Virus record (IMG/VR): IMGVR_UViG_3300000216_000003
Span: 32,001 to 96,000 of that record
Reading direction: 5' to 3' (one strand)
Origin: a virus
DNA: 64,000 nucleotides
Numbering within the stretch: the first letter of the stretch is position 1; each line of letters begins with the position of its first letter. The position numbers and the translations under genes were made by a program. This document shows positions 1 through 64,000 of this stretch, in pieces. The notes beneath the pieces are model-generated. The model was not told the DNA's origin and did no database searches. It saw only the letters and a program-made list of their open reading frames with translations.

Positions 1-65
1 TGCTTGAATAGTGACGCTCATAAATTTATCACCTATTTTTGAACAATTAAAACTGCTTTCATTAA

Positions 66-98
66 AATAATATCTATATAAGATTTTTGAAAACGTGG
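66..98 (-). promoter_or_regulatory. Phage promoter motif (CCACGTTTTCAAAA..TATAGATATTAT)
   Basis: Near-identical to copies at 12187-12218 and 23956-23987; points out of the window. Confidence 0.7.
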
Positions 99-117
99 TT
101 ATGTACTAAAATCTTAG

Positions 118-945
118 TTATTTGGATGTTCTTAATAATGACAAAATGGGATAGATGAAGTATCTAAGAATCCATTTTGGATTTGATGTTATAATACTTT
201 TTTCAAGTGTACCATTCTGAGTAATCGTCTTGCCATTGTCGAAAACATAGTAATATTTATATTTTTCAAATTCTCCAGACTTTTTCAAAATATCCATATA
301 AGTCTTAGAATATATCTTATAAATATACGTCAAAACTCTAGGATCCCCTGAAAATATAGCCGGAAGTAATTCTTTTACTATGTATTCCGGTGGTGACTTT
401 AATTGTCCTTTTACATCTATTTTATTGTTATACTCATATATAGATGTTTTATTAAAACGCATGTATTTAATTACATCATTGATATGAAATTTTACATCAT
501 TATCTAATATATAATTACTAAATGTAATATTTTTTGAATCTACTGGTATTCCACTAAATACAGCACCATCTTTTTTATATTCAAGTATGTTAACATTATC
601 CCAATCATTATATATCTTACCTAAACAAAATACTTTTGAATACATATTTAAATCAGATATATAATTATGATTAGGGGTAGATGCTTGTTTTAATGTTGTT
701 GCTATAAATATATTCCGTTCTAATTTTGATTCTAAACTGAATATACGTTTGACAAAGTCATTATCTTTTCCAAATATTATTTTACAAATAGTTGGAAATG
801 CAGATGTAATATCAAGCTCAATGATATCTTCTGCTAATATTTGCGTTTGGTTATCATCGGCATAATAATATGCAAATTTTTCTCCAATATTGCCAATAGC
901 ACAGTCTTTAGTTAATCGAGCATAGTCATCAAGAAGATCGATCAC
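118..945 (-). CDS. Divergent, minimal family B DNA polymerase palm-like protein
   Basis: ELDITSAFPTI resembles PolB motif A (DxxSLYPS); EYKKDGAVF a degenerate motif C; IDVKG downstream; no exonuclease domain; next to clamp loader. Confidence 0.55.
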   Translation of the reverse strand: MIDLLDDYARLTKDCAIGNIGEKFAYYYADDNQTQILAEDIIELDITSAFPTICKIIFGKDNDFVKRIFSLESKLERNIFIATTLKQASTPNHNYISDLNMYSKVFCLGKIYNDWDNVNILEYKKDGAVFSGIPVDSKNITFSNYILDNDVKFHINDVIKYMRFNKTSIYEYNNKIDVKGQLKSPPEYIVKELLPAIFSGDPRVLTYIYKIYSKTYMDILKKSGEFEKYKYYYVFDNGKTITQNGTLEKSIITSNPKWILRYFIYPILSLLRTSK

Positions 946-1024
946 TGTCTCTACTTCGCATAATAATATTCACTCCAATTCCTATAATAATAGATACTAT
1001 AGTTCCCGCTAGAAAATCAATCAA
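929..1024 (-). CDS. Small membrane peptide (31 aa, MIDFLAGTIVSIIIGIGVNIIMR...)
   Basis: TTG start overlaps upstream stop; one hydrophobic stretch; below ORF-track cutoff. Confidence 0.4.
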   Translation of the reverse strand: MIDFLAGTIVSIIIGIGVNIIMRSRDSDRSS

Positions 1025-1119
1025 GAGTTATTATTCCGTTTTTGTTCTGCGTCAGAATAAATAACTCTAATTGCGTGAAGTCCTACACATGCTAGTAGAA
1101 GTAGTAATAGCTCGCCCAT
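1021..1119 (-). CDS. Small membrane peptide (32 aa, MGELLLLLLACVGLHAIRV...)
   Basis: ATG ORF filling the gap, upstream GGAG, hydrophobic N-terminus. Confidence 0.4.
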   Translation of the reverse strand: MGELLLLLLACVGLHAIRVIYSDAEQKRNNNS

Positions 1120-1170
1120 TTTATTAAACACTCCATGTTAATTTATTTTAGTCATTCTCTGGGGTACTCC

Positions 1171-2172
1171 TTACATATTGAGTTTTAGAACACGATCTAT
1201 TGCCTCACTTAGAAATGCTAAGTAATGTAAATATGGCAACTTCTTCGTTGAATGAGATTCCAAATACTGTGAAACCAGAATTTTTAATGGGAGAAAATGT
1301 ATCTTATTGTTTATTTCTTCATAAATAGTTTCATAATGTAAATCTCTACTAAATTGTGCAATCTCTAATATTTGAGCATAAGGTTGTGATATTGGAGAAT
1401 TTAATGGACTAGATAGTATTAATTTTTTAGATGTAATATCTGTAGCAGATAAAATAATATTCATTATTTCTAATGTCTTATTAATAATCAGTTCTTCATT
1501 AGAAGATATTTTAGTCTTAACATTACTAAAATCTAACTGCCCATTCAAGGCATTAACTTGAAGACTGGTAATTAAATTCCTAAGCCCCATACTAAAGTTA
1601 GTAAAAGCATAGTTTTTTAATTCTTCTTCATTATACGTAATATTTTCACTATCTAAAATTTGTTTTAATCGAACATATGTGCCTTCCTGGTTAACACCTT
1701 TAAATTCGATAATATGATTAAATCTACTTTGTACAGCAGGGTCAATCTTATTTAAATAATTGGTGGTTGCGATAAAAGTAGCATGGGATTGAAAATTCTC
1801 TAATGTGCCATCTTTAAGTTGAATTAATGCCTGATTTGATAATCTATCAAATTCTTCAATAACGATAATTTTCTTACTGGATTTAATTGCTCTTTTTTGA
1901 ACCCATGTCGATAGAGCATCAATCTCCTGTACAGAACGACTTTTAATCTTATTTAAATCGTTACTATTTTTAATAAATTTGTTAACTAGAATTGAAATAA
2001 GTGCAGATTTACCAGTTCCTGGTTTTCCGCATAAGAGTAAATTTCCATCAATATGGCCGGCCTCCAACCACTTTTGTACTTGATCTTCAAGAGCTTTACT
2101 CTCAAAGACGTACTCGTCAATACCTTTCGGCTTATATTTCATAAACCAACTAGTATCAAGAATATTACCCAT
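1171..2172 (-). CDS. Clamp loader AAA+ subunit (T4 gp44/RFC-like)
   Basis: WFMKYKP N-terminal motif, Walker A GKPGTGKS, Walker B IIVIEEFDRLS, QSRF sensor motif. Confidence 0.9.
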   Translation of the reverse strand: MGNILDTSWFMKYKPKGIDEYVFESKALEDQVQKWLEAGHIDGNLLLCGKPGTGKSALISILVNKFIKNSNDLNKIKSRSVQEIDALSTWVQKRAIKSSKKIIVIEEFDRLSNQALIQLKDGTLENFQSHATFIATTNYLNKIDPAVQSRFNHIIEFKGVNQEGTYVRLKQILDSENITYNEEELKNYAFTNFSMGLRNLITSLQVNALNGQLDFSNVKTKISSNEELIINKTLEIMNIILSATDITSKKLILSSPLNSPISQPYAQILEIAQFSRDLHYETIYEEINNKIHFLPLKILVSQYLESHSTKKLPYLHYLAFLSEAIDRVLKLNM

Positions 2173-2212
2173 GTTTCTCCTTTATATAGTAATCAAAGTA
2201 AAATCCCAATTT

Positions 2213-2240
2213 ATTATATCTATATGTCTATTTTAAAAAC
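2213..2240 (-). promoter_or_regulatory. Phage promoter motif TATAGATATAAT
   Basis: Intergenic, upstream of clamp loader, with upstream GTTTTTAAAA. Confidence 0.7.
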
Positions 2241-2252
2241 ACAAATAAATCT

Positions 2253-2492
2253 TCAGGCATTCTCAAGGAATGCCCGAAGAAGAAGTCTATTGTTTCTTTC
2301 ATTTGTTGATGATCTTATTATTTCTGGTATATATTTTACATCCAACCAATGATATCCGGTTCCTTCCCAGAATTGTATATTTAATACATATTCATTAGTT
2401 GCATCTTGTTTTAATTTAGCAATGGGTTTATTATTTTTTAATAGACAATAAGCCCATTCACTCCAACCTAAATCTTCTTCATTATAAATCAT
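2253..2492 (-). CDS. Small protein with tag A (ends LLLRAFLENA)
   Basis: Coupled ORF in array; shared C-terminal motif. Confidence 0.7.
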   Translation of the reverse strand: MIYNEEDLGWSEWAYCLLKNNKPIAKLKQDATNEYVLNIQFWEGTGYHWLDVKYIPEIIRSSTNERNNRLLLRAFLENA

Positions 2493-2689
2493 ACTAATAA
2501 TAATAAGGCTTTACTAAGTTCTACCTTATTTTCTTTATTAGTACATATTTTTAAATACATACGAATATAATCTAATGATAAAAATATGGAAAAACTAGGA
2601 TCATCATTTAGATACGTCACTTTAAATATTGCAGTATTTCCTGAAACTTTTTGGTATACAAAATTAGATCTATTTACAATATGTTTCAT
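2489..2689 (-). CDS. Small protein with tag A (ends CTNKENKVELSKALLLLV)
   Basis: Stop/start overlaps; shared C-terminal motif. Confidence 0.7.
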   Translation of the reverse strand: MKHIVNRSNFVYQKVSGNTAIFKVTYLNDDPSFSIFLSLDYIRMYLKICTNKENKVELSKALLLLV

Positions 2690-2937
2690 TAACTTTCTTC
2701 TAAAACTAGGCGCATTATTCTGTATTCATCTTCTTTAGATATGCAGTATTTAGAAATTTCTCTTATATTTATACTATCTTTATCTAATTCCCAATAAGGA
2801 CACCCATCACTACCATGAACAAGACATGCTCCAGCTGGTACAGATTTCATCTTTAATTTAATTTGTTCATCATGTGATATTCTAAATTTAACATTAGGAA
2901 TGAAAGAATCCATCCCTCCAAGTGTATTTAAAAACAT
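2689..2937 (-). CDS. Small protein with tag A (ends IMRLVLEES)
   Basis: Array member. Confidence 0.7.
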   Translation of the reverse strand: MFLNTLGGMDSFIPNVKFRISHDEQIKLKMKSVPAGACLVHGSDGCPYWELDKDSINIREISKYCISKEDEYRIMRLVLEES

Positions 2938-2947
2938 ATTAATACCT

Positions 2948-3235
2948 TTATGTTTGACTTAGTATAAATCGAGTTAGTTCATATTTAGCCTGTCGAGTAC
3001 TGCATCTATTTATCATTCTTTTAGCCCCATCTACCGTCATCATATAAGTAGTTGGAAATAATTTAGATTTATTATAAAAATTATAGTATGGTTCAGTTTT
3101 TATTCTAAATACGCCACTATCTCCTATCATATGGTTTAATTTAATTTCCATTATAGTTACATTATCAAGATAGTGTTTTATTTCATCACCTTGTGTTATT
3201 ATTTTATATTTCCAGTTGCGATACCATTCAATCAT
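2948..3235 (-). CDS. Small protein with tag A (ends CSTRQAKYELTRFILSQT)
   Basis: Paralog of 4284-4562 (EPYYN...FP...RCSTRQA). Confidence 0.75.
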   Translation of the reverse strand: MIEWYRNWKYKIITQGDEIKHYLDNVTIMEIKLNHMIGDSGVFRIKTEPYYNFYNKSKLFPTTYMMTVDGAKRMINRCSTRQAKYELTRFILSQT

Positions 3236-3429
3236 AATAGTTTCAATATTAATTTAGTTAAAACATTTTTAGCTTTAGATGTAGTGCAATGATTTAAGAT
3301 GATTCTTGCATCATCAACACCTCTAACGAATAGAGGCATATGACGATCATCATCAAATACCACATATACATGACTACTATCTGGCCATTCATAGGCATTT
3401 ATAATTCTATGAGAATTTAATAATATCAT
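3232..3429 (-). CDS. Small protein with tag A (ends CTTSKAKNVLTKLILKLL)
   Basis: Array member, ATGA overlaps. Confidence 0.75.
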   Translation of the reverse strand: MILLNSHRIINAYEWPDSSHVYVVFDDDRHMPLFVRGVDDARIILNHCTTSKAKNVLTKLILKLL

Positions 3430-3656
3430 GAATGTTCCAATATAAATTTAGTAAGAGTATGTTTTGCTTTATCAGTAATGCAATCAAGTAGATAACTTTT
3501 AGCTAAATATGGGCTTAAATGCATCTCTCTTTTAACTCCGATTGCTTCAGTAACTGTTACAATTGGACATTTTTTACATGTAATTGGTTCCCATATAAAA
3601 ACATCAACTATTCCTATAACGGCTAATATTTCTTCTTCCGTTAATATATCACTCAT
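3426..3656 (-). CDS. Small protein with tag A (ends CITDKAKHTLTKFILEHS)
   Basis: Array member, ATGA overlaps. Confidence 0.75.
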   Translation of the reverse strand: MSDILTEEEILAVIGIVDVFIWEPITCKKCPIVTVTEAIGVKREMHLSPYLAKSYLLDCITDKAKHTLTKFILEHS

Positions 3657-3850
3657 GACTCCTCTAATAATATTCTAAGTAGTTGTTTATCTACTCCAGG
3701 AACATGCGGTTCTTGCATTAACTCTTTAATTGTTTCAGGTGTATTTTTATATCTCATTACTTGATTATACTTATTATACTTATTATACCTTCGAACGAGT
3801 ATATCTAAAGGCCAATTAGATCCATCTTTAGTATTTATAACTTTGAGAAT
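3653..3850 (-). CDS. Unlisted 65-aa protein with tag A, probable ATT start (ends LLRILLEES)
   Basis: Open frame fills the gap exactly; ATT overlaps upstream TAA (TAATT) after AAGGA; ends GAGGAGTCATGA. Confidence 0.55.
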   Translation of the reverse strand: MLKVINTKDGSNWPLDILVRRYNKYNKYNQVMRYKNTPETIKELMQEPHVPGVDKQLLRILLEES

Positions 3851-4284
3851 TATACAGTCCTTAATAAGTATCTCCCAATATTCATTTTTAATTGAGGTCT
3901 CTTTACCAGTTCAAAATATTCTTTTAACATACTTGGTTTTGGACTTTTTGCTATTAATAAATCAACACTATCTAATGATATCTTGTTATAATCACTAATA
4001 TGCACTTTTCTGGCGGTTAAATCAAAATACAGGATAGTATCGATAATATTAAAAGTTATTAATACTTGATCTTCGAAATCAAATATACAAACACCTGTAA
4101 ATTGTTCAATATCTGTATGAGGACAATTTTTTAAATGACAATCTCTTATTCTTTTCTGTTCTGATATGCGCTTAATATACCGATTGGATTGTGGTTCAAG
4201 GGAAGACCATTTATAACCAATACCAGTACTTATTGGTTTTTCATATTCTTTTTCACTAAGTACATCATATCCAAAATGACACAT
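3850..4284 (-). CDS. Hypothetical protein with tag-A-like end (IGRYLLRTV)
   Basis: Coupled ORF in array. Confidence 0.7.
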   Translation of the reverse strand: MCHFGYDVLSEKEYEKPISTGIGYKWSSLEPQSNRYIKRISEQKRIRDCHLKNCPHTDIEQFTGVCIFDFEDQVLITFNIIDTILYFDLTARKVHISDYNKISLDSVDLLIAKSPKPSMLKEYFELVKRPQLKMNIGRYLLRTV

Positions 4285-4562
4285 TATGATCTCTCTAGTA
4301 TAAGTTTAGTAAGTGCATTCCTAGCTTGTCGTGTGCTGCATCTAGGTAATAGTTTAAGCGCATCTTCTTTTGTTAAATGAATTGCCGCAGGAAACCTATT
4401 CCGACGAAATTGCCATTCATTATAATACGGCTCCGGTGTAATTCTGTATGAGTGTAGAAGTTGTTCATATTCAACTAACATAATCGTAGTAGTTAATAGA
4501 TGAGTTATGATATCTTTATATAATTGATTACCTCCATAATCAAATCCATAATCAAACCCCAT
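4284..4562 (-). CDS. Small protein with tag A (ends CSTRQARNALTKLILERS)
   Basis: Array member. Confidence 0.75.
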   Translation of the reverse strand: MGFDYGFDYGGNQLYKDIITHLLTTTIMLVEYEQLLHSYRITPEPYYNEWQFRRNRFPAAIHLTKEDALKLLPRCSTRQARNALTKLILERS

Positions 4563-4759
4563 TATATAGACTCTAATATAAATTTAGTAAGTTCATTTTT
4601 TGCTTGAGGTGTAATGCATCTGGATAGCATATCTTGCGCCTTTATTTTATCCATCATAATATAATAAACTTTCCTATCCAGAGTTATTACTTTAAAATCT
4701 GGACAGGAAAAATGTTCGGTTGGAAGTATACGAATCTCAATTACATCAGTTACTGGCAT
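4562..4759 (-). CDS. Small protein with tag A (ends CITPQAKNELTKFILESI)
   Basis: Array member coupled to topoisomerase stop (TAATG). Confidence 0.75.
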   Translation of the reverse strand: MPVTDVIEIRILPTEHFSCPDFKVITLDRKVYYIMMDKIKAQDMLSRCITPQAKNELTKFILESI

Positions 4760-6084
4760 TACTTTAAGCTATCAAGTCTATCTAAAGTTAGTTTATCATG
4801 ATCTTTTATATCACCTAAAATCCGTTTAAGATCTCCTTGAACTGCGACTATATCAATATCTTTTTCAATTAAAGTTTTAATTCGATATTTACCACAGACT
4901 TGTCTAATTTCATCGTCTTCAATATTCATCTTATTATATGGAATAGTATGAGCATAAATTTGTCTAAATCCAGTAACTAAGTCATCTACTTTTTTCAAAG
5001 AAGATCCAGATTCAACTAACATCCTAATAATACTAATAATATTAAGTTCTCTGATTTTCTTTTGACTCTTAGCTAATTCATCTTTTAGATTACCCATCCA
5101 AGCATCTTTCCATTTAGAAAAAGCATTGAAAAGTATTTGATCTATCGAATATAATTGCACAGTGCCGTTCTCACTAACAAAATTACATTTTACATTTACT
5201 TTAGAACTAACTTGCATTTGAACTGTATGAATAAACTGTTGATCACAATTACCTTTTCTAGGGGTAACCTCAATACATAACACCTTTTTCTCAGTTAAAT
5301 CTATGACATCATAGTACGGAATCTTGTTCTTTTCTTCATATTTTTCATTAAAGGAAATCAACCTAGAGAAACCGATTAATGGATTTTTACCTAGAATATA
5401 TACTGAATTATTTTTAACAATTATTTTCGGTACTATTTGAACAGTTCCAATACCAGTTGTCAATATTTTTTCAAAATCACCAACAGTCTCTTCATATACA
5501 TCACAATTCTCTACTTGTGGTATAATTGTAGGTGGTGTTTGATTTGTTAATAATGCATGAGTTCTACTTATTAGATCAAAGAAAGAATATCTTGGAATTT
5601 TAGTAATATTAAAGGAAATACCCGTAATAAACCCATTTCCGATTAATCCTAGGGGGATTGGAGAAGGTAGGTATAACGGCTCTTTCTCTAATTCTATCTT
5701 CTCCCAAGGTACAAAATCAAGAAACTCACTAAACATCTTATCTAAATAACTAGATGTTTTAATTTCTGTGTATCTATAGGCAGCTGCTTTAACACTATGT
5801 AATGCATCATGTCCCCAGTTTCCCATCGGTTCAGCGAAACCACGTTTGGCTAGGGATATAAGAGATGCATAAGTAGATAGATCACCATGAGGGTGATAAT
5901 GTGCAATAGCTTGACCTACAATTTTAGCAGATTTTACAAATTTGCCACCTCTTGCCACTTCATGCAGGCAGAGTAATAATCGTCTTTCGACAGGCTTTAG
6001 AGCGTCGACGTCACCAGGAATTGCTCTTAGAGCATCTGTGTATCGTCCATATGTTGCATATAGTGATGGGATAGCAATTTTCAA
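4759..6084 (-). CDS. Type IIA DNA topoisomerase subunit A (GyrA/ParC/T4 gp52-like, no C-terminal pinwheel)
   Basis: RAIP..DALKPVERR, KSAKIVG, YHPHGD, AAAYRYTE with catalytic Tyr. Confidence 0.92.
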   Translation of the reverse strand: MKIAIPSLYATYGRYTDALRAIPGDVDALKPVERRLLLCLHEVARGGKFVKSAKIVGQAIAHYHPHGDLSTYASLISLAKRGFAEPMGNWGHDALHSVKAAAYRYTEIKTSSYLDKMFSEFLDFVPWEKIELEKEPLYLPSPIPLGLIGNGFITGISFNITKIPRYSFFDLISRTHALLTNQTPPTIIPQVENCDVYEETVGDFEKILTTGIGTVQIVPKIIVKNNSVYILGKNPLIGFSRLISFNEKYEEKNKIPYYDVIDLTEKKVLCIEVTPRKGNCDQQFIHTVQMQVSSKVNVKCNFVSENGTVQLYSIDQILFNAFSKWKDAWMGNLKDELAKSQKKIRELNIISIIRMLVESGSSLKKVDDLVTGFRQIYAHTIPYNKMNIEDDEIRQVCGKYRIKTLIEKDIDIVAVQGDLKRILGDIKDHDKLTLDRLDSLK

Positions 6085-6096
6085 AGTTTACTTTCC

Positions 6097-7089
6097 TTAT
6101 GACAAAGATAATTGGAACCTATTAAGTTTATTTCTAAAAGCATTATATTCACCGACCATATGAACATATGCAACCATACGAGTAAGCATTCCAGTATAGT
6201 CATAATCATAACTACCTAGTTCAACATTTCGTATACATGGTACACTTACCCATATTTTTTTAAATGCTTGAGGATTATAAATATTAAATACTAACCCTTT
6301 TATATTTATAACCATATTTGTTTTATACTTACTTGCTGTAGCGGCATCGTTAATTCTAGTCATTTGCTTTAGAATAGATTCAACATCATCTGTTATTTTA
6401 TCTTGTGAATTAAGCAAATTTGTATATTCTGCATTTTTAAATATGGATGCTATTTTATTAATACTAGAAGATGGGATATCTATTGTTGAATGACTATTAC
6501 TAGTATATGATCCATCTGCAAGATAGTTTAAAAATTTCAAATGTTCTGATGTAGTACTATCTCCAATCTTTTGAATATTTTGCAGTTTCTTAATAATTGT
6601 CTTTAATTTATCTGTTAATTTTTCTTCTAATGGGTAAAAACCCAACATACCTATAGTACATTCAAAATTTAAATAAGTATAATTATCCCCTACTTGGCGT
6701 TTACTATAAATTGATAATTCTTTAGGTCTTAAATTAACCCGAAATTGATGAGCAGTGCCTTCGAAAACCTTGTCTATTAATTTTTGAAAATTGATAGTTT
6801 TAATTGCCTGTTTATTTGTAAACCGACAAGCAGAATGCCCTTCTACTTCCCGTATAGTTATACTACTAAAACGATTACTATCATCAATAATAAATATAAC
6901 ACCGTTTTTTACATTAGCAATACCTTGCCTACTATTAATTTGATCAAATTCAATCATTGATGAGAATGCCCACCCTGCATTATCAACAAGATAAATCCCT
7001 TTTTGGTTTTCTAATAAAGAGGAGTATTTATTACCACCCCTAAATATTATATCATTATTAGATGCTTCCAAAATATTCGTTATTTTCAT
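6097..7089 (-). CDS. Hypothetical protein, possible internal head protein
   Basis: 330-aa ORF; N-terminus MKITNILEA resembles T4-type capsid-targeting leaders. Confidence 0.5.
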   Translation of the reverse strand: MKITNILEASNNDIIFRGGNKYSSLLENQKGIYLVDNAGWAFSSMIEFDQINSRQGIANVKNGVIFIIDDSNRFSSITIREVEGHSACRFTNKQAIKTINFQKLIDKVFEGTAHQFRVNLRPKELSIYSKRQVGDNYTYLNFECTIGMLGFYPLEEKLTDKLKTIIKKLQNIQKIGDSTTSEHLKFLNYLADGSYTSNSHSTIDIPSSSINKIASIFKNAEYTNLLNSQDKITDDVESILKQMTRINDAATASKYKTNMVINIKGLVFNIYNPQAFKKIWVSVPCIRNVELGSYDYDYTGMLTRMVAYVHMVGEYNAFRNKLNRFQLSLS

Positions 7090-7487
7090 GTTAGTAACAG
7101 TTTAATCCTTTGAAATTCGTGAATAACAGTTTTGACTGCGCTATAATGTCTTAGTATCTGATACATTTCAACTGGAAATTTTTTCTCATTTACTTCAAAT
7201 ATATAAGAATCTGTCTCAGTATTAACTGATATAGATCTTTTAGTTCCCCCATTTTTATTCCCTACCAACCAGTATAGTTTTATACTACCAGTTTCAAAGA
7301 ATTTTTTATATATATGTCTATCCATAAATTGAAAGTTCGGTTCTTTCTCATCTTTAATAATATAATCAAGAAATTTTTCTCCACAATTATCCAATTCTAA
7401 TAGAGAGGCATGTATTTCTTTTATATTATCAAAATCTTGAACCGTATTTGTAATGGTATTCATATATTTAGCGTCAAGTTTTATCAA
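7086..7487 (-). CDS. Hypothetical protein
   Basis: ORF coupled to both neighbours. Confidence 0.65.
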   Translation of the reverse strand: MIKLDAKYMNTITNTVQDFDNIKEIHASLLELDNCGEKFLDYIIKDEKEPNFQFMDRHIYKKFFETGSIKLYWLVGNKNGGTKRSISVNTETDSYIFEVNEKKFPVEMYQILRHYSAVKTVIHEFQRIKLLLT

Positions 7488-8400
7488 TATTCATTAACTC
7501 CGAAACATCTTTTGTTAATATTGGCTTATAATATTCAGCAGTACATTCTGGATTTAATTGATTCATTACTTGAGTTATTGAAAATTTAATTTGATTCGTA
7601 TTCAAAATATCAGCATCGAAAACAATTTTAAAGTTATGTTTTCCGATTAATAAAAAATTAGTAATTAGTTCTTTAACTACTTTTGTATAATACTTACCAT
7701 TAATGGCTAAGAAAAAATTATTCTTAGTATTAAAAATACTATAATGGTAAAGATTAATAGCATCAAATGCACCTTCACATATAACAATAGATTCGAATTC
7801 ATCTATCTTTCCTATATCTTGAAAGAAATAATATTGTTTATTGGTTGCATTCATATAACGTATTTTTGAAGGAGATATAAATCTAGAAGTGACTATATTT
7901 CCATTATAATTACTAAATGTACATCTTAATTTATTATCATATACATCTGGGTATAAGAAATGTTCTAGTGCCGATCCATCTAATATTCTTGTATATAAAT
8001 ATCTTTGAAAAACATCATAATATTGTGGATTATTACTTCTAAACTCTCTATGTATACTTTGTATTGGTATTTTTTTCTGTTTTATTAATGATTTTGAAGA
8101 GGATGTAAATACATAATCAGTCTTAAGAGATGCAAGTTTCCTAAGCACATCTATATTACTAAATCCACCATCTTTTAATAACTTTAATAATGAACCCTTA
8201 CTATCACATCTAAAACAGTTAAAAAATGGCTTCCTTCTACCAATATTCATATGCCCGTGGGATGGATTTAACTTTCTAATTGCATCATCACAGTAAGGGC
8301 AAAACATTTCATAATATTCATGATTTGGTAACAGTTTAAATATTTTTGAAGTTGTTTGTAAATGATATACGATATCAGGAAAGTCTTCTATTTGAAACAA
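7474..8400 (-). CDS. DNA primase (zinc finger + TOPRIM)
   Basis: CPYC...FNCFRC zinc finger; ICEGAFDA and VFDAD TOPRIM motifs; C-terminal KD. Confidence 0.88.
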   Translation of the reverse strand: MFQIEDFPDIVYHLQTTSKIFKLLPNHEYYEMFCPYCDDAIRKLNPSHGHMNIGRRKPFFNCFRCDSKGSLLKLLKDGGFSNIDVLRKLASLKTDYVFTSSSKSLIKQKKIPIQSIHREFRSNNPQYYDVFQRYLYTRILDGSALEHFLYPDVYDNKLRCTFSNYNGNIVTSRFISPSKIRYMNATNKQYYFFQDIGKIDEFESIVICEGAFDAINLYHYSIFNTKNNFFLAINGKYYTKVVKELITNFLLIGKHNFKIVFDADILNTNQIKFSITQVMNQLNPECTAEYYKPILTKDVSELMNIDKT

Positions 8401-8433
8401 TTAAAACCCTCCAATTAATGCATTAACATATTT

Positions 8434-8445
8434 ATTATATCTATA
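8434..8445 (-). promoter_or_regulatory. Phage promoter motif TATAGATATAAT
   Basis: Upstream of primase. Confidence 0.7.
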
Positions 8446-8460
8446 TAAGATCAATAAAAA

Positions 8461-8757
8461 CTAATATATTTCTAGAAGTATATCAGATACATGATTAGGA
8501 TTGTCTCCAAATATATAGACAGATTGACAAGAACTTATTATGTTTACTAATTCACCATTAAAGAATTCTAACTGCCAGAAGTTTTGCCAATGATGGTCAT
8601 CATCTGTCTTTACTTTATATGGATTTCCAAATAATAAAAATAATCTATCATTATTAGAATAGTTCGGTATTTGTATCTGTATTTGACTTGGGTCATTAAC
8701 TCCAAAGAACCCGGATTCAGAAAGAGTTTTGATATGTTTACATTTATAATTTCTCAT
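8461..8757 (-). CDS. Hypothetical protein
   Basis: Coupled ORF; LFGNPYK..DD....FWQLEF typical of small phage proteins. Confidence 0.65.
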   Translation of the reverse strand: MRNYKCKHIKTLSESGFFGVNDPSQIQIQIPNYSNNDRLFLLFGNPYKVKTDDDHHWQNFWQLEFFNGELVNIISSCQSVYIFGDNPNHVSDILLEIY

Positions 8758-9104
8758 ATTTTAATTCTTAAGTGTTTAAATACTGGCACTATTGCTTTTA
8801 ATGAATTTGATCTTACTCTTAAATTATTGTCATATAACCTTATTATAACACAATATTTTCCAATCTTCAATTTCCAGAAGATTGCCGGTCCTGGATCAAC
8901 CCAGTCATTTTCTTCATCTACCATCTGCCAAAATGAATCTTTTGGTGGTTGTGGTTCCTTAGTACCTCCACCAATCATTAATGCTATCCTATCTTCAGTT
9001 ATATTTTCTTTTTTATAGTAAACTTCAAATTTATATTTTTGAGAACACATATCTTGTTTTCGAACATTCAAAGCAGTAAATTTTAACATTGGTAAGTTCT
9101 CCAT
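8754..9104 (-). CDS. Hypothetical protein
   Basis: Coupled ORF. Confidence 0.6.
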   Translation of the reverse strand: MENLPMLKFTALNVRKQDMCSQKYKFEVYYKKENITEDRIALMIGGGTKEPQPPKDSFWQMVDEENDWVDPGPAIFWKLKIGKYCVIIRLYDNNLRVRSNSLKAIVPVFKHLRIKI

Positions 9105-9391
9105 AACTCTTTACTTACTTTTTCTAATGATTCATGACTTGGCCCAAAATCAGGGTTTGGATAAGTTTTAAAGGGAGTACATTTTTCCAATAGAAATACA
9201 TGTTCTTTTAATGGTGAACAATTACATTCCCAATACACCGCCTCTTCATATAGAAGCGGTATATTAACTGTTGCTTTACAGGACCGACAATCATAACCAG
9301 CCCATGTAAAGAATGAAGAGAGCCTAGATATAACTAGAGCTTCTCTATATGGTGTTTTTTCTACAATAGTAATATCTTCTCTAAATCCCAT
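9083..9391 (-). CDS. Hypothetical protein, possible zinc-binding
   Basis: CRSC and CNC motifs. Confidence 0.6.
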   Translation of the reverse strand: MGFREDITIVEKTPYREALVISRLSSFFTWAGYDCRSCKATVNIPLLYEEAVYWECNCSPLKEHVFLLEKCTPFKTYPNPDFGPSHESLEKVSKELWRTYQC

Positions 9392-9971
9392 TTTTTAAAT
9401 CAATATAATCACTATATTGATCCAATATAGGAATAATAAAACTATCTACAAAATCGGTTAAATCAGTATCAAATATATCTAATGCGACAGTTAATTTCAT
9501 AGTTTCTTTTGGCATGTTGATTGTTTCATCTACATTATGCATAGTTTCTAATGCTTTAATCTTAAAATTAAAATGAGAAACTAATAATTTTTTCAGTTCA
9601 TATGAATCAGTTGGGACTGTTTCTAAAGAAGGTAATGTAATTTTAACCATATCTACAAACAGTATTTCATAAATAAAACGGCCCATAGTTTGAAGCCGTT
9701 GTGATGATAAATTTATAGATTCTTTATAAGGTAAAGAAAAATAATTTTCATCAATATAATCAATCATATCAATTAGTGATTGTTCTGGTAATTCATCAAA
9801 TCCTTGCATATAATTAATACCAAGATTTGTCAAATGTATATATTGACTTTGAATATCAGTATCAAGTTCTTCTTTGACTATAAATCTGTTAATTTGTTTG
9901 ATGATATGCGGATGCCAAGAGGCACCCGCTTTAGTTACATCATCATTATATAGTAGTGTTTCGTTGATCAT
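9381..9971 (-). CDS. Hypothetical protein
   Basis: 196-aa ORF with AAGG RBS. Confidence 0.7.
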   Translation of the reverse strand: MINETLLYNDDVTKAGASWHPHIIKQINRFIVKEELDTDIQSQYIHLTNLGINYMQGFDELPEQSLIDMIDYIDENYFSLPYKESINLSSQRLQTMGRFIYEILFVDMVKITLPSLETVPTDSYELKKLLVSHFNFKIKALETMHNVDETINMPKETMKLTVALDIFDTDLTDFVDSFIIPILDQYSDYIDLKNGI

Positions 9972-9987
9972 AATATATTAAATACCT

Positions 9988-10869
9988 TTAAATTAATAAG
10001 TTTTCATCGCCGGATTGGCTGATGTCTTCATATAGTGTTACTGAAATATATCCAGTATTAATTCTACTCATAAGCCAGAATGTATCTTCTACTTTTCCAA
10101 GATGTACTTCATATGCTTCTGCTTCAATCTGTAGAAAACTATAAGACTTAAGTACCAACTGTACATTCACATCTGAAAGAGTTGGTTCGTTTCTATATGC
10201 TGGAAATGTATATACAATAGTCTCTGGGATAGACATTGCTTTTAATTGATCATTATCTACCAGCAATTCAACATATTCAGCCCCTGCCCCTGTAATAACA
10301 CCTTTAATAATTTTAATTACATTTTTATCAAGAGCCAAAGGAACACCAATAGCAGTAGCTGCACTTAGATCTGGCGGAGATTGATCTTCTGTTAACTCTT
10401 CAATTTGTTTTGGAAGAATAATCACCATATCATTATTTTTAATTAGATATTGTTGTTGCTCTGGATTATCAATAATCTGAACATCATCATTACCACGTAA
10501 AGCCTTAAATAATTTAATATATTTTTCAGGATTAATAATATGTAGATTAATATCAGGACCAAGAAGCTCACTAACATCAATATTAATAACAGCGGTACCT
10601 TTATTAATAGACTGATTAATAGTACTATTACTAATAGTAATTACACCAGTTTTTTCCAGAATACTGAGTAGTTTAGCTAATTGATCCCATTCAGCAGGAC
10701 TAATCTTAGCCAGTAGAGTCTGCCCTTCTCCAAGAGCAACAGCCGGTGTGGCTACTGGTGTAGCCTCTGGTGTAGCAGCCAAAGGAGCAGTTTCTTGAAG
10801 TTCAGGCATAATTAATTCTTGGGTTGGTGAAGCCTCTGCTGGAGTAGTAGATGCGAAGACGTTTGTCAT
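9988..10869 (-). CDS. Probable sliding clamp (gp45/PCNA-like) with A/P/T-rich N-terminal extension
   Basis: Acidic two-domain alpha/beta pattern reminiscent of T4 gp45; clamp loader and primase nearby; not search-verified. Confidence 0.45.
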   Translation of the reverse strand: MTNVFASTTPAEASPTQELIMPELQETAPLAATPEATPVATPAVALGEGQTLLAKISPAEWDQLAKLLSILEKTGVITISNSTINQSINKGTAVINIDVSELLGPDINLHIINPEKYIKLFKALRGNDDVQIIDNPEQQQYLIKNNDMVIILPKQIEELTEDQSPPDLSAATAIGVPLALDKNVIKIIKGVITGAGAEYVELLVDNDQLKAMSIPETIVYTFPAYRNEPTLSDVNVQLVLKSYSFLQIEAEAYEVHLGKVEDTFWLMSRINTGYISVTLYEDISQSGDENLLI

Positions 10870-11228
10870 TTAGTTTCCTTTTCAGTCATGATTTTATTGA
10901 AAGTGTATTTTTCCCGATTTTTATTTATAATATCTTGAATAGTTGAACATGGTTCTGTAACTTTAATATTTACGATAATGCTTCCATTTGAATAATATTC
11001 TTTTTCTCTTCTAATAGTATATATACATCCGACTGATGACTTTTCTACCATCGATTCTGTTAGCCAATATTCATCGCTATGAGGATTGGTATGTAACAAT
11101 ACTAACCCAACACTACTAAGAATTAAGAGTGCGCTAAAAAACCAGGTTCCATAAGGAAAATTTTCAACAAAAAACATAATAGTAAAAAATAAGGACATTA
11201 TACATATTATCGGTAGTGCTATTTCCAT
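10866..11228 (-). CDS. Membrane protein (2 TM), paralog of 11229-11597
   Basis: Two hydrophobic helices; shared C.Y..R...PCSTIQ..I..NR.KY. Confidence 0.75.
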   Translation of the reverse strand: MEIALPIICIMSLFFTIMFFVENFPYGTWFFSALLILSSVGLVLLHTNPHSDEYWLTESMVEKSSVGCIYTIRREKEYYSNGSIIVNIKVTEPCSTIQDIINKNREKYTFNKIMTEKETK

Positions 11229-11597
11229 TTAATTATCACCTTCTGTACGTATGGTACTATTTAATATTTTATACTTTTTCCGGTTCTCATCTATAGTAGA
11301 TTGAATAGTGGAACATGGTTTATCAATATTGATAATTGTAATATCCTGTCTAGAAATACTCCATCCTTTATGTTTTCGTAGTGAATAATAACAATTATTA
11401 GGGAGTTGTTGTATATATTCTTTATAATAATATGTTGGACTCCCTTTCATAATATCATAAGATTTGCCACCGGCTGCTATTCCACCTAATAAAAACATCA
11501 AACCAACAAAATAGTGGGTTGTTTTGTTTGCGGTTAATATAAAAATTATTGCTAATGTAAGCAATACAACAGCTACAATTATAAGAATAATATCCAT
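11229..11597 (-). CDS. Membrane protein (2 TM), paralog of 10866-11228
   Basis: Same motif set as its neighbour. Confidence 0.75.
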   Translation of the reverse strand: MDIILIIVAVVLLTLAIIFILTANKTTHYFVGLMFLLGGIAAGGKSYDIMKGSPTYYYKEYIQQLPNNCYYSLRKHKGWSISRQDITIINIDKPCSTIQSTIDENRKKYKILNSTIRTEGDN

Positions 11598-12011
11598 TTA
11601 ACAAACCTCGATTATTTCATCTGAATTTAGAAAATTCCGACGTTCAATTACTCCGAAAGTGCTATTATCAATAGTATAATATATCCGTTTTAATCCTATT
11701 TTATTTAAATAGTTCATACAGTGTTTACATGGTTTCGCTAGTCTGAATTTATTTGCTTTATCGATTCTAACGACTAACATTTCCAATCCTTTTAGATCTA
11801 TATATGCATTTAATACTGCGTCCTGCTCTGCATGAAGACTCCCTACCCATTTCATATATTTAGGATGTAGACGTCTTTTACTTCTCTGAGCTGTGTTTTT
11901 ACCTTTAGATATGATTTTTGATTTATTAAATATAATAGCACCTAGTTTAAATTGGTGGTCTACTTTTTTAGCTTCTTTAACAGCCGCCGTAATGAAACTC
12001 TTTTTAAACAT
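11598..12011 (-). CDS. Zinc-dependent cytidine/dCMP deaminase-fold protein
   Basis: HAE and PCKHC motifs; LGAII...G.N. Confidence 0.85.
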   Translation of the reverse strand: MFKKSFITAAVKEAKKVDHQFKLGAIIFNKSKIISKGKNTAQRSKRRLHPKYMKWVGSLHAEQDAVLNAYIDLKGLEMLVVRIDKANKFRLAKPCKHCMNYLNKIGLKRIYYTIDNSTFGVIERRNFLNSDEIIEVC

Positions 12012-12044
12012 AAACCCCTCTTTCTATTCATTAATATGTAATTT

Positions 12045-12056
12045 ATTATATCTATA
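12045..12056 (-). promoter_or_regulatory. Phage promoter motif TATAGATATAAT
   Basis: Upstream of deaminase operon. Confidence 0.7.
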
Positions 12057-12074
12057 TATTAATAAATAAAAACA

Positions 12075-12180
12075 AGTAAAAGATCATCAATAACCGAGGT
12101 TATTAATGAAGACACAATCTTAAACTCCAGGGATTAACCCGAAGGTTAAATCTGTGAGAACTAGGACAAGTCCTAATTCT
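12075..12180 (-). ncRNA. Candidate ~105-nt three-hairpin small RNA
   Basis: Own promoter at 12187-12218; hairpins AGAAUUAGGAC/GUCCUAGUUCU, UUAACC-UUCG-GGUUAA, UCAUUAAUAACC/GGUUAUUGAUGA then U-tract. Confidence 0.55.
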
Positions 12181-12186
12181 TTATAT

Positions 12187-12218
12187 ATAATATCTATATC
12201 AAATCTTTGAAAACGTGG
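12187..12218 (-). promoter_or_regulatory. Phage promoter motif (CCACGTTTTCAAAG..TATAGATATTAT)
   Basis: Full-length copy of the motif. Confidence 0.7.
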
Positions 12219-12228
12219 TGATTCTATA

Positions 12229-12747
12229 TTAGAAAGAATTACCAGTTACTGCACTAAATGCACTAAAGTCAACATCAGAGAACTCTAAATTATGTGAAGC
12301 AATAGTATATTCAATTGATTGTTCTTGTGCACCAAGAGTGGGTAATAGATTTCCAGTTATAGGATCTACATCCAAATTTCCATTACCAAGTGCAATAATA
12401 ATTGGAAGATCTGGATTAGAATACATAAACATTGAAGTATATAGTGTGAATGCTGTTTCTACTACTTCAACATTAGTAGCGTCCATATCATCATCAACAA
12501 TAATCTTTAGAAATGTAGGAGATCCATCTCTTGATATCACATTTACATAACTAGCAGCATATGCTCTTATTAATGTAAATTTAGTAGCGTTACTTGGAAG
12601 AACAATGGACCCACTTAATAGATATTTTGGGTTTGTTAATATTGTTTTTCCACTTGATGATACTAGATCTTGTGATTCTTGATATGCAGCCCCACCTCCA
12701 GCATACTCAATAATTTTTGTTTTAGTTTCAGTGATAAGTTGTTTCAT
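12229..12747 (-). CDS. Hypothetical protein, possible virion protein
   Basis: Acidic, beta-rich; N-terminus MKQLITE resembles a prohead-protease leader. Confidence 0.55.
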   Translation of the reverse strand: MKQLITETKTKIIEYAGGGAAYQESQDLVSSSGKTILTNPKYLLSGSIVLPSNATKFTLIRAYAASYVNVISRDGSPTFLKIIVDDDMDATNVEVVETAFTLYTSMFMYSNPDLPIIIALGNGNLDVDPITGNLLPTLGAQEQSIEYTIASHNLEFSDVDFSAFSAVTGNSF

Positions 12748-12843
12748 TAAATTATATACCTTTTTATATCATTTAAGAATGTTACTAATCCTATATAGTG
12801 TATAAGACTTTAAAAAATAATATTAATATTTAGGCCCCAATAT

Positions 12844-12925
12844 ATTATATCTATATATTCCTGCTACGTAAATAAAAACATACAAGCTATTTTTTACTTT
12901 TATCTAGTTTTGATATAGATATAAT
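12844..12925. promoter_or_regulatory. Divergent pair of promoter motifs (12844-12855 minus, 12914-12925 plus)
   Basis: Two TATAGATATAAT copies back to back. Confidence 0.7.
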
Positions 12926-12961
12926 AAAATACTATTTCCTCTTTTACAAAGGATTTTTACT

Positions 12962-13129
12962 ATGAAAGCATTCCGTATTCGGAAGAACAACTATTTGTTC
13001 CTGGAAGGCTGTATACAAAACCTATTTTACTCAGAAGGAGTACCGCCACATTTCAAATTTCAACAAGAAATGCCATTTAAAAGACCATCAAAGAAAGGTG
13101 TTATATTCTTTTGTAGAAAAAAGACATAA
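12962..13129 (+). CDS. Unlisted 55-aa basic protein (MKAFRIRKNNYLFLEG...)
   Basis: Own promoter motif, AAGGA RBS, followed by terminator hairpin. Confidence 0.6.
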   Translation: MKAFRIRKNNYLFLEGCIQNLFYSEGVPPHFKFQQEMPFKRPSKKGVIFFCRKKT

Positions 13130-13140
13130 AGAAATAAAGA

Positions 13141-13182
13141 AATAAAAGAGTAATCGTAATAATATACGTTACTCTTTATTTG
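13141..13182. terminator. Bidirectional intrinsic terminator
   Basis: AAAGAGTAA..CGTA/TACG..TTACTCTTT hairpin between convergent genes. Confidence 0.6.
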
Positions 13183-13521
13183 TTATGACCATTTTAAAAT
13201 TAGTTTTGTTATTGTTTTTTGATCCAAAGATGATTTACCATCTTTAAGCCTCTGTATCCATTCAATTTTAGATATTTCTTTATCAATAATATACCATCTA
13301 TCTGGATTATCATTATTAAATATTATAGCTGGTCCATCTTCTCTATGTAATAACCCATTATTAAACCAATATTTATTTCCTGTACTTGTATTTACAAAAG
13401 CATACCCATCTTCTCTATGTAGTTCTCCGTATGTATTTGTCCATATTAAATGGTCACCATCTTCATCAGTTTCACCTTTAAGATTAGGTGGATATATGTC
13501 AATTGTATAATGTTTACTCAT
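13183..13521 (-). CDS. LHREDGPA-repeat protein with tag A (ITKLILKWS)
   Basis: Two HREDG(P/Y)A repeats. Confidence 0.8.
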   Translation of the reverse strand: MSKHYTIDIYPPNLKGETDEDGDHLIWTNTYGELHREDGYAFVNTSTGNKYWFNNGLLHREDGPAIIFNNDNPDRWYIIDKEISKIEWIQRLKDGKSSLDQKTITKLILKWS

Positions 13522-13523
13522 TA

Positions 13524-13859
13524 TTAACTATTCTCCAGTATGATTCTGTTGATTGTCTTTTGATCCAGAGAGGATTTACCATCTCTTAAGTATTGAATCC
13601 ATTCATCTTTCGTTATATATTCACCATCAATATACCATTCATTAATATTTCCACTTTTCCAAATGCAAGCAGGACCATCTTCTCTATGTAACACGCCTCT
13701 ACAATACCAATATTCGGCACCAGTTTTATAAATAATTGCTGGTCCATTTTCTCTATGAAATAATCCATCAGAATCAGTCCATACACGATCACCATATTTA
13801 CATTCATCCCCATTTAAATTGGGAATAAATAATTCTTCATCGTATATGTCATTTGGCAT
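13524..13859 (-). CDS. LHREDGPA-repeat protein with tag A (INRIILENS)
   Basis: HRENGPA and HREDGPA repeats. Confidence 0.8.
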   Translation of the reverse strand: MPNDIYDEELFIPNLNGDECKYGDRVWTDSDGLFHRENGPAIIYKTGAEYWYCRGVLHREDGPACIWKSGNINEWYIDGEYITKDEWIQYLRDGKSSLDQKTINRIILENS

Positions 13860-14179
13860 TAACTATGCTCCAGTATGAGTTTTAATTCTGTATTTCGACC
13901 TAAACTAGAGGCAGCTTCTTTAAGCCATTGAAGCCACTCATCTTTTGAAATATCTATTCCATAGACATACCATCTAAGATCATATGATTCATCAACAGCT
14001 GGACCATCTTCTCGATGTAACCACCCATGATAGAACCAATTAACATGCCCATCTGGATATATAATAGCTGGACCATCTTCACGATGCCATCTACCTTCAG
14101 AATCAGTCCATATCATATCTCCATCTTGGTCTAATTCACCTTTAATATTGGGTTTAGTGCGTACAGTTGTATTATTCAT
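13859..14179 (-). CDS. LHREDGPA-repeat protein with tag A (ELKLILEHS)
   Basis: Two HREDGPA repeats. Confidence 0.8.
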   Translation of the reverse strand: MNNTTVRTKPNIKGELDQDGDMIWTDSEGRWHREDGPAIIYPDGHVNWFYHGWLHREDGPAVDESYDLRWYVYGIDISKDEWLQWLKEAASSLGRNTELKLILEHS

Positions 14180-14484
14180 ATATTAAGACATTTCTTAATA
14201 GATTTAATAGCAGCTTCCATCTTTAGACGGGCAGAAGAATTAGCACTATGAACTTTTAATTTGGGGCATTTAAAACTTTTATTTAAGTGTACTTGTTCTT
14301 CAATGTATAATAAAACATCATAACCAGTACCAATACCTTCATCGTCTCCTAAGTCATGATCTAAACTAATTACAGATATCCTTTCTGGATGTTTTAGTAA
14401 TGTTATTACTTCTTTAGGGGTTTTTAATAGTATCCAAGTATTATCATATGGAGTTCTTTCATCATCGAGATATATTTTCATCAT
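14176..14484 (-). CDS. Cyclic-phosphate-processing receiver-like domain protein
   Basis: IYLDDER, ISLDHDLG...GTGYD, VHSAN motifs. Confidence 0.75.
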   Translation of the reverse strand: MMKIYLDDERTPYDNTWILLKTPKEVITLLKHPERISVISLDHDLGDDEGIGTGYDVLLYIEEQVHLNKSFKCPKLKVHSANSSARLKMEAAIKSIKKCLNI

Positions 14485-14744
14485 GAATTCTCCAATATTA
14501 GACGAGTAATTTTATCAATTGAAATACTCGGATTACCAGATTTAAGCCATTGTATCCATTGTTTCTTAGTCATAATATTACCGTGATTGTAATATATTTC
14601 GAATTTATTATTAGTAATCATAGCCGGGCCATCTTCTCGATGTAGTTCTCCTTTATCATCACACCAAATTAAACCACCATCTACAGTAGCGACACCTTGT
14701 ACATTACGACGACTATGTTTTATACTATCTTCATTAAATGTCAT
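14481..14744 (-). CDS. LHREDGPA protein with tag A (ITRLILENS)
   Basis: One LHREDGPA repeat. Confidence 0.8.
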   Translation of the reverse strand: MTFNEDSIKHSRRNVQGVATVDGGLIWCDDKGELHREDGPAMITNNKFEIYYNHGNIMTKKQWIQWLKSGNPSISIDKITRLILENS

Positions 14745-15091
14745 GATTCCTCCAATATTAATCCAATTAATTCATTTCGCTCTTTTCTTGTTATATTTTT
14801 AATATTATCTAAAATATACCTAGCATCTTCTCCCCTCAATTCTGAAGTTTTTATATTTATAACAACTCCATTATCCCAAATATTTAATAATCCATGCATA
14901 ATATCTAATATTTTTCTAAAATCTAAATCATAATCATCAAACTCATTTGTAAAAATAGTTATATCCATATTACTAGAATACTTATTCTCATCTAAACATA
15001 CTCTAAATAATTCAGTTTCTAGTGTAATTTTGATCATTTTAGTAACATATGTAATAACTTTTTCTTCTGCCGCTTCTCGTCTCGATATCAC
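14741..15091 (-). CDS. Paralog-family protein with tag A (LIGLILEES)
   Basis: Shares LF motif and C-terminal helix pattern with 15088-16721. Confidence 0.75.
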   Translation of the reverse strand: MISRREAAEEKVITYVTKMIKITLETELFRVCLDENKYSSNMDITIFTNEFDDYDLDFRKILDIMHGLLNIWDNGVVINIKTSELRGEDARYILDNIKNITRKERNELIGLILEES

Positions 15092-15450
15092 GATTGCTCC
15101 AATAGATGTCTTCTGAGTGAATTCTCTTCTTCTGAAGAAAGATTTTTACTTCTATTTAACATATCTCTAGTTTGACAATTATTCAATATATCTGCTCTAA
15201 CTGATATATTTATTATATCAGCACCGAAAAATACATCAGGGTCTAGAATATCCCTCCTAATTATATTATACCAATATTCTGATATATTAATATAGGATTC
15301 AAAATTCAAATCTTTAATCGGTAGATACCGGATAGAAATAGCCGTAATATTATAATCTGTTGTTGTAGTATATTTTACTATAAACAGATTAGATCCGATA
15401 GTCTTCTGAACTAGTTTTTTAACTTCTTTTATTAATTGATCAGTTGTCAC
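15088..15450 (-). CDS. Paralog-family protein with tag A (LRRHLLEQS)
   Basis: GTG start overlapping upstream stop. Confidence 0.75.
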   Translation of the reverse strand: MTTDQLIKEVKKLVQKTIGSNLFIVKYTTTTDYNITAISIRYLPIKDLNFESYINISEYWYNIIRRDILDPDVFFGADIINISVRADILNNCQTRDMLNRSKNLSSEEENSLRRHLLEQS

Positions 15451-15815
15451 GATTGTTCCAATAGATGTCTATTTAACATATTAGTTTCTTTATTGGAAAG
15501 ATTTGGTATTATTCGGAATATATCCATTATTTGTTTTTTCTCTAATATATTAGTATTAATAATTAAATGCTTAATTTTATTATATGTTTTACTATCTCTA
15601 AACATATCTTCTATTTTATGTTTCAAATATTCATCAGTTGGAATAGTTCCAAGTAGAATATTACCTCTCATAATAGTAATAACTTCAGATTGTAGATACC
15701 ATATAGTTAAATACATAGTATTATTAATTCTAGAAGTATCTAATATGAAAAGTCGGTTGCCTAGTATATTTCGACATATAGTTCTTGTATTTCTAATTAT
15801 CTCTTTTTCAGTCAT
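15447..15815 (-). CDS. Paralog-family protein with tag A (LNRHLLEQS)
   Basis: Array member. Confidence 0.75.
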   Translation of the reverse strand: MTEKEIIRNTRTICRNILGNRLFILDTSRINNTMYLTIWYLQSEVITIMRGNILLGTIPTDEYLKHKIEDMFRDSKTYNKIKHLIINTNILEKKQIMDIFRIIPNLSNKETNMLNRHLLEQS

Positions 15816-16372
15816 GATTGCTCCAATATCACTCTATTTAATCTAATCGTTTCTTTAACTGTAATAGAAGGGATAGTATCTAAAAGATGTAAAACTGCTG
15901 CTTTATTTAATTCTTCAAACACTATCTTTATTCTAATCCCTCTCATATCTCCAGTTTGAACAATTGCACCTCTCATAATTGGAATCTTCCATTTTACAGA
16001 GTTTTGCATCATTCTTCGTTGAATAAACATACGATTATTAGAAGTATTAGCTTCATGATCTACAAATATTCGAATATAACAATCAAATGGTTTAATACTG
16101 TTCCATTGTATTGTATGGTTATAATCGATTGCAAATAATCTATTTGGCAGTATCATTTTAGCTATCATAGTTACGTCATTTTTTATCTTATTTAATCTAC
16201 TTAATCTAGATCTATATACTAATTCACCAGTCTCTCTAGGAGATATAAAAGGGGGTGTTGATATACTACGAGGCATAGCCGGTATTGCGAATACGGGTAT
16301 TCCTGGTTCTATGATTGGATTTTCTTCATAAGACTTTATCCACATATCATGAAACGATTTTAAACTAAACAT
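15812..16372 (-). CDS. Paralog-family protein with Pro-rich N-extension and tag A (LNRVILEQS)
   Basis: Array member. Confidence 0.75.
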   Translation of the reverse strand: MFSLKSFHDMWIKSYEENPIIEPGIPVFAIPAMPRSISTPPFISPRETGELVYRSRLSRLNKIKNDVTMIAKMILPNRLFAIDYNHTIQWNSIKPFDCYIRIFVDHEANTSNNRMFIQRRMMQNSVKWKIPIMRGAIVQTGDMRGIRIKIVFEELNKAAVLHLLDTIPSITVKETIRLNRVILEQS

Positions 16373-16373
16373 T

Positions 16374-16721
16374 CTAAGAATCCTCCAATATTATACGAGT
16401 TAATATATTCTTTTCATAACTAGTAATATCATAAAGAGTATCAAGAAGAGATTGGGCTTCTTCCCTCCCCAATTTATTTATGGTTATATCTTCTACTCTT
16501 GCTCTTTTATCTGTTATTCCAGTATTTATTAATTGTTGTAGATTGTATAATAAAACAACTGATATTGAATCTTTATTTATATGAGATATTTTAATTTTTA
16601 CTTCATTATATTTTATACTTTTCTTTATCTTAAATAATCTAGTATTTGTCATTACTTCTATTATATAATACATACTATTCTTTATTGTATCTAAGTGAAC
16701 CCTTTTTTGAGAAGATATCAT
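16374..16721 (-). CDS. Paralog-family protein with tag A (LTRIILEDS)
   Basis: Array member. Confidence 0.75.
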   Translation of the reverse strand: MISSQKRVHLDTIKNSMYYIIEVMTNTRLFKIKKSIKYNEVKIKISHINKDSISVVLLYNLQQLINTGITDKRARVEDITINKLGREEAQSLLDTLYDITSYEKNILTRIILEDS

Positions 16722-16990
16722 ATATTTTCCAGTAATGCTTTAGTAATTATATTTAACGGCAACTTTGAATGTTTTTTAATCCAATTTCTCCAATCTTCTT
16801 TACTAAGACTCCTCCCATGTATGTAAAATAGATCATCCTTATTAATATTTCCTCTTATAATAGCAGGGCCTTCTTCTCTATGTAATTTCTTATCTTTTCT
16901 GTAATAACAATTACCAAAAGGATCAATATATTGTATATCTAGTGTTATCCTTGCTATCTCAGTTATTACTGTAATATCATCCCGATCCAT
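16718..16990 (-). CDS. LHREEGPA protein with tag A (ITKALLENI)
   Basis: First gene after promoter at 17025. Confidence 0.8.
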   Translation of the reverse strand: MDRDDITVITEIARITLDIQYIDPFGNCYYRKDKKLHREEGPAIIRGNINKDDLFYIHGRSLSKEDWRNWIKKHSKLPLNIITKALLENI

Positions 16991-17024
16991 ATTAACCCCT
17001 ATATATAGAATGTGAATATATTGT

Positions 17025-17036
17025 ATTATATCTATA
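17025..17036 (-). promoter_or_regulatory. Phage promoter motif TATAGATATAAT
   Basis: Heads the 13183-16990 array. Confidence 0.7.
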
Positions 17037-17044
17037 TAAGACGA

Positions 17045-17079
17045 AATAAAAAGTGGTGAGACCTTGATGATCTCACCAC
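17045..17079 (-). terminator. Intrinsic terminator
   Basis: GTGGTGAGA/TCTCACCAC stem followed by T-tract on minus strand. Confidence 0.7.
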
Positions 17080-17085
17080 GGTAAA

Positions 17086-17331
17086 CTAACCGATAACGAC
17101 TAGTTTTAGTTGTGTATTTTTTGGAGTTGAAGTCATATCAAGAGTAATCTCAATACTATCTTCAGTAATAGTATCGATACCCCAATCAAAAGCTTCTTTC
17201 CATAATTCTGTTTCTTTATATCTATAATAGACAAAACAAACAACATCTGTTGTATTTAATTCATGATATAATGTATGTTGAGTTTTATCACAAACCCATT
17301 CAAATACTTCCTTCTTTACACAACCGCTCAA
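17086..17331 (-). CDS. Hypothetical protein
   Basis: Coupled ORF. Confidence 0.55.
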   Translation of the reverse strand: MSGCVKKEVFEWVCDKTQHTLYHELNTTDVVCFVYYRYKETELWKEAFDWGIDTITEDSIEITLDMTSTPKNTQLKLVVIG

Positions 17332-17729
17332 GCGACACGCATCAATAGACGATCGCTAAGGACTTTAGCGATACCTGAATTAGTTTCTGCTAACTCAGTG
17401 TCTGATAAATATGGTAGAAGTTCAATAAAATTAGAACCAATACGAGTAAAGGTAACTGAGTGTTTCGAACTGTAGAAATCTACAGAGGATACCATATAAC
17501 CAGAGCTCAACCACATTAGAGTATGGTAATGATGATATTTTCCAGGAGCATCTTTATCTGGATGTGGATCATTAGACCAGAATAATGCGTTCATATGATC
17601 AGTAGCGCTCTTAGGCAATGTAAATCCTAGAATATTCTCTAGTTCTTCCATTGATAATTTAACACGCTGTGTAGTCTTTTCAGAAAGGTAAGTATGTAAT
17701 GGTTTGTATTTTGATTTAACCTTCGTCAT
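17328..17729 (-). CDS. DUF7662-like putative DNA-binding domain protein
   Basis: SKYKPLHTYL..VKLSMEELENILGFTLPKSA...FWSND...WLSSGY...VTF pattern. Confidence 0.6.
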   Translation of the reverse strand: MTKVKSKYKPLHTYLSEKTTQRVKLSMEELENILGFTLPKSATDHMNALFWSNDPHPDKDAPGKYHHYHTLMWLSSGYMVSSVDFYSSKHSVTFTRIGSNFIELLPYLSDTELAETNSGIAKVLSDRLLMRVA

Positions 17730-17976
17730 CTGATAAGTCTCCTTGGGGTTGTGGTGTATCTCTAGAACAATAACGCTCTAGAAGTAGTGGTTCTTTGTTA
17801 AATAATCCAAGTATACATGATACTTCGTTAATAGGTCTGTTTGAATTAAGTGCTTCTTTTTTAATATTTTCTATTTGTTGTAATTTTTGTTCTTCATGCT
17901 TATATCTAAGAACATCTTCAGATGTATCACTTTTATACATAAATATTATCATAACTATAATAGTTAGTGCAACCAT
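17716..17976 (-). CDS. Membrane-anchored hypothetical protein
   Basis: N-terminal hydrophobic helix. Confidence 0.55.
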   Translation of the reverse strand: MVALTIIVMIIFMYKSDTSEDVLRYKHEEQKLQQIENIKKEALNSNRPINEVSCILGLFNKEPLLLERYCSRDTPQPQGDLSDDEG

Positions 17977-18008
17977 TATACCTAATATAATATCACTCCA
18001 ATTGATAT

Positions 18009-18767
18009 TTATAATGTTCTCGCAATATGTGTAATCAAGGATACTTTCTCTTCTTTATTTAAAGCATCAATCCCATTAATAATAATATCATATACTTGCC
18101 CTGGTGCATATTGAGCTTCTTGCTCATGTGTTACTACTTCTTGTTCGTGAATAATTGGATTAATATAGTTATTGTAATCTGCTAATTGTTCATCACGAGG
18201 CAAAAGACATTCATGTTTATCAAGATAGTCGAATAGATATTTCTTAAACTTCAATGCTTCATGTTCTGCTGCTTCAATAGTTCCACAAGAATGTATAGAG
18301 AAGAATTTACATAGATCAACACCTGGATTATAATTAATATTCCACCGAACACCAAAATTTTTACCACTTGAAGGTTTTTCTAAAACATCAGGTCGGCCTT
18401 TAACTGTACAACCATTAATCCATGCTGATGGGCGATTACTTTTTTGTTTAGGTGTATCGTAATGTGATCCCCTTTTAATAATGTCAACATTTATAATAGT
18501 TTCTTCTTTGGTTCTATCTTTATTAGTATTAGGAAATATATCTTTGGGAGTTCGTACTTTATACCCCATACTGAATAAAGTAATAGACATACGTTGATCT
18601 TCTATTGTCCACCAGCGATTATGTCTTCTGGCTGAGGGCGGTAGAGATTGTCCAGTAAATCGTTCAAGAGTATTTAAAGATAGTGATGTTTTATCTTTTG
18701 AAAAATCATTAGTAATAACTTCAATATATTCTTTTAATAATGGATCACTATAATTAAAATCTGGCAT
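18009..18767 (-). CDS. DUF7662-like + AP2-like DNA-binding protein
   Basis: N-terminal LSLNTLERFTGQSLPPSA...WW; KFFSIHSCGTIEAAEHEALKFK is AP2-like. Confidence 0.55.
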   Translation of the reverse strand: MPDFNYSDPLLKEYIEVITNDFSKDKTSLSLNTLERFTGQSLPPSARRHNRWWTIEDQRMSITLFSMGYKVRTPKDIFPNTNKDRTKEETIINVDIIKRGSHYDTPKQKSNRPSAWINGCTVKGRPDVLEKPSSGKNFGVRWNINYNPGVDLCKFFSIHSCGTIEAAEHEALKFKKYLFDYLDKHECLLPRDEQLADYNNYINPIIHEQEVVTHEQEAQYAPGQVYDIIINGIDALNKEEKVSLITHIARTL

Positions 18768-18837
18768 TTAAAAATTTCCTATTAAATTAAAACAGACGCA
18801 ATCGCTAGTATAAGCCGACTGCGCCGTTAGTGGGAAG

Positions 18838-19332
18838 TTAAGGTCTTCTGCAGACCTTTTTACGGCCAGGCCATTGTTTTTTAGAACAGTCTTGACCAAG
18901 TTTTTGTAATTTTTGTATTACTTCGCCTATTGGGTTATTATATGGAAAGAAGCTACCATCATGCATATTCATATTCAATTCATAATGTATAATAGTACAT
19001 ACTCCAATTCCTTTATCTCCAACTGGAAGTTTAGCAACAAAATGAATATCTTCTTCTCCAGTTAAAATCATTAAACCATGGCGCAATCGAGATAAGACAA
19101 TATTCATTTGCTTATCAGAATTAGTTCGACCAATATAGATGGGTGCTCCGGGTTTAATATTTTCTGGGTTCTCTCCAGCCTTTTTACAGAGTGCGGCAAT
19201 ATAAACTTGATCTTGTTTTTCAATTGGACGGGAATCTGATTTTGAATTTTTCATTGCTACATCTAATACTTTATCAATAGAAAGCAAATTCACAGTTATA
19301 ATCCCTAATAAGTTTGAAATGTTGAAATCCAT
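18838..19332 (-). CDS. Hypothetical protein (true start probably internal, MKNSK)
   Basis: ORF downstream of radical SAM gene. Confidence 0.6.
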   Translation of the reverse strand: MDFNISNLLGIITVNLLSIDKVLDVAMKNSKSDSRPIEKQDQVYIAALCKKAGENPENIKPGAPIYIGRTNSDKQMNIVLSRLRHGLMILTGEEDIHFVAKLPVGDKGIGVCTIIHYELNMNMHDGSFFPYNNPIGEVIQKLQKLGQDCSKKQWPGRKKVCRRP

Positions 19333-20789
19333 TTATCATTAAATGGTGAGATTTGATTATCTTCTTGACTATAACTATCTTTAGCCATTGTCATATTTAC
19401 AGCATCAATATACATACTAAAACAACCTTCTTTTGTCTCAAATAATTTTTCATCAATTCCAATATGCAATAATTCTTTTTCATATTTACGGGCAAGACCA
19501 GTATCGATACCAATCTCAATATCTTTAATTTTATCACCGGCTAATTTAAGAGTTAAACCAATTAGCCAATTATTATAATAATTAGGATCAAAAGATTCTC
19601 CTCTACCAACAGGTTTAAAGTCGAGTAAAGTAATTCTTGCATTTGATAATCCTTGCATATGTGTAATTATATCATAAAAATCATGAATAGAGCTACTTCC
19701 CATTACATATTGAAAATTAAATTTATAATATTGCGGAGCATCTTTAGTAGTGTTTAATATATCTTCAGAATTAGAGATACTAACTGCATAATTAGCTCCT
19801 AATTCATCTAATTGTTTTGAATTCTTACGAACATATTCAATATTACGAGTAGTGAAATTAGGAATAATGTCTTGTTTCCGAAACTGTTCAAGAATCTGTA
19901 TAAAGTCTGGATGTGTTGTTGGTTCACCTCCTCCAATAGCTACTTCAAAAATATTGGCATCTCCAAGTGTTTTAATAATATGAGACATATTATCCAAAGT
20001 AGCATGTTTTCCTTTAGTAGAACTACCTTGATAACAAAAACTACAACCAGTTTCACAATAGTCTGTAATCTTTACATCTACTAGTTCAGGAGTTGTCGAT
20101 TTGATATAATCAGGGTGTGAACCATTTAATGTAAACCGTATCTTAGTTCCATTACTTTGATTAAATACAGCCCAATATCCTTTATCTTTTCTTGCTATTA
20201 CTTTTAATTTAGCAGCCCCATATGGAACATATTGTTGAATAGCATCTAAAGCATTAGGAGTTTTATACTCATCAGTAACATATTCTTCTTTATCTTCATC
20301 ATAGTATTCAGAATATGTGTCTGCGCTTAAATAATGACCATCCCCATTATCATTTCCACCAAGAATAACAATTTGATCATTATTCCCAATATATGCAATA
20401 ACATCATCTAAAAAATTAGAGTTTGGTTTATTATCCCTATGTGAATATGGAAATGTAAAACTAGACTGATGATCAACATAAGAGGGCTTAAAACCTTCTA
20501 CTTCACCTTCATCACCTTCAATATACTGTTTAGCACATTCTTTACCAACACGACGAAAAGTATCTTTTAATGCTCGTCGTTCAAGAGAGTTCTCTTCTGT
20601 TTGTCCTATAATTAAAGATAACATATAATGTTGTTTTGCTATTGGTGAAACTAATGTAAAATCATTCCAACCATATTGACCAACATCACTATCTCCAATA
20701 TCATCAGAGAAAGTATCTTTCTTAAAAACAATTGAGTGACTACTGCTACTATTTGTAGCAAATCCATATCGAATACTAGAAACTTTCAT
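19305..20789 (-). CDS. Radical SAM protein
   Basis: CETGCSFC (CxxxCxxC) and GGGEP; N-terminal GFATNSSSSHS domain seen in phage proteins. Confidence 0.9.
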   Translation of the reverse strand: MKVSSIRYGFATNSSSSHSIVFKKDTFSDDIGDSDVGQYGWNDFTLVSPIAKQHYMLSLIIGQTEENSLERRALKDTFRRVGKECAKQYIEGDEGEVEGFKPSYVDHQSSFTFPYSHRDNKPNSNFLDDVIAYIGNNDQIVILGGNDNGDGHYLSADTYSEYYDEDKEEYVTDEYKTPNALDAIQQYVPYGAAKLKVIARKDKGYWAVFNQSNGTKIRFTLNGSHPDYIKSTTPELVDVKITDYCETGCSFCYQGSSTKGKHATLDNMSHIIKTLGDANIFEVAIGGGEPTTHPDFIQILEQFRKQDIIPNFTTRNIEYVRKNSKQLDELGANYAVSISNSEDILNTTKDAPQYYKFNFQYVMGSSSIHDFYDIITHMQGLSNARITLLDFKPVGRGESFDPNYYNNWLIGLTLKLAGDKIKDIEIGIDTGLARKYEKELLHIGIDEKLFETKEGCFSMYIDAVNMTMAKDSYSQEDNQISPFNDKWISTFQTY

Positions 20790-21192
20790 CTATATCTACC
20801 TCTATAGTTTTAACTTTCTCAAGTTGATGTGTTGAATTAAATACATCATCAACTGGAATAGAAACCTTTTTCTCCCCAGTCATAAATTCCCCAGTCTTCT
20901 TATTTCTATATAAGGTAACATGAAAAGAATTAGATGTAATATTTACTAAATTTAATTCAGGATTGCCTTCTTTATGTTCTCCATCTAATGACCACTGATG
21001 TAGTGCAGTACCATCATCAATAGAATCTGTTATATATCCTATTAATGGATACCCAAGTTTACCTTGAGTAGATATAATATCTGCTGTATATTCTCCATTA
21101 GCTGTCATCATTGGATCTTTTAGTCTTAATAATCGTTTTGAAGCAGATGGTAATCCATTTAACTTTGGTTGTGTAATTGGAGTATCACTCAT
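20776..21192 (-). CDS. Hypothetical protein, paralog of 21185-21397
   Basis: YPLIGYI...LHQWSLDG; start moved to MSDTP. Confidence 0.65.
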   Translation of the reverse strand: MSDTPITQPKLNGLPSASKRLLRLKDPMMTANGEYTADIISTQGKLGYPLIGYITDSIDDGTALHQWSLDGEHKEGNPELNLVNITSNSFHVTLYRNKKTGEFMTGEKKVSIPVDDVFNSTHQLEKVKTIEVDIDESF

Positions 21193-21397
21193 TTTGAATA
21201 CCTTCAAATATTGGTTCTATAATTGAATAATCTTCTACATTATAAACACTATTACCATCATCATCCCAAGCATGTAACTTATTATTATCTTCAATATAAC
21301 CAATATGTCTGAAAGGATGTCTTCCTTTCTTTGTAATATAGTGGATCCAAGATCCAGTTTTTGTTTTAAGTAAAGAAGGGTTACTCCAGTCGATCAT
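21185..21397 (-). CDS. Hypothetical protein
   Basis: HPFRHIGYI...LHAWDDDG; start moved to MIDWS after GGAG, downstream of promoter. Confidence 0.65.
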   Translation of the reverse strand: MIDWSNPSLLKTKTGSWIHYITKKGRHPFRHIGYIEDNNKLHAWDDDGNSVYNVEDYSIIEPIFEGIQNE

Positions 21398-21428
21398 TAT
21401 TAGTACTCCAATAAGTAAATTATATTCT

Positions 21429-21482
21429 ATTATATCTATATGAGATAATTGAAAGCTTGAATCAAAAATATATAGATATAAT
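21429..21482. promoter_or_regulatory. Divergent pair of promoter motifs (21429-21440 minus, 21471-21482 plus)
   Basis: Two TATAGATATAAT copies back to back. Confidence 0.72.
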
Positions 21483-21537
21483 ATATTAGAATCTAATATT
21501 TTTAGATTTTTCATTTTACCTTTAAGGAGCCTAACCT

Positions 21538-21888
21538 ATGTCTGAAGAAAATACACCTACCCACGAAGCACAGTCTGATACTCAAACAGAGCCCACAGAA
21601 GAACAAAAACAATTATTTATGCAGAAGATGCAAATGAAAGCTCAACAAGAAGCTTTACTAAAACATCAAATTGTTCAGTCTGCGTCTACAATTTTAGCTG
21701 GCATTTTTTCAAATACAACATCAAGTGTCGGTGGAATTAATAGTGATCCAACTAAGAATCTAGCTATTCGCAATAAGAGACTAGAAAAAGTCGGAGTTGC
21801 CGTAGATACTGCTATTACACTTATTTCTTATGTTAATGGTCTTGATCTTGATAAAGATGTCAAGAAGATGGGCCAAGAAAAGAAATAA
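21538..21888 (+). CDS. Hypothetical helical protein
   Basis: TAAGGAG RBS, own promoter, downstream hairpin. Confidence 0.8.
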   Translation: MSEENTPTHEAQSDTQTEPTEEQKQLFMQKMQMKAQQEALLKHQIVQSASTILAGIFSNTTSSVGGINSDPTKNLAIRNKRLEKVGVAVDTAITLISYVNGLDLDKDVKKMGQEKK

Positions 21889-21899
21889 AATATATTTTT

Positions 21900-22125
21900 A
21901 TTTTACAAGTAATAACTCAGGTTACTATCTCGAGTAAACCTGAGTTATTACTTCATTTCATGGACAACTCTACCCCCATGAAATACTACCATAATTTTAA
22001 GCATTATCTTTATAATAGAGACAATGCTGCCGTAAGTTAACATGGGTAAAGTTAAAACTCACACCAGTATAATACTTAAACTATAGCGGGCCACCGACTT
22101 ATAGAGTATAGTGGCGGTAGCTTGA
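21900..22125 (-). ncRNA. Candidate ~225-nt multi-stem structured RNA
   Basis: Promoter at 22132-22143; six stems, with G-U pairs only on the minus strand; last stem is 17 bp. Confidence 0.55.
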
Positions 22126-22131
22126 TATTAT

Positions 22132-22143
22132 ATTATATCTATA
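22132..22143 (-). promoter_or_regulatory. Phage promoter motif TATAGATATAAT
   Basis: No convincing gene downstream; precedes candidate ncRNA. Confidence 0.65.
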
Positions 22144-22173
22144 TCAAATCCTTTAAAAAATAAAGGACGTTTT

Positions 22174-22395
22174 TTACGCCCAGTACAGTTTATTATATCT
22201 AATTACATTTTCTGTTGGATCTCCAATCATTTCTATAGCATAAGGAGAACGTCTGCAAATAGCATATGCATTCTCTTCGATTGGGGTATCTCTAAATTTT
22301 ATTAATATATTTACCCAAATATTATCCCAATATCTCCAAGACTTATTATCTAATAATAATGTATATGCATAGGATAATCTCATTTTTAACTCCAA
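22174..22395 (-). CDS. Small protein with tag B (PTENVIRYNKLYWA)
   Basis: Tandem paralog (P.EENAY.IC). Confidence 0.75.
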   Translation of the reverse strand: MELKMRLSYAYTLLLDNKSWRYWDNIWVNILIKFRDTPIEENAYAICRRSPYAIEMIGDPTENVIRYNKLYWA

Positions 22396-22607
22396 TATAA
22401 TTTATTATAGTTTTCGACTGCTGTTGTTGGATTCTTAATTACTTCTATAGTATGGTCTGCTACTCTACATATTTTATATGCATTCTCTTCAGTTGGTGTT
22501 TTCTCAAATTCTAATAGTAATAATTTCCATTTAATATCCCAAGAAGTATGTGGTGGTTCTTTTAACATTTGAACAAATTTATCAGATAATTCCACTATTA
22601 ACTCCAA
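22386..22607 (-). CDS. Small protein with tag B (PTTAVENYNKLYWS)
   Basis: Tandem paralog; real start likely a few codons later. Confidence 0.75.
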   Translation of the reverse strand: MELIVELSDKFVQMLKEPPHTSWDIKWKLLLLEFEKTPTEENAYKICRVADHTIEVIKNPTTAVENYNKLYWS

Positions 22608-22822
22608 TATAATTTATTATAAGTTTCGACTGCTGGTGTTGGATCTTTAATATTATTAATAGATTTAGGAAAAAATTTACAAACAATACATGCATTCTCT
22701 TCACTTGGTTTTCTGTGAAAATTCAATAAAGCTTGTTTATACCCCCTATTATTTCTTTTCTTCCTCCATTTTTTATTTATAATCTTAATAGATTCTTCGG
22801 ATAATTTCATTAAGACCACCAC
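22598..22822 (-). CDS. Small protein with tag B (PTPAVETYNKLYWS)
   Basis: Tandem paralog; real start likely MKLSEE at 22810. Confidence 0.75.
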   Translation of the reverse strand: MVVLMKLSEESIKIINKKWRKKRNNRGYKQALLNFHRKPSEENACIVCKFFPKSINNIKDPTPAVETYNKLYWS

Positions 22823-23079
22823 ATCTTATGATATGTTATGACTGTTTCTGGGACATCTTTACAATACTTCAATATATCTGGATATACTTGTATTAATTTA
22901 TTTATATCAGAAATTGATATATCTTCATACTTATATGATTCTTTATTCTTAAACCATTCATAATAACCATGTGAATTTAACATAATATGTAGAGATGCTG
23001 TTAGTCTATTTTGACTATCGGGGATATAATCAACAGGACATTCAATAGTCGCTTTTTTTACCGTTGTATTTATTTGCAT
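22810..23079 (-). CDS. Small protein with tag B (VPETVITYHKMWWS)
   Basis: Start moved to MQINTT (TAATG overlap, AGGAGG RBS). Confidence 0.7.
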   Translation of the reverse strand: MQINTTVKKATIECPVDYIPDSQNRLTASLHIMLNSHGYYEWFKNKESYKYEDISISDINKLIQVYPDILKYCKDVPETVITYHKMWWS

Positions 23080-23318
23080 TATACCTCCTGTAGTTTTATA
23101 TATGTCTTTAGTTCTTGAGTAGGGTTTATAACCCAAGCATAGAATGTGTTGCTCCATGTTTGTTGTTCTGAATGTCTTTGTCTAAACATATGATATATAT
23201 TTATAGCGTTTTCGAACGTTGGATCGGCTGCCATCTTAAAGAATCCGTCTCGCCATTCAATTTCATCTGGAGTGGTAGAGTGCCAGGATTGAGTAATTAT
23301 GTCTTCTCGTAAGTGCAT
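23079..23318 (-). CDS. Small protein with tag B (PTQELKTYIKLQEV)
   Basis: PTFENAINIY paralog. Confidence 0.75.
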   Translation of the reverse strand: MHLREDIITQSWHSTTPDEIEWRDGFFKMAADPTFENAINIYHMFRQRHSEQQTWSNTFYAWVINPTQELKTYIKLQEV

Positions 23319-23563
23319 TAAGACTCCATTAGTTTTACGTAGTTGATTAGTTCTTGAGATGGGTCTTCGAACCAGGTGAAGAAAGAACCCTTATCCCATA
23401 TATCATTATCGAAATTATTAATTTTATATTGGTATATATTTATGGCATTTTCGAATGTTGGATTATTGTGGAATATTAAAAACACTTCTTTCCAATCATC
23501 ATGTTTCCATACATCTTCATCAACATCTATTAAATCGCAAAGTACTTCTTTTGATAATTGCAT
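23318..23563 (-). CDS. Small protein with tag B (PSQELINYVKLMES)
   Basis: Start moved to MQLSKE (TAATG overlap). Confidence 0.75.
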   Translation of the reverse strand: MQLSKEVLCDLIDVDEDVWKHDDWKEVFLIFHNNPTFENAINIYQYKINNFDNDIWDKGSFFTWFEDPSQELINYVKLMES

Positions 23564-23619
23564 TAGGAATCCATTAGTTTTACGTAGTTGATTAGTTCTT
23601 GAGATGGGTCTTCGAACCA
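23325..23619. repeat. 50-bp identical direct repeat (23325-23374 = 23570-23619) at gene 3' ends
   Basis: tccattagttttacgtagttgattagttcttgagatgggtcttcgaacca occurs twice. Confidence 0.9.
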
Positions 23620-23802
23620 AGAGAGGAAGCCGATTGAAGTCCATGCGTTATTCTCAAAATGTTTCGATTTTAAATGATATATATTTATAGCATTTTCAAG
23701 TGTAGGCTCTTTCATAAATAATATAAAACTATTTTTCCATTCTGGATCAGTTTTCCAATAGCTATGCATTACTGTATTTTCTGTATCATGAGTTAGTTTC
23801 AT
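23563..23802 (-). CDS. Small protein with tag B (PSQELINYVKLMDS)
   Basis: First gene of the leftward unit; AAGGA RBS. Confidence 0.78.
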   Translation of the reverse strand: MKLTHDTENTVMHSYWKTDPEWKNSFILFMKEPTLENAINIYHLKSKHFENNAWTSIGFLSWFEDPSQELINYVKLMDS

Positions 23803-23955
23803 TATATTTTTCCTTCGTTAATTTATTTAGCTGTAAAAATACATTTTCGCTATATTTTATCAAAGATGAAGAAAATATAAACGAAGATACATCAAACACG
23901 TCGTTGAGCCTCCCACGGCAAATGAAAAGATTAAATTTAAAACCCTTTCATTAAA

Positions 23956-23987
23956 ATAATATCTATATATTAGTTTTGAAAACTTGG
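23956..23987 (-). promoter_or_regulatory. Phage promoter motif (CCAAGTTTTCAAAA..TATAGATATTAT)
   Basis: Near-identical to 66-98, including downstream TTTAATGAAAG. Confidence 0.72.
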
Positions 23988-24545
23988 AAGCGGCCAGGGG
24001 ATTCCTCTCTTCCTTTATTTTTTATGTATATTCAATAAAAAATCATAAATTTTAATGTAATTATACATAATTTTTATAAATCTAACTATTAACTTAAAAA
24101 AACAGAGTTTCAGCGCGACGGCGAAACCCTAACAAAAGCTGTTAAGTTTTTAACTATATCAAATACTGAGTTAGACCTCCCACTTAAAAAATTTTTAGAA
24201 AAAAATGCCCCGTAAAACTATTCTAACTTCTATTAAGTAGTTTCACTTCTGAGACCAGAGTGCTACTTTTACTTAGCTCCTTAGAATAGGAAGAGTTAAG
24301 ACAACTCACTTTGAATTATCTTAAGTACAAGTTTATTATTTCTATTAATTCTTAGTATTTTATTTTTTAATTTAATTAACTTATTGTCTTAGTTTACTTT
24401 AAAATCTTTAAGAAAGATATAATGAGTAATAGATACTATCTAGTTCAATTTCTTTTGGTTATGGAATATTATATATATATATTCTTGGTTCTTCACACTT
24501 TGACCTAATAAGTCCTTATTTTTACTGTATTTTTTAAAACTTATA

Positions 24546-24557
24546 TATAGATATTAT
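24546..24557 (+). promoter_or_regulatory. Phage promoter motif TATAGATATTAT
   Basis: Upstream of AP2 gene. Confidence 0.7.
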
Positions 24558-24615
24558 AAAGTAAAGAATAGGGTTATTTTTCAGACTTAACTTAAATACA
24601 GGGAGTATACTCAAA

Positions 24616-25113
24616 ATGAATACTGAAGATCAGCATATGCGCGGAGTTAATGAAGTGGTAATTAATAAGGTTCCTTATATATCGGTTACTTATGGGAGAC
24701 GAGGAAACGATAATTATAGAAACCATCGTATACCTCTTGATGGAAGGTATGATAAAAAAGATGCATTCAAGATAGGGAAATTCTTGCGAATGGATATATC
24801 ATTTGGAAATCCAGATGCAACTGTTGAAAGTACTATAAGAAACCATAAAGAATTATCACATCTAGAATATAGTGGATTAGATTCTACAAATACTAGTGGG
24901 ATTGCTGGGGTTTTTTTTACTAAAAATAACAATAGCTGGCGAGCTTATTTTGGAACACCTAGTACATCTACTCATAAAAGCGCATCTTTTTCTATTAAAA
25001 AATTCGGGAATGATAAAGCCAAACGAAAGGCAATTACTCTAAGAAAATTATGGGAAGGTGGCTCTAATATTACCCGCAAAGAATTTCTAAAGATGATCTC
25101 CGGCGTTTGTTAA
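24616..25113 (+). CDS. AP2-domain DNA-binding protein
   Basis: NTSGIAGV..WRA...SASFSIKKFGNDKAKRKAITLRK; no HNH motif visible. Confidence 0.75.
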   Translation: MNTEDQHMRGVNEVVINKVPYISVTYGRRGNDNYRNHRIPLDGRYDKKDAFKIGKFLRMDISFGNPDATVESTIRNHKELSHLEYSGLDSTNTSGIAGVFFTKNNNSWRAYFGTPSTSTHKSASFSIKKFGNDKAKRKAITLRKLWEGGSNITRKEFLKMISGVC

Positions 25114-25124
25114 TCTTTTCAACT

Positions 25125-25157
25125 GCTCCTAGGACTTTCCTAGGGGCTTTTATTTTT
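25125..25157 (+). terminator. Intrinsic terminator
   Basis: GCTCCTAGGA/TCCTAGGGGC stem plus T-tract. Confidence 0.75.
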
Positions 25158-25169
25158 GGACCAAAGATA

Positions 25170-25181
25170 TATAGATATAAT
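25170..25181 (+). promoter_or_regulatory. Phage promoter motif TATAGATATAAT
   Basis: Heads rightward tag-B genes. Confidence 0.7.
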
Positions 25182-25220
25182 ATATTGAAAATAAATTTTT
25201 AAGAATTATAGGAATTTAAT

Positions 25221-25484
25221 ATGTGGATTGATGAGAATGATTTAAGAGTATTACATGTATATGATCTCGATCTATTTGAACTTGGTCGATTACCGTCTGA
25301 TAAACAAATACAAAATAATCCAGATGTTGTGTCAATGGAAGACTGCATAGAACTTTTAAACTATGTCGAAGTTGATGAAGATGAAGCATTAGAATTAATC
25401 CGCAAGTGGAAGTTCACAATTAAATATATTGAGGAACCGACAATTGCAGTTACTAATTATCATACTCTATTATGGGAAGTTTAA
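25221..25484 (+). CDS. Small protein with tag B (PTIAVTNYHTLLWEV)
   Basis: Unrelated N-terminus, shared tail. Confidence 0.72.
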   Translation: MWIDENDLRVLHVYDLDLFELGRLPSDKQIQNNPDVVSMEDCIELLNYVEVDEDEALELIRKWKFTIKYIEEPTIAVTNYHTLLWEV

Positions 25485-26027
25485 ATGATTTCAACTCAAG
25501 ATGCTAGTGGTATCCATTTTACATTTGATAATAAATTTATATTAAGTATTCAATATGGATATGGTAATTATTGTGAGAATAGAAGTGTTGATCAGACATT
25601 AGATAAGCCAGTTGATTATTTATCTTTAAATCACAAACCACATAAATCAATAAATGCTGAAATTGCTATATTGCATCAAGATAAAGATATTAAATTCTAT
25701 GAAAATAACGATATGATGACATTTGGCAGAGTTGCTAATGGATTAGATGATGAAGTAGCCGGATGGATCCCTACAGAGAAGATTATGGATGTAATGGAAT
25801 GGGTAAGACGATTACCAACTACATATAGACATACTTGTGATATATTAGACTTTCCAATTAAAGGTAGAATAGTAGAAGATGACTATCGGAATATTCTCTG
25901 GTACCCAAAACCATGGAATAATGAGTTAATATTTAAGGCTATTACTCAATCTGAGGATGCTATTCATTATATTGAATCACCATCTATAGATATTCAAAAT
26001 TATTATAAATTAAAATGGATAGTATAA
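25485..26027 (+). CDS. Phage protein (LSIQYG.GNYC domain) with tag B (PSIDIQNYYKLKWIV)
   Basis: Common small phage domain extended by the tag-B tail. Confidence 0.72.
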   Translation: MISTQDASGIHFTFDNKFILSIQYGYGNYCENRSVDQTLDKPVDYLSLNHKPHKSINAEIAILHQDKDIKFYENNDMMTFGRVANGLDDEVAGWIPTEKIMDVMEWVRRLPTTYRHTCDILDFPIKGRIVEDDYRNILWYPKPWNNELIFKAITQSEDAIHYIESPSIDIQNYYKLKWIV

Positions 26028-26233
26028 TGCATGTTAATAAAGTAGTATTAAATATTGCAAGAACTAAATTTAATATAGATAGTAAACTTAAACATTTAGT
26101 ACTTAATTTTAATGATAATCCAACTGAAGAGAATGCTTATGAATTTTGTCGCCATTATGAAATCACAATACCGTTATTTATTAAGAACCCTACGGATAAT
26201 GTTCGGAATTATCACAAACTCTTCTGGTCCTAA
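26015..26233 (+). CDS. Small protein with tag B (PTDNVRNYHKLFWS)
   Basis: NPTEENAY paralog of the 22174-22822 genes. Confidence 0.75.
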   Translation: MDSIMHVNKVVLNIARTKFNIDSKLKHLVLNFNDNPTEENAYEFCRHYEITIPLFIKNPTDNVRNYHKLFWS

Positions 26234-26237
26234 ACAA

Positions 26238-26477
26238 ATGACAGTTAGTCGATTGGTCTATCGTATGATGATTGAAAATAAACATGCTCCAAATGACCCT
26301 GGGACTATTTATTGGTCAACAAACGTTCCAGTTTCTAATACTGAAGTATTGAATATATTAGCATCTGATAGAGGCCTAATGCAAAGTACTTTAATGAGTT
26401 ATCTAAATAATCCAACTCCAGAAGTAACTAAGTTTTGGGAACGTGAACAATTATATAGGAAACTAAAAGAAGTATGA
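26238..26477 (+). CDS. Small protein with tag-B-like tail (NPTPEVTKFW...YRKLKEV)
   Basis: Start moved to MTVSRL. Confidence 0.65.
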   Translation: MTVSRLVYRMMIENKHAPNDPGTIYWSTNVPVSNTEVLNILASDRGLMQSTLMSYLNNPTPEVTKFWEREQLYRKLKEV

Positions 26478-28090
26478 TGGATTTACCAGTACGATATATT
26501 CCAATAAATTATCAAACTTTTAGAGCAGTTATTAAGATAACCGTTAAACCAATGGTAAATACTCTACGGATCGAGTATAGTTATCATGACCTCAAACAGC
26601 CACAACTAATACAAACTGTGGAGAAAGCTTTTCTAGAGGACCCCTCTGCTAATAATATATTTAATACTCTACCACTAGAAATGTTATTTAAACATGACAT
26701 CTCTGTGGCTCAAGCAGCATCTCTGGTTTTTTATCTTGAGAATAAATTAAAAGATCCGAAAGATTTTATCCCGATTGACTTACCAAATTTAAAATTATAT
26801 CTACAAAAGTCTCAAATCTATTTAATATATACATTTATTAAATCCGTATCTGAACAATATGAAATAATATTATCTAATTTAAAAAATGAAGGAAATAATA
26901 AAAAGAATGAAGATACTAAAGAGGAGGAAGTAAGTAATGCTAGCAGATCTACTACTTCCGGCGATGTTCGTAACGATGTTCCTGTTGTTCCTAGTAGAGT
27001 TGATAAATCACTGTTGCCCGAGAAGAACGGAGAAATAACAGATATTTTAGAAGAGGCTTTTTCCCTTTCTCCTAATAAAATTGTTAATTTCTACTTAACT
27101 AAGCAAATCATTAATAATAGTCACAGCTGTATCATAGAAGAGAACGGGAATAATATCACCATTGGGATAATCCCCCTTATAGATGTTGAACTTTATAGTT
27201 ATTCTCTATCTAATGTTAGTGATTTGAATAATGTTATTAATTCTTTTGATATTAATCAAGATGATATTATTATTAAGATTAAAACAGCATGTCAACATTT
27301 AAATTATATAATTAATGAACGGCAAAATGTGAAACCATTATTGTTAACGGCGGCATTACAAGTGGTTTCATTCTTAATCTATCTTTACCGTATTAAATTG
27401 CCAAATACTAAATCGGATAACTTCGAGAACATTATTAATGGTTCAATTCAAAGAATTATGATTAATGTATTCAAAAGTCAGACTTCAATCCTCTTTAAGT
27501 TTAAAGATTATTTGGAATTAGATTATGATGAAGAAATTAAGACTATTAATTCATCAGTTGAGAAATACAATTATCTATTAAAAATTGATAAAGATGAATT
27601 TATCGATAGTGTACTGGCGGATGTTAAAACATCTAAAACAACTGAAGAAGAATTAGAATTACCCTTGATTAATACACCTACTGTGATTGATATTACTAAG
27701 TATTTTGGTACTACTATTGATTGGAAAAATGATAAACGTCTTTTGGCATATGAAGTTATTGAAAATCCTAGACACAAAGTCATTAGTCAGTCATATAATC
27801 AATTACTAAAAATTAGCCAAAGTGGTACGAATCTTGCGATAAAAAATATGAATTTGATTGTCTCGAAATATTATGATATAATTACAACTAAGATATTTAA
27901 AGAAATTGACAATAATCAAGAACTAGTAAAGACTAATGTTAGTACATTATTATTAATGAAAAAGTTTATTATTCCATTTGTAAGTAAAAGTACAAGTACA
28001 TATACCCTCCTATTTTTATTATATCAAGTAGTAATACCACATATTCATAATATGCATGGACAAACTCAGTTCATAGATGTATTTCACTAA
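26474..28090 (+). CDS. Large hypothetical protein
   Basis: 538-aa ORF, no motif recognised. Confidence 0.75.
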   Translation: MMDLPVRYIPINYQTFRAVIKITVKPMVNTLRIEYSYHDLKQPQLIQTVEKAFLEDPSANNIFNTLPLEMLFKHDISVAQAASLVFYLENKLKDPKDFIPIDLPNLKLYLQKSQIYLIYTFIKSVSEQYEIILSNLKNEGNNKKNEDTKEEEVSNASRSTTSGDVRNDVPVVPSRVDKSLLPEKNGEITDILEEAFSLSPNKIVNFYLTKQIINNSHSCIIEENGNNITIGIIPLIDVELYSYSLSNVSDLNNVINSFDINQDDIIIKIKTACQHLNYIINERQNVKPLLLTAALQVVSFLIYLYRIKLPNTKSDNFENIINGSIQRIMINVFKSQTSILFKFKDYLELDYDEEIKTINSSVEKYNYLLKIDKDEFIDSVLADVKTSKTTEEELELPLINTPTVIDITKYFGTTIDWKNDKRLLAYEVIENPRHKVISQSYNQLLKISQSGTNLAIKNMNLIVSKYYDIITTKIFKEIDNNQELVKTNVSTLLLMKKFIIPFVSKSTSTYTLLFLLYQVVIPHIHNMHGQTQFIDVFH

Positions 28091-28274
28091 TGAGGTTATA
28101 ATGATTGAAGAACTAAGACTTGAAATCGAAGGATTTCACAATGAACATAATATAGAAGCAGTAGCAGATAAAATTAATGAAATAATTCAATATTTAAATG
28201 CATTAGAAGAACAATTTGGTAATATGGCAGATGTGCTTGCTGAAATACCAAAAGATGCTGAGGACTGGGATTGA
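28077..28274 (+). CDS. Small acidic protein
   Basis: GAGG RBS before internal MIEELR. Confidence 0.6.
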   Translation: MYFTNEVIMIEELRLEIEGFHNEHNIEAVADKINEIIQYLNALEEQFGNMADVLAEIPKDAEDWD

Positions 28275-28409
28275 GTAATGCTATATTCAATATTTAAATA
28301 TATGATAATTGTATTCTCACTTATCATATTTCTGACTGTGGGATCTGCTAGTCTTATACAGGTCATATATGTATTAATACAAACGTTATCATAAATAAGG
28401 TATTTACTA

Positions 28410-28748
28410 ATGATTAAAGCATGTAAAAATTGTAGATGGGCTGGTAAGAAGCAGTTATTTATTATGAAATATCGAACTATGATATGTAAAAATATAAAGA
28501 ATGTCGGTTGGCGTGTAGAACCGCAAAATGAGACGGATTATACTACAGGAACGACTAAATATAATAATGGAGAATATATGACATGTAATGTTGCTAGACT
28601 AGAACATCAGTCTTGTGGTAAAGAAGGTAAACATTTTGAGGCATATGATTCTATCATTAGTAAGATTAAATCATATGGGGGCACATTTATTATAATAGAA
28701 ATTATAATATTAATAGAAGCCATATTTGTATTGAATATGTTTTTATAA
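28410..28748 (+). CDS. Cys-rich protein with C-terminal TM helix
   Basis: CKNC...C...C...CGKEGKHFE. Confidence 0.65.
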   Translation: MIKACKNCRWAGKKQLFIMKYRTMICKNIKNVGWRVEPQNETDYTTGTTKYNNGEYMTCNVARLEHQSCGKEGKHFEAYDSIISKIKSYGGTFIIIEIIILIEAIFVLNMFL

Positions 28749-28759
28749 GGAATAAAATA

Positions 28760-29011
28760 ATGGCAGTATCGAAGATGATTATCTGTAAAGTATGTAAAAA
28801 AGAAAAGTATGTTACCTATTCACTTGGATATTGTGGTCTAGATCCATCTACTTGTAATGAATGCGAGAAACTAGCAAAGGCAAAAGAGAAATCTCAATAT
28901 TTATTGGCATTGGCTAATAAACCAATTATAGAAAGGCTAGCTGCGATTGAAGAATGGATGTATAAAGAAGATCGCAAACCAAAATACGATAATGAACGAA
29001 TATTATATTAA
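28760..29011 (+). CDS. Zinc-finger-like small protein
   Basis: CKVC...CNEC; ERLAAIEEWMY. Confidence 0.65.
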   Translation: MAVSKMIICKVCKKEKYVTYSLGYCGLDPSTCNECEKLAKAKEKSQYLLALANKPIIERLAAIEEWMYKEDRKPKYDNERILY

Positions 29012-29034
29012 AATTTAAGTTTTCATCAATCTTA

Positions 29035-29046
29035 TATAGATATAAT
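29035..29046 (+). promoter_or_regulatory. Phage promoter motif TATAGATATAAT
   Basis: Precedes 16-aa ORF. Confidence 0.7.
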
Positions 29047-29096
29047 CAATTGTAGTAATAAGAATCCTTATTAAAAATAAATTAAGGACTAAATAA

Positions 29097-29147
29097 TTGA
29101 TTCAAGCATCAACTGAAGGATCAGGCGGCTGGGTTGGGGCTGACTGA
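29097..29147 (+). CDS. Candidate 16-aa peptide MIQASTEGSGGWVGAD
   Basis: Promoter, TAAGGA RBS, TTG start, terminator directly after. Confidence 0.45.
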   Translation: MIQASTEGSGGWVGAD

Positions 29148-29157
29148 TATATTAAAG

Positions 29158-29200
29158 ATTGGACGATATTCGAAAGAGTGTCGTCCAATTTATTATATTT
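29158..29200 (+). terminator. Intrinsic terminator with GAAA tetraloop
   Basis: ATTGGACGATATTC-GAAA-GAGTGTCGTCCAAT plus T-rich tail. Confidence 0.75.
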
Positions 29201-29242
29201 GTTCATAGAAAAAGTCCACAACTACGTTTTGAAATATGTTCC

Positions 29243-29254
29243 TATAGATATAAT
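29243..29254 (+). promoter_or_regulatory. Phage promoter motif TATAGATATAAT
   Basis: Heads the unit containing RNAP beta-prime. Confidence 0.7.
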
Positions 29255-29367
29255 ATATTGAAAGGTAATTTTTTTGTTATTTACATTTATATTTTTATAG
29301 GAAGAACTTAGGGCTCCTCCCAGTTCTTTCCTATAATTTTTCAACTTTACATAAAAGGATAATTAAT

Positions 29368-29679
29368 ATGGATATTGATACTCGTTTAATACTTGATTTT
29401 AGTCCTGGTACTAAAATTAACGTTATATCTGCTACTAATGGACAAAAAAGTGTACATGCTCTCACAAGTAAAGAACTATTACTAACTAGAGCTCACTTAT
29501 ATGAAATTCCCATCACTAATAAAGAACTTAATTATAAAGATTATCATGTAATTAAAGTAGAAGGTGATATTTCCGAAAGAATACACATTTTAAATGTTAG
29601 AGATGGTATGATTGTTATAGAAGCGATTGTTCATCTTGCCAAACTTAAAGATCAAATGGTTATTGGAAAAGTAATTTAA
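29368..29679 (+). CDS. Hypothetical protein
   Basis: AAGGA RBS. Confidence 0.7.
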   Translation: MDIDTRLILDFSPGTKINVISATNGQKSVHALTSKELLLTRAHLYEIPITNKELNYKDYHVIKVEGDISERIHILNVRDGMIVIEAIVHLAKLKDQMVIGKVI

Positions 29680-29695
29680 TTATTAGGATTTCGTA

Positions 29696-29881
29696 ATGAA
29701 ACTGAACGTAACAAAAAAAGAATTAAAATTTTTAGATGTTACAGATACTATTATTATAGAAACTAGAGATAAAAAATTATTGAAAATAAAGCCTATTGGA
29801 AAAGGGTTTAATATTAGTATCGATGATATTATATACGATGTGAGTGATGGAACCATTAAAAAAATAGGGACTAATGATTAA
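29696..29881 (+). CDS. Hypothetical protein
   Basis: AGGA RBS, coupled to beta-prime gene. Confidence 0.6.
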   Translation: MKLNVTKKELKFLDVTDTIIIETRDKKLLKIKPIGKGFNISIDDIIYDVSDGTIKKIGTND

Positions 29882-32800
29882 TAAACAAGATCTACCTGAA
29901 ATTACATCATCAAAATTATATTTAGATAGTAAGAAGTCGCAAGTAGATCAAGCCGGTTTAATTTCTGAAATTGCCTTTGGACCGGTTAAATCTTATAAAT
30001 GCTCATGTGGTAATCTTAATTCCAAAGTTATTCATGAGAATCAAAGATGTATTAAGTGTAAAGTGGAATGTATTGATAATGCTTCTAGGTATACTAGATT
30101 TGCTAAAATCAGTTTACCATTTCCAATACTCAAAAAACTCGAAAGACAAAAACTACTCAAATTTGTAAAGCGGAAGAATGCACACATATTAGATCCGGTT
30201 CAGTCAGATCGACTAACAACTACATCATTTTATATTCAATATATTAAAGATACAGATAAACTGGAATTAGTTACTGATTATGATGCTGGAAACTGTATAC
30301 CATTAGTAATAACTGGCTTATTTACATTATATTTAGGATTGTATATTGCACAAGTATACTTTACTTCTAAATCAGCAGAAGAACTATTATCTAATTTCTT
30401 TTTTGATCTTTTAGTTGTCCCTCCAAATACACGTATGTCTATACTTGTAGAGAAGGATAGTAAGATGACTATGATCACTCATGAATTAGATAATATTTAT
30501 ATTAAAATTCTAAGACTAAAGCATTATTGCACTAAGTTTGATACATATCAACAGATTCGAGAATATACTGATATGATAATTCAATCATTAGATAATAAGA
30601 TTGGGATTCCAATTACTGATGATATTTTAATTACATTTGATCAATTAACAAGTAAAATTACTTATTATTGCGATGATGTATATTCTCATATTACAGGAAC
30701 TCTTAGTGGAAAGACTGGGTTGATTCGGGATCAATTTTTAGGTAGATCTATTGACTTTAGTAGCAGAGCAGTAATTGTACCAGATCCAACTTTAAAAGCT
30801 CATGAAATAATAATTCCTCGTAAGATATTCTTAAAACTATGGCTTATAGAATACTATAGATATTTAAGAACTATGCTTAAAGATGAATGGGCCACTCTTC
30901 AGACAGCGAAGATATTATCATCAGTTACGAAGACAGAAAATTCATATACGAATGAATTAGAATATGTTGATGAATTTATTGAATACTTTTTTAGAGAAAG
31001 TGACTATAGACAACGAATTGTACTCGTAAACAGACAACCGACATTGTGGCGATACGGTATGCCCGGAGTTATTGTATCTGGAATTACAGAAGAGAATGTA
31101 ATTAAAATTAGCCCTATTAGCACACAACCATTAAATGCTGACTTTGATGGTGATACATATGCTCTTTATCGGTTACATGATAGAGGAGCTATTCAAGAAA
31201 TATCGCAAAATGCTTACACTTTAAATAATATTCAATATGATCATAATACAGCATATCTTAATACTTTATCAATGGAATCTAAATATAGTTTTGTTCTTCT
31301 AACTTACTCCAAGATAAATAATGATTTAGAATATATCACTATAGATTCTTTAAAATCACTACCAATATATGAAGAACCAGAGTTAAATAAATTAGTACTA
31401 TTTAATAAGAAGAGATATTCATATGGAGTATGTCTATTAAATAAATGGTGTGGATTTGATAATATTATACTAACTAAAGAATCATCATCTGATGATCTTT
31501 CGAAAGAAATACATAAAGATAGTTTGTCTAATGAAGATTACTTTAATAGAATAAATAAAGTAAATCAATTGTTAAGTTGGTTGGTATCTACTCATTCAAA
31601 GGAAACATTAACTTTACCTTTTAACGAAGCAATTACTATTGTACATAGTGCACGTGAGAATCATCTTCTCCAACATCTACCATCTAATCCACATATAGGG
31701 CATCAAGTACATCAAACTTTTGTAAATGATGCATATAAAAATATTCCGGAAGAGTTTAAACTTGCCAAATTAGCCAAGTCTAAATATAATAAAGTACAAT
31801 TTTCAAGATCTCTTGTATCTATTGGATATATTGCAGATGATAGAAATATCATCTCACCAGAACCAGTAACGACTGCTCTACTTAGTGGATTAACTGAAGA
31901 AGAATTTTTCAGAACATCATATGGAAGTCGTAAAGGTATTGTTGACAAGCATGATGCAACACCCCGGTCTGGATACTTGGAAAGATCATTAGTATTAAAC
32001 TTATCTCCCATCGAGATAGCAGAAGAAGATTGTAACTCTACTCATGGATTTATGATTAAAATACAAGATATTAGACATTCTAAAAGTCTAAAGAATAGAT
32101 ATTATAGTAATAATACTGGTTGGGTATTATTTGATGGTGGAGCAGAACATGTTGGAAATAGTTATTCTTTTAGAAGTCCTATTACATGTGCCTCTCCAAA
32201 CTTTAAGATTTGTCAAAAATGTTTTGGTAGATATGAACAACGCTCTAAATTTGTAGGAATATTAGCCGGCCAATATATTGCTGAACGACTGACTCAGCTA
32301 AGTATGAGATCATTTCACACAAGTGGAAGTGCTACACTACCAGTGAACAATAATATAGAAACATTTATTAAAAATCATTTAGTTGAAATTGTTAATTATG
32401 ATGATCATTGTAATTTAATATTCGATATTAAAGTAGATAATCATACATATCAAGAGTTTAAGAAAGTTGAAGGCTTTGTTAAGACAGCGAATTATGATAA
32501 TATTCTTAGTTATTCTAATACTGGAGAAGTAGACAATTCAGACATTACAAAAGTCATTCAAGATATCAACAATCTACTCAATACAGATAAGAACCCTAAC
32601 CTAGCAGAAACTTATAGTAGTTTTATTACTAATACACTTTCTGTGGGTGATATCTATTCTGTTTACTGTGAAATTGTATTGGCTAATTTGTTTGTCAATA
32701 AAGATAATGTTGTGCTTAGATATGCTCTTGCAAATAGTGCTGATCCGAAAGATTGGGTTGAATATAAGAAATATAGTATTAGAGAAGTGCATAGTATTTT

Positions 32801-32927
32801 ATCTTCTACATTATCTTTACTATTTCAACCAAATCATAAAACAATAAAGAACTTATATCGTAAACTACAAACAGGTACTGTTGATGATGTTAGTATCTTT
32901 GAAAGAATATGGGCTAATAAATTATGA
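29874..32927 (+). CDS. Phage multisubunit RNA polymerase beta-prime-like subunit
   Basis: FGP..SYKCSCG...CIKC zinc finger, GKTGLIR...GRSIDFSSRAVI, NRQPTL, catalytic NADFDGD, SRKGIVD..T..SGYLER bridge helix, TQLSMRSFH trigger loop. Confidence 0.95.
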   Translation: MINKQDLPEITSSKLYLDSKKSQVDQAGLISEIAFGPVKSYKCSCGNLNSKVIHENQRCIKCKVECIDNASRYTRFAKISLPFPILKKLERQKLLKFVKRKNAHILDPVQSDRLTTTSFYIQYIKDTDKLELVTDYDAGNCIPLVITGLFTLYLGLYIAQVYFTSKSAEELLSNFFFDLLVVPPNTRMSILVEKDSKMTMITHELDNIYIKILRLKHYCTKFDTYQQIREYTDMIIQSLDNKIGIPITDDILITFDQLTSKITYYCDDVYSHITGTLSGKTGLIRDQFLGRSIDFSSRAVIVPDPTLKAHEIIIPRKIFLKLWLIEYYRYLRTMLKDEWATLQTAKILSSVTKTENSYTNELEYVDEFIEYFFRESDYRQRIVLVNRQPTLWRYGMPGVIVSGITEENVIKISPISTQPLNADFDGDTYALYRLHDRGAIQEISQNAYTLNNIQYDHNTAYLNTLSMESKYSFVLLTYSKINNDLEYITIDSLKSLPIYEEPELNKLVLFNKKRYSYGVCLLNKWCGFDNIILTKESSSDDLSKEIHKDSLSNEDYFNRINKVNQLLSWLVSTHSKETLTLPFNEAITIVHSARENHLLQHLPSNPHIGHQVHQTFVNDAYKNIPEEFKLAKLAKSKYNKVQFSRSLVSIGYIADDRNIISPEPVTTALLSGLTEEEFFRTSYGSRKGIVDKHDATPRSGYLERSLVLNLSPIEIAEEDCNSTHGFMIKIQDIRHSKSLKNRYYSNNTGWVLFDGGAEHVGNSYSFRSPITCASPNFKICQKCFGRYEQRSKFVGILAGQYIAERLTQLSMRSFHTSGSATLPVNNNIETFIKNHLVEIVNYDDHCNLIFDIKVDNHTYQEFKKVEGFVKTANYDNILSYSNTGEVDNSDITKVIQDINNLLNTDKNPNLAETYSSFITNTLSVGDIYSVYCEIVLANLFVNKDNVVLRYALANSADPKDWVEYKKYSIREVHSILSSTLSLLFQPNHKTIKNLYRKLQTGTVDDVSIFERIWANKL

Positions 32928-33121
32928 TCTTTGAATTATTACTAGATTTGATTTCATTTAATCGGACAATCCATCCAATAATATTTATAATAGGTGTTAT
33001 TATTGTTATTGGATTAGTTATGGCAACATATGGGATCTAAATTAAATGAAGATATTGTATTAATAGTTATGATAGGTATTGGAATTGCCGTTATTATATA
33101 TGAAATTATTAAATTATTAGA

Positions 33122-33619
33122 ATGATTTACTTTACATCAGATACTCACTTTAATCATGCTAAGTGTATTGAATATGATAATAGACCATTTAGAGATGTTG
33201 AAGATATGAATAGTAGTATTATAAGAAACTGGAATAATGTTATCTCCCCCATGGATGAAGTTTACCATTTAGGGGATGTTGCATTTGGTAGAGGTGATGA
33301 GTGCCTAGAAATTTTAAATAGTTTGAACGGCACTATCTATCTCTTAAAAGGTAATCATGAGAAAACAGCTCTTAATAGTTCTTCATCCAGATTTACATGG
33401 GTGAAGGATTATTATGAACTTAAATATAATAAACAGGTATTTGTACTTTGTCATTATCCATTTGCAACTTGGAATCGTTCTCATTATGGTTCAATGAATT
33501 TACATGGACATTGTCACGGTACCTATCTAGATCTTAGAAACCAAGTAGATGTTGGCACCATGTGTCATAATTATACACCAATTTCAATTAACCAACTAAT
33601 GGAGAATTTTAGAATATGA
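33122..33619 (+). CDS. Calcineurin-like metallophosphoesterase
   Basis: SDTHF, HLGD, GNHE, CHYP, HGHCH. Confidence 0.9.
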   Translation: MIYFTSDTHFNHAKCIEYDNRPFRDVEDMNSSIIRNWNNVISPMDEVYHLGDVAFGRGDECLEILNSLNGTIYLLKGNHEKTALNSSSSRFTWVKDYYELKYNKQVFVLCHYPFATWNRSHYGSMNLHGHCHGTYLDLRNQVDVGTMCHNYTPISINQLMENFRI

Positions 33620-33927
33620 AAGTTGTATCATTCATGTTAACAAATAATAGAGAAATTATTGGCACCCTTATCGAAGATAAAGAGTCAGTGATTATTCTTA
33701 AGAATGTGATAAGTATTGTAGTTTCTCAGAATCCAGAGACTCAAGAATTGAAGAAAGAATTCGCTCCACTTACTATGTTTGCAAAAAATGGTGAGAAAGG
33801 TATTAAAATGGATTTACCTAGAACATCTGTACTATTTTCATATGCATTGGATACTACATTAGAAGCGGCATATACTACATTTGTTACAGGTATTGCTACA
33901 CCTCCAAAACCTAAAATTATTGTATAA
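33616..33927 (+). CDS. Sm/LSm-like protein
   Basis: V...LTNNREIIGTL.......ILKN Sm1-like pattern; C-terminal Y....TGIATP as in T4-like phage Sm proteins. Confidence 0.55.
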   Translation: MKVVSFMLTNNREIIGTLIEDKESVIILKNVISIVVSQNPETQELKKEFAPLTMFAKNGEKGIKMDLPRTSVLFSYALDTTLEAAYTTFVTGIATPPKPKIIV

Positions 33928-34178
33928 TGGATCATAAACTTAATAATATCATAGATAAGCATCTTGAATTATTAGCGGATAATAAATTCGAAGAATGTAA
34001 TAAAATATTAAAACGAACTAGAATAAAGACTACTAAAACGGAAGAGTTACTCACTCATATGCAAGCAACAGTAGCCTTTAAAGATGAATTACCTTATTAT
34101 AATACATTATATACTGAATCAGTTAAACATATGAAAAGAAGGAAAGAATTTACTGAAGCCTTAATCGAAGGATTATAG
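33927..34178 (+). CDS. Hypothetical protein
   Basis: Coupled ORF. Confidence 0.65.
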   Translation: MDHKLNNIIDKHLELLADNKFEECNKILKRTRIKTTKTEELLTHMQATVAFKDELPYYNTLYTESVKHMKRRKEFTEALIEGL

Positions 34179-34179
34179 T

Positions 34180-34458
34180 ATGTCTACTGAACAAGATAAT
34201 AAACTAGTTTGGAACGCATTTAAGATTATTATGGCTTTTGGAATAGCTATATATATTGCAGTTGTTGTATTTAACAAAGGTAATAATACAGCTACACAGT
34301 ATTACACAAAGACAATTACTAATAAATTTTTAGCTACTGATTGTCTTAAATATGATCAAAAAACTGGTAAATTAGTAGGAAATAATTCTTCCGAAACATG
34401 TAATCATAAAAAGAATACAAATGATATTATAGTATTATTTAATATATTAAATAAATAA
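34180..34458 (+). CDS. Membrane-anchored hypothetical protein
   Basis: N-terminal TM helix. Confidence 0.6.
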   Translation: MSTEQDNKLVWNAFKIIMAFGIAIYIAVVVFNKGNNTATQYYTKTITNKFLATDCLKYDQKTGKLVGNNSSETCNHKKNTNDIIVLFNILNK

Positions 34459-34459
34459 T

Positions 34460-34678
34460 ATGGAGATAAATACTAATGAGATGAGATTATTATATGGGAA
34501 AGATATGAATATGACGTCTCTTATTGATCATATTAAAGAAGTAAGAGACCAGAAAATTCAAGAAGTAGCTAATGGAAGTGATGCCCGCTCTACGACTAGT
34601 GTCGTGGAGCAGGTTCAATTTCGTAATCAAGTAGAACTTGACCGAGGAATCGGACATAGTATTAACATTAAAGTTTAA
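34460..34678 (+). CDS. Hypothetical protein
   Basis: Coupled ORF followed by hairpin 34677-34700. Confidence 0.6.
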   Translation: MEINTNEMRLLYGKDMNMTSLIDHIKEVRDQKIQEVANGSDARSTTSVVEQVQFRNQVELDRGIGHSINIKV

Positions 34679-34729
34679 GTGGAATCCCCACTTTTTATTT
34701 GTCAATCAGACTAAGGATGATAATCAAGC

Positions 34730-35410
34730 ATGAAAATTTATAGAATTAATAAGCATAAAGTAAGTGATGGCCTAATGATAGATCATAGCCCTTTTCATAA
34801 AATTGTACTTGGAAAAGGTAAAGACAAGCGTTCAACTTGGATGCCAATCGGTACTAAAGATGTACCTCAAATTACAGAAGAAGTTGATATTTGCCCACAG
34901 AGAGGGAAGTTTGTTACAGAAGTAGGGGAAGGTGTATCTAAGAATTGTCGTTTATGCGGTGAAATTCTAAATACTGATGGTAACCATCCGGATGCTGGTA
35001 TGACTCGAAGAATTAATAAAGCTAATGTATTATTCTTAAGAGATAAAGAGACCGGTAAGAGAACTGGTAAATATTTATTAGTGGCTCCAAGAGAAAATAT
35101 AGATGATGATAGTGATCGTGTACTAGTATTGTGGAGAGTCCCATTTAGTTCTGCCGTTACTATTAGTTCTACAACAAATGCAAAGATTGTAGCAATGGAT
35201 GTAAATACTACACATAGCTTGGAAACTGCAGAATGTTTTGCTATTCTTAATAAAGGGCAATCATTAACCGCTGAAGTCCATGGTCAACAATATGGTACAT
35301 TAACATATTCAGGAAAACAATTAGATGCAAAAGAACCTTTATTTAAAACAGAGTTTATTAAAACTAATGACATTGTAATCCCAGAAGAAGCTGTTGAAGA
35401 AGCTGCTTGA
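34730..35410 (+). CDS. Hypothetical protein with possible zinc site
   Basis: CPQ...CRLC...H; TAAGGA RBS. Confidence 0.7.
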   Translation: MKIYRINKHKVSDGLMIDHSPFHKIVLGKGKDKRSTWMPIGTKDVPQITEEVDICPQRGKFVTEVGEGVSKNCRLCGEILNTDGNHPDAGMTRRINKANVLFLRDKETGKRTGKYLLVAPRENIDDDSDRVLVLWRVPFSSAVTISSTTNAKIVAMDVNTTHSLETAECFAILNKGQSLTAEVHGQQYGTLTYSGKQLDAKEPLFKTEFIKTNDIVIPEEAVEEAA

Positions 35411-35426
35411 GTATTGATAAATTTGA

Positions 35427-35438
35427 TATAGATATAAT
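35427..35438 (+). promoter_or_regulatory. Phage promoter motif TATAGATATAAT
   Basis: Upstream of clpS. Confidence 0.7.
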
Positions 35439-35471
35439 GGAATTCAATCACTCTTAAATAGGATTATTTAT

Positions 35472-35777
35472 ATGTCAGATATAAATGTATTAGAACCCGA
35501 ATTGAAGAATAAGAAAAAGGTAAAAGAACCAACATTCTGGAAAGTAATATTAAAGAATGATGATTTTACTCCTATGAATTTTGTTATTGATGTACTGCAA
35601 AAATTCTTTGGAAAATCAGCAGGAGTAGCTGAACAGATTATGATGAATGTCCATGAGCAAGGACAGGGTATCGCTGGTCTATATACTCATGAAATTGCAG
35701 AAACCAAAGTAGAACAAGTTAATACGTATGCTAAACAGCATAATCATCCATTTACTGTAACAATGCAGGAGAACTAG
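35472..35777 (+). CDS. clpS: Clp protease adaptor ClpS
   Basis: KVILKNDDFTPMNFVIDVLQKFF...MMNVHEQG.GIAGLYTHEIAETKV. Confidence 0.93.
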   Translation: MSDINVLEPELKNKKKVKEPTFWKVILKNDDFTPMNFVIDVLQKFFGKSAGVAEQIMMNVHEQGQGIAGLYTHEIAETKVEQVNTYAKQHNHPFTVTMQEN

Positions 35778-35778
35778 A

Positions 35779-35964
35779 TTGTCGAATTCCCCCATTTATG
35801 ATGGTATGCAAGATTTTATCAATTATTTAAAACAAGAAGTTGAAGATATTCAAGTATATGGATTATATACATCTACTAATAGCTTGGATACCTTTAAACA
35901 AACTCTTAAAGTATGTAATGATATGATTAAAACATTACCTATTAAAAGTGTCGCATCGATTTAA
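35779..35964 (+). CDS. Hypothetical protein
   Basis: TTG start after AGGAG. Confidence 0.5.
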   Translation: MSNSPIYDGMQDFINYLKQEVEDIQVYGLYTSTNSLDTFKQTLKVCNDMIKTLPIKSVASI

Positions 35965-36175
35965 TGTTTATTGGCGATGCGGTAACTGTCAAGAAGTGAT
36001 TATTACTTCAGCAGTTACCGCAGAGTCTTTTACTAAACATAGATCCTCACAATCTGAGTATTCTATGAATTATAGGCATCATGCATGTTTAAATACCGAA
36101 GTTATTGGTATATTGATTCCCTTTAAATTTGAAAAGGATATAATAACACATGAACAATCCAGATTGCTTAACTAA
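35948..36175 (+). CDS. Hypothetical zinc-ribbon-like protein
   Basis: CGNC...HAC. Confidence 0.5.
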   Translation: MSHRFNVYWRCGNCQEVIITSAVTAESFTKHRSSQSEYSMNYRHHACLNTEVIGILIPFKFEKDIITHEQSRLLN

Positions 36176-36383
36176 ATGTTATAATTATCAAGGTATTCAA
36201 AATGATTTAGAATCGATGGCGGCCATATTATATAATATATGTACACATAAAAAACATAATAGTAGTGCTTTAGAATGGTTATCAAAGAATTATCCAGATT
36301 TATTTGAAAAATTAAAAGAATCAGATAATCAAAATAATTATAAACCTGGGTTTGATCATGGAATACAAACAAATGATAAGTAA
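36150..36383 (+). CDS. Hypothetical protein
   Basis: AAGGA RBS. Confidence 0.55.
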   Translation: MNNPDCLTKCYNYQGIQNDLESMAAILYNICTHKKHNSSALEWLSKNYPDLFEKLKESDNQNNYKPGFDHGIQTNDK

Positions 36384-36436
36384 AGAATTTACATATTGAC
36401 TTTAAGGGTATTTTGAAATAGGAAGGTAAAAATTAA

Positions 36437-37069
36437 ATGGGAATGTTTGATACGTTTATCGTTGAATATAAAGGACGAGAACTAGAAATCCAGACTAAAC
36501 GATTCGGTTCTAATATGGATGAATGGCGAATTGGAGATGTTGTTGAAGGATCCCCTGTTGGTATTCACACATATTATGAGACAGTATGGGCTGATAGTGA
36601 AGGTAATATTAAACATACAAAAGACGTTACAAGTATAGAAATATATATTACACTTGCTAGTTTTGTTTTTGTTGATGCTATTGTAGTAGTTAAAGAAAAA
36701 GAATCCGAAAAGAAAGATATCCTTATTACTATTGGATCTTTAAATAGTAAATGGTCAGATACTAATACTTTTATTAATTTTGCAGTAGGGCAACTATTTA
36801 AAAAACAACAACAAATTAAAAAATTAGATAATATTATTACATCCACCCTTGCTGATATTAAATATTGGAAACGAGATCATACAAAAGAAGAATCAACCCA
36901 TTATGTATTAAGAAGTATTACTAAATTACATCATGGAGAGTTTCTAAAGCTACTTACAGATTCTGAATTTATAGATGCGCTATATAATAAAATAGAAAAG
37001 AATAAAAATATACAAGTTATTACAACCACATTAGAAATTGAAAGTGAATTAGAACAATATAAACTTTAA
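36437..37069 (+). CDS. Hypothetical phage protein (MGMFD-type N-terminus)
   Basis: MGMFDT...IQTK. Confidence 0.7.
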   Translation: MGMFDTFIVEYKGRELEIQTKRFGSNMDEWRIGDVVEGSPVGIHTYYETVWADSEGNIKHTKDVTSIEIYITLASFVFVDAIVVVKEKESEKKDILITIGSLNSKWSDTNTFINFAVGQLFKKQQQIKKLDNIITSTLADIKYWKRDHTKEESTHYVLRSITKLHHGEFLKLLTDSEFIDALYNKIEKNKNIQVITTTLEIESELEQYKL

Positions 37070-37107
37070 AGAGGGTAATACCTCTTTTTATTTTAAGGAT
37101 TTAAAAT

Positions 37108-38154
37108 TTGAAATTACAAGATGCATCCAAAGTTATTTATGAACAAAAATATCAATTAAAAGATTTACATGGAAATCAAGTTGATAAAGATGTAAATGAT
37201 ACATTTAGACGAGTGGCTAAAGCAGTCGCTAGTGTAGAAGTTAATATGCCAGTAAAATGTAATATATGCTTTGGTTCAGGCGTATGTGTAAAGCCATTAA
37301 TAGCCCCAGAACCTCCAGATGTACCATGTCCTAATGGATGTAAAAAATCTGAAGGAGATTTTGATTTAGTAACATTCTGGGAAGGACAATTTAACTGGGC
37401 ACTAAATAATGGACTACTTGGCGCTGGTCGTATCATGGCTAATGCTGGAGCCGAAGAATATAAACCAGGGACAAGTCTAATTAATTGCACAGTTTCAGAT
37501 ACTATGCCTGATAGTATGGAGGGTATCTTTAAAGTATTGAATCAAGCAGCACTTACACTGAAAAGTGGTGCCGGAATCGGTTATGAATTTAGTACCCTTC
37601 GCCCAAAAGGTGCGATGGTTAATGGTGTGGGGGCAAGTACCTCCGGACCTTTGAGTTTTAGCGACATATTTGAGGCGATGTGTCGGACGATTAGTAGCGC
37701 CGGCGGTAGACGTGGAGCTCAGATGATGACGTTTTCAATTTCACATCCTGATATTGAAGAAGTTATTAATGTTAAACGTGAAGATGGTCGTCTTCGCAAG
37801 TTCAATATTTCCATTCTTATTACTAAAGATTTTATGGAAGCAGTTAAAGATGATGCTGATTGGGATTTATATTTTCCAATGTCTAAGGCTGAGGATCCGA
37901 CTAAAGTAAAGACTATTGCTAAAGAATGGCCAATATACGATAAAAATCATCTATATTATGAATCTCCTGAACCTGAAAATAAAAGAGAAGCTATTTGCAG
38001 GGTATATAAAACTGTTAAAGCCCGAGATTTATATAATAAGATAATGAAATCTACTTATGATTATGGAGATCCCGGATTTATTCTAATTGACGAATATAAT
38101 GATAAGAATAATCTATGGTGGGCTGAACTTATTAGAGCAACTAACCCGTGTGGT
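37108..38154 (+). CDS. nrdJ: Class II (B12-dependent) ribonucleotide reductase NrdJa, exon 1
   Basis: AGRIMANAG, SLINC, GAGIGYEFSTLRPKG, GGRRGAQM, ATNPCG. Confidence 0.9.
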
Positions 38155-39014
38155 AGGTAAATTGTTTGCCTCACGTTAAAAAATTCTGTTAATTGCTGGA
38201 AGCCTTAACTGGTAATCAGCAGCCAAACCTAATTAATAGTAGGAAGGTTCAGAGACTACAGGTAATGACATCAATTTAAAGGAAAGTAATTCCAATGGAA
38301 ATACTAACATCAAAACAGATTAAAAAAATAATTTTAGGTATTTTAGTATCTGATGGGTATATTATAAAAGAACAAAGATTTGGGTTTGGAAATAAATCAA
38401 AAGAATATGTTGATTATACAAAGAGTGTATTGGATCAAATAACTGGTGTGAATTCAAGTATTACTAAACGATTTTATAAAAATTACAGTACTACTGGGCA
38501 TCAATTAAACAATACAAATAAACATCCTTATTTTCGAAAACTACGCAAGATCTTTTACCCAAATGGGAAAAAAACACTTACTCCATACATCTGTAATAGA
38601 TTAGATGCGCAAGCATTTGCCCATATATGGATGGGAGATGGTACGTTGAAACATACAAAAAACAGAGTAAAAAATACTATTCAAAATAATGGTATTCTCT
38701 GTTTAGAGAGTTTTACAATTCCAGAATTAGAATTATTAGTTAATCGTTTAAATTTATTTAATATCCATTCAACACTTATAAAAGTACCATGGGGACATGG
38801 ATACAGAGTTCGTTTTATGGGACCACATTTACAAAGATTTATGTCTTTGGTGTATCCTTATATATTGGATGATTTCAAATACAAGACTCGTCTATATTAT
38901 AAAACGAAATTATATGTTGATATGTCATTACCGAATGCAGAACATTATGTGATAGAATATTCACATATTGATGATATAGTCCGATCTTCTTAGAAATAAG
39001 AAGTTAACATTTTG
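38155..39014 (+). mobile_element. Group I intron (860 nt) in nrdJ
   Basis: P1 with U-G at splice site (GGT|AGG pairing with TTTGCC); core elements AATTGCTGGAA 38191, AATCAGCAG 38214, TTCAGAGACTA 38248, GATATAGTCC 38973; terminal G; splicing restores NPCG-EQGLP. Confidence 0.92.
38295..38993 (+). CDS. Intron-encoded LAGLIDADG homing endonuclease
   Basis: Two motifs, ILGILVSDG and FAHIWMGDG; FYPNGKK; ESFT. Confidence 0.88.
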   Translation: MEILTSKQIKKIILGILVSDGYIIKEQRFGFGNKSKEYVDYTKSVLDQITGVNSSITKRFYKNYSTTGHQLNNTNKHPYFRKLRKIFYPNGKKTLTPYICNRLDAQAFAHIWMGDGTLKHTKNRVKNTIQNNGILCLESFTIPELELLVNRLNLFNIHSTLIKVPWGHGYRVRFMGPHLQRFMSLVYPYILDDFKYKTRLYYKTKLYVDMSLPNAEHYVIEYSHIDDIVRSS

Positions 39015-40220
39015 GAACAAGGTTTACCCGCCCATGGAGCATGCTTACTTGGCTCTATTAATTTAACTCATTTTGTTAATAACCCATTTAGTATTAATCC
39101 GCAATTTGATAGTGAAAAGTTTAAGAAAGTCATCGCTATTGCTACAAGATTCTTAGATAATGTTGTTGAAATTAATGGACTCCCATTAGATGAGCAACAG
39201 AAAGAACTATATAGAAAACGCAGACATGGTCTGGGTATTGCTGGACTTGGAAGTACACTATGTATGTTAAAAACTAAATATGGCTCACCAACTGCTATTA
39301 AATTCACAGAAAAAATAACTAAGATTATGGCAATTCAAAGTTATGAAACTGGTGTTGAATTAGCAAAAGAAAAAGGTGCTGCTCCTATTTTACTTGAAAC
39401 ATTTCCAATTAATTTTGAAATTGAAAATCGTTTAGAAGAAGCTGGTATGGATTCTGACTATATTAGTTTAAGTTCTCCAAAAGAAGGGGAAGTTAAAGGT
39501 AGTTGGCTTATGGCATCTTCGAAGTATTTTAAAGATTTTCCAAAACAGTTAGTAGATGATATTGGAGCATATGGTTGTAGATTTAGTCATGCTACTAGTA
39601 TTGCACCAACAGGTACTATTAGTTTAAGTTTCTTTAATAATTGCAGTAATGGAATTGAACCATCATTTAGTCATTATTATCAACGTAATATTATTAAAGA
39701 AGGTAAAAATACTAAAGATATGGTAGATGTTTATAGTTATGAAATTCTAAAATATAAAGAATTTCTAGATAATACTGATAACCCCCATACAGTAGTAGAT
39801 AATAAGATTGAAGATATTATTGCTAATGGATTACCTGATTACTTTGTAGCTGCGCATGATGTTTCTCCAAAAGAACATATTGATATGCAAGCCGCAGCTC
39901 AACGATGGATTGATTCAAGTATCAGTAAAACTGTAAATATCCCTACTGATTATCCATATGAGAAATTTCAAGATTTATATATGTATGCTTACGAACAAGG
40001 ACTTAAAGGATTAGCAGCATATAGACATAATCCTGACGGTGGTCAAGTAGGCGTATTAGTAAAGAAAGATGAATTAGCAAAGCAGAAATATAGATTTAAT
40101 CTTGAAGATGGTTCAACTGTTGAATTATCTGGTGATGAAGAAATTGAATATGATGGACAAATGCATAATGTTGCAAATCTTCACGAGTCACTAAAAGAAG
40201 GGTTGTATGGCAAAATGTGA
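39015..40220 (+). CDS. nrdJ: Class II ribonucleotide reductase NrdJa, exon 2
   Basis: EQGLP.HGACLLGSINL, RRHGLG, SIAPTGTIS, SNGIEP, WIDSSISKTVN. Confidence 0.9.
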   Translation, partial: EQGLPAHGACLLGSINLTHFVNNPFSINPQFDSEKFKKVIAIATRFLDNVVEINGLPLDEQQKELYRKRRHGLGIAGLGSTLCMLKTKYGSPTAIKFTEKITKIMAIQSYETGVELAKEKGAAPILLETFPINFEIENRLEEAGMDSDYISLSSPKEGEVKGSWLMASSKYFKDFPKQLVDDIGAYGCRFSHATSIAPTGTISLSFFNNCSNGIEPSFSHYYQRNIIKEGKNTKDMVDVYSYEILKYKEFLDNTDNPHTVVDNKIEDIIANGLPDYFVAAHDVSPKEHIDMQAAAQRWIDSSISKTVNIPTDYPYEKFQDLYMYAYEQGLKGLAAYRHNPDGGQVGVLVKKDELAKQKYRFNLEDGSTVELSGDEEIEYDGQMHNVANLHESLKEGLYGKM

Positions 40221-40527
40221 TCATTCTGATCTATTGAGCCTTGATGAAATGCCTTCGGCTTCGGTCGAAGGTACTTCTGAAAATAATGATTATACTTTAG
40301 AAATTAAAGGGAAAACAATATATATTCCAAATACTCATCTTGTTGGTATTGGATTAATATGTTCAATGATTGATATTAATGGTTATCCTATGTATAAATC
40401 ATTAAAGAGAAATGGCCCAGTATTGGATCAAGTTATAAAAAAACAGATATTAACAGTATTACTAGAAACTGAATCCGAGTCTAATTTTAAAAATGAAATA
40501 ACTAGAGAATTATTGGAGTTAAATTAA
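40207..40527 (+). CDS. Small protein with tag A (ITRELLELN)
   Basis: Last 23 bp identical to those of the next gene. Confidence 0.65.
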   Translation: MAKCDHSDLLSLDEMPSASVEGTSENNDYTLEIKGKTIYIPNTHLVGIGLICSMIDINGYPMYKSLKRNGPVLDQVIKKQILTVLLETESESNFKNEITRELLELN

Positions 40528-40836
40528 ATGTTAGAAATAGGCGGTTTTAAAGTACAAGCGAATGGTAGAATATTAATTTATAGTACCCCGTCTGGGCGAA
40601 ATAATGGAATATATAAAGCTATGATACAAAGAATGTCTGTCCGGGAAATACGTGAATCTATTGATAATTGTTTATATGGAACTGGAGATAGTATGATATA
40701 TGGTATATTAACAGAAGTTATTTATAGAATCCATAATAATGCAGATAAAATACTTGTTATTAAAGGGGTATCTCCTCATATTGAATCATCTAAATATAAG
40801 AATAAAATTACTAAACAATTATTGGAGTTAAATTAA
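40528..40836 (+). CDS. Small protein with tag A (ITKQLLELN)
   Basis: Shares 3' end with previous gene. Confidence 0.65.
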   Translation: MLEIGGFKVQANGRILIYSTPSGRNNGIYKAMIQRMSVREIRESIDNCLYGTGDSMIYGILTEVIYRIHNNADKILVIKGVSPHIESSKYKNKITKQLLELN

Positions 40837-41085
40837 ATGCCACTTTATGGATTTAAATGTGAAGGTTGTAATTACGAAGAAGAAATTGCAGCTAAAATAG
40901 CAGATAGAGATAAACCACAACTATGCCCAAGTTGCAAATTATGTAATATGAAAAGGGATTTATTAATTGGAGCAGTAGTGTATAGCAATAGAATGTTTAG
41001 GGCTATTACTAAAAGCGATACTCCAACAGAAAAACCAAGTCGGACAGCGGTGAAGAAGCATTCAAGATATGCTGGCGAAGATTAA
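40837..41085 (+). CDS. FmdB-like zinc-ribbon protein
   Basis: MPLYGFKCEGC...CPSC. Confidence 0.75.
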   Translation: MPLYGFKCEGCNYEEEIAAKIADRDKPQLCPSCKLCNMKRDLLIGAVVYSNRMFRAITKSDTPTEKPSRTAVKKHSRYAGED

Positions 41086-41102
41086 CGTTTTAAAAGATCT
41101 AA

Positions 41103-41114
41103 TATAGATATTAT
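41103..41114 (+). promoter_or_regulatory. Phage promoter motif TATAGATATTAT
   Basis: Ends 7 nt before tRNA. Confidence 0.72.
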
Positions 41115-41121
41115 AATTTTT

Positions 41122-41199
41122 ACTCCAGTAGCTTAAAGGTAAAGCCGCCCGCTCATAACGGGCCGAGTGCATACGGTTCGAGTCCGGCCTGGAGTACCA
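41122..41199 (+). tRNA. tRNA with CAT anticodon (Met or lysidine-Ile2), CCA encoded
   Basis: Acceptor ACTCCAG/CTGGAGT, D stem GCTT/AAGC, anticodon arm GCCCG-CTCATAA-CGGGC, TTCGAGT loop; irregular T stem. Confidence 0.85.
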
Positions 41200-41229
41200 T
41201 AAATTACCAATGTTGTAATCATTATTAAC

Positions 41230-41278
41230 ACTAGTCTTAGACTTCAAAACTCTAAGGCTAGTATTATTTTTATTTTTA
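41230..41278 (+). terminator. Intrinsic terminator after tRNA
   Basis: ACTAGTCTTAGA/TCTAAGGCTAGT stem plus T-tract. Confidence 0.6.
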
Positions 41279-41300
41279 CAATGACTCTAAAAGGAATAAT

Positions 41301-41561
41301 ATGACTCACCCAAATGGACCAGTTTTTTATATAAACACTGAATATGCACTTCCCAATATATTAACTGAACAAGAAAAAAAAGCATATATTAATATTATAT
41401 TATTTGCAAAAAAAGATAAAAAGAAATATGATATGTTGACTCTTATTACTCGTGAATGTCGAAATAAAGATAAAAAAGATATGTTAACACTTTTATATTC
41501 ACATATTAAGAAGAATAAAATCAAAAAACTCATTCTAAAAGATATAAAGGAATTATCATGA
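41301..41561 (+). CDS. Basic protein with internal KDKKK.DMLTL repeat and tag-A-like end
   Basis: AAGGA RBS; ends IKKLILKDIKELS. Confidence 0.6.
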   Translation: MTHPNGPVFYINTEYALPNILTEQEKKAYINIILFAKKDKKKYDMLTLITRECRNKDKKDMLTLLYSHIKKNKIKKLILKDIKELS

Positions 41562-41857
41562 GTTACGAAGGTACTGAAGAAATTCTATGTGAAAATGGAC
41601 ATCATGAAGCATTTGATTGTTATATGGCTCCAAATCTTAATAGTTGGAAATGTGGAGTATGTGGTAAAAAAGCAGTCTGGTGGAATGCAATCGATGAGAC
41701 TAATGGCATCGATGAAGATACTGGAGTTTGTCCTGGTACTGTTGAATTAGAATTAGTAAAAGATTCGAATGAACCTCTTACAACTTGTCCGACATGTAAA
41801 TGTAATACATATAAAATTCCAGTTTATAAAATACCAGAATTAGGGAGAAGAGATTGA
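41558..41857 (+). CDS. Cys-rich phage protein
   Basis: MSYEG...LCENGH...CGVC...CPTC. Confidence 0.7.
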   Translation: MSYEGTEEILCENGHHEAFDCYMAPNLNSWKCGVCGKKAVWWNAIDETNGIDEDTGVCPGTVELELVKDSNEPLTTCPTCKCNTYKIPVYKIPELGRRD

Positions 41858-42486
41858 CATTATCACTATCCAGTAAAATTGTATCGTCAGAGTTGTTAAA
41901 AAATGATAATCCTTCAATTATAGTAAAACCCGAAAGTACTAATCAACTTACAATTATTGAGAGACCTGATTGTTTAGATGGTAGTACTTATAAACTTAAA
42001 ACCCCTTTAACTGAACATGCTCATTATATTACAATTAATAATATCGAGATTGAAGGCAAACTTTATCCATTTGAAATATTTATTAACTCAAAACAAATGT
42101 CGGCTCAGGAATACGTAGTCGCACTAACACGGGTTATTTCAAGTGTATTTAGAAATTCTCTTCATTTTAAAGATGGTGCTACTTTTCTAGTTGAAGAATT
42201 ACAGGCTGTATTTAGTCCTGGTGGGGGATACTTAAAACAAGGTAGGAGAGTACCATCTATTATTGCTGAATTTGGAGATGTTCTTGAAATCCATTTAGAA
42301 AAAATCGGATGTGTGCCAAAACCAGAAGAATTGCCTGAATATGTACAAGAAAAACGGAAGCAGGCATTAAACACTCCTGGAATAATTGCAAATGCCAGTC
42401 AGTGTTTAGTTTGTCTGAAGATTGCCGTTGTCCGAATGGATAATTGTGATACTTGTCTGGAGTGTGGTGATGGGAAGTGTGGTTAA
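41854..42486 (+). CDS. NrdJb-like subunit (TSCPD-like domain + C-terminal Cys cluster)
   Basis: RP..LDGSTYK, YITIN, PFEIFINSK, ALTRVIS.VFR, CLVC...CDTCLECGDGKCG. Confidence 0.85.
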   Translation: MTLSLSSKIVSSELLKNDNPSIIVKPESTNQLTIIERPDCLDGSTYKLKTPLTEHAHYITINNIEIEGKLYPFEIFINSKQMSAQEYVVALTRVISSVFRNSLHFKDGATFLVEELQAVFSPGGGYLKQGRRVPSIIAEFGDVLEIHLEKIGCVPKPEELPEYVQEKRKQALNTPGIIANASQCLVCLKIAVVRMDNCDTCLECGDGKCG

Positions 42487-42597
42487 TAAAACGTATATTA
42501 ATCCAAATATATTTAAGAGTTCGATAAAATGGCTAACAATTAAACCAAAAGTAAGTTTAACTTGGTATAAGAAAGTAACTGGGTGTAATTTTTACTA

Positions 42598-42885
42598 ATG
42601 GAAATTACTCCAGGTGTATATGTAACAGAGGTAGATAAATCTAGTATAATGCCAATGAGATATACAACACTTACACAAAAAAGATGTCGGAATTTCATAC
42701 TTCGTTGTTGTGGAGTTAATTCTGAAGATATTGAAGTACTGCAAGATATATATCGAACAGAGTATGATCTAGACCTTCTAAAAATGAAGTGGAATACTAT
42801 TAAACCTCGAATAAGTTATGATTGGTATAACTCTATTAGTGATTCACCAGGCATAATGCCTATGATACTGTCTGGACCCATATGA
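42598..42885 (+). CDS. Small protein with tail-sheath-like N-terminal arm
   Basis: Starts MEITPGVYVTEVDKS; remainder paralogous to 42882-43166. Confidence 0.65.
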   Translation: MEITPGVYVTEVDKSSIMPMRYTTLTQKRCRNFILRCCGVNSEDIEVLQDIYRTEYDLDLLKMKWNTIKPRISYDWYNSISDSPGIMPMILSGPI

Positions 42886-43166
42886 TGAGAACTAGAACAT
42901 ATAGGCCTCAAATGAGGGCTACCCGAAATTTTATCTTATATTATTTAGGTGTCTCTAAACCCAATATAGAAATATTAGAGGATATATACTTAACTAATTA
43001 TAAAGACCCTGTAATATTAAAAATGAAATGGAATACTGTTAAAAACGCTCCCTCATATAAGTGGTTTGGGTATATGTGTTGGGAATTTGGACCACAGAGA
43101 GTAAATTTAGTCAGTATGGATCTTGGATTTATAGAAGCTTGTCAAAGGGAAGATGATGAAAAATAA
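42882..43166 (+). CDS. Hypothetical protein, paralog of 42598-42885
   Basis: RNFIL..LGV....IEIL.DIY...LKMKWNT. Confidence 0.7.
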   Translation: MMRTRTYRPQMRATRNFILYYLGVSKPNIEILEDIYLTNYKDPVILKMKWNTVKNAPSYKWFGYMCWEFGPQRVNLVSMDLGFIEACQREDDEK

Positions 43167-43341
43167 AAGGTTAGATTCTTATAGAATCATAGATATTGAA
43201 CTTTCGAATTGTTGTAGTAATTGTAATAATTATATGCTAGCAATGACTCTTGATTATGTGTGTGTTGTAGAACCACCTACAACTCCTATTGTTAAATGGA
43301 ATGGATTATGCGAATTTTATACTTCAATGAGGGATGAATGA
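43153..43341 (+). CDS. Small Cys-rich protein
   Basis: CCSNC...C...GLCEFY. Confidence 0.55.
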   Translation: MMKNKRLDSYRIIDIELSNCCSNCNNYMLAMTLDYVCVVEPPTTPIVKWNGLCEFYTSMRDE

Positions 43342-44462
43342 ATCTTCTTAAAAGAGAAGTAGATAATAGTGAATCAAATATATTAGGATATAGAAAATAC
43401 CAATATGAATTAATTCCTGATTTCTTTAATATATGCTTTCAGTATATGGAAACTATGGGATTCAAATTCGATAGAAGCCAAATAAAATATGATATTATAG
43501 ATGATTATGCATATTATAGTCAGAATCATTATTCTGTTAAAGTTGTAAAAATTTACTTACAAAAAACAGATCCTACTCCATTTCTACATATTACAATTCC
43601 AACACTATTACATGATACATTCTTTAAGATGAATGGTTGTTTCTATGTGCCAGCATTTTATGTTGCAGACTTTCCAATTACAATCAAGAAAAATTCATAT
43701 AAAGTTGAATCATTATTTAAACCACTAACAATCTATTCTAAAGATGGTCGTATTATCTTCCTGGGATCGAATATTCCAGTTTCTAGATTCTTAAGACTAT
43801 ACTATCCAGATGCGGAAGTACGAGATATAGTTAGTGATACATTTAATACTGGATACATAGAAGAAGATTTCGACACTGTTCGTAGAAATATTGCAAGTAT
43901 TATTGGTACCTCTGATAATTTAACTGATATTACTACTAGAATCGATGATTTATTCTTTGATAATTGGACTCGTGAACTATACCAGACTTGTTATAAATTA
44001 GAGAATCCATCAATAAAAAATATACTTGACTTAATTATCAAACGTAAAGTTAAAAGAAATTCTTTTATTGACTTAGATCATAAAAGAATTGTATTTATTG
44101 AGTGGTTGATGAAGCCATTATTTGAAGCAGTATCTAAAGCTGTTAATGGTCTAGTTGCAGGGACTCAGCCGAAGAACATTAACATTGAAGTTGGTGCTAT
44201 CACAAATCACTTCTTTAGTAAAACAGGACTAGGTAGAAATTTCTTCTATGACACCACTAATGGATTTAGTAGTCTACTTGCTATGAAAGCATCATTTAAA
44301 AATCCAGGGGGTAAAAGTGAACTTCCAGCGGAAGTATCTAATATTCATAAGTCGCATAAAGGTAGAGTATGTCCAGTGACTATTAGTAATGCCGCTCCTG
44401 GGCAAGTTGTATCATTAGTACCTAACCAAAATATCAATCTTAAATTTGGAATATTCCAATGA
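43338..44462 (+). CDS. RNA polymerase beta-like subunit, N-terminal part
   Basis: IP.L...FFKMNG; NIHKSHKGRVCPV...PGQVVSL matches bacterial DVH.THYGRVCP...G...SL. Confidence 0.8.
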   Translation: MNLLKREVDNSESNILGYRKYQYELIPDFFNICFQYMETMGFKFDRSQIKYDIIDDYAYYSQNHYSVKVVKIYLQKTDPTPFLHITIPTLLHDTFFKMNGCFYVPAFYVADFPITIKKNSYKVESLFKPLTIYSKDGRIIFLGSNIPVSRFLRLYYPDAEVRDIVSDTFNTGYIEEDFDTVRRNIASIIGTSDNLTDITTRIDDLFFDNWTRELYQTCYKLENPSIKNILDLIIKRKVKRNSFIDLDHKRIVFIEWLMKPLFEAVSKAVNGLVAGTQPKNINIEVGAITNHFFSKTGLGRNFFYDTTNGFSSLLAMKASFKNPGGKSELPAEVSNIHKSHKGRVCPVTISNAAPGQVVSLVPNQNINLKFGIFQ

Positions 44463-44767
44463 AAAAATGGATATATTTAGTATTAGTATTATTTATTCCT
44501 GCATGTAGTTGTAGTGTAAATGTTAATCATGATGATGAATTAGAATTAGAGAAAGAAGATCTCCCGATTTTTAGGATGGATAAAAACATGATAATAAAAA
44601 CTAATACTGGGAATTGTTACGAAGTAGTATATGGATATATAAGCCATAATAATCATGGATATAAAATTTCAGGAATGTCTATGATTAATTGCAGATACTA
44701 TGATGCTCAACAGGAGAAGAGTAATGAGAAAAAGACTGATGTTATTGATGATATTGTTATTCGTTAG
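44459..44767 (+). CDS. Putative lipoprotein
   Basis: MKKWIYLVLVLFIPAC signal peptide with Cys. Confidence 0.55.
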   Translation: MKKWIYLVLVLFIPACSCSVNVNHDDELELEKEDLPIFRMDKNMIIKTNTGNCYEVVYGYISHNNHGYKISGMSMINCRYYDAQQEKSNEKKTDVIDDIVIR

Positions 44768-44814
44768 TGGAATTGATTGTAATTTTTATAAAGGTATTGA
44801 TTAGATAACAAAAA

Positions 44815-45894
44815 ATGAGAATTATATATAAATTTATAAATAGAATAAATGGCAAACAATATATAGGGAAAACAATCGGATCTGTTGAAAAACGGAAACA
44901 AAGACATATGGAAGATGTTAATAATGGATCTGATTGTATTTTCCATAGAGCCATTCGTAAATATGGTATAGATAATTTCGACTTTAAAATTTATGACTAT
45001 ACAGGATTAGTAACGGAAAAAGAATTATTAGAGATAGAACAAGATGAAATATTAAGATTCCGTACTTATGTTAATTTTGAAGATAGTAATGGATATAATA
45101 TGACTCTTGGTGGAGAAGGTTCTTCTGGTGCAAATACAAAACAAGTTAAACAATATGATTTAAAGACCGGTAAAATAATTAAAATATTTAAATCGATAAC
45201 AGAAGCATCTATAGAAACTAATAATAACAGAGTTAATATATCTGCTTGTTGTAGAAATCCAGAAGACTTTAAATCATGTGGTGGATATGGGTGGTGTTTT
45301 ATTGATGATGCCCCACCCATATATACTAATTTATGTTTAACAAAAGTTAAACAGTATGATTTAAAAACATTAGAAGTAATTAAAGTATGGGATTCTATTA
45401 TCGAAGCAAGAGATCTTTTAAAGATTACTAATATTTCATCATGTGTCAATGGACAAATTAAATCGGCCGGTGGATTTGGATGGTGTCATATTAATGACTC
45501 CCCTATAATATATAGTAATAATAAAATAAGAAAAATTAAGCAGTACAATTTAAAAACATTAGAAGTAATTAAAGTATGGGATTCAATGACCCAGATAGAA
45601 GATATCTTAAAAATACCAGTATCTAATATATCAAATATTTGTAATAATAAAAGAAAATCAAGCAGAGGGTTTGGCTTTTGTTTTGATACAGAAACCCCGG
45701 TTAAATTATCTAGAAGAACAACAAATAAGCCTATTAATCAAATAGATTTAAAAACTGGAAAAATAATTAAAACATGGTGTTCACAAACTAAAGCTAAAAA
45801 AGAACTAAATATATCAACAATTACGAATTGTTTAACAAAAAAAATTAAAACAGCCGGCGGGTTTAAATGGGAATACTTAAATAAGGAAGAATAA
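44815..45894 (+). CDS. Free-standing GIY-YIG homing endonuclease with four NUMOD1-like repeats
   Basis: IIYKFINRINGKQYIGKT, GYNMTLGGEG, four KQYDLKT...I...C...K.AGG..W repeats; 37-bp identical DNA repeat at 45359/45548. Confidence 0.9.
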   Translation: MRIIYKFINRINGKQYIGKTIGSVEKRKQRHMEDVNNGSDCIFHRAIRKYGIDNFDFKIYDYTGLVTEKELLEIEQDEILRFRTYVNFEDSNGYNMTLGGEGSSGANTKQVKQYDLKTGKIIKIFKSITEASIETNNNRVNISACCRNPEDFKSCGGYGWCFIDDAPPIYTNLCLTKVKQYDLKTLEVIKVWDSIIEARDLLKITNISSCVNGQIKSAGGFGWCHINDSPIIYSNNKIRKIKQYNLKTLEVIKVWDSMTQIEDILKIPVSNISNICNNKRKSSRGFGFCFDTETPVKLSRRTTNKPINQIDLKTGKIIKTWCSQTKAKKELNISTITNCLTKKIKTAGGFKWEYLNKEE

Positions 45895-47811
45895 ATGATT
45901 ATATCATCTGCACTTTCATCAATTCCATTAATATCATTAACGGATTCAACTAGACTACAGATGTCTTCTAAACAACTAGGGCAATGTGTTACACATGTTA
46001 ATTGTCGCCGACCATATGTAATTGGAGATGATTGGAAATATTTATCTCATAGTACAGCTATGTCTAAAAAAGTAGCCGGTGTGTCTGGAAATATTGTATA
46101 TACAAATGATGATATTATGGTGGTTGTATTTGATAATAAACCAGATCTTAAAATAGAAGTATTTGAAATACCAACTGTAATGTCTACTGCTTTTAGTTTT
46201 GGAAGTAAACTTAGATATAAAAGAGATCCAGGAGAATTTGAAAAAGGGGATTTACTTTTCGAATATGATAATTTCATCGAAAATACCCCCTGCTACGGAT
46301 ATAATGTGAATGTTGCTTTCATGCCTTGGATGGGATTTAACTATGAAGATGCCGTGGTTATCAGTGAAAGTCTAAGTCATCTTTGTCGCTCTCTAAAGAA
46401 AGAAACGATAACAATTCCTATATATAGTCATACATTATTAAAAAGTCTATATAAAGATAGTAAATACCAATTCATACCTGAAGTTGGGCAAGAGATAAAT
46501 AAACGAATATTATCAACTGAATACATTCCAAGAAGTTCAAATAAAAAACAAGTTCTTCAATCATTAAACTTAGTAGATTTCAGTTTGATTGGAGATAATG
46601 ACTTCCAGTTTAATAGTCAACACATACTATCAAAATTAAACAATGCAAAAATATCTAGAATTAAGGCACATAGAATTAATCCCAATATAAAAGCATTAGA
46701 TCCAAATCTACAAACAATAGTAGATATGTTATGTTCTGAATATAAAATCAATAATGCACAGATATACCAGGATGTTGCTTCATTACTTGGAAAAGATTAT
46801 GCTAAGAAACTAATCAGTAACCATTATATAATGTTGAAACCATCTATAAAGACAAATGATTTAATTGCAGTATTGGAGATTGATTTAATCAAAGATAGTG
46901 CAACTGAAGTAGGAGATAAATTCGCTAATCGCTTTGCAAATAAAGGTGTTGTATCTTTAATAATACCAGATGAGTTACGACCATTGGATAATTCTGGTAA
47001 CCCCATTGATATGATACTTAGTCCGCTCTCAGTATTCAGTAGAATGAACTTAGGACAACTACTAGAAGGTCTCATAGGAAAAGCAATACGAAAGGCAGAA
47101 GAACAAATTAAGAATGGCGATGTTTTCGCCCCTCTTGAAAATATTGCTAAATTATCAGACGCTATTGGTACGACTAAATATAGTATTGAAATAAGAGAAT
47201 TACTAGAAACTGTTAAAACCAATCAACAACTATTAGATAAATTTATTAGATCTGTAGAGATTGGTGGGTTATACTTTGAAGTACCAGGATTTACTAATTT
47301 TGATACTAAAGAAATTTACGATACTGTTAAAGAGTTGTTTGATGTTACTCCTAATGATAATATAACAGCATCCAAAGAACTTCTTACATATATGAGAACA
47401 AAATTACAATTAGAAAATGATATTGCATTACCAACTAAAGATGTAATATATAAAGATATTTTCAATGCTCCAATATATACACTTAAACTTATGCAGTTAT
47501 CAGAAAGTAAGTTAAATGCTAGAGACTGGGGAGAATATAGTGCTAGTAGCAAAACCCCTACTATTAAAGGTAAAAGTAGTATTGGTAAAGCATCTAGAAT
47601 TGGCAATATGGAATTCGACGCACTACTTGGTCATGATGCTATACAAGCAGTTAAAGAGATTAGAACTGTAAAGTCTGATGCGTTACATCTGAAATCAGAC
47701 TTAGTTAATCAAATGCTTAATACTGGAACCTATAATTTACCAAATGATAAATCTAAATCATATACCAAAACCATCATTGATAGTTTAATGGTATTTATAA
47801 ACGAAAACTAA
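45895..47811 (+). CDS. RNA polymerase beta-like subunit, C-terminal part
   Basis: IP....DSTRLQMSSKQLGQ, GYNVNVAFMPWMGFNYEDAVVISE, VGDKFANRFANKGVVS, PLSVFSRMNLGQ, RIGNME. Confidence 0.95.
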   Translation: MIISSALSSIPLISLTDSTRLQMSSKQLGQCVTHVNCRRPYVIGDDWKYLSHSTAMSKKVAGVSGNIVYTNDDIMVVVFDNKPDLKIEVFEIPTVMSTAFSFGSKLRYKRDPGEFEKGDLLFEYDNFIENTPCYGYNVNVAFMPWMGFNYEDAVVISESLSHLCRSLKKETITIPIYSHTLLKSLYKDSKYQFIPEVGQEINKRILSTEYIPRSSNKKQVLQSLNLVDFSLIGDNDFQFNSQHILSKLNNAKISRIKAHRINPNIKALDPNLQTIVDMLCSEYKINNAQIYQDVASLLGKDYAKKLISNHYIMLKPSIKTNDLIAVLEIDLIKDSATEVGDKFANRFANKGVVSLIIPDELRPLDNSGNPIDMILSPLSVFSRMNLGQLLEGLIGKAIRKAEEQIKNGDVFAPLENIAKLSDAIGTTKYSIEIRELLETVKTNQQLLDKFIRSVEIGGLYFEVPGFTNFDTKEIYDTVKELFDVTPNDNITASKELLTYMRTKLQLENDIALPTKDVIYKDIFNAPIYTLKLMQLSESKLNARDWGEYSASSKTPTIKGKSSIGKASRIGNMEFDALLGHDAIQAVKEIRTVKSDALHLKSDLVNQMLNTGTYNLPNDKSKSYTKTIIDSLMVFINEN

Positions 47812-47816
47812 TAAGT

Positions 47817-47856
47817 GGGAGGAGTGTAAAAACTCCTCTCCCTTTTATTTCTTTTT
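47817..47856 (+). terminator. Intrinsic terminator
   Basis: GGGAGGAGT/ACTCCTCTCCC stem plus T-tract. Confidence 0.7.
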
Positions 47857-47859
47857 ATA

Positions 47860-47871
47860 TATAGATATAAT
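47860..47871 (+). promoter_or_regulatory. Phage promoter motif TATAGATATAAT
   Basis: Heads ligase unit. Confidence 0.7.
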
Positions 47872-47891
47872 ATGATTTAATACTAAAGGAG

Positions 47892-48257
47892 ATGATGATG
47901 TTATTTGAACTAGAAAGATCTATTGCTCGAGATTTAAAAGAAAATCCGGATGATTGGGTATTTGATAATGAAGAAACTGGTGAAGGTGGATGTATAGATA
48001 TTCAATATAGGCCACATTCAATATATAATAAAAATAAAGATATGTATGTATGGATATGTAACGGATTCTTTTTTTACTGTATATCTGCACTGGGTGGGAA
48101 GACAGTGCAAAGATTCTCATTAATTGGAAAACTAATTTTTGCAATAGCTTATTTTAAATGGCAAAGTAAGAGAACTATAACATATAAATATCTTATAAAA
48201 TTATATAAAAACCACTATGCTGTAAGTAAAGATGATCTATTAACTAGATTTAAATAG
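47892..48257 (+). CDS. Hypothetical protein
   Basis: AAGGAG RBS. Confidence 0.7.
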   Translation: MMMLFELERSIARDLKENPDDWVFDNEETGEGGCIDIQYRPHSIYNKNKDMYVWICNGFFFYCISALGGKTVQRFSLIGKLIFAIAYFKWQSKRTITYKYLIKLYKNHYAVSKDDLLTRFK

Positions 48258-48268
48258 GGGTTGATATA

Positions 48269-48646
48269 ATGTCTACTCGATTACGACAAGAACTTATAAC
48301 TCAAATTGAAAGATTCAAAGAACATAATAATACAAATTATTACGGTAGTGGACCCGCTTATTTTGATCTTATATCTAAACCTAAAAAAAATATTTTTATT
48401 AATATAAGTAGACGGGCTGAAAATATAAATATTAATGGAATATATTACAATACGTATGTTGACATTCTTTATACTATTGTGTTTTGTAGTAGCCGCAAAA
48501 CAAAAATATTTGAAACTAAAGACTTTAATAAATTATGTAATAAGCTAGCCCGTCATAAATTAACAACCCTTGTTACTGATGATTTTAGACGGCAATCAAA
48601 TCGAATTGAAGCTGAAATCATATATAATAAACTAAAAGAGGTGTAA
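48269..48646 (+). CDS. Hypothetical protein (ends YNKLKEV)
   Basis: Coupled to ligase. Confidence 0.65.
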   Translation: MSTRLRQELITQIERFKEHNNTNYYGSGPAYFDLISKPKKNIFINISRRAENININGIYYNTYVDILYTIVFCSSRKTKIFETKDFNKLCNKLARHKLTTLVTDDFRRQSNRIEAEIIYNKLKEV

Positions 48647-50439
48647 TGAATAAAGAACAGCTGCAGGAGGCTATTAAATATCATAATAGATTATACTGGG
48701 AAGATAACAACCCAGAAATAACAGATATTGAATATGATTCCTTAATAAACCAATTAAAAAGTATCGATCCAACTAATTATTTAGTAGTAGATGTTGATGG
48801 ACCTATTGCGGTAGGAGACACTATTAAACACCCTAAAATGATGCTATCTCTTGATAAAGCATTTAGTCTAGAAGAGATACTTAAATGGGGGAGTAAAATT
48901 ATTAGGTCTCCAAAAGAAAAATTTAGTCTTTCTCCAAAGTTCGATGGTATTGCTAGTACATATTATCATAAGAAACAATTATTAGTCACTAGAGGTAGAG
49001 ATGGATTACATGGAGAGAATGTAACTCATAAATTACCACTTATTGATCTTGAATCAGATCAAGATGCTGCTTCTACTGATATAATTGGAGAAGTATTAGT
49101 AAAAAAATCTGAATTTAAAAATACTAAAGCAACCCGCAAGAGCGGTGAACCATTTAAAACTGAACGGAATATGGCAGCAGGTATAATGACTCCTGCTAGA
49201 AAAGATACAGCAGAATTAATTGGTATTGTAAAATTAACAATGGTTGATTATAAGAAGTTTGAAATATCAACGGAATATCAATATTTAGAGAAGAATTGGG
49301 AAACTATAGTTGAGCGATTTAAAGACTCTGATTATCCTTTAGATGGGGTAGTTATTCGAGTTACAGATGAACAGTATCATGAATCTCTTGGAGTCACATC
49401 CCATCATCCTCGAGGATCGATTGCTTTTAAATTTAATGATAATAGTAAACGTACTATTGTTAGAGATATTAAATGGCAAGTTGGACGAACTAGAAAACTA
49501 ACACCTGTAGCCGTTATAGATCCTATTGTTGTTAATGGAGTTACTATTGAAAGTCCAACTTTACATAATGCTAAACGAGTCATCGACTTTAATCTCCATA
49601 TTGGAGATATTGCATATGTATCAAGACATGGTGATGTTATTCCACATGTTGATAGTATAGAACCGGGAGATAATAGGGTTCCAATTAAGATTGATAATTG
49701 TCCTAACTGCGATGGCGCTTTAGACTATCAAGAGCCAGAATTATACTGCTTGAATTTAGATTGTGGTGGCTCTCTCGTACGACAACTAGTACATGCAGTA
49801 AAGACAGTTTCTATAGAAGAACTAGGCGAACCTACAATTCAGAAGATGGTAGATGACTTAGAAGTTAAATCATTAGCAGATATACTATCATTAGAATATG
49901 AGGATATATTAACCCTTGACGGCTTTGCTGAGACATCTGCCAATACATTATATGATAATATTCAGTTAGTTATTAAGAAAGTGGAAGATTGGAAGATTTT
50001 GGCAAGTTTAAATATTAAAGGTATAGGTAAGACTTTAGCTAAACAATTATTCTCTAAAATGACGTTTAGTGAATTGACAAATTTATCTCTTGAAGAATTA
50101 GAAATGCAACCAAACTTTAGTTTTGAAAGAAGTTATACCTTAATTAAAGGGTTAGAAGAAAATTCTGAACTAATCGGTGAACTATATGGATTGATGAGTG
50201 TAGTTAATACTAAATTAACAGCAGCCGATACTAGAAAAACTATATGTTTTAGTGGAAGTCTTCCTCAAAAGAAGTCATTCTATAAATCAATCGCCGATAC
50301 TAAAGGATTGAATGTAGTAGCTAGTGTGACAAGTAAATTAACGTACTTAGTATCATCTGGTGAACAAACCTCTAAATTGGATAAAGCTCAGAAGAGAGGC
50401 ATTCCAATTCTAACAATTGAAGAATTTCTAGAATTGTAA
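48646..50439 (+). CDS. ligA: NAD-dependent DNA ligase
   Basis: Y...PEITD.EYD, MLSLDK, KFDG adenylation motif, C4 zinc finger, HhH motifs, C-terminal BRCT. Confidence 0.95.
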   Translation: MNKEQLQEAIKYHNRLYWEDNNPEITDIEYDSLINQLKSIDPTNYLVVDVDGPIAVGDTIKHPKMMLSLDKAFSLEEILKWGSKIIRSPKEKFSLSPKFDGIASTYYHKKQLLVTRGRDGLHGENVTHKLPLIDLESDQDAASTDIIGEVLVKKSEFKNTKATRKSGEPFKTERNMAAGIMTPARKDTAELIGIVKLTMVDYKKFEISTEYQYLEKNWETIVERFKDSDYPLDGVVIRVTDEQYHESLGVTSHHPRGSIAFKFNDNSKRTIVRDIKWQVGRTRKLTPVAVIDPIVVNGVTIESPTLHNAKRVIDFNLHIGDIAYVSRHGDVIPHVDSIEPGDNRVPIKIDNCPNCDGALDYQEPELYCLNLDCGGSLVRQLVHAVKTVSIEELGEPTIQKMVDDLEVKSLADILSLEYEDILTLDGFAETSANTLYDNIQLVIKKVEDWKILASLNIKGIGKTLAKQLFSKMTFSELTNLSLEELEMQPNFSFERSYTLIKGLEENSELIGELYGLMSVVNTKLTAADTRKTICFSGSLPQKKSFYKSIADTKGLNVVASVTSKLTYLVSSGEQTSKLDKAQKRGIPILTIEEFLEL

Positions 50440-50684
50440 TGAATATAATACATGAATATAAAGAAAGTATTAGATCATATATAACTAATATAACTAAAGA
50501 TGGTGGCTATTGTGGTGGAATGGAATCATATGTGATTGTCTATATTAAAAATAATAAAGATGAAATTATATATGAAACAGATGGGTCAACACTTAAAGAA
50601 GCTTATCAAAAAGCACTAAACTTATACGGTTTGCCTCCTAAAATTAAACATAAATTACAAAAACTTATTTTAAATATTATTTAA
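50439..50684 (+). CDS. Small protein with tag A (KHKLQKLILNII)
   Basis: Coupled to ligase; hairpin 50708-50735 follows. Confidence 0.65.
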   Translation: MNIIHEYKESIRSYITNITKDGGYCGGMESYVIVYIKNNKDEIIYETDGSTLKEAYQKALNLYGLPPKIKHKLQKLILNII

Positions 50685-50750
50685 TAATGCAAACCGAAAA
50701 CTTTTAAGCATGGCTTAACCGCCATGTTTTATTTATTAAGGAAATAACAA

Positions 50751-52043
50751 ATGGCAGCAGCAACACCGCCAAATAATTATAGTATAGAGTTAAAAATGTT
50801 ACTCAATGGACAAGAAATGGTAACGAAGGATGTTAATACTTTTTATGTATATCGGACTCCATTGGTTAAATATGCCAGTTTCGCTACTGTAACTTTGCCG
50901 TTACCTACTGGTAATTTCTTAAATATAAGCGATACATTAAAAAAAGGCGAAGACTTACAGTTAACATTAACAATAACATTACTAAATAAATTAAAAGATG
51001 GCCTCGATACTCGGGAACGTAAAGATGATAAATTAATAACTAGAAAAACATATAAGATATTATATATTGAATCAAGGGAAAAGGTAGGTGCAGAAAATCA
51101 ATTAATGAATTGTACTATGTATTTAACTAATCCTGTATTGTTCTATTTATCCACTGTTAATAGTTTTAATAAGATAATCGAAAATTCTAATTCATTAGAT
51201 GCCCTAAAAGAATTTGAAGGATTTATGAGTCAGTATGGAGATATTAGTTTTGATCATAAGATTGGAGTATCTACCTTTAATACTAAAATACACGAACAGA
51301 TAATGGTTAGATCTAAGAATGATCTCACCATTCCTACCCTTCTCCAATCCAACTTTAAGGTTATCGATCACTTTGCTTATTACTTCTGGGATGACTTTAG
51401 AATAACAGATGATAATAGTTCTGATATTTGTGGAATCTTTATTTCATTTAATAATTTACCAGAATTTAATAAAGCTAATGTATTTTCAGATGGTGTTGCT
51501 GATTTTCAAATGGGGTCCAAAGAAGTCGGTATTACTCCAATTCAAGATGTTTTTGATTCATTGCTTGAAAATGATGCAACTATGATCGCTACTAATTATG
51601 AAACATTCTTTAAAAAATATAAAGGTAATGATCCATCAGTTCCTAAAACTAAATCAAAAGTAACACCATCTTCTATAAATGAAGATAGAAAAATTAATGC
51701 TGTTGAAGCCACTCACTCATCAGTTACCGTGCCCACAACTAAACAATTTTCTATTTATTCCTCAGACCCTACTGGTCTTCATAAATCTGATAATGCTATG
51801 ACTAGGTTTTCAAATATGTCTAAATTTGTAAGAGAAGAAGTTCAGGATGTGTATGATTTTCAGAATGATGATTGTCACCCTGATTATTTACAATTCGATA
51901 GAATATATGCCTTTGACTTACATGTTCCTTTTGATTTAAAATATATTCCGATTAGTATAGTTAATATCTTTTCAAAAGAGAACCCAAGAGAGACTATTAT
52001 GAAACATTCAGCTAAATGGCAATGTTTAAGATTTAATTTATAG
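50751..52043 (+). CDS. Hypothetical protein, possibly virion/baseplate
   Basis: 430-aa beta-rich ORF with TAAGGA RBS; function is a guess. Confidence 0.55.
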   Translation: MAAATPPNNYSIELKMLLNGQEMVTKDVNTFYVYRTPLVKYASFATVTLPLPTGNFLNISDTLKKGEDLQLTLTITLLNKLKDGLDTRERKDDKLITRKTYKILYIESREKVGAENQLMNCTMYLTNPVLFYLSTVNSFNKIIENSNSLDALKEFEGFMSQYGDISFDHKIGVSTFNTKIHEQIMVRSKNDLTIPTLLQSNFKVIDHFAYYFWDDFRITDDNSSDICGIFISFNNLPEFNKANVFSDGVADFQMGSKEVGITPIQDVFDSLLENDATMIATNYETFFKKYKGNDPSVPKTKSKVTPSSINEDRKINAVEATHSSVTVPTTKQFSIYSSDPTGLHKSDNAMTRFSNMSKFVREEVQDVYDFQNDDCHPDYLQFDRIYAFDLHVPFDLKYIPISIVNIFSKENPRETIMKHSAKWQCLRFNL

Positions 52044-52052
52044 TTTATTTGA

Positions 52053-52064
52053 TATAGATATAAT
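52053..52064 (+). promoter_or_regulatory. Phage promoter motif TATAGATATAAT
   Basis: Heads the tag-C array. Confidence 0.72.
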
Positions 52065-52095
52065 AGAGTTTAACGGCAATATTGGGAGATAATCG

Positions 52096-52290
52096 ATGCT
52101 AACCAGATCTGAAATATATAAAATAGTATGTTTGATACCAAGTGAAGAGTGGCAGGAATTCATTAAGACTGTGCATTATAAGTATGATATATCAGATGAC
52201 TATACTACTTGGTCTCAAACTCTTGCAGAGAGTCCAGATATCAAGGATATTAGTACTGCTCTATTAAAGCTAAAACTAAGATATTCATAA
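52096..52290 (+). CDS. Family C small protein (ALLKLKLRYS)
   Basis: Tandem paralog. Confidence 0.75.
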   Translation: MLTRSEIYKIVCLIPSEEWQEFIKTVHYKYDISDDYTTWSQTLAESPDIKDISTALLKLKLRYS

Positions 52291-52308
52291 TAGGTTGGAG
52301 ATAAGTCA

Positions 52309-52500
52309 ATGACTGCTGAAGATGTTTTTGATGTACTAAAAATTGTTAAATCTGAAAGGTGGGCGGAATTTACTGATTATATTGTAGATAATTATGAAGT
52401 TGATAGAGATAGCACTACTTGGATAGAGGCGTTATCAAAAAGTCCAGATCATGAATTAATTCATAAAGAGTTATTGCGTTTAAAATTAGAAGTATGTTAA
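52309..52500 (+). CDS. Family C small protein (ELLRLKLEVC)
   Basis: Tandem paralog. Confidence 0.75.
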   Translation: MTAEDVFDVLKIVKSERWAEFTDYIVDNYEVDRDSTTWIEALSKSPDHELIHKELLRLKLEVC

Positions 52501-52703
52501 TGACTGAATTAGAAATTGCTAATCTAATTATAAATTTACCAATTACAGATACAAATTATGAAGAATGGCATGATTATATATGTGGATTGTTTAAAATTTA
52601 TAATATTCAAGGCACTGGGGCTTATAGTTTTGAAATTTATAAATCTATTCATAAAGAAAAACTAATTAGGGATATAAACAGATGGAAACTTCTACACTCA
52701 TGA
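52494..52703 (+). CDS. Family C small protein (DINRWKLLHS)
   Basis: Tandem paralog. Confidence 0.75.
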   Translation: MLMTELEIANLIINLPITDTNYEEWHDYICGLFKIYNIQGTGAYSFEIYKSIHKEKLIRDINRWKLLHS

Positions 52704-53029
52704 AACACGAATCGTTTGAACCTCAAAACGCTGAAGAACAGGTAAGGATGTTCAGAATTATTGCTACACGATTAATTGAAACCGATGAACGATTTAAAGA
52801 CTCTAAAATTTTCATAGAAAAGGTTAATGATGAGAACTATGTTTTCGGATTCACTGTTAAAAATGATAATATACTTGATTTGGTTCTTAATGATTTCTTT
52901 GATGAAATGTTTGAAGAAAAAGGTCCATTTCACGATGCTGAGTTTATATTCTCTGGGGACCTCGATGCTGCCCCAGACTATATTGAAAAAAAGAATAGCT
53001 ATAGTTTTGCCATGAGAACCCTCTGGTAG
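52700..53029 (+). CDS. Unrelated acidic protein within the family C array
   Basis: Start moved to MKHESF (ATGA overlap); TAG stop followed in frame by a tag-C segment. Confidence 0.7.
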   Translation: MKHESFEPQNAEEQVRMFRIIATRLIETDERFKDSKIFIEKVNDENYVFGFTVKNDNILDLVLNDFFDEMFEEKGPFHDAEFIFSGDLDAAPDYIEKKNSYSFAMRTLW

Positions 53030-53082
53030 AAATATAAAGAAAAAGTAATTAGTGATATATTAAGATGGAAACTTCTACACTC

Positions 53083-53286
53083 ATGAATCATATGTCGGAA
53101 AAGAAACTTGAAAAATTAATAATGACAATTCCAAGTGGTAGGGATTGGCATTCATATATCTTCGAACTATTCAAACAATATAATATTACATATACTAAAC
53201 CACCATACAGTGAACTAATCTGGAACTCTCATCATCGTGAATCAATTATTAAGGATATACTAAGATGGAAACTCCTGCACTCGTAA
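53083..53286 (+). CDS. Family C small protein (DILRWKLLHS)
   Basis: Start moved to MNHMSE. Confidence 0.75.
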   Translation: MNHMSEKKLEKLIMTIPSGRDWHSYIFELFKQYNITYTKPPYSELIWNSHHRESIIKDILRWKLLHS

Positions 53287-53492
53287 CTCTTCAAGAATTC
53301 AAAAATATGTTCTATAAACATGCTAGTGCTGTTCATAATTGGACTCCTAAATATAAATATGATGATGAACTGCATATGGCAGTCGCAACTTATATAATGG
53401 ATGGTAGAGATAGAAGTACTTCATTATATAATAGCAGTAAAAAAGATTTGTTTATTCAAGATATGTTAAAAGTTAAATTAGAGAGGATTTAA
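53265..53492 (+). CDS. Family C small protein (DMLKVKLERI)
   Basis: Expected ATGA overlap reads GTAA; start uncertain. Confidence 0.65.
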   Translation: METPALVTLQEFKNMFYKHASAVHNWTPKYKYDDELHMAVATYIMDGRDRSTSLYNSSKKDLFIQDMLKVKLERI

Positions 53493-53689
53493 TGGATATA
53501 TCATCTGAAGAAATTAAAGATTTAATAGATGATATATCTTTTCCTAAATGGTATAGGTTTATCTCAGATGCTCATATTATCTATGATGTTGAATGGAATG
53601 GCCATTCATGGAGTAGTTCATTTATGGAAAGTAAGGATTTTAAACTTATTATTAATGAACTAATGCGTATAAGATTATCGGAGATATAA
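53492..53689 (+). CDS. Family C small protein (ELMRIRLSEI)
   Basis: Tandem paralog. Confidence 0.75.
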   Translation: MDISSEEIKDLIDDISFPKWYRFISDAHIIYDVEWNGHSWSSSFMESKDFKLIINELMRIRLSEI

Positions 53690-53886
53690 TGTATGTTTCA
53701 GACGAAGAAATGATAGATCTAATAATGGATATTGATGAAGATGATTGGCGATTTTTTCTTCCTCGTATTAGTGATGAGTATAATATAATATTTAACAATA
53801 AGAACTGGAGTAGTTCATTTAGGGAAAATAAAAATTTTAAATATATTGTTAATGAATTAAGACGAATGAGGTTATTGAGATCATGA
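53689..53886 (+). CDS. Family C small protein (ELRRMRLLRS)
   Basis: Close paralog of previous gene (WSSSF.E.K.FK). Confidence 0.75.
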   Translation: MYVSDEEMIDLIMDIDEDDWRFFLPRISDEYNIIFNNKNWSSSFRENKNFKYIVNELRRMRLLRS

Positions 53887-54113
53887 CCACTCCAAGTCGA
53901 AAAGATTGGGAACAATTATGCGATTCTTTTTATAAGAGAGCTAGTCATCTTAATAGGATAAATAAAGGCACCAGTCATTGGAATATATTTTGGAAAAATA
54001 TGGCTATTTATTATAATATTACTCGCCCATATTCAATTAATAGTGTACCAGATTCTCCAATATTTAAAAAGATATATAATCATATGTTAAAGGCTAAGTT
54101 GGAGTTAGAGTAG
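53883..54113 (+). CDS. Family C small protein (HMLKAKLELE)
   Basis: Tandem paralog. Confidence 0.72.
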   Translation: MTTPSRKDWEQLCDSFYKRASHLNRINKGTSHWNIFWKNMAIYYNITRPYSINSVPDSPIFKKIYNHMLKAKLELE

Positions 54114-54349
54114 TGAATATAAGTGATCAAGAGATTAATAAATTGATACATAATATTTCTAGCGCATTGTGGGATTTCTCGTTTGATGGAGATGGTGATA
54201 AAAAATGGTTGGAGGTTTTAGAATATATTCAATGGGAATATGGAGTAACTTTTATGGTTGATAGATATCTTATTGATGATTTTAAAGCTTCTGGTAATAT
54301 GAAACAAATAATTCAGTATTTAAATAAAAAGAAATTGGAATTGTTATGA
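54113..54349 (+). CDS. Family C small protein (YLNKKKLELL)
   Basis: Tandem paralog. Confidence 0.72.
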   Translation: MNISDQEINKLIHNISSALWDFSFDGDGDKKWLEVLEYIQWEYGVTFMVDRYLIDDFKASGNMKQIIQYLNKKKLELL

Positions 54350-54555
54350 CATATGATGAAATTAGAAAATTAGGATTGGATATATGTCAGAATTTTAAAG
54401 GAGATACCGAACTTAAAGATTTTGATTTGTATCTACAAACGAAATATGGTATATGGGACTATGAATTATTCTTTCCAGCTGATCAGATATATGATCACTG
54501 TGAAGTATCTAAAATAGTTAATGATATGTTGAAATTTAAATTGAGTTTATTATGA
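54346..54555 (+). CDS. Family C small protein (DMLKFKLSLL)
   Basis: Tandem paralog. Confidence 0.75.
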   Translation: MTYDEIRKLGLDICQNFKGDTELKDFDLYLQTKYGIWDYELFFPADQIYDHCEVSKIVNDMLKFKLSLL

Positions 54556-54764
54556 CATTTAATGAATTTATGCTTCAAATTAGTGTTATTCGAAAATCAA
54601 CACACTATCTTAATTGGTGTAGGTTCGTAAAAAATCTAGAAACTGATTATCCAAAAATCAGATTCTCATTATATGGAGATGAAAGATGGGTCGAATTATA
54701 TGGTTCCCCTCAATTTAAAGAAGTATATAATAAAATAGTGAAGTTTAAATTGAGCCTATCTTGA
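54552..54764 (+). CDS. Family C small protein (KIVKFKLSLS)
   Basis: Tandem paralog. Confidence 0.75.
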   Translation: MTFNEFMLQISVIRKSTHYLNWCRFVKNLETDYPKIRFSLYGDERWVELYGSPQFKEVYNKIVKFKLSLS

Positions 54765-54970
54765 CTAACTTAGATATTGAAAATTTAATAAGAACTATCT
54801 ATGAAAATTTTAAAGGTGGTTCGGGGCTACAAGATCTTGAAACCTATTTAAACAATGTTTATGGTATTTGGGATGATAATATATATTTTCCAATAGAACA
54901 AATATGTAGCCATACAGAAAAAAATAAGATAATCAAGGATTTATTAAAATTTAGATTAGGGCAATTATGA
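54761..54970 (+). CDS. Family C small protein (DLLKFRLGQL)
   Basis: Close paralog of 54346-54555. Confidence 0.75.
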   Translation: MTNLDIENLIRTIYENFKGGSGLQDLETYLNNVYGIWDDNIYFPIEQICSHTEKNKIIKDLLKFRLGQL

Positions 54971-55185
54971 ATATTTCAATAAAAGAGCTTGATAAATTAA
55001 TATTTTGGATTTTAAATCGAGTTACTATTTCAATAGAGGTTTTGGATGAATTAGATGAAGAACTTAGAAGGGATTATAATATCTGGTCTGATTATGATTA
55101 TTTACCAACAGATCAGATAATACAGAACCCAAAAAAAGAACAAGTGATTCAGAGGTTACTTCAATTTAAACTATTATACTCATAA
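54967..55185 (+). CDS. Family C small protein (RLLQFKLLYS)
   Basis: Tandem paralog. Confidence 0.75.
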   Translation: MNISIKELDKLIFWILNRVTISIEVLDELDEELRRDYNIWSDYDYLPTDQIIQNPKKEQVIQRLLQFKLLYS

Positions 55186-55196
55186 CTGGAATTAAT

Positions 55197-55409
55197 ATGA
55201 CGCCTAAAGAATTTTTTGAGTTTCGAATTAGTATATATGATTCTTTTGAATATGGAGATAGAAAATGGCATATATTTAAAAGTAAGTTGTTTAAGAAGTT
55301 AAACTTAAAAGAACCGGATAATTCAGATGATTGGGATAATCTAATATTAACACCATATTTTGATTATATAATTAAAGAATTCTTAAGATTTAAATTGGAA
55401 AATGCATGA
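55197..55409 (+). CDS. Family C small protein (EFLRFKLENA)
   Basis: Tandem paralog. Confidence 0.75.
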   Translation: MTPKEFFEFRISIYDSFEYGDRKWHIFKSKLFKKLNLKEPDNSDDWDNLILTPYFDYIIKEFLRFKLENA

Positions 55410-55600
55410 ACTATCAAGATCTTCTTGATCTATATGGGGATATAAATGCTGGATTATCACCTGGTGAATCTTATATATTCTGGTCTAATTTAGCACGAAA
55501 ATATAATCTATACTCACCATCTATTTATATAATACTTGAAAGCATGGATAAAGATAAAATAGTTAAAGATTTATTAAGACAGAAATTGTTATTATTATGA
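55406..55600 (+). CDS. Family C small protein (DLLRQKLLLL)
   Basis: Tandem paralog. Confidence 0.75.
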   Translation: MNYQDLLDLYGDINAGLSPGESYIFWSNLARKYNLYSPSIYIILESMDKDKIVKDLLRQKLLLL

Positions 55601-55630
55601 AGAGCTTAAAACTAAAATACAGTTAAACTT

Positions 55631-55663
55631 AGACCTATTATTAATTTAATAGGTTTTATTTTC
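55631..55663 (+). terminator. Intrinsic terminator closing the family C array
   Basis: AGACCTATTA/TAATAGGTTT stem plus T-tract. Confidence 0.6.
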
Positions 55664-55673
55664 AGGAGTAGTT

Positions 55674-56126
55674 ATGATTAATCAAATAGTCAAAATAGTA
55701 AATGCAAGTAGTAATGAATTACCTCAATATTCAAAAATTGGAGATAGTGGCATTGATGTACGAGCAAATTTACCAAATGGACCAGTTCAGATTATATCAG
55801 GAGAACGATTATTAATTGATACTGGCCTAAGTGTAGCTATTCCAGAAGGCTATGAGATCCAGGTCCGTCCTCGTAGTGGATTAGCATATAAAGAAGGTAT
55901 CACAGTTCTTAATACCCCAGGTACCATTGATTCTAATTACAGAGGTAATATTGGAGTTATTTTAATGAATCATAATAATAATATTGAACCTTTTGTGGTT
56001 AAGCATGGAGATCGGATTGCACAATTAGTATTAACTCCAGTTAACGGTATTATATGGAATATAGTTAAATCATTAGAAGATACTAATCGAGGCGAAGATG
56101 GTTTTGGATCAACAGGAGTAAAATAA
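55674..56126 (+). CDS. dut: Trimeric dUTPase
   Basis: SGID, QVRPRSGLA, GTIDSNYRG, GDRIAQL, RGEDGFGSTG. Confidence 0.96.
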   Translation: MINQIVKIVNASSNELPQYSKIGDSGIDVRANLPNGPVQIISGERLLIDTGLSVAIPEGYEIQVRPRSGLAYKEGITVLNTPGTIDSNYRGNIGVILMNHNNNIEPFVVKHGDRIAQLVLTPVNGIIWNIVKSLEDTNRGEDGFGSTGVK

Positions 56127-56521
56127 TGCATATAAATAGTTACATTTCAGAAATATCTAAGTCAATTGAACAGGCAAAATATGTCCATTTGTCTAAAGTT
56201 GTTTATAATGAATGGAATAGAGTAACTCAGAAGTCAGATGGACCTGAACGATCTAAGTTTTTAGAAGATTGTGAAATAGATGTATATAGTTTTCCTCAGA
56301 CTTGGGGAAGTACCGCTCTTGGATTTGGTGGCCTTGGTGGTTCTGCTATGACGAATGCAGTAACCGTCGTTATAACTAGCCATATGAGTAGTGAAGCTGT
56401 CGTTTACTTTGGTGGGCGATTTGCATATAAGATTGAAAAATATAATTCAAAATTCATACAAGATATCTCAAACCATAGGATGGCAAGTAGGCAGGATCAT
56501 AATGCATATGAGGCTGAATAA
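56126..56521 (+). CDS. Conserved phage hypothetical protein
   Basis: FPQTWGSTALGFGGLGGSAMT motif. Confidence 0.7.
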   Translation: MHINSYISEISKSIEQAKYVHLSKVVYNEWNRVTQKSDGPERSKFLEDCEIDVYSFPQTWGSTALGFGGLGGSAMTNAVTVVITSHMSSEAVVYFGGRFAYKIEKYNSKFIQDISNHRMASRQDHNAYEAE

Positions 56522-57493
56522 ATGGCTATTAGCCATTATTTAAAATATAGAGTCAATTTAAAAGGTATTCATGAGTTACTTCATAGTAAATATAAAAAAG
56601 TAAATATATTTATAGACATGCCAAGTATCGCCCGCGGATTTTATAATCAGAATGTGATGTTAATGGAGATTGATAATTATGTCACAAATAAGGCAATGCC
56701 TGTATTATTCCTTAATGAACTTAAAGAATTTCTAAATAGTCTGTATACATCTTTTAAATATTACGACCCTCGTTTTATTATTCATTTTGATAATGGTGTA
56801 AATAAACAAAATAGTACAGTACTAAAAGGTTATAAAGAAGGACGCCAATCTTCAGGATATCATATTCTTGAAGATGAGCAAATGCAACTGTTTAAAACTA
56901 TTAAAAGTTATTATTATCAAGAAGTAGAAAATAAATTCATTAAACCAAACCTATCAACAGTTATATATTTAAAAGATTACGAAGCTGATTTAGTTCCACA
57001 TTATTGTATTTCTAATAACTATATGAATTCACAAAATGAAGATACATTGAATGTTGTATTGAGTGTAGATAAAGATTTACTCCAATGTTGTAAATTTAAT
57101 AACACAATACAAGCAGTATCTGTATATAAGAAAAGTGAAGGTAGAATTGATATGCAAATATATGATAATAGGAATGCTCTTATGTTTATGCATAAAGGAT
57201 TTAAACCTGGAATAGTAACAGCATCCCATGTTCCATTGGTACTTGCATTAGCTGGAGATAAAGCTGATGGAATTAAAGGATTAAAAGGAGTAGGCAATGC
57301 AAAGGCAATCGCTCTAATAATGAAGCATCGACTACCAGCTGAATATCCAAGAGAACTACCATCAGAACTTTCCCCTTACTTAAAACAAATACAACAAAAC
57401 TATAAAGTAACAGACTTTGGAATGCAGGCTAGTCGTATCGATATGGTTACTACTAATACCGTTGATGATAAATTGAAAGTATTAAGAGTTTAA
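56522..57493 (+). CDS. 5'-3' exonuclease / T4 RNase H-like (FEN fold)
   Basis: FID, FD.G, YKEGR, YEAD, SVDKDLLQ, LAGDKADGIKGLKGVG. Confidence 0.88.
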   Translation: MAISHYLKYRVNLKGIHELLHSKYKKVNIFIDMPSIARGFYNQNVMLMEIDNYVTNKAMPVLFLNELKEFLNSLYTSFKYYDPRFIIHFDNGVNKQNSTVLKGYKEGRQSSGYHILEDEQMQLFKTIKSYYYQEVENKFIKPNLSTVIYLKDYEADLVPHYCISNNYMNSQNEDTLNVVLSVDKDLLQCCKFNNTIQAVSVYKKSEGRIDMQIYDNRNALMFMHKGFKPGIVTASHVPLVLALAGDKADGIKGLKGVGNAKAIALIMKHRLPAEYPRELPSELSPYLKQIQQNYKVTDFGMQASRIDMVTTNTVDDKLKVLRV

Positions 57494-57509
57494 GTTTTCA
57501 TCTATAATA

Positions 57510-57521
57510 TATAGATATAAT
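57510..57521 (+). promoter_or_regulatory. Phage promoter motif TATAGATATAAT
   Basis: Intergenic, with upstream GTTTTCA. Confidence 0.7.
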
Positions 57522-57573
57522 AAAGTCCAAAGAGCAGTTTTCTTTTTCTAAAAAGTAATGGGAGTAATAACAT

Positions 57574-57771
57574 ATGTTTACAATTTCTTCAAATGGAAAT
57601 AAAAATACTATGATATATTGCAATAAGGAAATGTCAGATTCTACTTTAGTTCCAATATTAAATCATATTGGAATCGATGTATCAAAACAAAAAGTAGTCA
57701 CTGTGGATCCTGTTACTTATATGATTTGTAATAGTGAAGGTTTTAATGTTTACATTGAGAATGGAGATTAA
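57574..57771 (+). CDS. Hypothetical protein
   Basis: GGGAG RBS. Confidence 0.6.
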   Translation: MFTISSNGNKNTMIYCNKEMSDSTLVPILNHIGIDVSKQKVVTVDPVTYMICNSEGFNVYIENGD

Positions 57772-58149
57772 ATGAATATACCAGAAAATAACCAAGAAGA
57801 TATTAAAGAAGCTATAGGTGAAGTTCTTGAAGGGGATATTATCGATGATAATATTCCACCACCGCCACCTCAACCGGAAATGTCTCCGGAACAGTTAGTA
57901 TTGCAACAGTCTATGATGAATGATATCAAGACTGGTGGAACTACTACAATTCCGGATGGTATGAATGCACAAGATTTTGTGAATAGTATGCAGGCTGGTG
58001 GAAGCGGTGCCTCTGATCCTCGAATGGCTGCGATGGTTGAGAAGATGAAACAAAAAGAAGCTATTCGGACGATGGAAAAACAAAAACAAAAAACAAAAAA
58101 TCGAGCTGCTGCTAAAGTAGCAAAAGCCTCACGTAAGGCTAATCGATAA
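57772..58149 (+). CDS. Low-complexity protein, acidic N-terminus and basic tail
   Basis: Ends KNRAAAKVAKASRKANR. Confidence 0.7.
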   Translation: MNIPENNQEDIKEAIGEVLEGDIIDDNIPPPPPQPEMSPEQLVLQQSMMNDIKTGGTTTIPDGMNAQDFVNSMQAGGSGASDPRMAAMVEKMKQKEAIRTMEKQKQKTKNRAAAKVAKASRKANR

Positions 58150-58160
58150 ATCTATATTGT

Positions 58161-58203
58161 TTGAGGCCAGTCACATCTCTTGTGGTTGGTCTCAAATTTT
58201 TAT
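58161..58203 (+). terminator. Intrinsic terminator
   Basis: TTGAGGCCAGTCACA/TGTGGTTGGTCTCAA stem plus T-tract. Confidence 0.7.
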
Positions 58204-58225
58204 TGCCTAGTGTGAACCAAAAATA

Positions 58226-58237
58226 TATAGATATAAT
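58226..58237 (+). promoter_or_regulatory. Phage promoter motif TATAGATATAAT
   Basis: Directly after terminator. Confidence 0.7.
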
Positions 58238-58292
58238 ATTTTAGGAATAGTTTTTATATTTTTCGAAATTTCAAAATTGATAAGGAACACTA

Positions 58293-58703
58293 ATGAATCA
58301 TTCAGAAGTTAATAGTAATATCAGAGAAGTAGTTGCGGACTTATTAAGTAGGGGTCATAAAAAGACTAATATCGGAAAATCCTTATTAGGACCATCTGGA
58401 TATACTCAGTTACTGAAATTTTTAGATGAAGATATGACAACCCGTTCTGATTTTGGTATTAAACCACTACAGAAAATTGCTAATTTATTAGACTGTGAAG
58501 TTCAAATTGTATTTGTAGATAAAGAATTTCAAGATGGTGATATATTAAAGAACCAAAATCATAAATTTATAAACGAACTAAAAGATGGTATTGCTAATTT
58601 CTTATCAGAAAATACAAGTGGCCCATCTATTCATCAAGAAAATATTAAGCGTAGAACTAAGCTGGATGATATTATTGATGAGGTGTTAGAAGAAGAGGTA
58701 TAG
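58293..58703 (+). CDS. Putative XRE-like HTH protein
   Basis: DFGIKPLQKIANLLDCEVQIVFV resembles XRE C-terminal helices. Confidence 0.5.
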   Translation: MNHSEVNSNIREVVADLLSRGHKKTNIGKSLLGPSGYTQLLKFLDEDMTTRSDFGIKPLQKIANLLDCEVQIVFVDKEFQDGDILKNQNHKFINELKDGIANFLSENTSGPSIHQENIKRRTKLDDIIDEVLEEEV

Positions 58704-58712
58704 TAAAAATAT

Positions 58713-59417
58713 ATGGCATATTATCAAAATTATAATAGTTTAGTGAAGCATTGTAAAGATGCTCTTGGCGCTCCTGTGAACTCGATTGAGTTGACAGATG
58801 ATGAAATAGCAGATAAAATTAGAGATAGTGTTTTACCTGAATTTAGTCAATATGTACCATTTAACAGCTATGTAAAAATAGCTCAAAATGATAAAGTTGA
58901 TAATCCAGACACTATTAATACTGAAACTTATATTATTCCAAATGAAAATGAAGACCATATTAATTCAATATCAGAAGCCTATTATGCATCTCAAGGAATA
59001 AATTCAAGTATTATATCTTACTATGCTGACCCAAGAGACACTGTGATGGCGAACACATACTCTGATATGATTAGTAGCTTGCAGGAAGTGCAGAATTATG
59101 AATTTATTCAACCAGATAAAGTAATGTTTGGTACCCCTTTAGATGGGAATGCTGTCATACTTAAATTGAATATAATTCCTCAAAGATTAGACCAAGTGCC
59201 TAGTGATTTATATATTAAATTACTTAAACCTATGGCTGAAAAATCTATTCTTGAAGTTATATTAAACAGAAGAACTAAGTTTCAAAATCTATCTACTCCA
59301 TTTGGAGAAGTAGCTTTGGATGTCGATACTCTTAGAATGAGAATTGATGTCTTAAAGCAAGAGATTAATGAGAAGTTGGATTGGTTACCAACCAAGCATT
59401 TAATAGAGTTTTTATAA
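58713..59417 (+). CDS. Neck protein (T4 gp13-like)
   Basis: LGAPVNSIELTDDEI...FSQY; KFQNLSTPFGEVALD. Confidence 0.7.
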   Translation: MAYYQNYNSLVKHCKDALGAPVNSIELTDDEIADKIRDSVLPEFSQYVPFNSYVKIAQNDKVDNPDTINTETYIIPNENEDHINSISEAYYASQGINSSIISYYADPRDTVMANTYSDMISSLQEVQNYEFIQPDKVMFGTPLDGNAVILKLNIIPQRLDQVPSDLYIKLLKPMAEKSILEVILNRRTKFQNLSTPFGEVALDVDTLRMRIDVLKQEINEKLDWLPTKHLIEFL

Positions 59418-59600
59418 TTTAAAATAGAAGACAGCGATTAATTACCGTTGATAGTAGCTCCTACCTATTATCTTATTCTTAATTATTAAATTGATATTGG
59501 GACTATATTAAATGAAAGTATTAAACTGAAATATCAAAATGACAATCGTTGAATATTAGAATCAATTCTCTACTCATAAATTTAAGAAAGGAAGTAAACT

Positions 59601-60326
59601 ATGTCTTTTAATTCTAGGGGGGCATTAACCAACGAGTATGCCTTTTCATTACCCAGTTCTAGTCTTCTTATGGTGCAGCTTATGCACGAAGCCCCCCAAG
59701 TTACTAATACTAAATATGTAAATCAAAAATCCGAGCGCTTTATCTTCGTCAATATAGTGCCGGGGGTGGGAGGACGAGAAAATAGAACTTTTGATTGGAA
59801 ATCGCAACTATCTATTAAATATTCAATTACGGAATTATCTGGACTCTCTTTTGTATTAAAACATACTGCATCTGGAAATAGTAGGAATGTTCTTCCATAT
59901 AGTAAATATGCTAGAAGTGATAAAGCTGCAAAGATGGTTACTGTAACCGAAGCAGCAGCTGATCCAAATAAGGCATTTGAACCTAGAAAAATATTCTTTA
60001 CTATGCAAGAAAAAAATAGTGGGGCAAAGCATACTATTGCTATGACTCCAGATCAGGCATATGGATTAGCGGTTCAAATGGAAAAGATGTCAGAGAAAGC
60101 TATGGAATTAGAAGCTGAGAGACAAATAACAGCTCCTAGACAAGCCCCAGAGCAAAATGGGCAGGCATTTGAGCCTCATCAACAGCAAAATAATCAACCA
60201 CAATTTCAAACTAGACAGTCTGCGAATCCACCACAACAGCAACAGCCACAAGTAAATCACCAACAACAGCATAATAATGCCGTTCAAAGTTTTGACGCAA
60301 TGCTTAACAATAACTTTCAATCATAA
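59601..60326 (+). CDS. Putative ssDNA-binding protein (Whirly/PC4-like) with Q/N-rich tail
   Basis: RTFDWKSQLSIKYSITEL resembles the Whirly RQYDW....FSLSVTE motif; disordered tail. Confidence 0.5.
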   Translation: MSFNSRGALTNEYAFSLPSSSLLMVQLMHEAPQVTNTKYVNQKSERFIFVNIVPGVGGRENRTFDWKSQLSIKYSITELSGLSFVLKHTASGNSRNVLPYSKYARSDKAAKMVTVTEAAADPNKAFEPRKIFFTMQEKNSGAKHTIAMTPDQAYGLAVQMEKMSEKAMELEAERQITAPRQAPEQNGQAFEPHQQQNNQPQFQTRQSANPPQQQQPQVNHQQQHNNAVQSFDAMLNNNFQS

Positions 60327-60339
60327 AGGAATACTTATA

Positions 60340-60597
60340 ATGACAACTCCAACTCCAACTTTAAATCTAGAAACAATTCTTTCAGACTTAATCAAAAACT
60401 TCGTAGATAAACCTGAATCAATCCAAATTAATACCGAAGAAGGTGAAAATACGGTATCTCTTAATATTATTTCAGATCCAAGTGATGCTGGAAAAATTAT
60501 TGGTAAAGGTGGAAAGACAATTGATTCACTTCGCCAAATTGCCAGAGTTATTGGTTATAGATTAGATAAGCGTGTTATTCTACATGTTGTTGACTAA
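60340..60597 (+). CDS. Single KH-domain RNA-binding protein (KhpA/YlqC-like)
   Basis: VDKPE...DAGKIIGKGGKTIDSLR; start moved to MTTPTP after AAGGA. Confidence 0.85.
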   Translation: MTTPTPTLNLETILSDLIKNFVDKPESIQINTEEGENTVSLNIISDPSDAGKIIGKGGKTIDSLRQIARVIGYRLDKRVILHVVD

Positions 60598-60614
60598 ATA
60601 AAATAAGCACCCAA

Positions 60615-60641
60615 GGGACGGAGTAAAATCCGTCCTTTTTA
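60615..60641 (+). terminator. Intrinsic terminator
   Basis: GGGACGGA/TCCGTCCT stem plus T-tract. Confidence 0.7.
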
Positions 60642-60669
60642 TATTTCCAACTAAAATAAAAGAGTACCA

Positions 60670-61992
60670 ATGTTAAAAAATAATTACATCCATACTGGTT
60701 CCCCTAACCTCAACCAGGCTTTTACTCAAAATGTTTTCAATATTACTGGTACTTCATTAATTAGTTTAATTAGTGCTTTAAATAGTAATAGTTTTGGGTA
60801 TGATACATTATTTAGATTTGATCAAAATATTAGAAAATTTAATGATCAATATTTAGGAACATCTATTAAGTTTAGAGACTCTGGTGGTTATTCCATTATT
60901 GTTGGAGATGTAAATCCTAATGATATTGGTAAATTTATTAATTGTTATGTTAAACATTTACAAGACAGTAGTGATACTTTTGATTATGTCTTTAGTTTGG
61001 ATATTCCATTTTTTATTGGACAAGATAATTACAATACTGTTGAATATATTGAACGGCAAAATCGGGAATCATTATCCAGAACTATTGAAGCAATACAAGA
61101 TAATCCAGAATTAAAAGATAAGATGTTATTTGTTCATCAGTTTAAAATGCATAATCAACATGCTATATGGCAGCGATTATATAAAGAGTTAGAGATCCCC
61201 AAATATTTTAATCATCAGGCAATTGGGGGGATGGTGGGTTTGATTGGGTTTACAAAGATTAATTTCGCACCTTTCCTAGGTCCAATTTTTATGACATTAT
61301 ATAATTATATTAACAATGATGAACGGCCAGATACTATGTATGTGCATTTATTGGGTGTGTATCATGGATTTAGTAGATTTATGATATTCTTTATTCAGAA
61401 ATTATTCAATCATTATATATCTGAAGGAAAGTATGGGAAAGAATGTTATATTAGTTATGATACTATTAATTATTTCTTAAGTGCCCAATATAAAGCTAGA
61501 GATGGTGCGCTATACTTCAATTATGAAAATCAAGAGATGGAGGCACATACCAAAGTATCAAGTATACCTCGACATGTTCTTGAAGATGTTTATCAAAGTG
61601 ATAATGAATTACAAATTGTTGATGAAAATATAACGGCAATTCAGAATGGTAATAAGTTAACAGATGTTAACTATGCAGTTCCTATGTATATTAAATCTCA
61701 GTTAAATTTAGATGATTTTTATAGTGATATTATAGATAAATTTAAAATGGTTGAAATATTTACAGATGCACCAAATATACGCAATCTAAGAAATAAATTT
61801 AATCCAATATTAACAGGGCTTAAAGGAAAATATAGCTTTATAACTAGTTCATTTGCAAATCAAGTAATGGATAGTATTTTAATATCTTATCAATTTCATC
61901 ATTGGTATATGAAAGATAAGACAGAAGCAAAACTAGAAGATTTACTTACTAGATTTAATAATAAGATTAATTTTCCGGTTGACTTGACATGA
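60670..61992 (+). CDS. Guanine transglycosylase-fold protein (TGT/DpdA-like)
   Basis: DSGGYS, SLDIP, AIGG.VG, HLLGV, SYD motifs. Confidence 0.7.
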   Translation: MLKNNYIHTGSPNLNQAFTQNVFNITGTSLISLISALNSNSFGYDTLFRFDQNIRKFNDQYLGTSIKFRDSGGYSIIVGDVNPNDIGKFINCYVKHLQDSSDTFDYVFSLDIPFFIGQDNYNTVEYIERQNRESLSRTIEAIQDNPELKDKMLFVHQFKMHNQHAIWQRLYKELEIPKYFNHQAIGGMVGLIGFTKINFAPFLGPIFMTLYNYINNDERPDTMYVHLLGVYHGFSRFMIFFIQKLFNHYISEGKYGKECYISYDTINYFLSAQYKARDGALYFNYENQEMEAHTKVSSIPRHVLEDVYQSDNELQIVDENITAIQNGNKLTDVNYAVPMYIKSQLNLDDFYSDIIDKFKMVEIFTDAPNIRNLRNKFNPILTGLKGKYSFITSSFANQVMDSILISYQFHHWYMKDKTEAKLEDLLTRFNNKINFPVDLT

Positions 61993-62860
61993 GAAAGCCA
62001 GATGTAAACTATGGATATAGAATCGGTGTATTAGATGATAAAAATTGTTTATTATATGGTACTACTGAAGATTTAAAAATTACAAAAGAAATGGCTCAGA
62101 CTCGGCTATTTAAAAATTATAAATTTGAAAATTTTTTATATATAGATTGTACTAAATATGAAATAGAAGATAATTTTAAAATTAGCCCGGGAAAATATAC
62201 TAAAATAAGTAAACAATTCGCAATTCCAGATTCCTCTATAATTGTTGAATTATATTCGGAATTACATATACCAACTAATATAGATTTAAATACATTTGAA
62301 TCATATTTCGAATCTAGAATTCAAACACTATGGAACACATATTCAAGTTTAAAGAAATTAGATATTGAGAAATGGAAAAAAGTATGTGCACATTTCTTTA
62401 TCTATGAGAATAAATACACATATTTTAAACTAACTCCTTCATCTGTAAAAAGATTATATACTCTGCTTAATACATTTAAAGAAAACAATAACCCAAATCA
62501 TAAAGATATATCTGAAAAAACTACTGAATTACATAATTTATTATTAAATATACAATCTAAAATACCAAATATAGTTAAAGATGATAATCCATGGGTATTA
62601 AGTGATAATAAAAATATCCCAGCGCCGATATATTATAATATGACATTAGATGGGGTTTTTTCACAGTTACCAATAAGTTTAAAAATAGTAGTGGGCAAAT
62701 TACCCCATTAAAAGCATATTACAGAGTTGGTGACATTCGTAAATATATAGAACCTAAACAAATGATTAATACTACACAATTTGTTTCGTTTCTTATTAAT
62801 CAGAATTTATATACGAAAGTTATTAATAGACTAACAAAGGAATTATTGAAAATTACATGA
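61989..62860 (+). CDS. Frameshifted paralog of 62857-63723 (frame 0 stops at 62711; -1 frame runs to 62860)
   Basis: -1 frame open 62639-62860 ending LTKELLKIT with ATGA overlap; joined length 290 aa vs 288 aa neighbour. Confidence 0.6.
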
Positions 62861-63723
62861 TTTATCCCCACTTAGGGCTTTTTTGTTTAATAGAAAAGCA
62901 AAAAGTAAAAGTGTTCTATTCGATTCCAGGATTTCACACTTCGTTATCAGATATCAAGAAGATAACGAAGTGTGAGGATCTCACTGAATATTCGACTAGT
63001 GATTTAAATGTGTTAATACCCAAGTATATGACCTTTAAATTAACAAATAAACAGCTAAATATTAATTATAGTTTTTATATTAAAAACTCAAATGTATTAA
63101 TTAAATTTGATAAAGTATTTAGCATTAGCAAACTAAAATTCGGAGAAGCCGAATCTTTTATTTCTAAACAGATTTCAAATCTAAAAAAAATTAGAAAACA
63201 ATTAAATGCTATTTCAAACTGGTTAGATATTATTAAATTCATTTCAAATAAAGATAATGATATATATACTATATTTGATTTATCATATAATAGAATGCCT
63301 CATTTCTTAAAATTCATAGATAATTGTCATATTAATAAATTTAAAAAATATTATGATATTGATAGTAATGAATGTTCTGATGAGTTTAAAAAAGAGTCTG
63401 AAGAATGTGTTACTCTTATATATAAATTAATGGATCGTATTATGGAGTCAACTGAAATATCTTTTAGTGGTTATGGGGGTATTGCTTTTTATATAGAAAA
63501 AACTCGGAATAACGGAATAATACGTTCTCATTTTAAAAAGGCATGGGCAACAGCTGAAGATGCCTCTTTTGGATATAAGCCTATTAGCCAATCTACTGAA
63601 GAATTTACACATGAATATAACTTACCCAGAGAAATATATAAATATCTAGCTTATTATAAAATGATAGGAAGTTTAGATAAATTTAAACATAAACTACAAC
63701 AGGAAATCTTAAAACTAATATGA
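62857..63723 (+). CDS. Hypothetical protein with tag A (KHKLQQEILKLI)
   Basis: Weak similarity to 61989 product. Confidence 0.7.
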   Translation: MIYPHLGLFCLIEKQKVKVFYSIPGFHTSLSDIKKITKCEDLTEYSTSDLNVLIPKYMTFKLTNKQLNINYSFYIKNSNVLIKFDKVFSISKLKFGEAESFISKQISNLKKIRKQLNAISNWLDIIKFISNKDNDIYTIFDLSYNRMPHFLKFIDNCHINKFKKYYDIDSNECSDEFKKESEECVTLIYKLMDRIMESTEISFSGYGGIAFYIEKTRNNGIIRSHFKKAWATAEDASFGYKPISQSTEEFTHEYNLPREIYKYLAYYKMIGSLDKFKHKLQQEILKLI

Positions 63724-63980
63724 ACTATGTATCATGTCCAGGATGTAAGAGTTTCTTTACCAGAGAACAAAACCATATGGAAGGTGGGCTCTGTATTGTA
63801 TGTGGAGATAAACCTAAGCCAATTCCATTATATGAAGCAGATGAAATTATGAGAAATAGATATTATAAATGTCGTAATTGTAATAGTTATTTTGATTTTC
63901 ATAATAGACACATACGACAAGATAGATGTCCAATTGATAGTCATAAAATGTCAGTAGTATCCAGAATTGATGGATATTAA
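63720..63980 (+). CDS. Double zinc-ribbon small protein
   Basis: CPGC, CIVC, CRNC, CP..H. Confidence 0.7.
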   Translation: MNYVSCPGCKSFFTREQNHMEGGLCIVCGDKPKPIPLYEADEIMRNRYYKCRNCNSYFDFHNRHIRQDRCPIDSHKMSVVSRIDGY

Positions 63981-64000
63981 AAAATGTCTCCCATATTATC

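Follow-up and report, generated by a model that had tools for sequence, protein, structure and literature searches.

Terminal peptides and shuffled gene junctions in described systems

A short conserved peptide shared by diverse, fast-evolving small phage proteins is known from bacteriophage T4, where the capsid-targeting sequence (CTS) of the internal proteins lies at the N-terminus of a handful of proteins, measures about 10 residues and is cut off by the prohead protease (PMC3012670). The tail described here resembles it in this respect, and also in the portability of the CTS to foreign proteins and its hydrophobic-x-Glu type of ending (PMC3012670). Unlike the CTS, the present tail is a C-terminal helix, found on about one third of the genes and in operons with replication genes. 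A second parallel is provided by T4 gp43, gp55 and gp33, whose sliding-clamp-binding C-termini are highly similar, interchangeable and directed to one hub, and which likewise are unrelated phage proteins with a shared element at the very end of the chain (PMC2988020). The T4 clamp tails are hydrophobic and acidic and belong to three proteins including the DNA polymerase, that of gp55 being set on a probably unstructured linker (PMC2988020). The helix analyzed here, in contrast, is basic and hydrophobic, is modelled within the fold and occurs on about 69 ORFans, while the DNA polymerase of this phage ends in ...KSKWPG and lacks it.

At the level of gene organization, the closest likeness is to the PeSL cassettes of T4-type phages, non-coding promoter plus stem-loop units that also form conserved junctions between ORFans in variable regions, where genes are inserted, lost and shuffled (PMC2839356, PMC4122927). 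A 53-nt repeat around an inserted gene in the DNA studied here is a comparable footprint. Unlike PeSL, the junction is coding (helix, ribosome site and start), is conserved as protein, and lies in operons without internal promoters.

Short terminal helices are also used by encapsulin cargo-loading and bacterial microcompartment encapsulation peptides, which are carried by unrelated cargo proteins and read by one shell protein; each of these systems has few cargo proteins and a recognisable shell gene nearby, whereas no shell gene, and no match to ChmA, was found on the 41% fragment available here. Sorting of its own proteins is a necessity for a giant phage that has multisubunit RNA polymerases, and a shared label would be one possible way of achieving it; homologues of ChmA, PicA and PhuZ were not detected on this fragment. 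No description of such a tail was found in the papers searched.

Distribution of the tail

The window analyzed is a stretch of 64,000 nt (positions 32,001 to 96,000) of IMG/VR record IMGVR_UViG_3300000216_000003, which represents an uncultured marine giant phage, is 106,480 bp long and 41% complete. The first-pass annotation had proposed that about 25 mostly unrelated small proteins end in a common motif (tag A), in two arrays of ten genes and at dispersed positions. All the genes it listed exist, with ends as described, and the observation is confirmed and larger than first stated: about 25 was an undercount, as approximately 69 ORFs on the record carry the tail in the same register, including the array at 52096-55600. 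These amount to about one third of the genes of the fragment, and the tail is always equally far from the stop codon. The first array comprises nine ORFs of at least 35 aa, all tailed, three of them in degenerate form (2253, 2489 and 3850), and the second eleven, of which ten are tailed.

First array:
2253-2492, minus strand: 79-aa ORFan, last gene of the array, degenerate tail ...LLRAFLENA
2489-2689, minus strand: 66-aa ORFan, degenerate tail ...LSKALLLLV
2689-2937, minus strand: 82-aa ORFan, tail ...IMRLVLEES
2948-3235, minus strand: 95-aa ORFan with C.T..AK helix-loop-helix module, tail ...LTRFILSQT
3232-3429, minus strand: 65-aa ORFan, tail ...LTKLILKLL
3426-3656, minus strand: 76-aa ORFan, tail ...LTKFILEHS
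3850-4284, minus strand: 144-aa ORFan without coupled downstream gene, degenerate tail ...IGRYLLRTV
4284-4562, minus strand: 92-aa ORFan, tail ...LTKLILERS
4562-4759, minus strand: 65-aa ORFan, tail ...LTKFILESI

Second array:
13183-13521, minus strand: 112-aa MORN-like repeat protein, last gene of the operon, tail ...ITKLILKWS
13524-13859, minus strand: 111-aa MORN-like repeat protein, tail ...INRIILENS
13859-14179, minus strand: 106-aa MORN-like repeat protein, tail ...ELKLILEHS
14176-14484, minus strand: 102-aa cREC_REC receiver-domain protein, no tail, ends ...KKCLNI
14481-14744, minus strand: 87-aa MORN-like protein, tail ...ITRLILENS
14741-15091, minus strand: 116-aa ORFan, 14741-16721 family, tail ...LIGLILEES
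15088-15450, minus strand: 120-aa protein, same family, tail ...LRRHLLEQS
15447-15815, minus strand: 122-aa protein, same family, tail ...LNRHLLEQS
15812-16372, minus strand: 186-aa protein, same family, tail ...LNRVILEQS
16374-16721, minus strand: 115-aa protein, same family, tail ...LTRIILEDS
16718-16990, minus strand: 90-aa MORN-like protein, first gene after a promoter motif at 17036, tail ...ITKALLENI

Outside the two arrays:
6097-7089, minus strand: 330-aa protein of the primase-topoisomerase operon, tail FRNKLNRFQLSLS
7086-7487, minus strand: 133-aa ORFan, tail ...FQRIKLLLT, variant with K at -5
40207-40527, plus strand: 106-aa ORFan behind a split ribonucleotide reductase gene, tail ...ITRELLELN
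40528-40836, plus strand: 102-aa ORFan, tail ...ITKQLLELN
41301-41561, plus strand: 86-aa ORFan, weak, off-register tail-like end ...LILKDIKELS, doubtful member
50439-50684, plus strand: 81-aa ORFan immediately downstream of the NAD-dependent DNA ligase gene, tail ...LQKLILNII
52096-55600, plus strand: array of 63-78-aa paralogues ending in (L)(L)(K/R)x(K/R)L(E)x(S)
62639-62860, plus strand: open frame, -1 relative to 61989-62711, ends ...LTKELLKIT
62857-63723, plus strand: 288-aa ORFan, tail ...LQQEILKLI

Among the dispersed genes first proposed, those at 40207, 40528, 50439 and 62857 (plus strand) do carry the tail, as does the plus-strand open frame behind 61989-62711, while that at 41301 is weak. 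The stop of this open frame overlaps the ATG of 62857, and its overlap with 61989-62711, which starts at 62639, contains a run of six T at 62656-62661. The frame could be explained by a slippage site, by an error of assembly or by a gene that has been frameshifted. The paralogues at 52096-55600 keep the register of tag A (hydrophobic at -9, K/R at -7, L at -4), and their tail is thus regarded as a variant of it. The claim that recognisable enzymes lack the tail was borne out, the receiver protein at 14176-14484 included; its presence, untailed, within the second array shows that array position does not confer the tail.

The extended motif [LIVMFC]-x-[KR]-x-x-L-x-x-x-stop was found at the exact C-terminus of 61 of the 207 ORFs counted on the 106-kb record, against 0.7 expected, and leucine at -4 in 82 of the 207 (positional enrichment, z = 15.5). 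Based on 214 ORFs of the same 106,480-bp record, a strict regular expression gave 19 matches, all at the exact C-terminus and none internal (33,336 residues in all), with none in 200 shuffles; a looser one gave 46 C-terminal and 17 internal matches (shuffle mean 0.12). In a distant relative of 193.5 kb, the extended motif was present in 0/244 ORFs and the top positional enrichment reached only z = 3.2, and a narrower form of the motif matched 0/945 ORFs from 55 other phage loci. The C-terminal helix is specific to this phage lineage and absent from distant relatives, and no relative with a different tail sequence was found. The DNA of both control sets (945 and 244 ORFs) was likewise AT-rich.

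Conservation, folding and gene coupling

The conserved helix spans 13-15 residues, (L/I/F)-K-N-x-(L/I)-T-(K/R)-x-(I/L)-L-E-x-S, with conservation extending back to about -15. Across all body types N is kept at -11, L/I at -9, T at -8, K/R at -7, I/L at -5 and L at -4; the polar residues among these (-11, -8 and -7) sit in the middle of the helix and are conserved on bodies between which no alignment is found. Positions -10, -6 and -2, where information is low, line up as a single stripe of the helix that differs from family to family, and could be either solvent-exposed or facing the body of each protein. Identity within families is 36-55% over the last 13 residues and 15-19% over the bodies, except in the MORN-like family (37% for both tail and body); over all tag-A pairs, identity is 29% in the tail vs. 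7% for residues -40 to -28.

Same-residue pairs shared a codon about as often as expected from genome usage (0.32 vs. 0.38 at -9, 0.25 vs. 0.33 at -4, 0.31 vs. 0.27 at -1), codon sharing being slightly more frequent than expected at -8, -7 and -5. K/R at -7 is encoded by AAA, AGA, CGT, CGG, CGC and CGA, and S at -1 by TCN and AGT. The 330-aa protein at 6097-7089 has a 48%-identical homologue that is identical to it at -13 to -4, only the last three residues being different. Given near-random synonymous codons, K/R and S preserved through unrelated codons and this homologue, the tail is under protein-level selection.

The tailed bodies include MORN-like repeats, a candidate zinc ribbon (suggested by CxxC pairs in one body, with Pfam matches below cut-off) and several ORFan families, with no mutual alignment. 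In hhalign comparisons only the last 9 residues aligned between two families, two others shared 31 C-terminal columns (E = 9e-5, probability 60%), and nothing aligned with the MORN-like family, whose homologues in other phages have no tail; the earlier proposal of a module, rather than whole-gene paralogy, held. In two families the tail region is a helix-loop-helix of about 31 residues, and a strand-helix-helix end is apparent in several. Searches of relatives with tblastn returned matches for 0/69 tailed vs. 21/130 untailed proteins, the tail being restricted to small, fast-evolving accessory ORFans. The model of 13524-13859 (pLDDT 89.5, pTM 0.80) is a compact fold with helices at 84-92 and 100-110 and a tail helix at pLDDT of about 95, so that in this one confident model the helix is predicted to be part of the fold and not a floppy tag; such a predicted helix fits an integral structural element as well as a docking surface. 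The monomer model of 4562-4759 (65 aa) is of low confidence (pLDDT 61), with two short strands followed by helices at 38-48 and 51-64.

The end of the tail is closely joined to the following gene, which overlaps or lies within 15 nt for 41 of 46 motif genes. The L-E codons (TTG/CTG-GAG) supply the GGAG of the next gene, and the last codon plus stop (TCA-TGA or AGT-TAA-TG) its overlapping start. Glutamate occupies -3 in 36 of 58 coupled vs. 3 of 11 uncoupled genes, and translational coupling partly accounts for E at -3 and S at -1; because of this dependence, the lock on register needs no recognition of a free C-terminus. Conservation is nevertheless not limited to the nucleotides of GGAG and ATGA, the residues upstream being conserved too, nor are such tails general on coupled genes: of 68 genes that overlap the next one through ATGA or TAATG, 39 lack the motif, and its core is retained in genes without a coupled downstream gene, such as 13183-13521. 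Both observations go against outcomes that the first-pass annotation had named as refuting its proposal. With codons near random as well, translational coupling was rejected as the cause of the tail.

In the array at 52096-55600, a 53-nt repeat of tail plus ATGA flanks an inserted gene, and a relic tail cassette (53034-53086) lies in frame behind the TAG stop of that gene. The tail forms a cassette with the start codon and Shine-Dalgarno site of the gene that follows, and is passed on with them as a unit; it spreads by tandem duplication within small-gene arrays and by insertion of a new coding sequence ahead of a resident cassette. These two routes place one tail on mutually unrelated bodies.

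Possible roles of the tail

The best reading, which we hold tentatively, is that the tail is a common handle read by one partner. The conserved positions (-11, -9, -8, -7, -5 and -4) would be presented to one shared reader, of phage or host, whose existence and role we infer, and which would handle the whole fast-evolving accessory proteome of the phage as one group. Candidate readers (MoxR, vWA, S77 protease, ChmA, PicA and PhuZ) had no match on the 41% complete record, and the only BRCT domain on it was the ligase's own. That the tail descends from the end of a single ancestral gene is possible and was counted against this reading.

Such descent is central to the main rival, possible though on the unlikely side, in which a structural or self-association helix has been kept with no shared external partner. 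One small ancestral gene would have multiplied by tandem duplication, its N-terminal parts diverging under diversifying selection or being extended by fusions (MORN-like repeats, zinc ribbon), and the C-terminal helix would stay as folding core or dimerisation element. The tandem arrays of similar-sized genes, the strand-helix-helix ends, the 31 columns common to two families and the predicted place of the helix inside a compact fold are all consistent with it; a salt bridge from i to i+4 (K at -7, E at -3) would be possible within the helix, and the low pLDDT of the 65-aa monomer would fit an obligate oligomer. It is harder to reconcile with the retention of N at -11, T at -8, K/R at -7 and L at -4 on beta-hairpin repeats and non-aligning ORFan families, some aligning over 9 residues only, with MORN-like proteins that fold without the tail in other phages, and with the capture of the cassette by an inserted, unrelated gene.

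The shared-reader reading has two more specific versions. One, which seems improbable, is a capsid-targeting label, the C-terminal counterpart of the T4 CTS: small proteins of diverse kinds would enter the prohead by way of a helix ending in (I/L)-L-E and then be injected, and a prohead protease might trim the helix after L/I-x-E. Giant phages pack many proteins in the head, and most coupled genes do end the tail in I/L-L-E, but the ribosome-binding site partly explains E at -3, the tailed genes share operons with replication and not virion genes, no S77 protease was matched on the 41% complete record, and a cut here would take off just two residues, whereas the T4 sequence is N-terminal and removed. 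The other, of slightly lower probability again, is a degron or protease-adaptor tail that an AAA+ protease or unfoldase of host or phage would recognise; this would set when early proteins are removed, or enable the variable body to hand over host targets for degradation. ClpX usually takes hold of C-terminal peptides, as in the ssrA tag and the ClpX-binding peptide of the adaptor SspB, and it is small accessory proteins, not enzymes, that are marked here; yet we know of no C-terminal signal for ClpX or Lon resembling E-x-S, the modelled helix is folded into its domain and would offer no free exposed end, and no protease gene was recognised on the 41% complete record.

More doubtful still is a role in translation, with the nascent peptide or its mRNA tuning termination and re-initiation at the overlapping junctions. 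The strong association with tight coupling (41/46), the position of GGAG and ATGA in the last four codons and the slightly over-represented shared codons would agree with this, although that association is confounded by the tight packing of small-gene arrays; terminal and uncoupled genes keep the core, 39 coupled genes manage without the tail, synonymous sites are near random at most positions, and unrelated codons preserve K/R and S. Finally, that in an AT-rich genome the similarity is only what a GGAG-N5-ATGA junction imposes on the reading frame is very improbable and, as far as sequence analysis allows, refuted by the controls. L-E-x-S-stop does read TTGGAG...TCATGA, with E at -3 commoner in coupled genes, but conservation reaches back to about -15 and through different codons, the same junctions give unrelated ends in 39 coupled genes, and other AT-rich phage DNA yielded no matches (0/945 and 0/244).

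Occurrence and register of the C-terminal tail

All the small genes that the first-pass annotation had listed as ending in a shared C-terminal helix motif (the tail, or tag A, e.g. LTKFILEHS) were found, and their endings were confirmed. Its figure of about 25 tagged genes was too low: approximately 69 ORFs on the record end in the same register, including those of a related (K/R)x(K/R)L array at 52096-55600. The strict pattern [LIVM][TSNG][KR].[ILV]L[EKDQ].[ST] matched 19 times in the 214 ORFs (33,336 residues) of the record, always at the exact C-terminus (19/19), and not once in 200 shuffles; a looser pattern gave 46 C-terminal matches vs. 17 at all other positions. Counting back from the stop (-1 being the last residue), the super-motif hydrophobic(-9)-x-K/R(-7)-x-x-L(-4)-x-x-x-stop was present at 61 of 207 ORF ends, where the per-position rate predicted 0.7. 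The single-position counts among these ORFs were 82 for L at -4 (z = 15.5), 80 for K/R at -7 and 56 for E at -3. A six-frame scan of the record, using a profile built on the final 32 residues, hit 44 places, all 44 of them gene ends, and retrieved one gene that had been missed by longest-ORF picking:

L058:15083-15310 (record coordinates, outside the window), minus strand: seventh tagged gene with a MORN-like body, ending ...VSRLILEYS

The consensus of the tail is (S/K)(E/K)(L/I/F)-K-N-x-(L/I)-T-(K/R)-x-(I/L)-L-E-x-S, with L at -4 in 49 of 50 aligned tails. The positions with the least information (-10, -6 and -2) form one stripe on a helix, and the rest of the circumference is made up of conserved positions, including the polar N(-11), T(-8) and K/R(-7). 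The last 15 residues are net basic (median pI 8.5). A membrane-binding amphipathic helix was discarded, since the hydrophobic moment was ordinary (0.34 vs. 0.30) and neither the charge nor the pI of the tagged proteins was distinctive.

The tagged genes lie on a single IMG/VR virus record of 106,480 bp with a G+C content of 30%, whose completeness is 41% according to the CheckV estimate (approximately 60% of the genome missing). Contigs of up to 284.6 kb carried proteins identical to those of the record (5-mer-seeded search, 42-residue tail alignment), and the full phage is therefore probably about 284.6 kb in size. Genes run leftward before approximately 24 kb and rightward after it; a third tail type, ...P(T/S)xx(V/L)xxYxKL(Y/W)W(S), also with L at -4, occurs on both sides of this strand switch (22174-26477). 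The promoter motif TATAGATA(T/A)(A/T)AT is present in 28 copies across the record, upstream of transcription units and co-oriented with them; tagged arrays have a copy at their head and none inside, and share operons with replication genes. The recognisable genes are as follows:

In and around the window: clamp loader, topoisomerase II subunit, primase, dCMP deaminase
In and around the window: radical-SAM enzyme
In and around the window: multisubunit RNA polymerase pieces, NAD-dependent ligase, 5'-3' exonuclease
14176-14484: stand-alone cREC_REC (cyclic-phosphate processing receiver) domain protein (E = 2.5e-23), the sole untagged gene of array 2 (13183-16990)
37108-38160 and 39012-40220: ribonucleotide reductase large-subunit gene in two pieces (profile positions 205-488 and 508-780)
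38295-38993: LAGLIDADG homing-endonuclease gene, between the two ribonucleotide reductase pieces
44815-45894: GIY-YIG/NUMOD homing-endonuclease gene, abutting the RNA polymerase beta-like piece
45895-47811: RNA polymerase beta-like piece with Rpb2 domains 6 and 7

The split of the ribonucleotide reductase gene could reflect an intron, an intein-less split or a mobile insertion.

Translational coupling and conservation at the protein level

Many tagged genes are coupled, their stop overlapping the start of the next gene (ATGA or TAATG), and the end of the tail coincides with translation signals. The L-E codons are mostly TTG/CTG-GAG, which supply the GGAG of the following gene, and the last residue and stop are spelled TCA-TGA or AGT-TAA-TG, which form its overlapping start. 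Accordingly, E at -3 was found in 36 of 58 coupled vs. 3 of 11 uncoupled genes (p = 0.047). Conservation was nevertheless not confined to the GGAG and ATGA nucleotides of the SD-N5-ATGA junction: in tails aligned from the stop, information content stayed above background back to approximately -15, and it was kept at the amino acid level. Nor are such tails general on coupled genes, since 39 of the 68 genes with stop-start overlaps have unrelated ends; all enzymes are among these 39, in agreement with the earlier remark that recognisable enzymes lack the tail. The core was also kept in genes without a coupled neighbour, such as 13183 and 3850. Position -7 has K/R encoded by AAA, by AGA or by one of four CGN codons, both serine codon families occur at -1, codon sharing between same-residue pairs was near the prediction from genome codon usage at most positions, and tail DNA identity reached only 60-77% over 35-67 nt. 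As far as sequence analysis reaches, a pure coupling artefact is ruled out: the tail is not merely a by-product of translational coupling, although coupling does shape its last four codons. Recoding was dropped because stop-codon use is standard.

The constancy of the tail stood out against that of the proteins carrying it, which points to purifying selection. In five families the last 13 residues were 36-55% identical vs. 15-19% for the bodies, with the exception of the MORN-like family, whose repeats are equally conserved. Over all tag-A pairs, identity was 29% in the tail, 7% in residues -40 to -28 of the same proteins, and 6.5% in untagged C-termini. A 48%-identical homologue of the 330-aa tagged protein, from a JGI metagenome, retains FRNKLNRFQL (-13 to -4) unaltered and differs only in the last three residues, whose number is kept. 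A 55%-identical MORN-like homologue on a 284-kb contig also has the tail. The register is locked, L being followed by exactly three residues. The simplest explanation is that helix end, ribosome site and start codon are inherited as one unit, and recognition of a free C-terminus is not required.

Bodies of the tagged proteins and structure models

The tail had been described as a module rather than the mark of whole-gene paralogy, and this was largely upheld. BLASTP linked the bodies into only a few small groups. In profile-profile comparisons, the family at 14741-16721 and that of record position 8193 aligned over just their last nine residues, and nothing aligned between the former and the MORN-like family; the C.T..AK family of array 1 (2253-4759) and the 14741-16721 family had 31 C-terminal columns in common, comprising helix, loop and helix (E = 9e-5, probability 60%). 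As alignment lengths differ between family pairs, the shared unit ranges from approximately 9-13 residues up to a helix-loop-helix of approximately 31, and the tail is mostly a module rather than a trace of paralogy. Tag A and the (K/R)x(K/R)L family aligned by hhalign with their ends in register, although not significantly (probability 4%).

MORN-like bodies, with alignable W-x-x-x-G-x-(L)HRxDGPA repeat units, are found on seven tagged genes; no Pfam MORN match was obtained for them, and MORN-like homologues from other sources have no tail. MORN repeats are beta-hairpins in tandem that build an elongated sheet. The model of one of them (13524-13859) was beta-rich and confident (pLDDT 89.5, pTM 0.80), and its top Foldseek rows were all MORN proteins but weak (E >= 0.18; best VIA Z 4.4). 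Its tail helix (residues 100-110) had a pLDDT of approximately 95 and follows another helix at 84-92; the model thus places it within the fold rather than as a free peptide. The database protein P0002 is identical to the 13524-13859 product over the first ~65 residues, continues into another MORN-like repeat and helix, and still ends in the tail; this mosaic structure points to recombination between paralogues in a related strain.

The model of a 65-aa tagged protein was poor (pLDDT 61), with two short strands and helices at 38-48 and 51-64. The topology of this low-confidence model fits the strand-helix-helix unit, approximately 40 residues long, of ribbon-helix-helix proteins such as Arc, MetJ and CopG, which are obligate intertwined dimers; Pfam, PDB-sequence and fold searches gave no match that would add to the topology. 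Fold searches with both models gave no clear match, and the ESM Atlas no usable result. The paired CxxC motifs of one tagged body suggest a candidate zinc ribbon, although the Pfam matches of this body stay under the cut-off; the other tagged proteins, 65 to 330 residues in size, have no Pfam family.

Distribution, possible roles and cassette behaviour

The looser tail was present in 0 of 945 ORFs from 55 other phage loci, and the super-motif in 0 of 244 ORFs of a 193.5-kb distant relative, where the strongest C-terminal positional enrichment was z = 3.2. None of the 69 tagged proteins had a tblastn match (E <= 0.01) in this relative or the 55 loci, whereas 21 of 130 untagged proteins did (E <= 0.001); the tail therefore marks a lineage-specific accessory set. 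In IMG/VR and JGI metagenomes, the topoisomerase gene had relatives of only 31-35% identity along its full length, none of them with tails; a 3.4-kb contig matching its first 124 residues at 54% had no tails either. The 5-mer-seeded search with 42-residue tail alignment returned only proteins of this phage, and P0003, P0019 and the C.T..AK alignment had no match in IMG/VR or GTDB genomes. Among 1.84 billion proteins, a 32-position tail profile retrieved nothing but one window protein in near-identical copy and a repeat protein matched by chance, a result without bearing on other phages because the motif is too short for that database; the same profile found nothing meaningful among PDB sequences. 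No description of such a tail was found in the literature searched.

The favoured reading, a tentative one, is that the tail would be a common handle read in trans, since its residues, polar ones included, are constant across unrelated bodies, it marks one class of genes, and it is kept in homologues while the bodies drift. Its main rival, which we consider somewhat less probable, is that a fast-diverging superfamily has kept by descent a helix with a structural or self-association role; that the MORN-like model packs this helix with confidence agrees with the rival as well as with a handle.

Capsid targeting is less likely than either. The T4 capsid-targeting sequence (PMC3012670) is N-terminal and cut off by the prohead protease, whereas all 19 strict and 61 super-motif cases here are at the exact C-terminus; it ends at an (L/I)-x-E protease site, and (I/L)-L-E is frequent in the tail, yet its Glu at -3 is linked to the ribosome-binding site. 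Two further readings, a degron or adaptor tail and a role at the level of translation, likewise rank below the handle and the structural helix.

Candidate readers, i.e. partners recognising the tail, were searched for on the record. No match was found for MoxR (AAA_3), vWA (VWA_2) or the S77 prohead protease (PF03420) on this 41% complete record, and its only BRCT domain is that of the ligase, so a BRCT-protein or MoxR/vWA reader was set aside. The phiKZ shell protein ChmA, PicA and PhuZ (gp54, gp69 and gp39; phmmer and tblastn) had no match on the 106-kb fragment; chimalliviruses encode the shell ChmA and the importer PicA, neither of which was matched here, and import into phage nuclei, as known, uses no terminal signals. 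These negatives are weak because approximately 60% of the genome is missing.

Two other known systems differ from the tail. T4-type clamp-binding tails are short, hydrophobic and acidic, and that of gp55 hangs on a divergent, probably unstructured linker (PMC2988020). Such a tail is present on the T4 DNA polymerase, the classic client of the clamp, while the 896-aa polymerase ORF here (record 21948-24638) ends in ...AYAIKSKWPG, with no motif; since, in addition, the helix is basic (median pI 8.5) and folded (pLDDT ~95 within a pTM 0.80 fold), the tail is set apart from them. PeSL cassettes (PMC2839356, PMC4122927) consist of a non-coding early promoter and stem-loop between ORFs, whereas the present unit is coding, is kept at the amino acid level, and has no promoter motif between array genes.

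Most genes of large phages are small ORFans without a handle for study. Here one short helix is found on about one third of the genes, cleanly apart from the core enzymes, and would make the tagged ORFans one functional class. A stronger form of the common handle, less likely than the handle in general, is that the helix is an address label for the whole accessory proteome, one phage or host reader gripping about one third of the gene products via N(-11), T(-8), K/R(-7) and L(-4) and handling them together. Joint handling would then mean capsid loading, sorting to a compartment or timed removal, and new genes would be labelled by insertion in front of a resident tail-SD-ATG cassette. The tail could even represent a local dialect within a general sorting code of large phages that has gone undescribed. 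Such a reader, once found, would give dozens of unknown proteins a common pathway at once, and the tail would serve as a ready-made portable tag to direct foreign proteins in infected cells.

Cassette behaviour was visible at 52651-53086, in the (K/R)x(K/R)L array, where a direct repeat of 53 nt, encoding a tail plus ATGA, lies on either side of an unrelated acidic 115-aa gene. This gene begins within the upstream tail in a different frame, and its TAG stop is followed by a relic tail, in frame, up to the next ATGA. By its layout, it is a new gene dropped in front of a resident tail-SD-start unit, and the loss of one stop codon would tag it. Because the helix is inherited jointly with the ribosome site and the start codon, there may be a simple way for new phage genes to arise with both label and translation already in place. 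A further tail, ...LTKELLKIT, lies in the -1 frame behind 61989-62711 (62639-62860), with a stop codon that overlaps the start ATG of 62857. From 62639 on, this frame and that of 61989-62711 overlap, and the shared stretch contains a T6 run at 62656-62661; the arrangement may reflect a frameshifted gene, an error of assembly, or slippage giving tagged and untagged forms.
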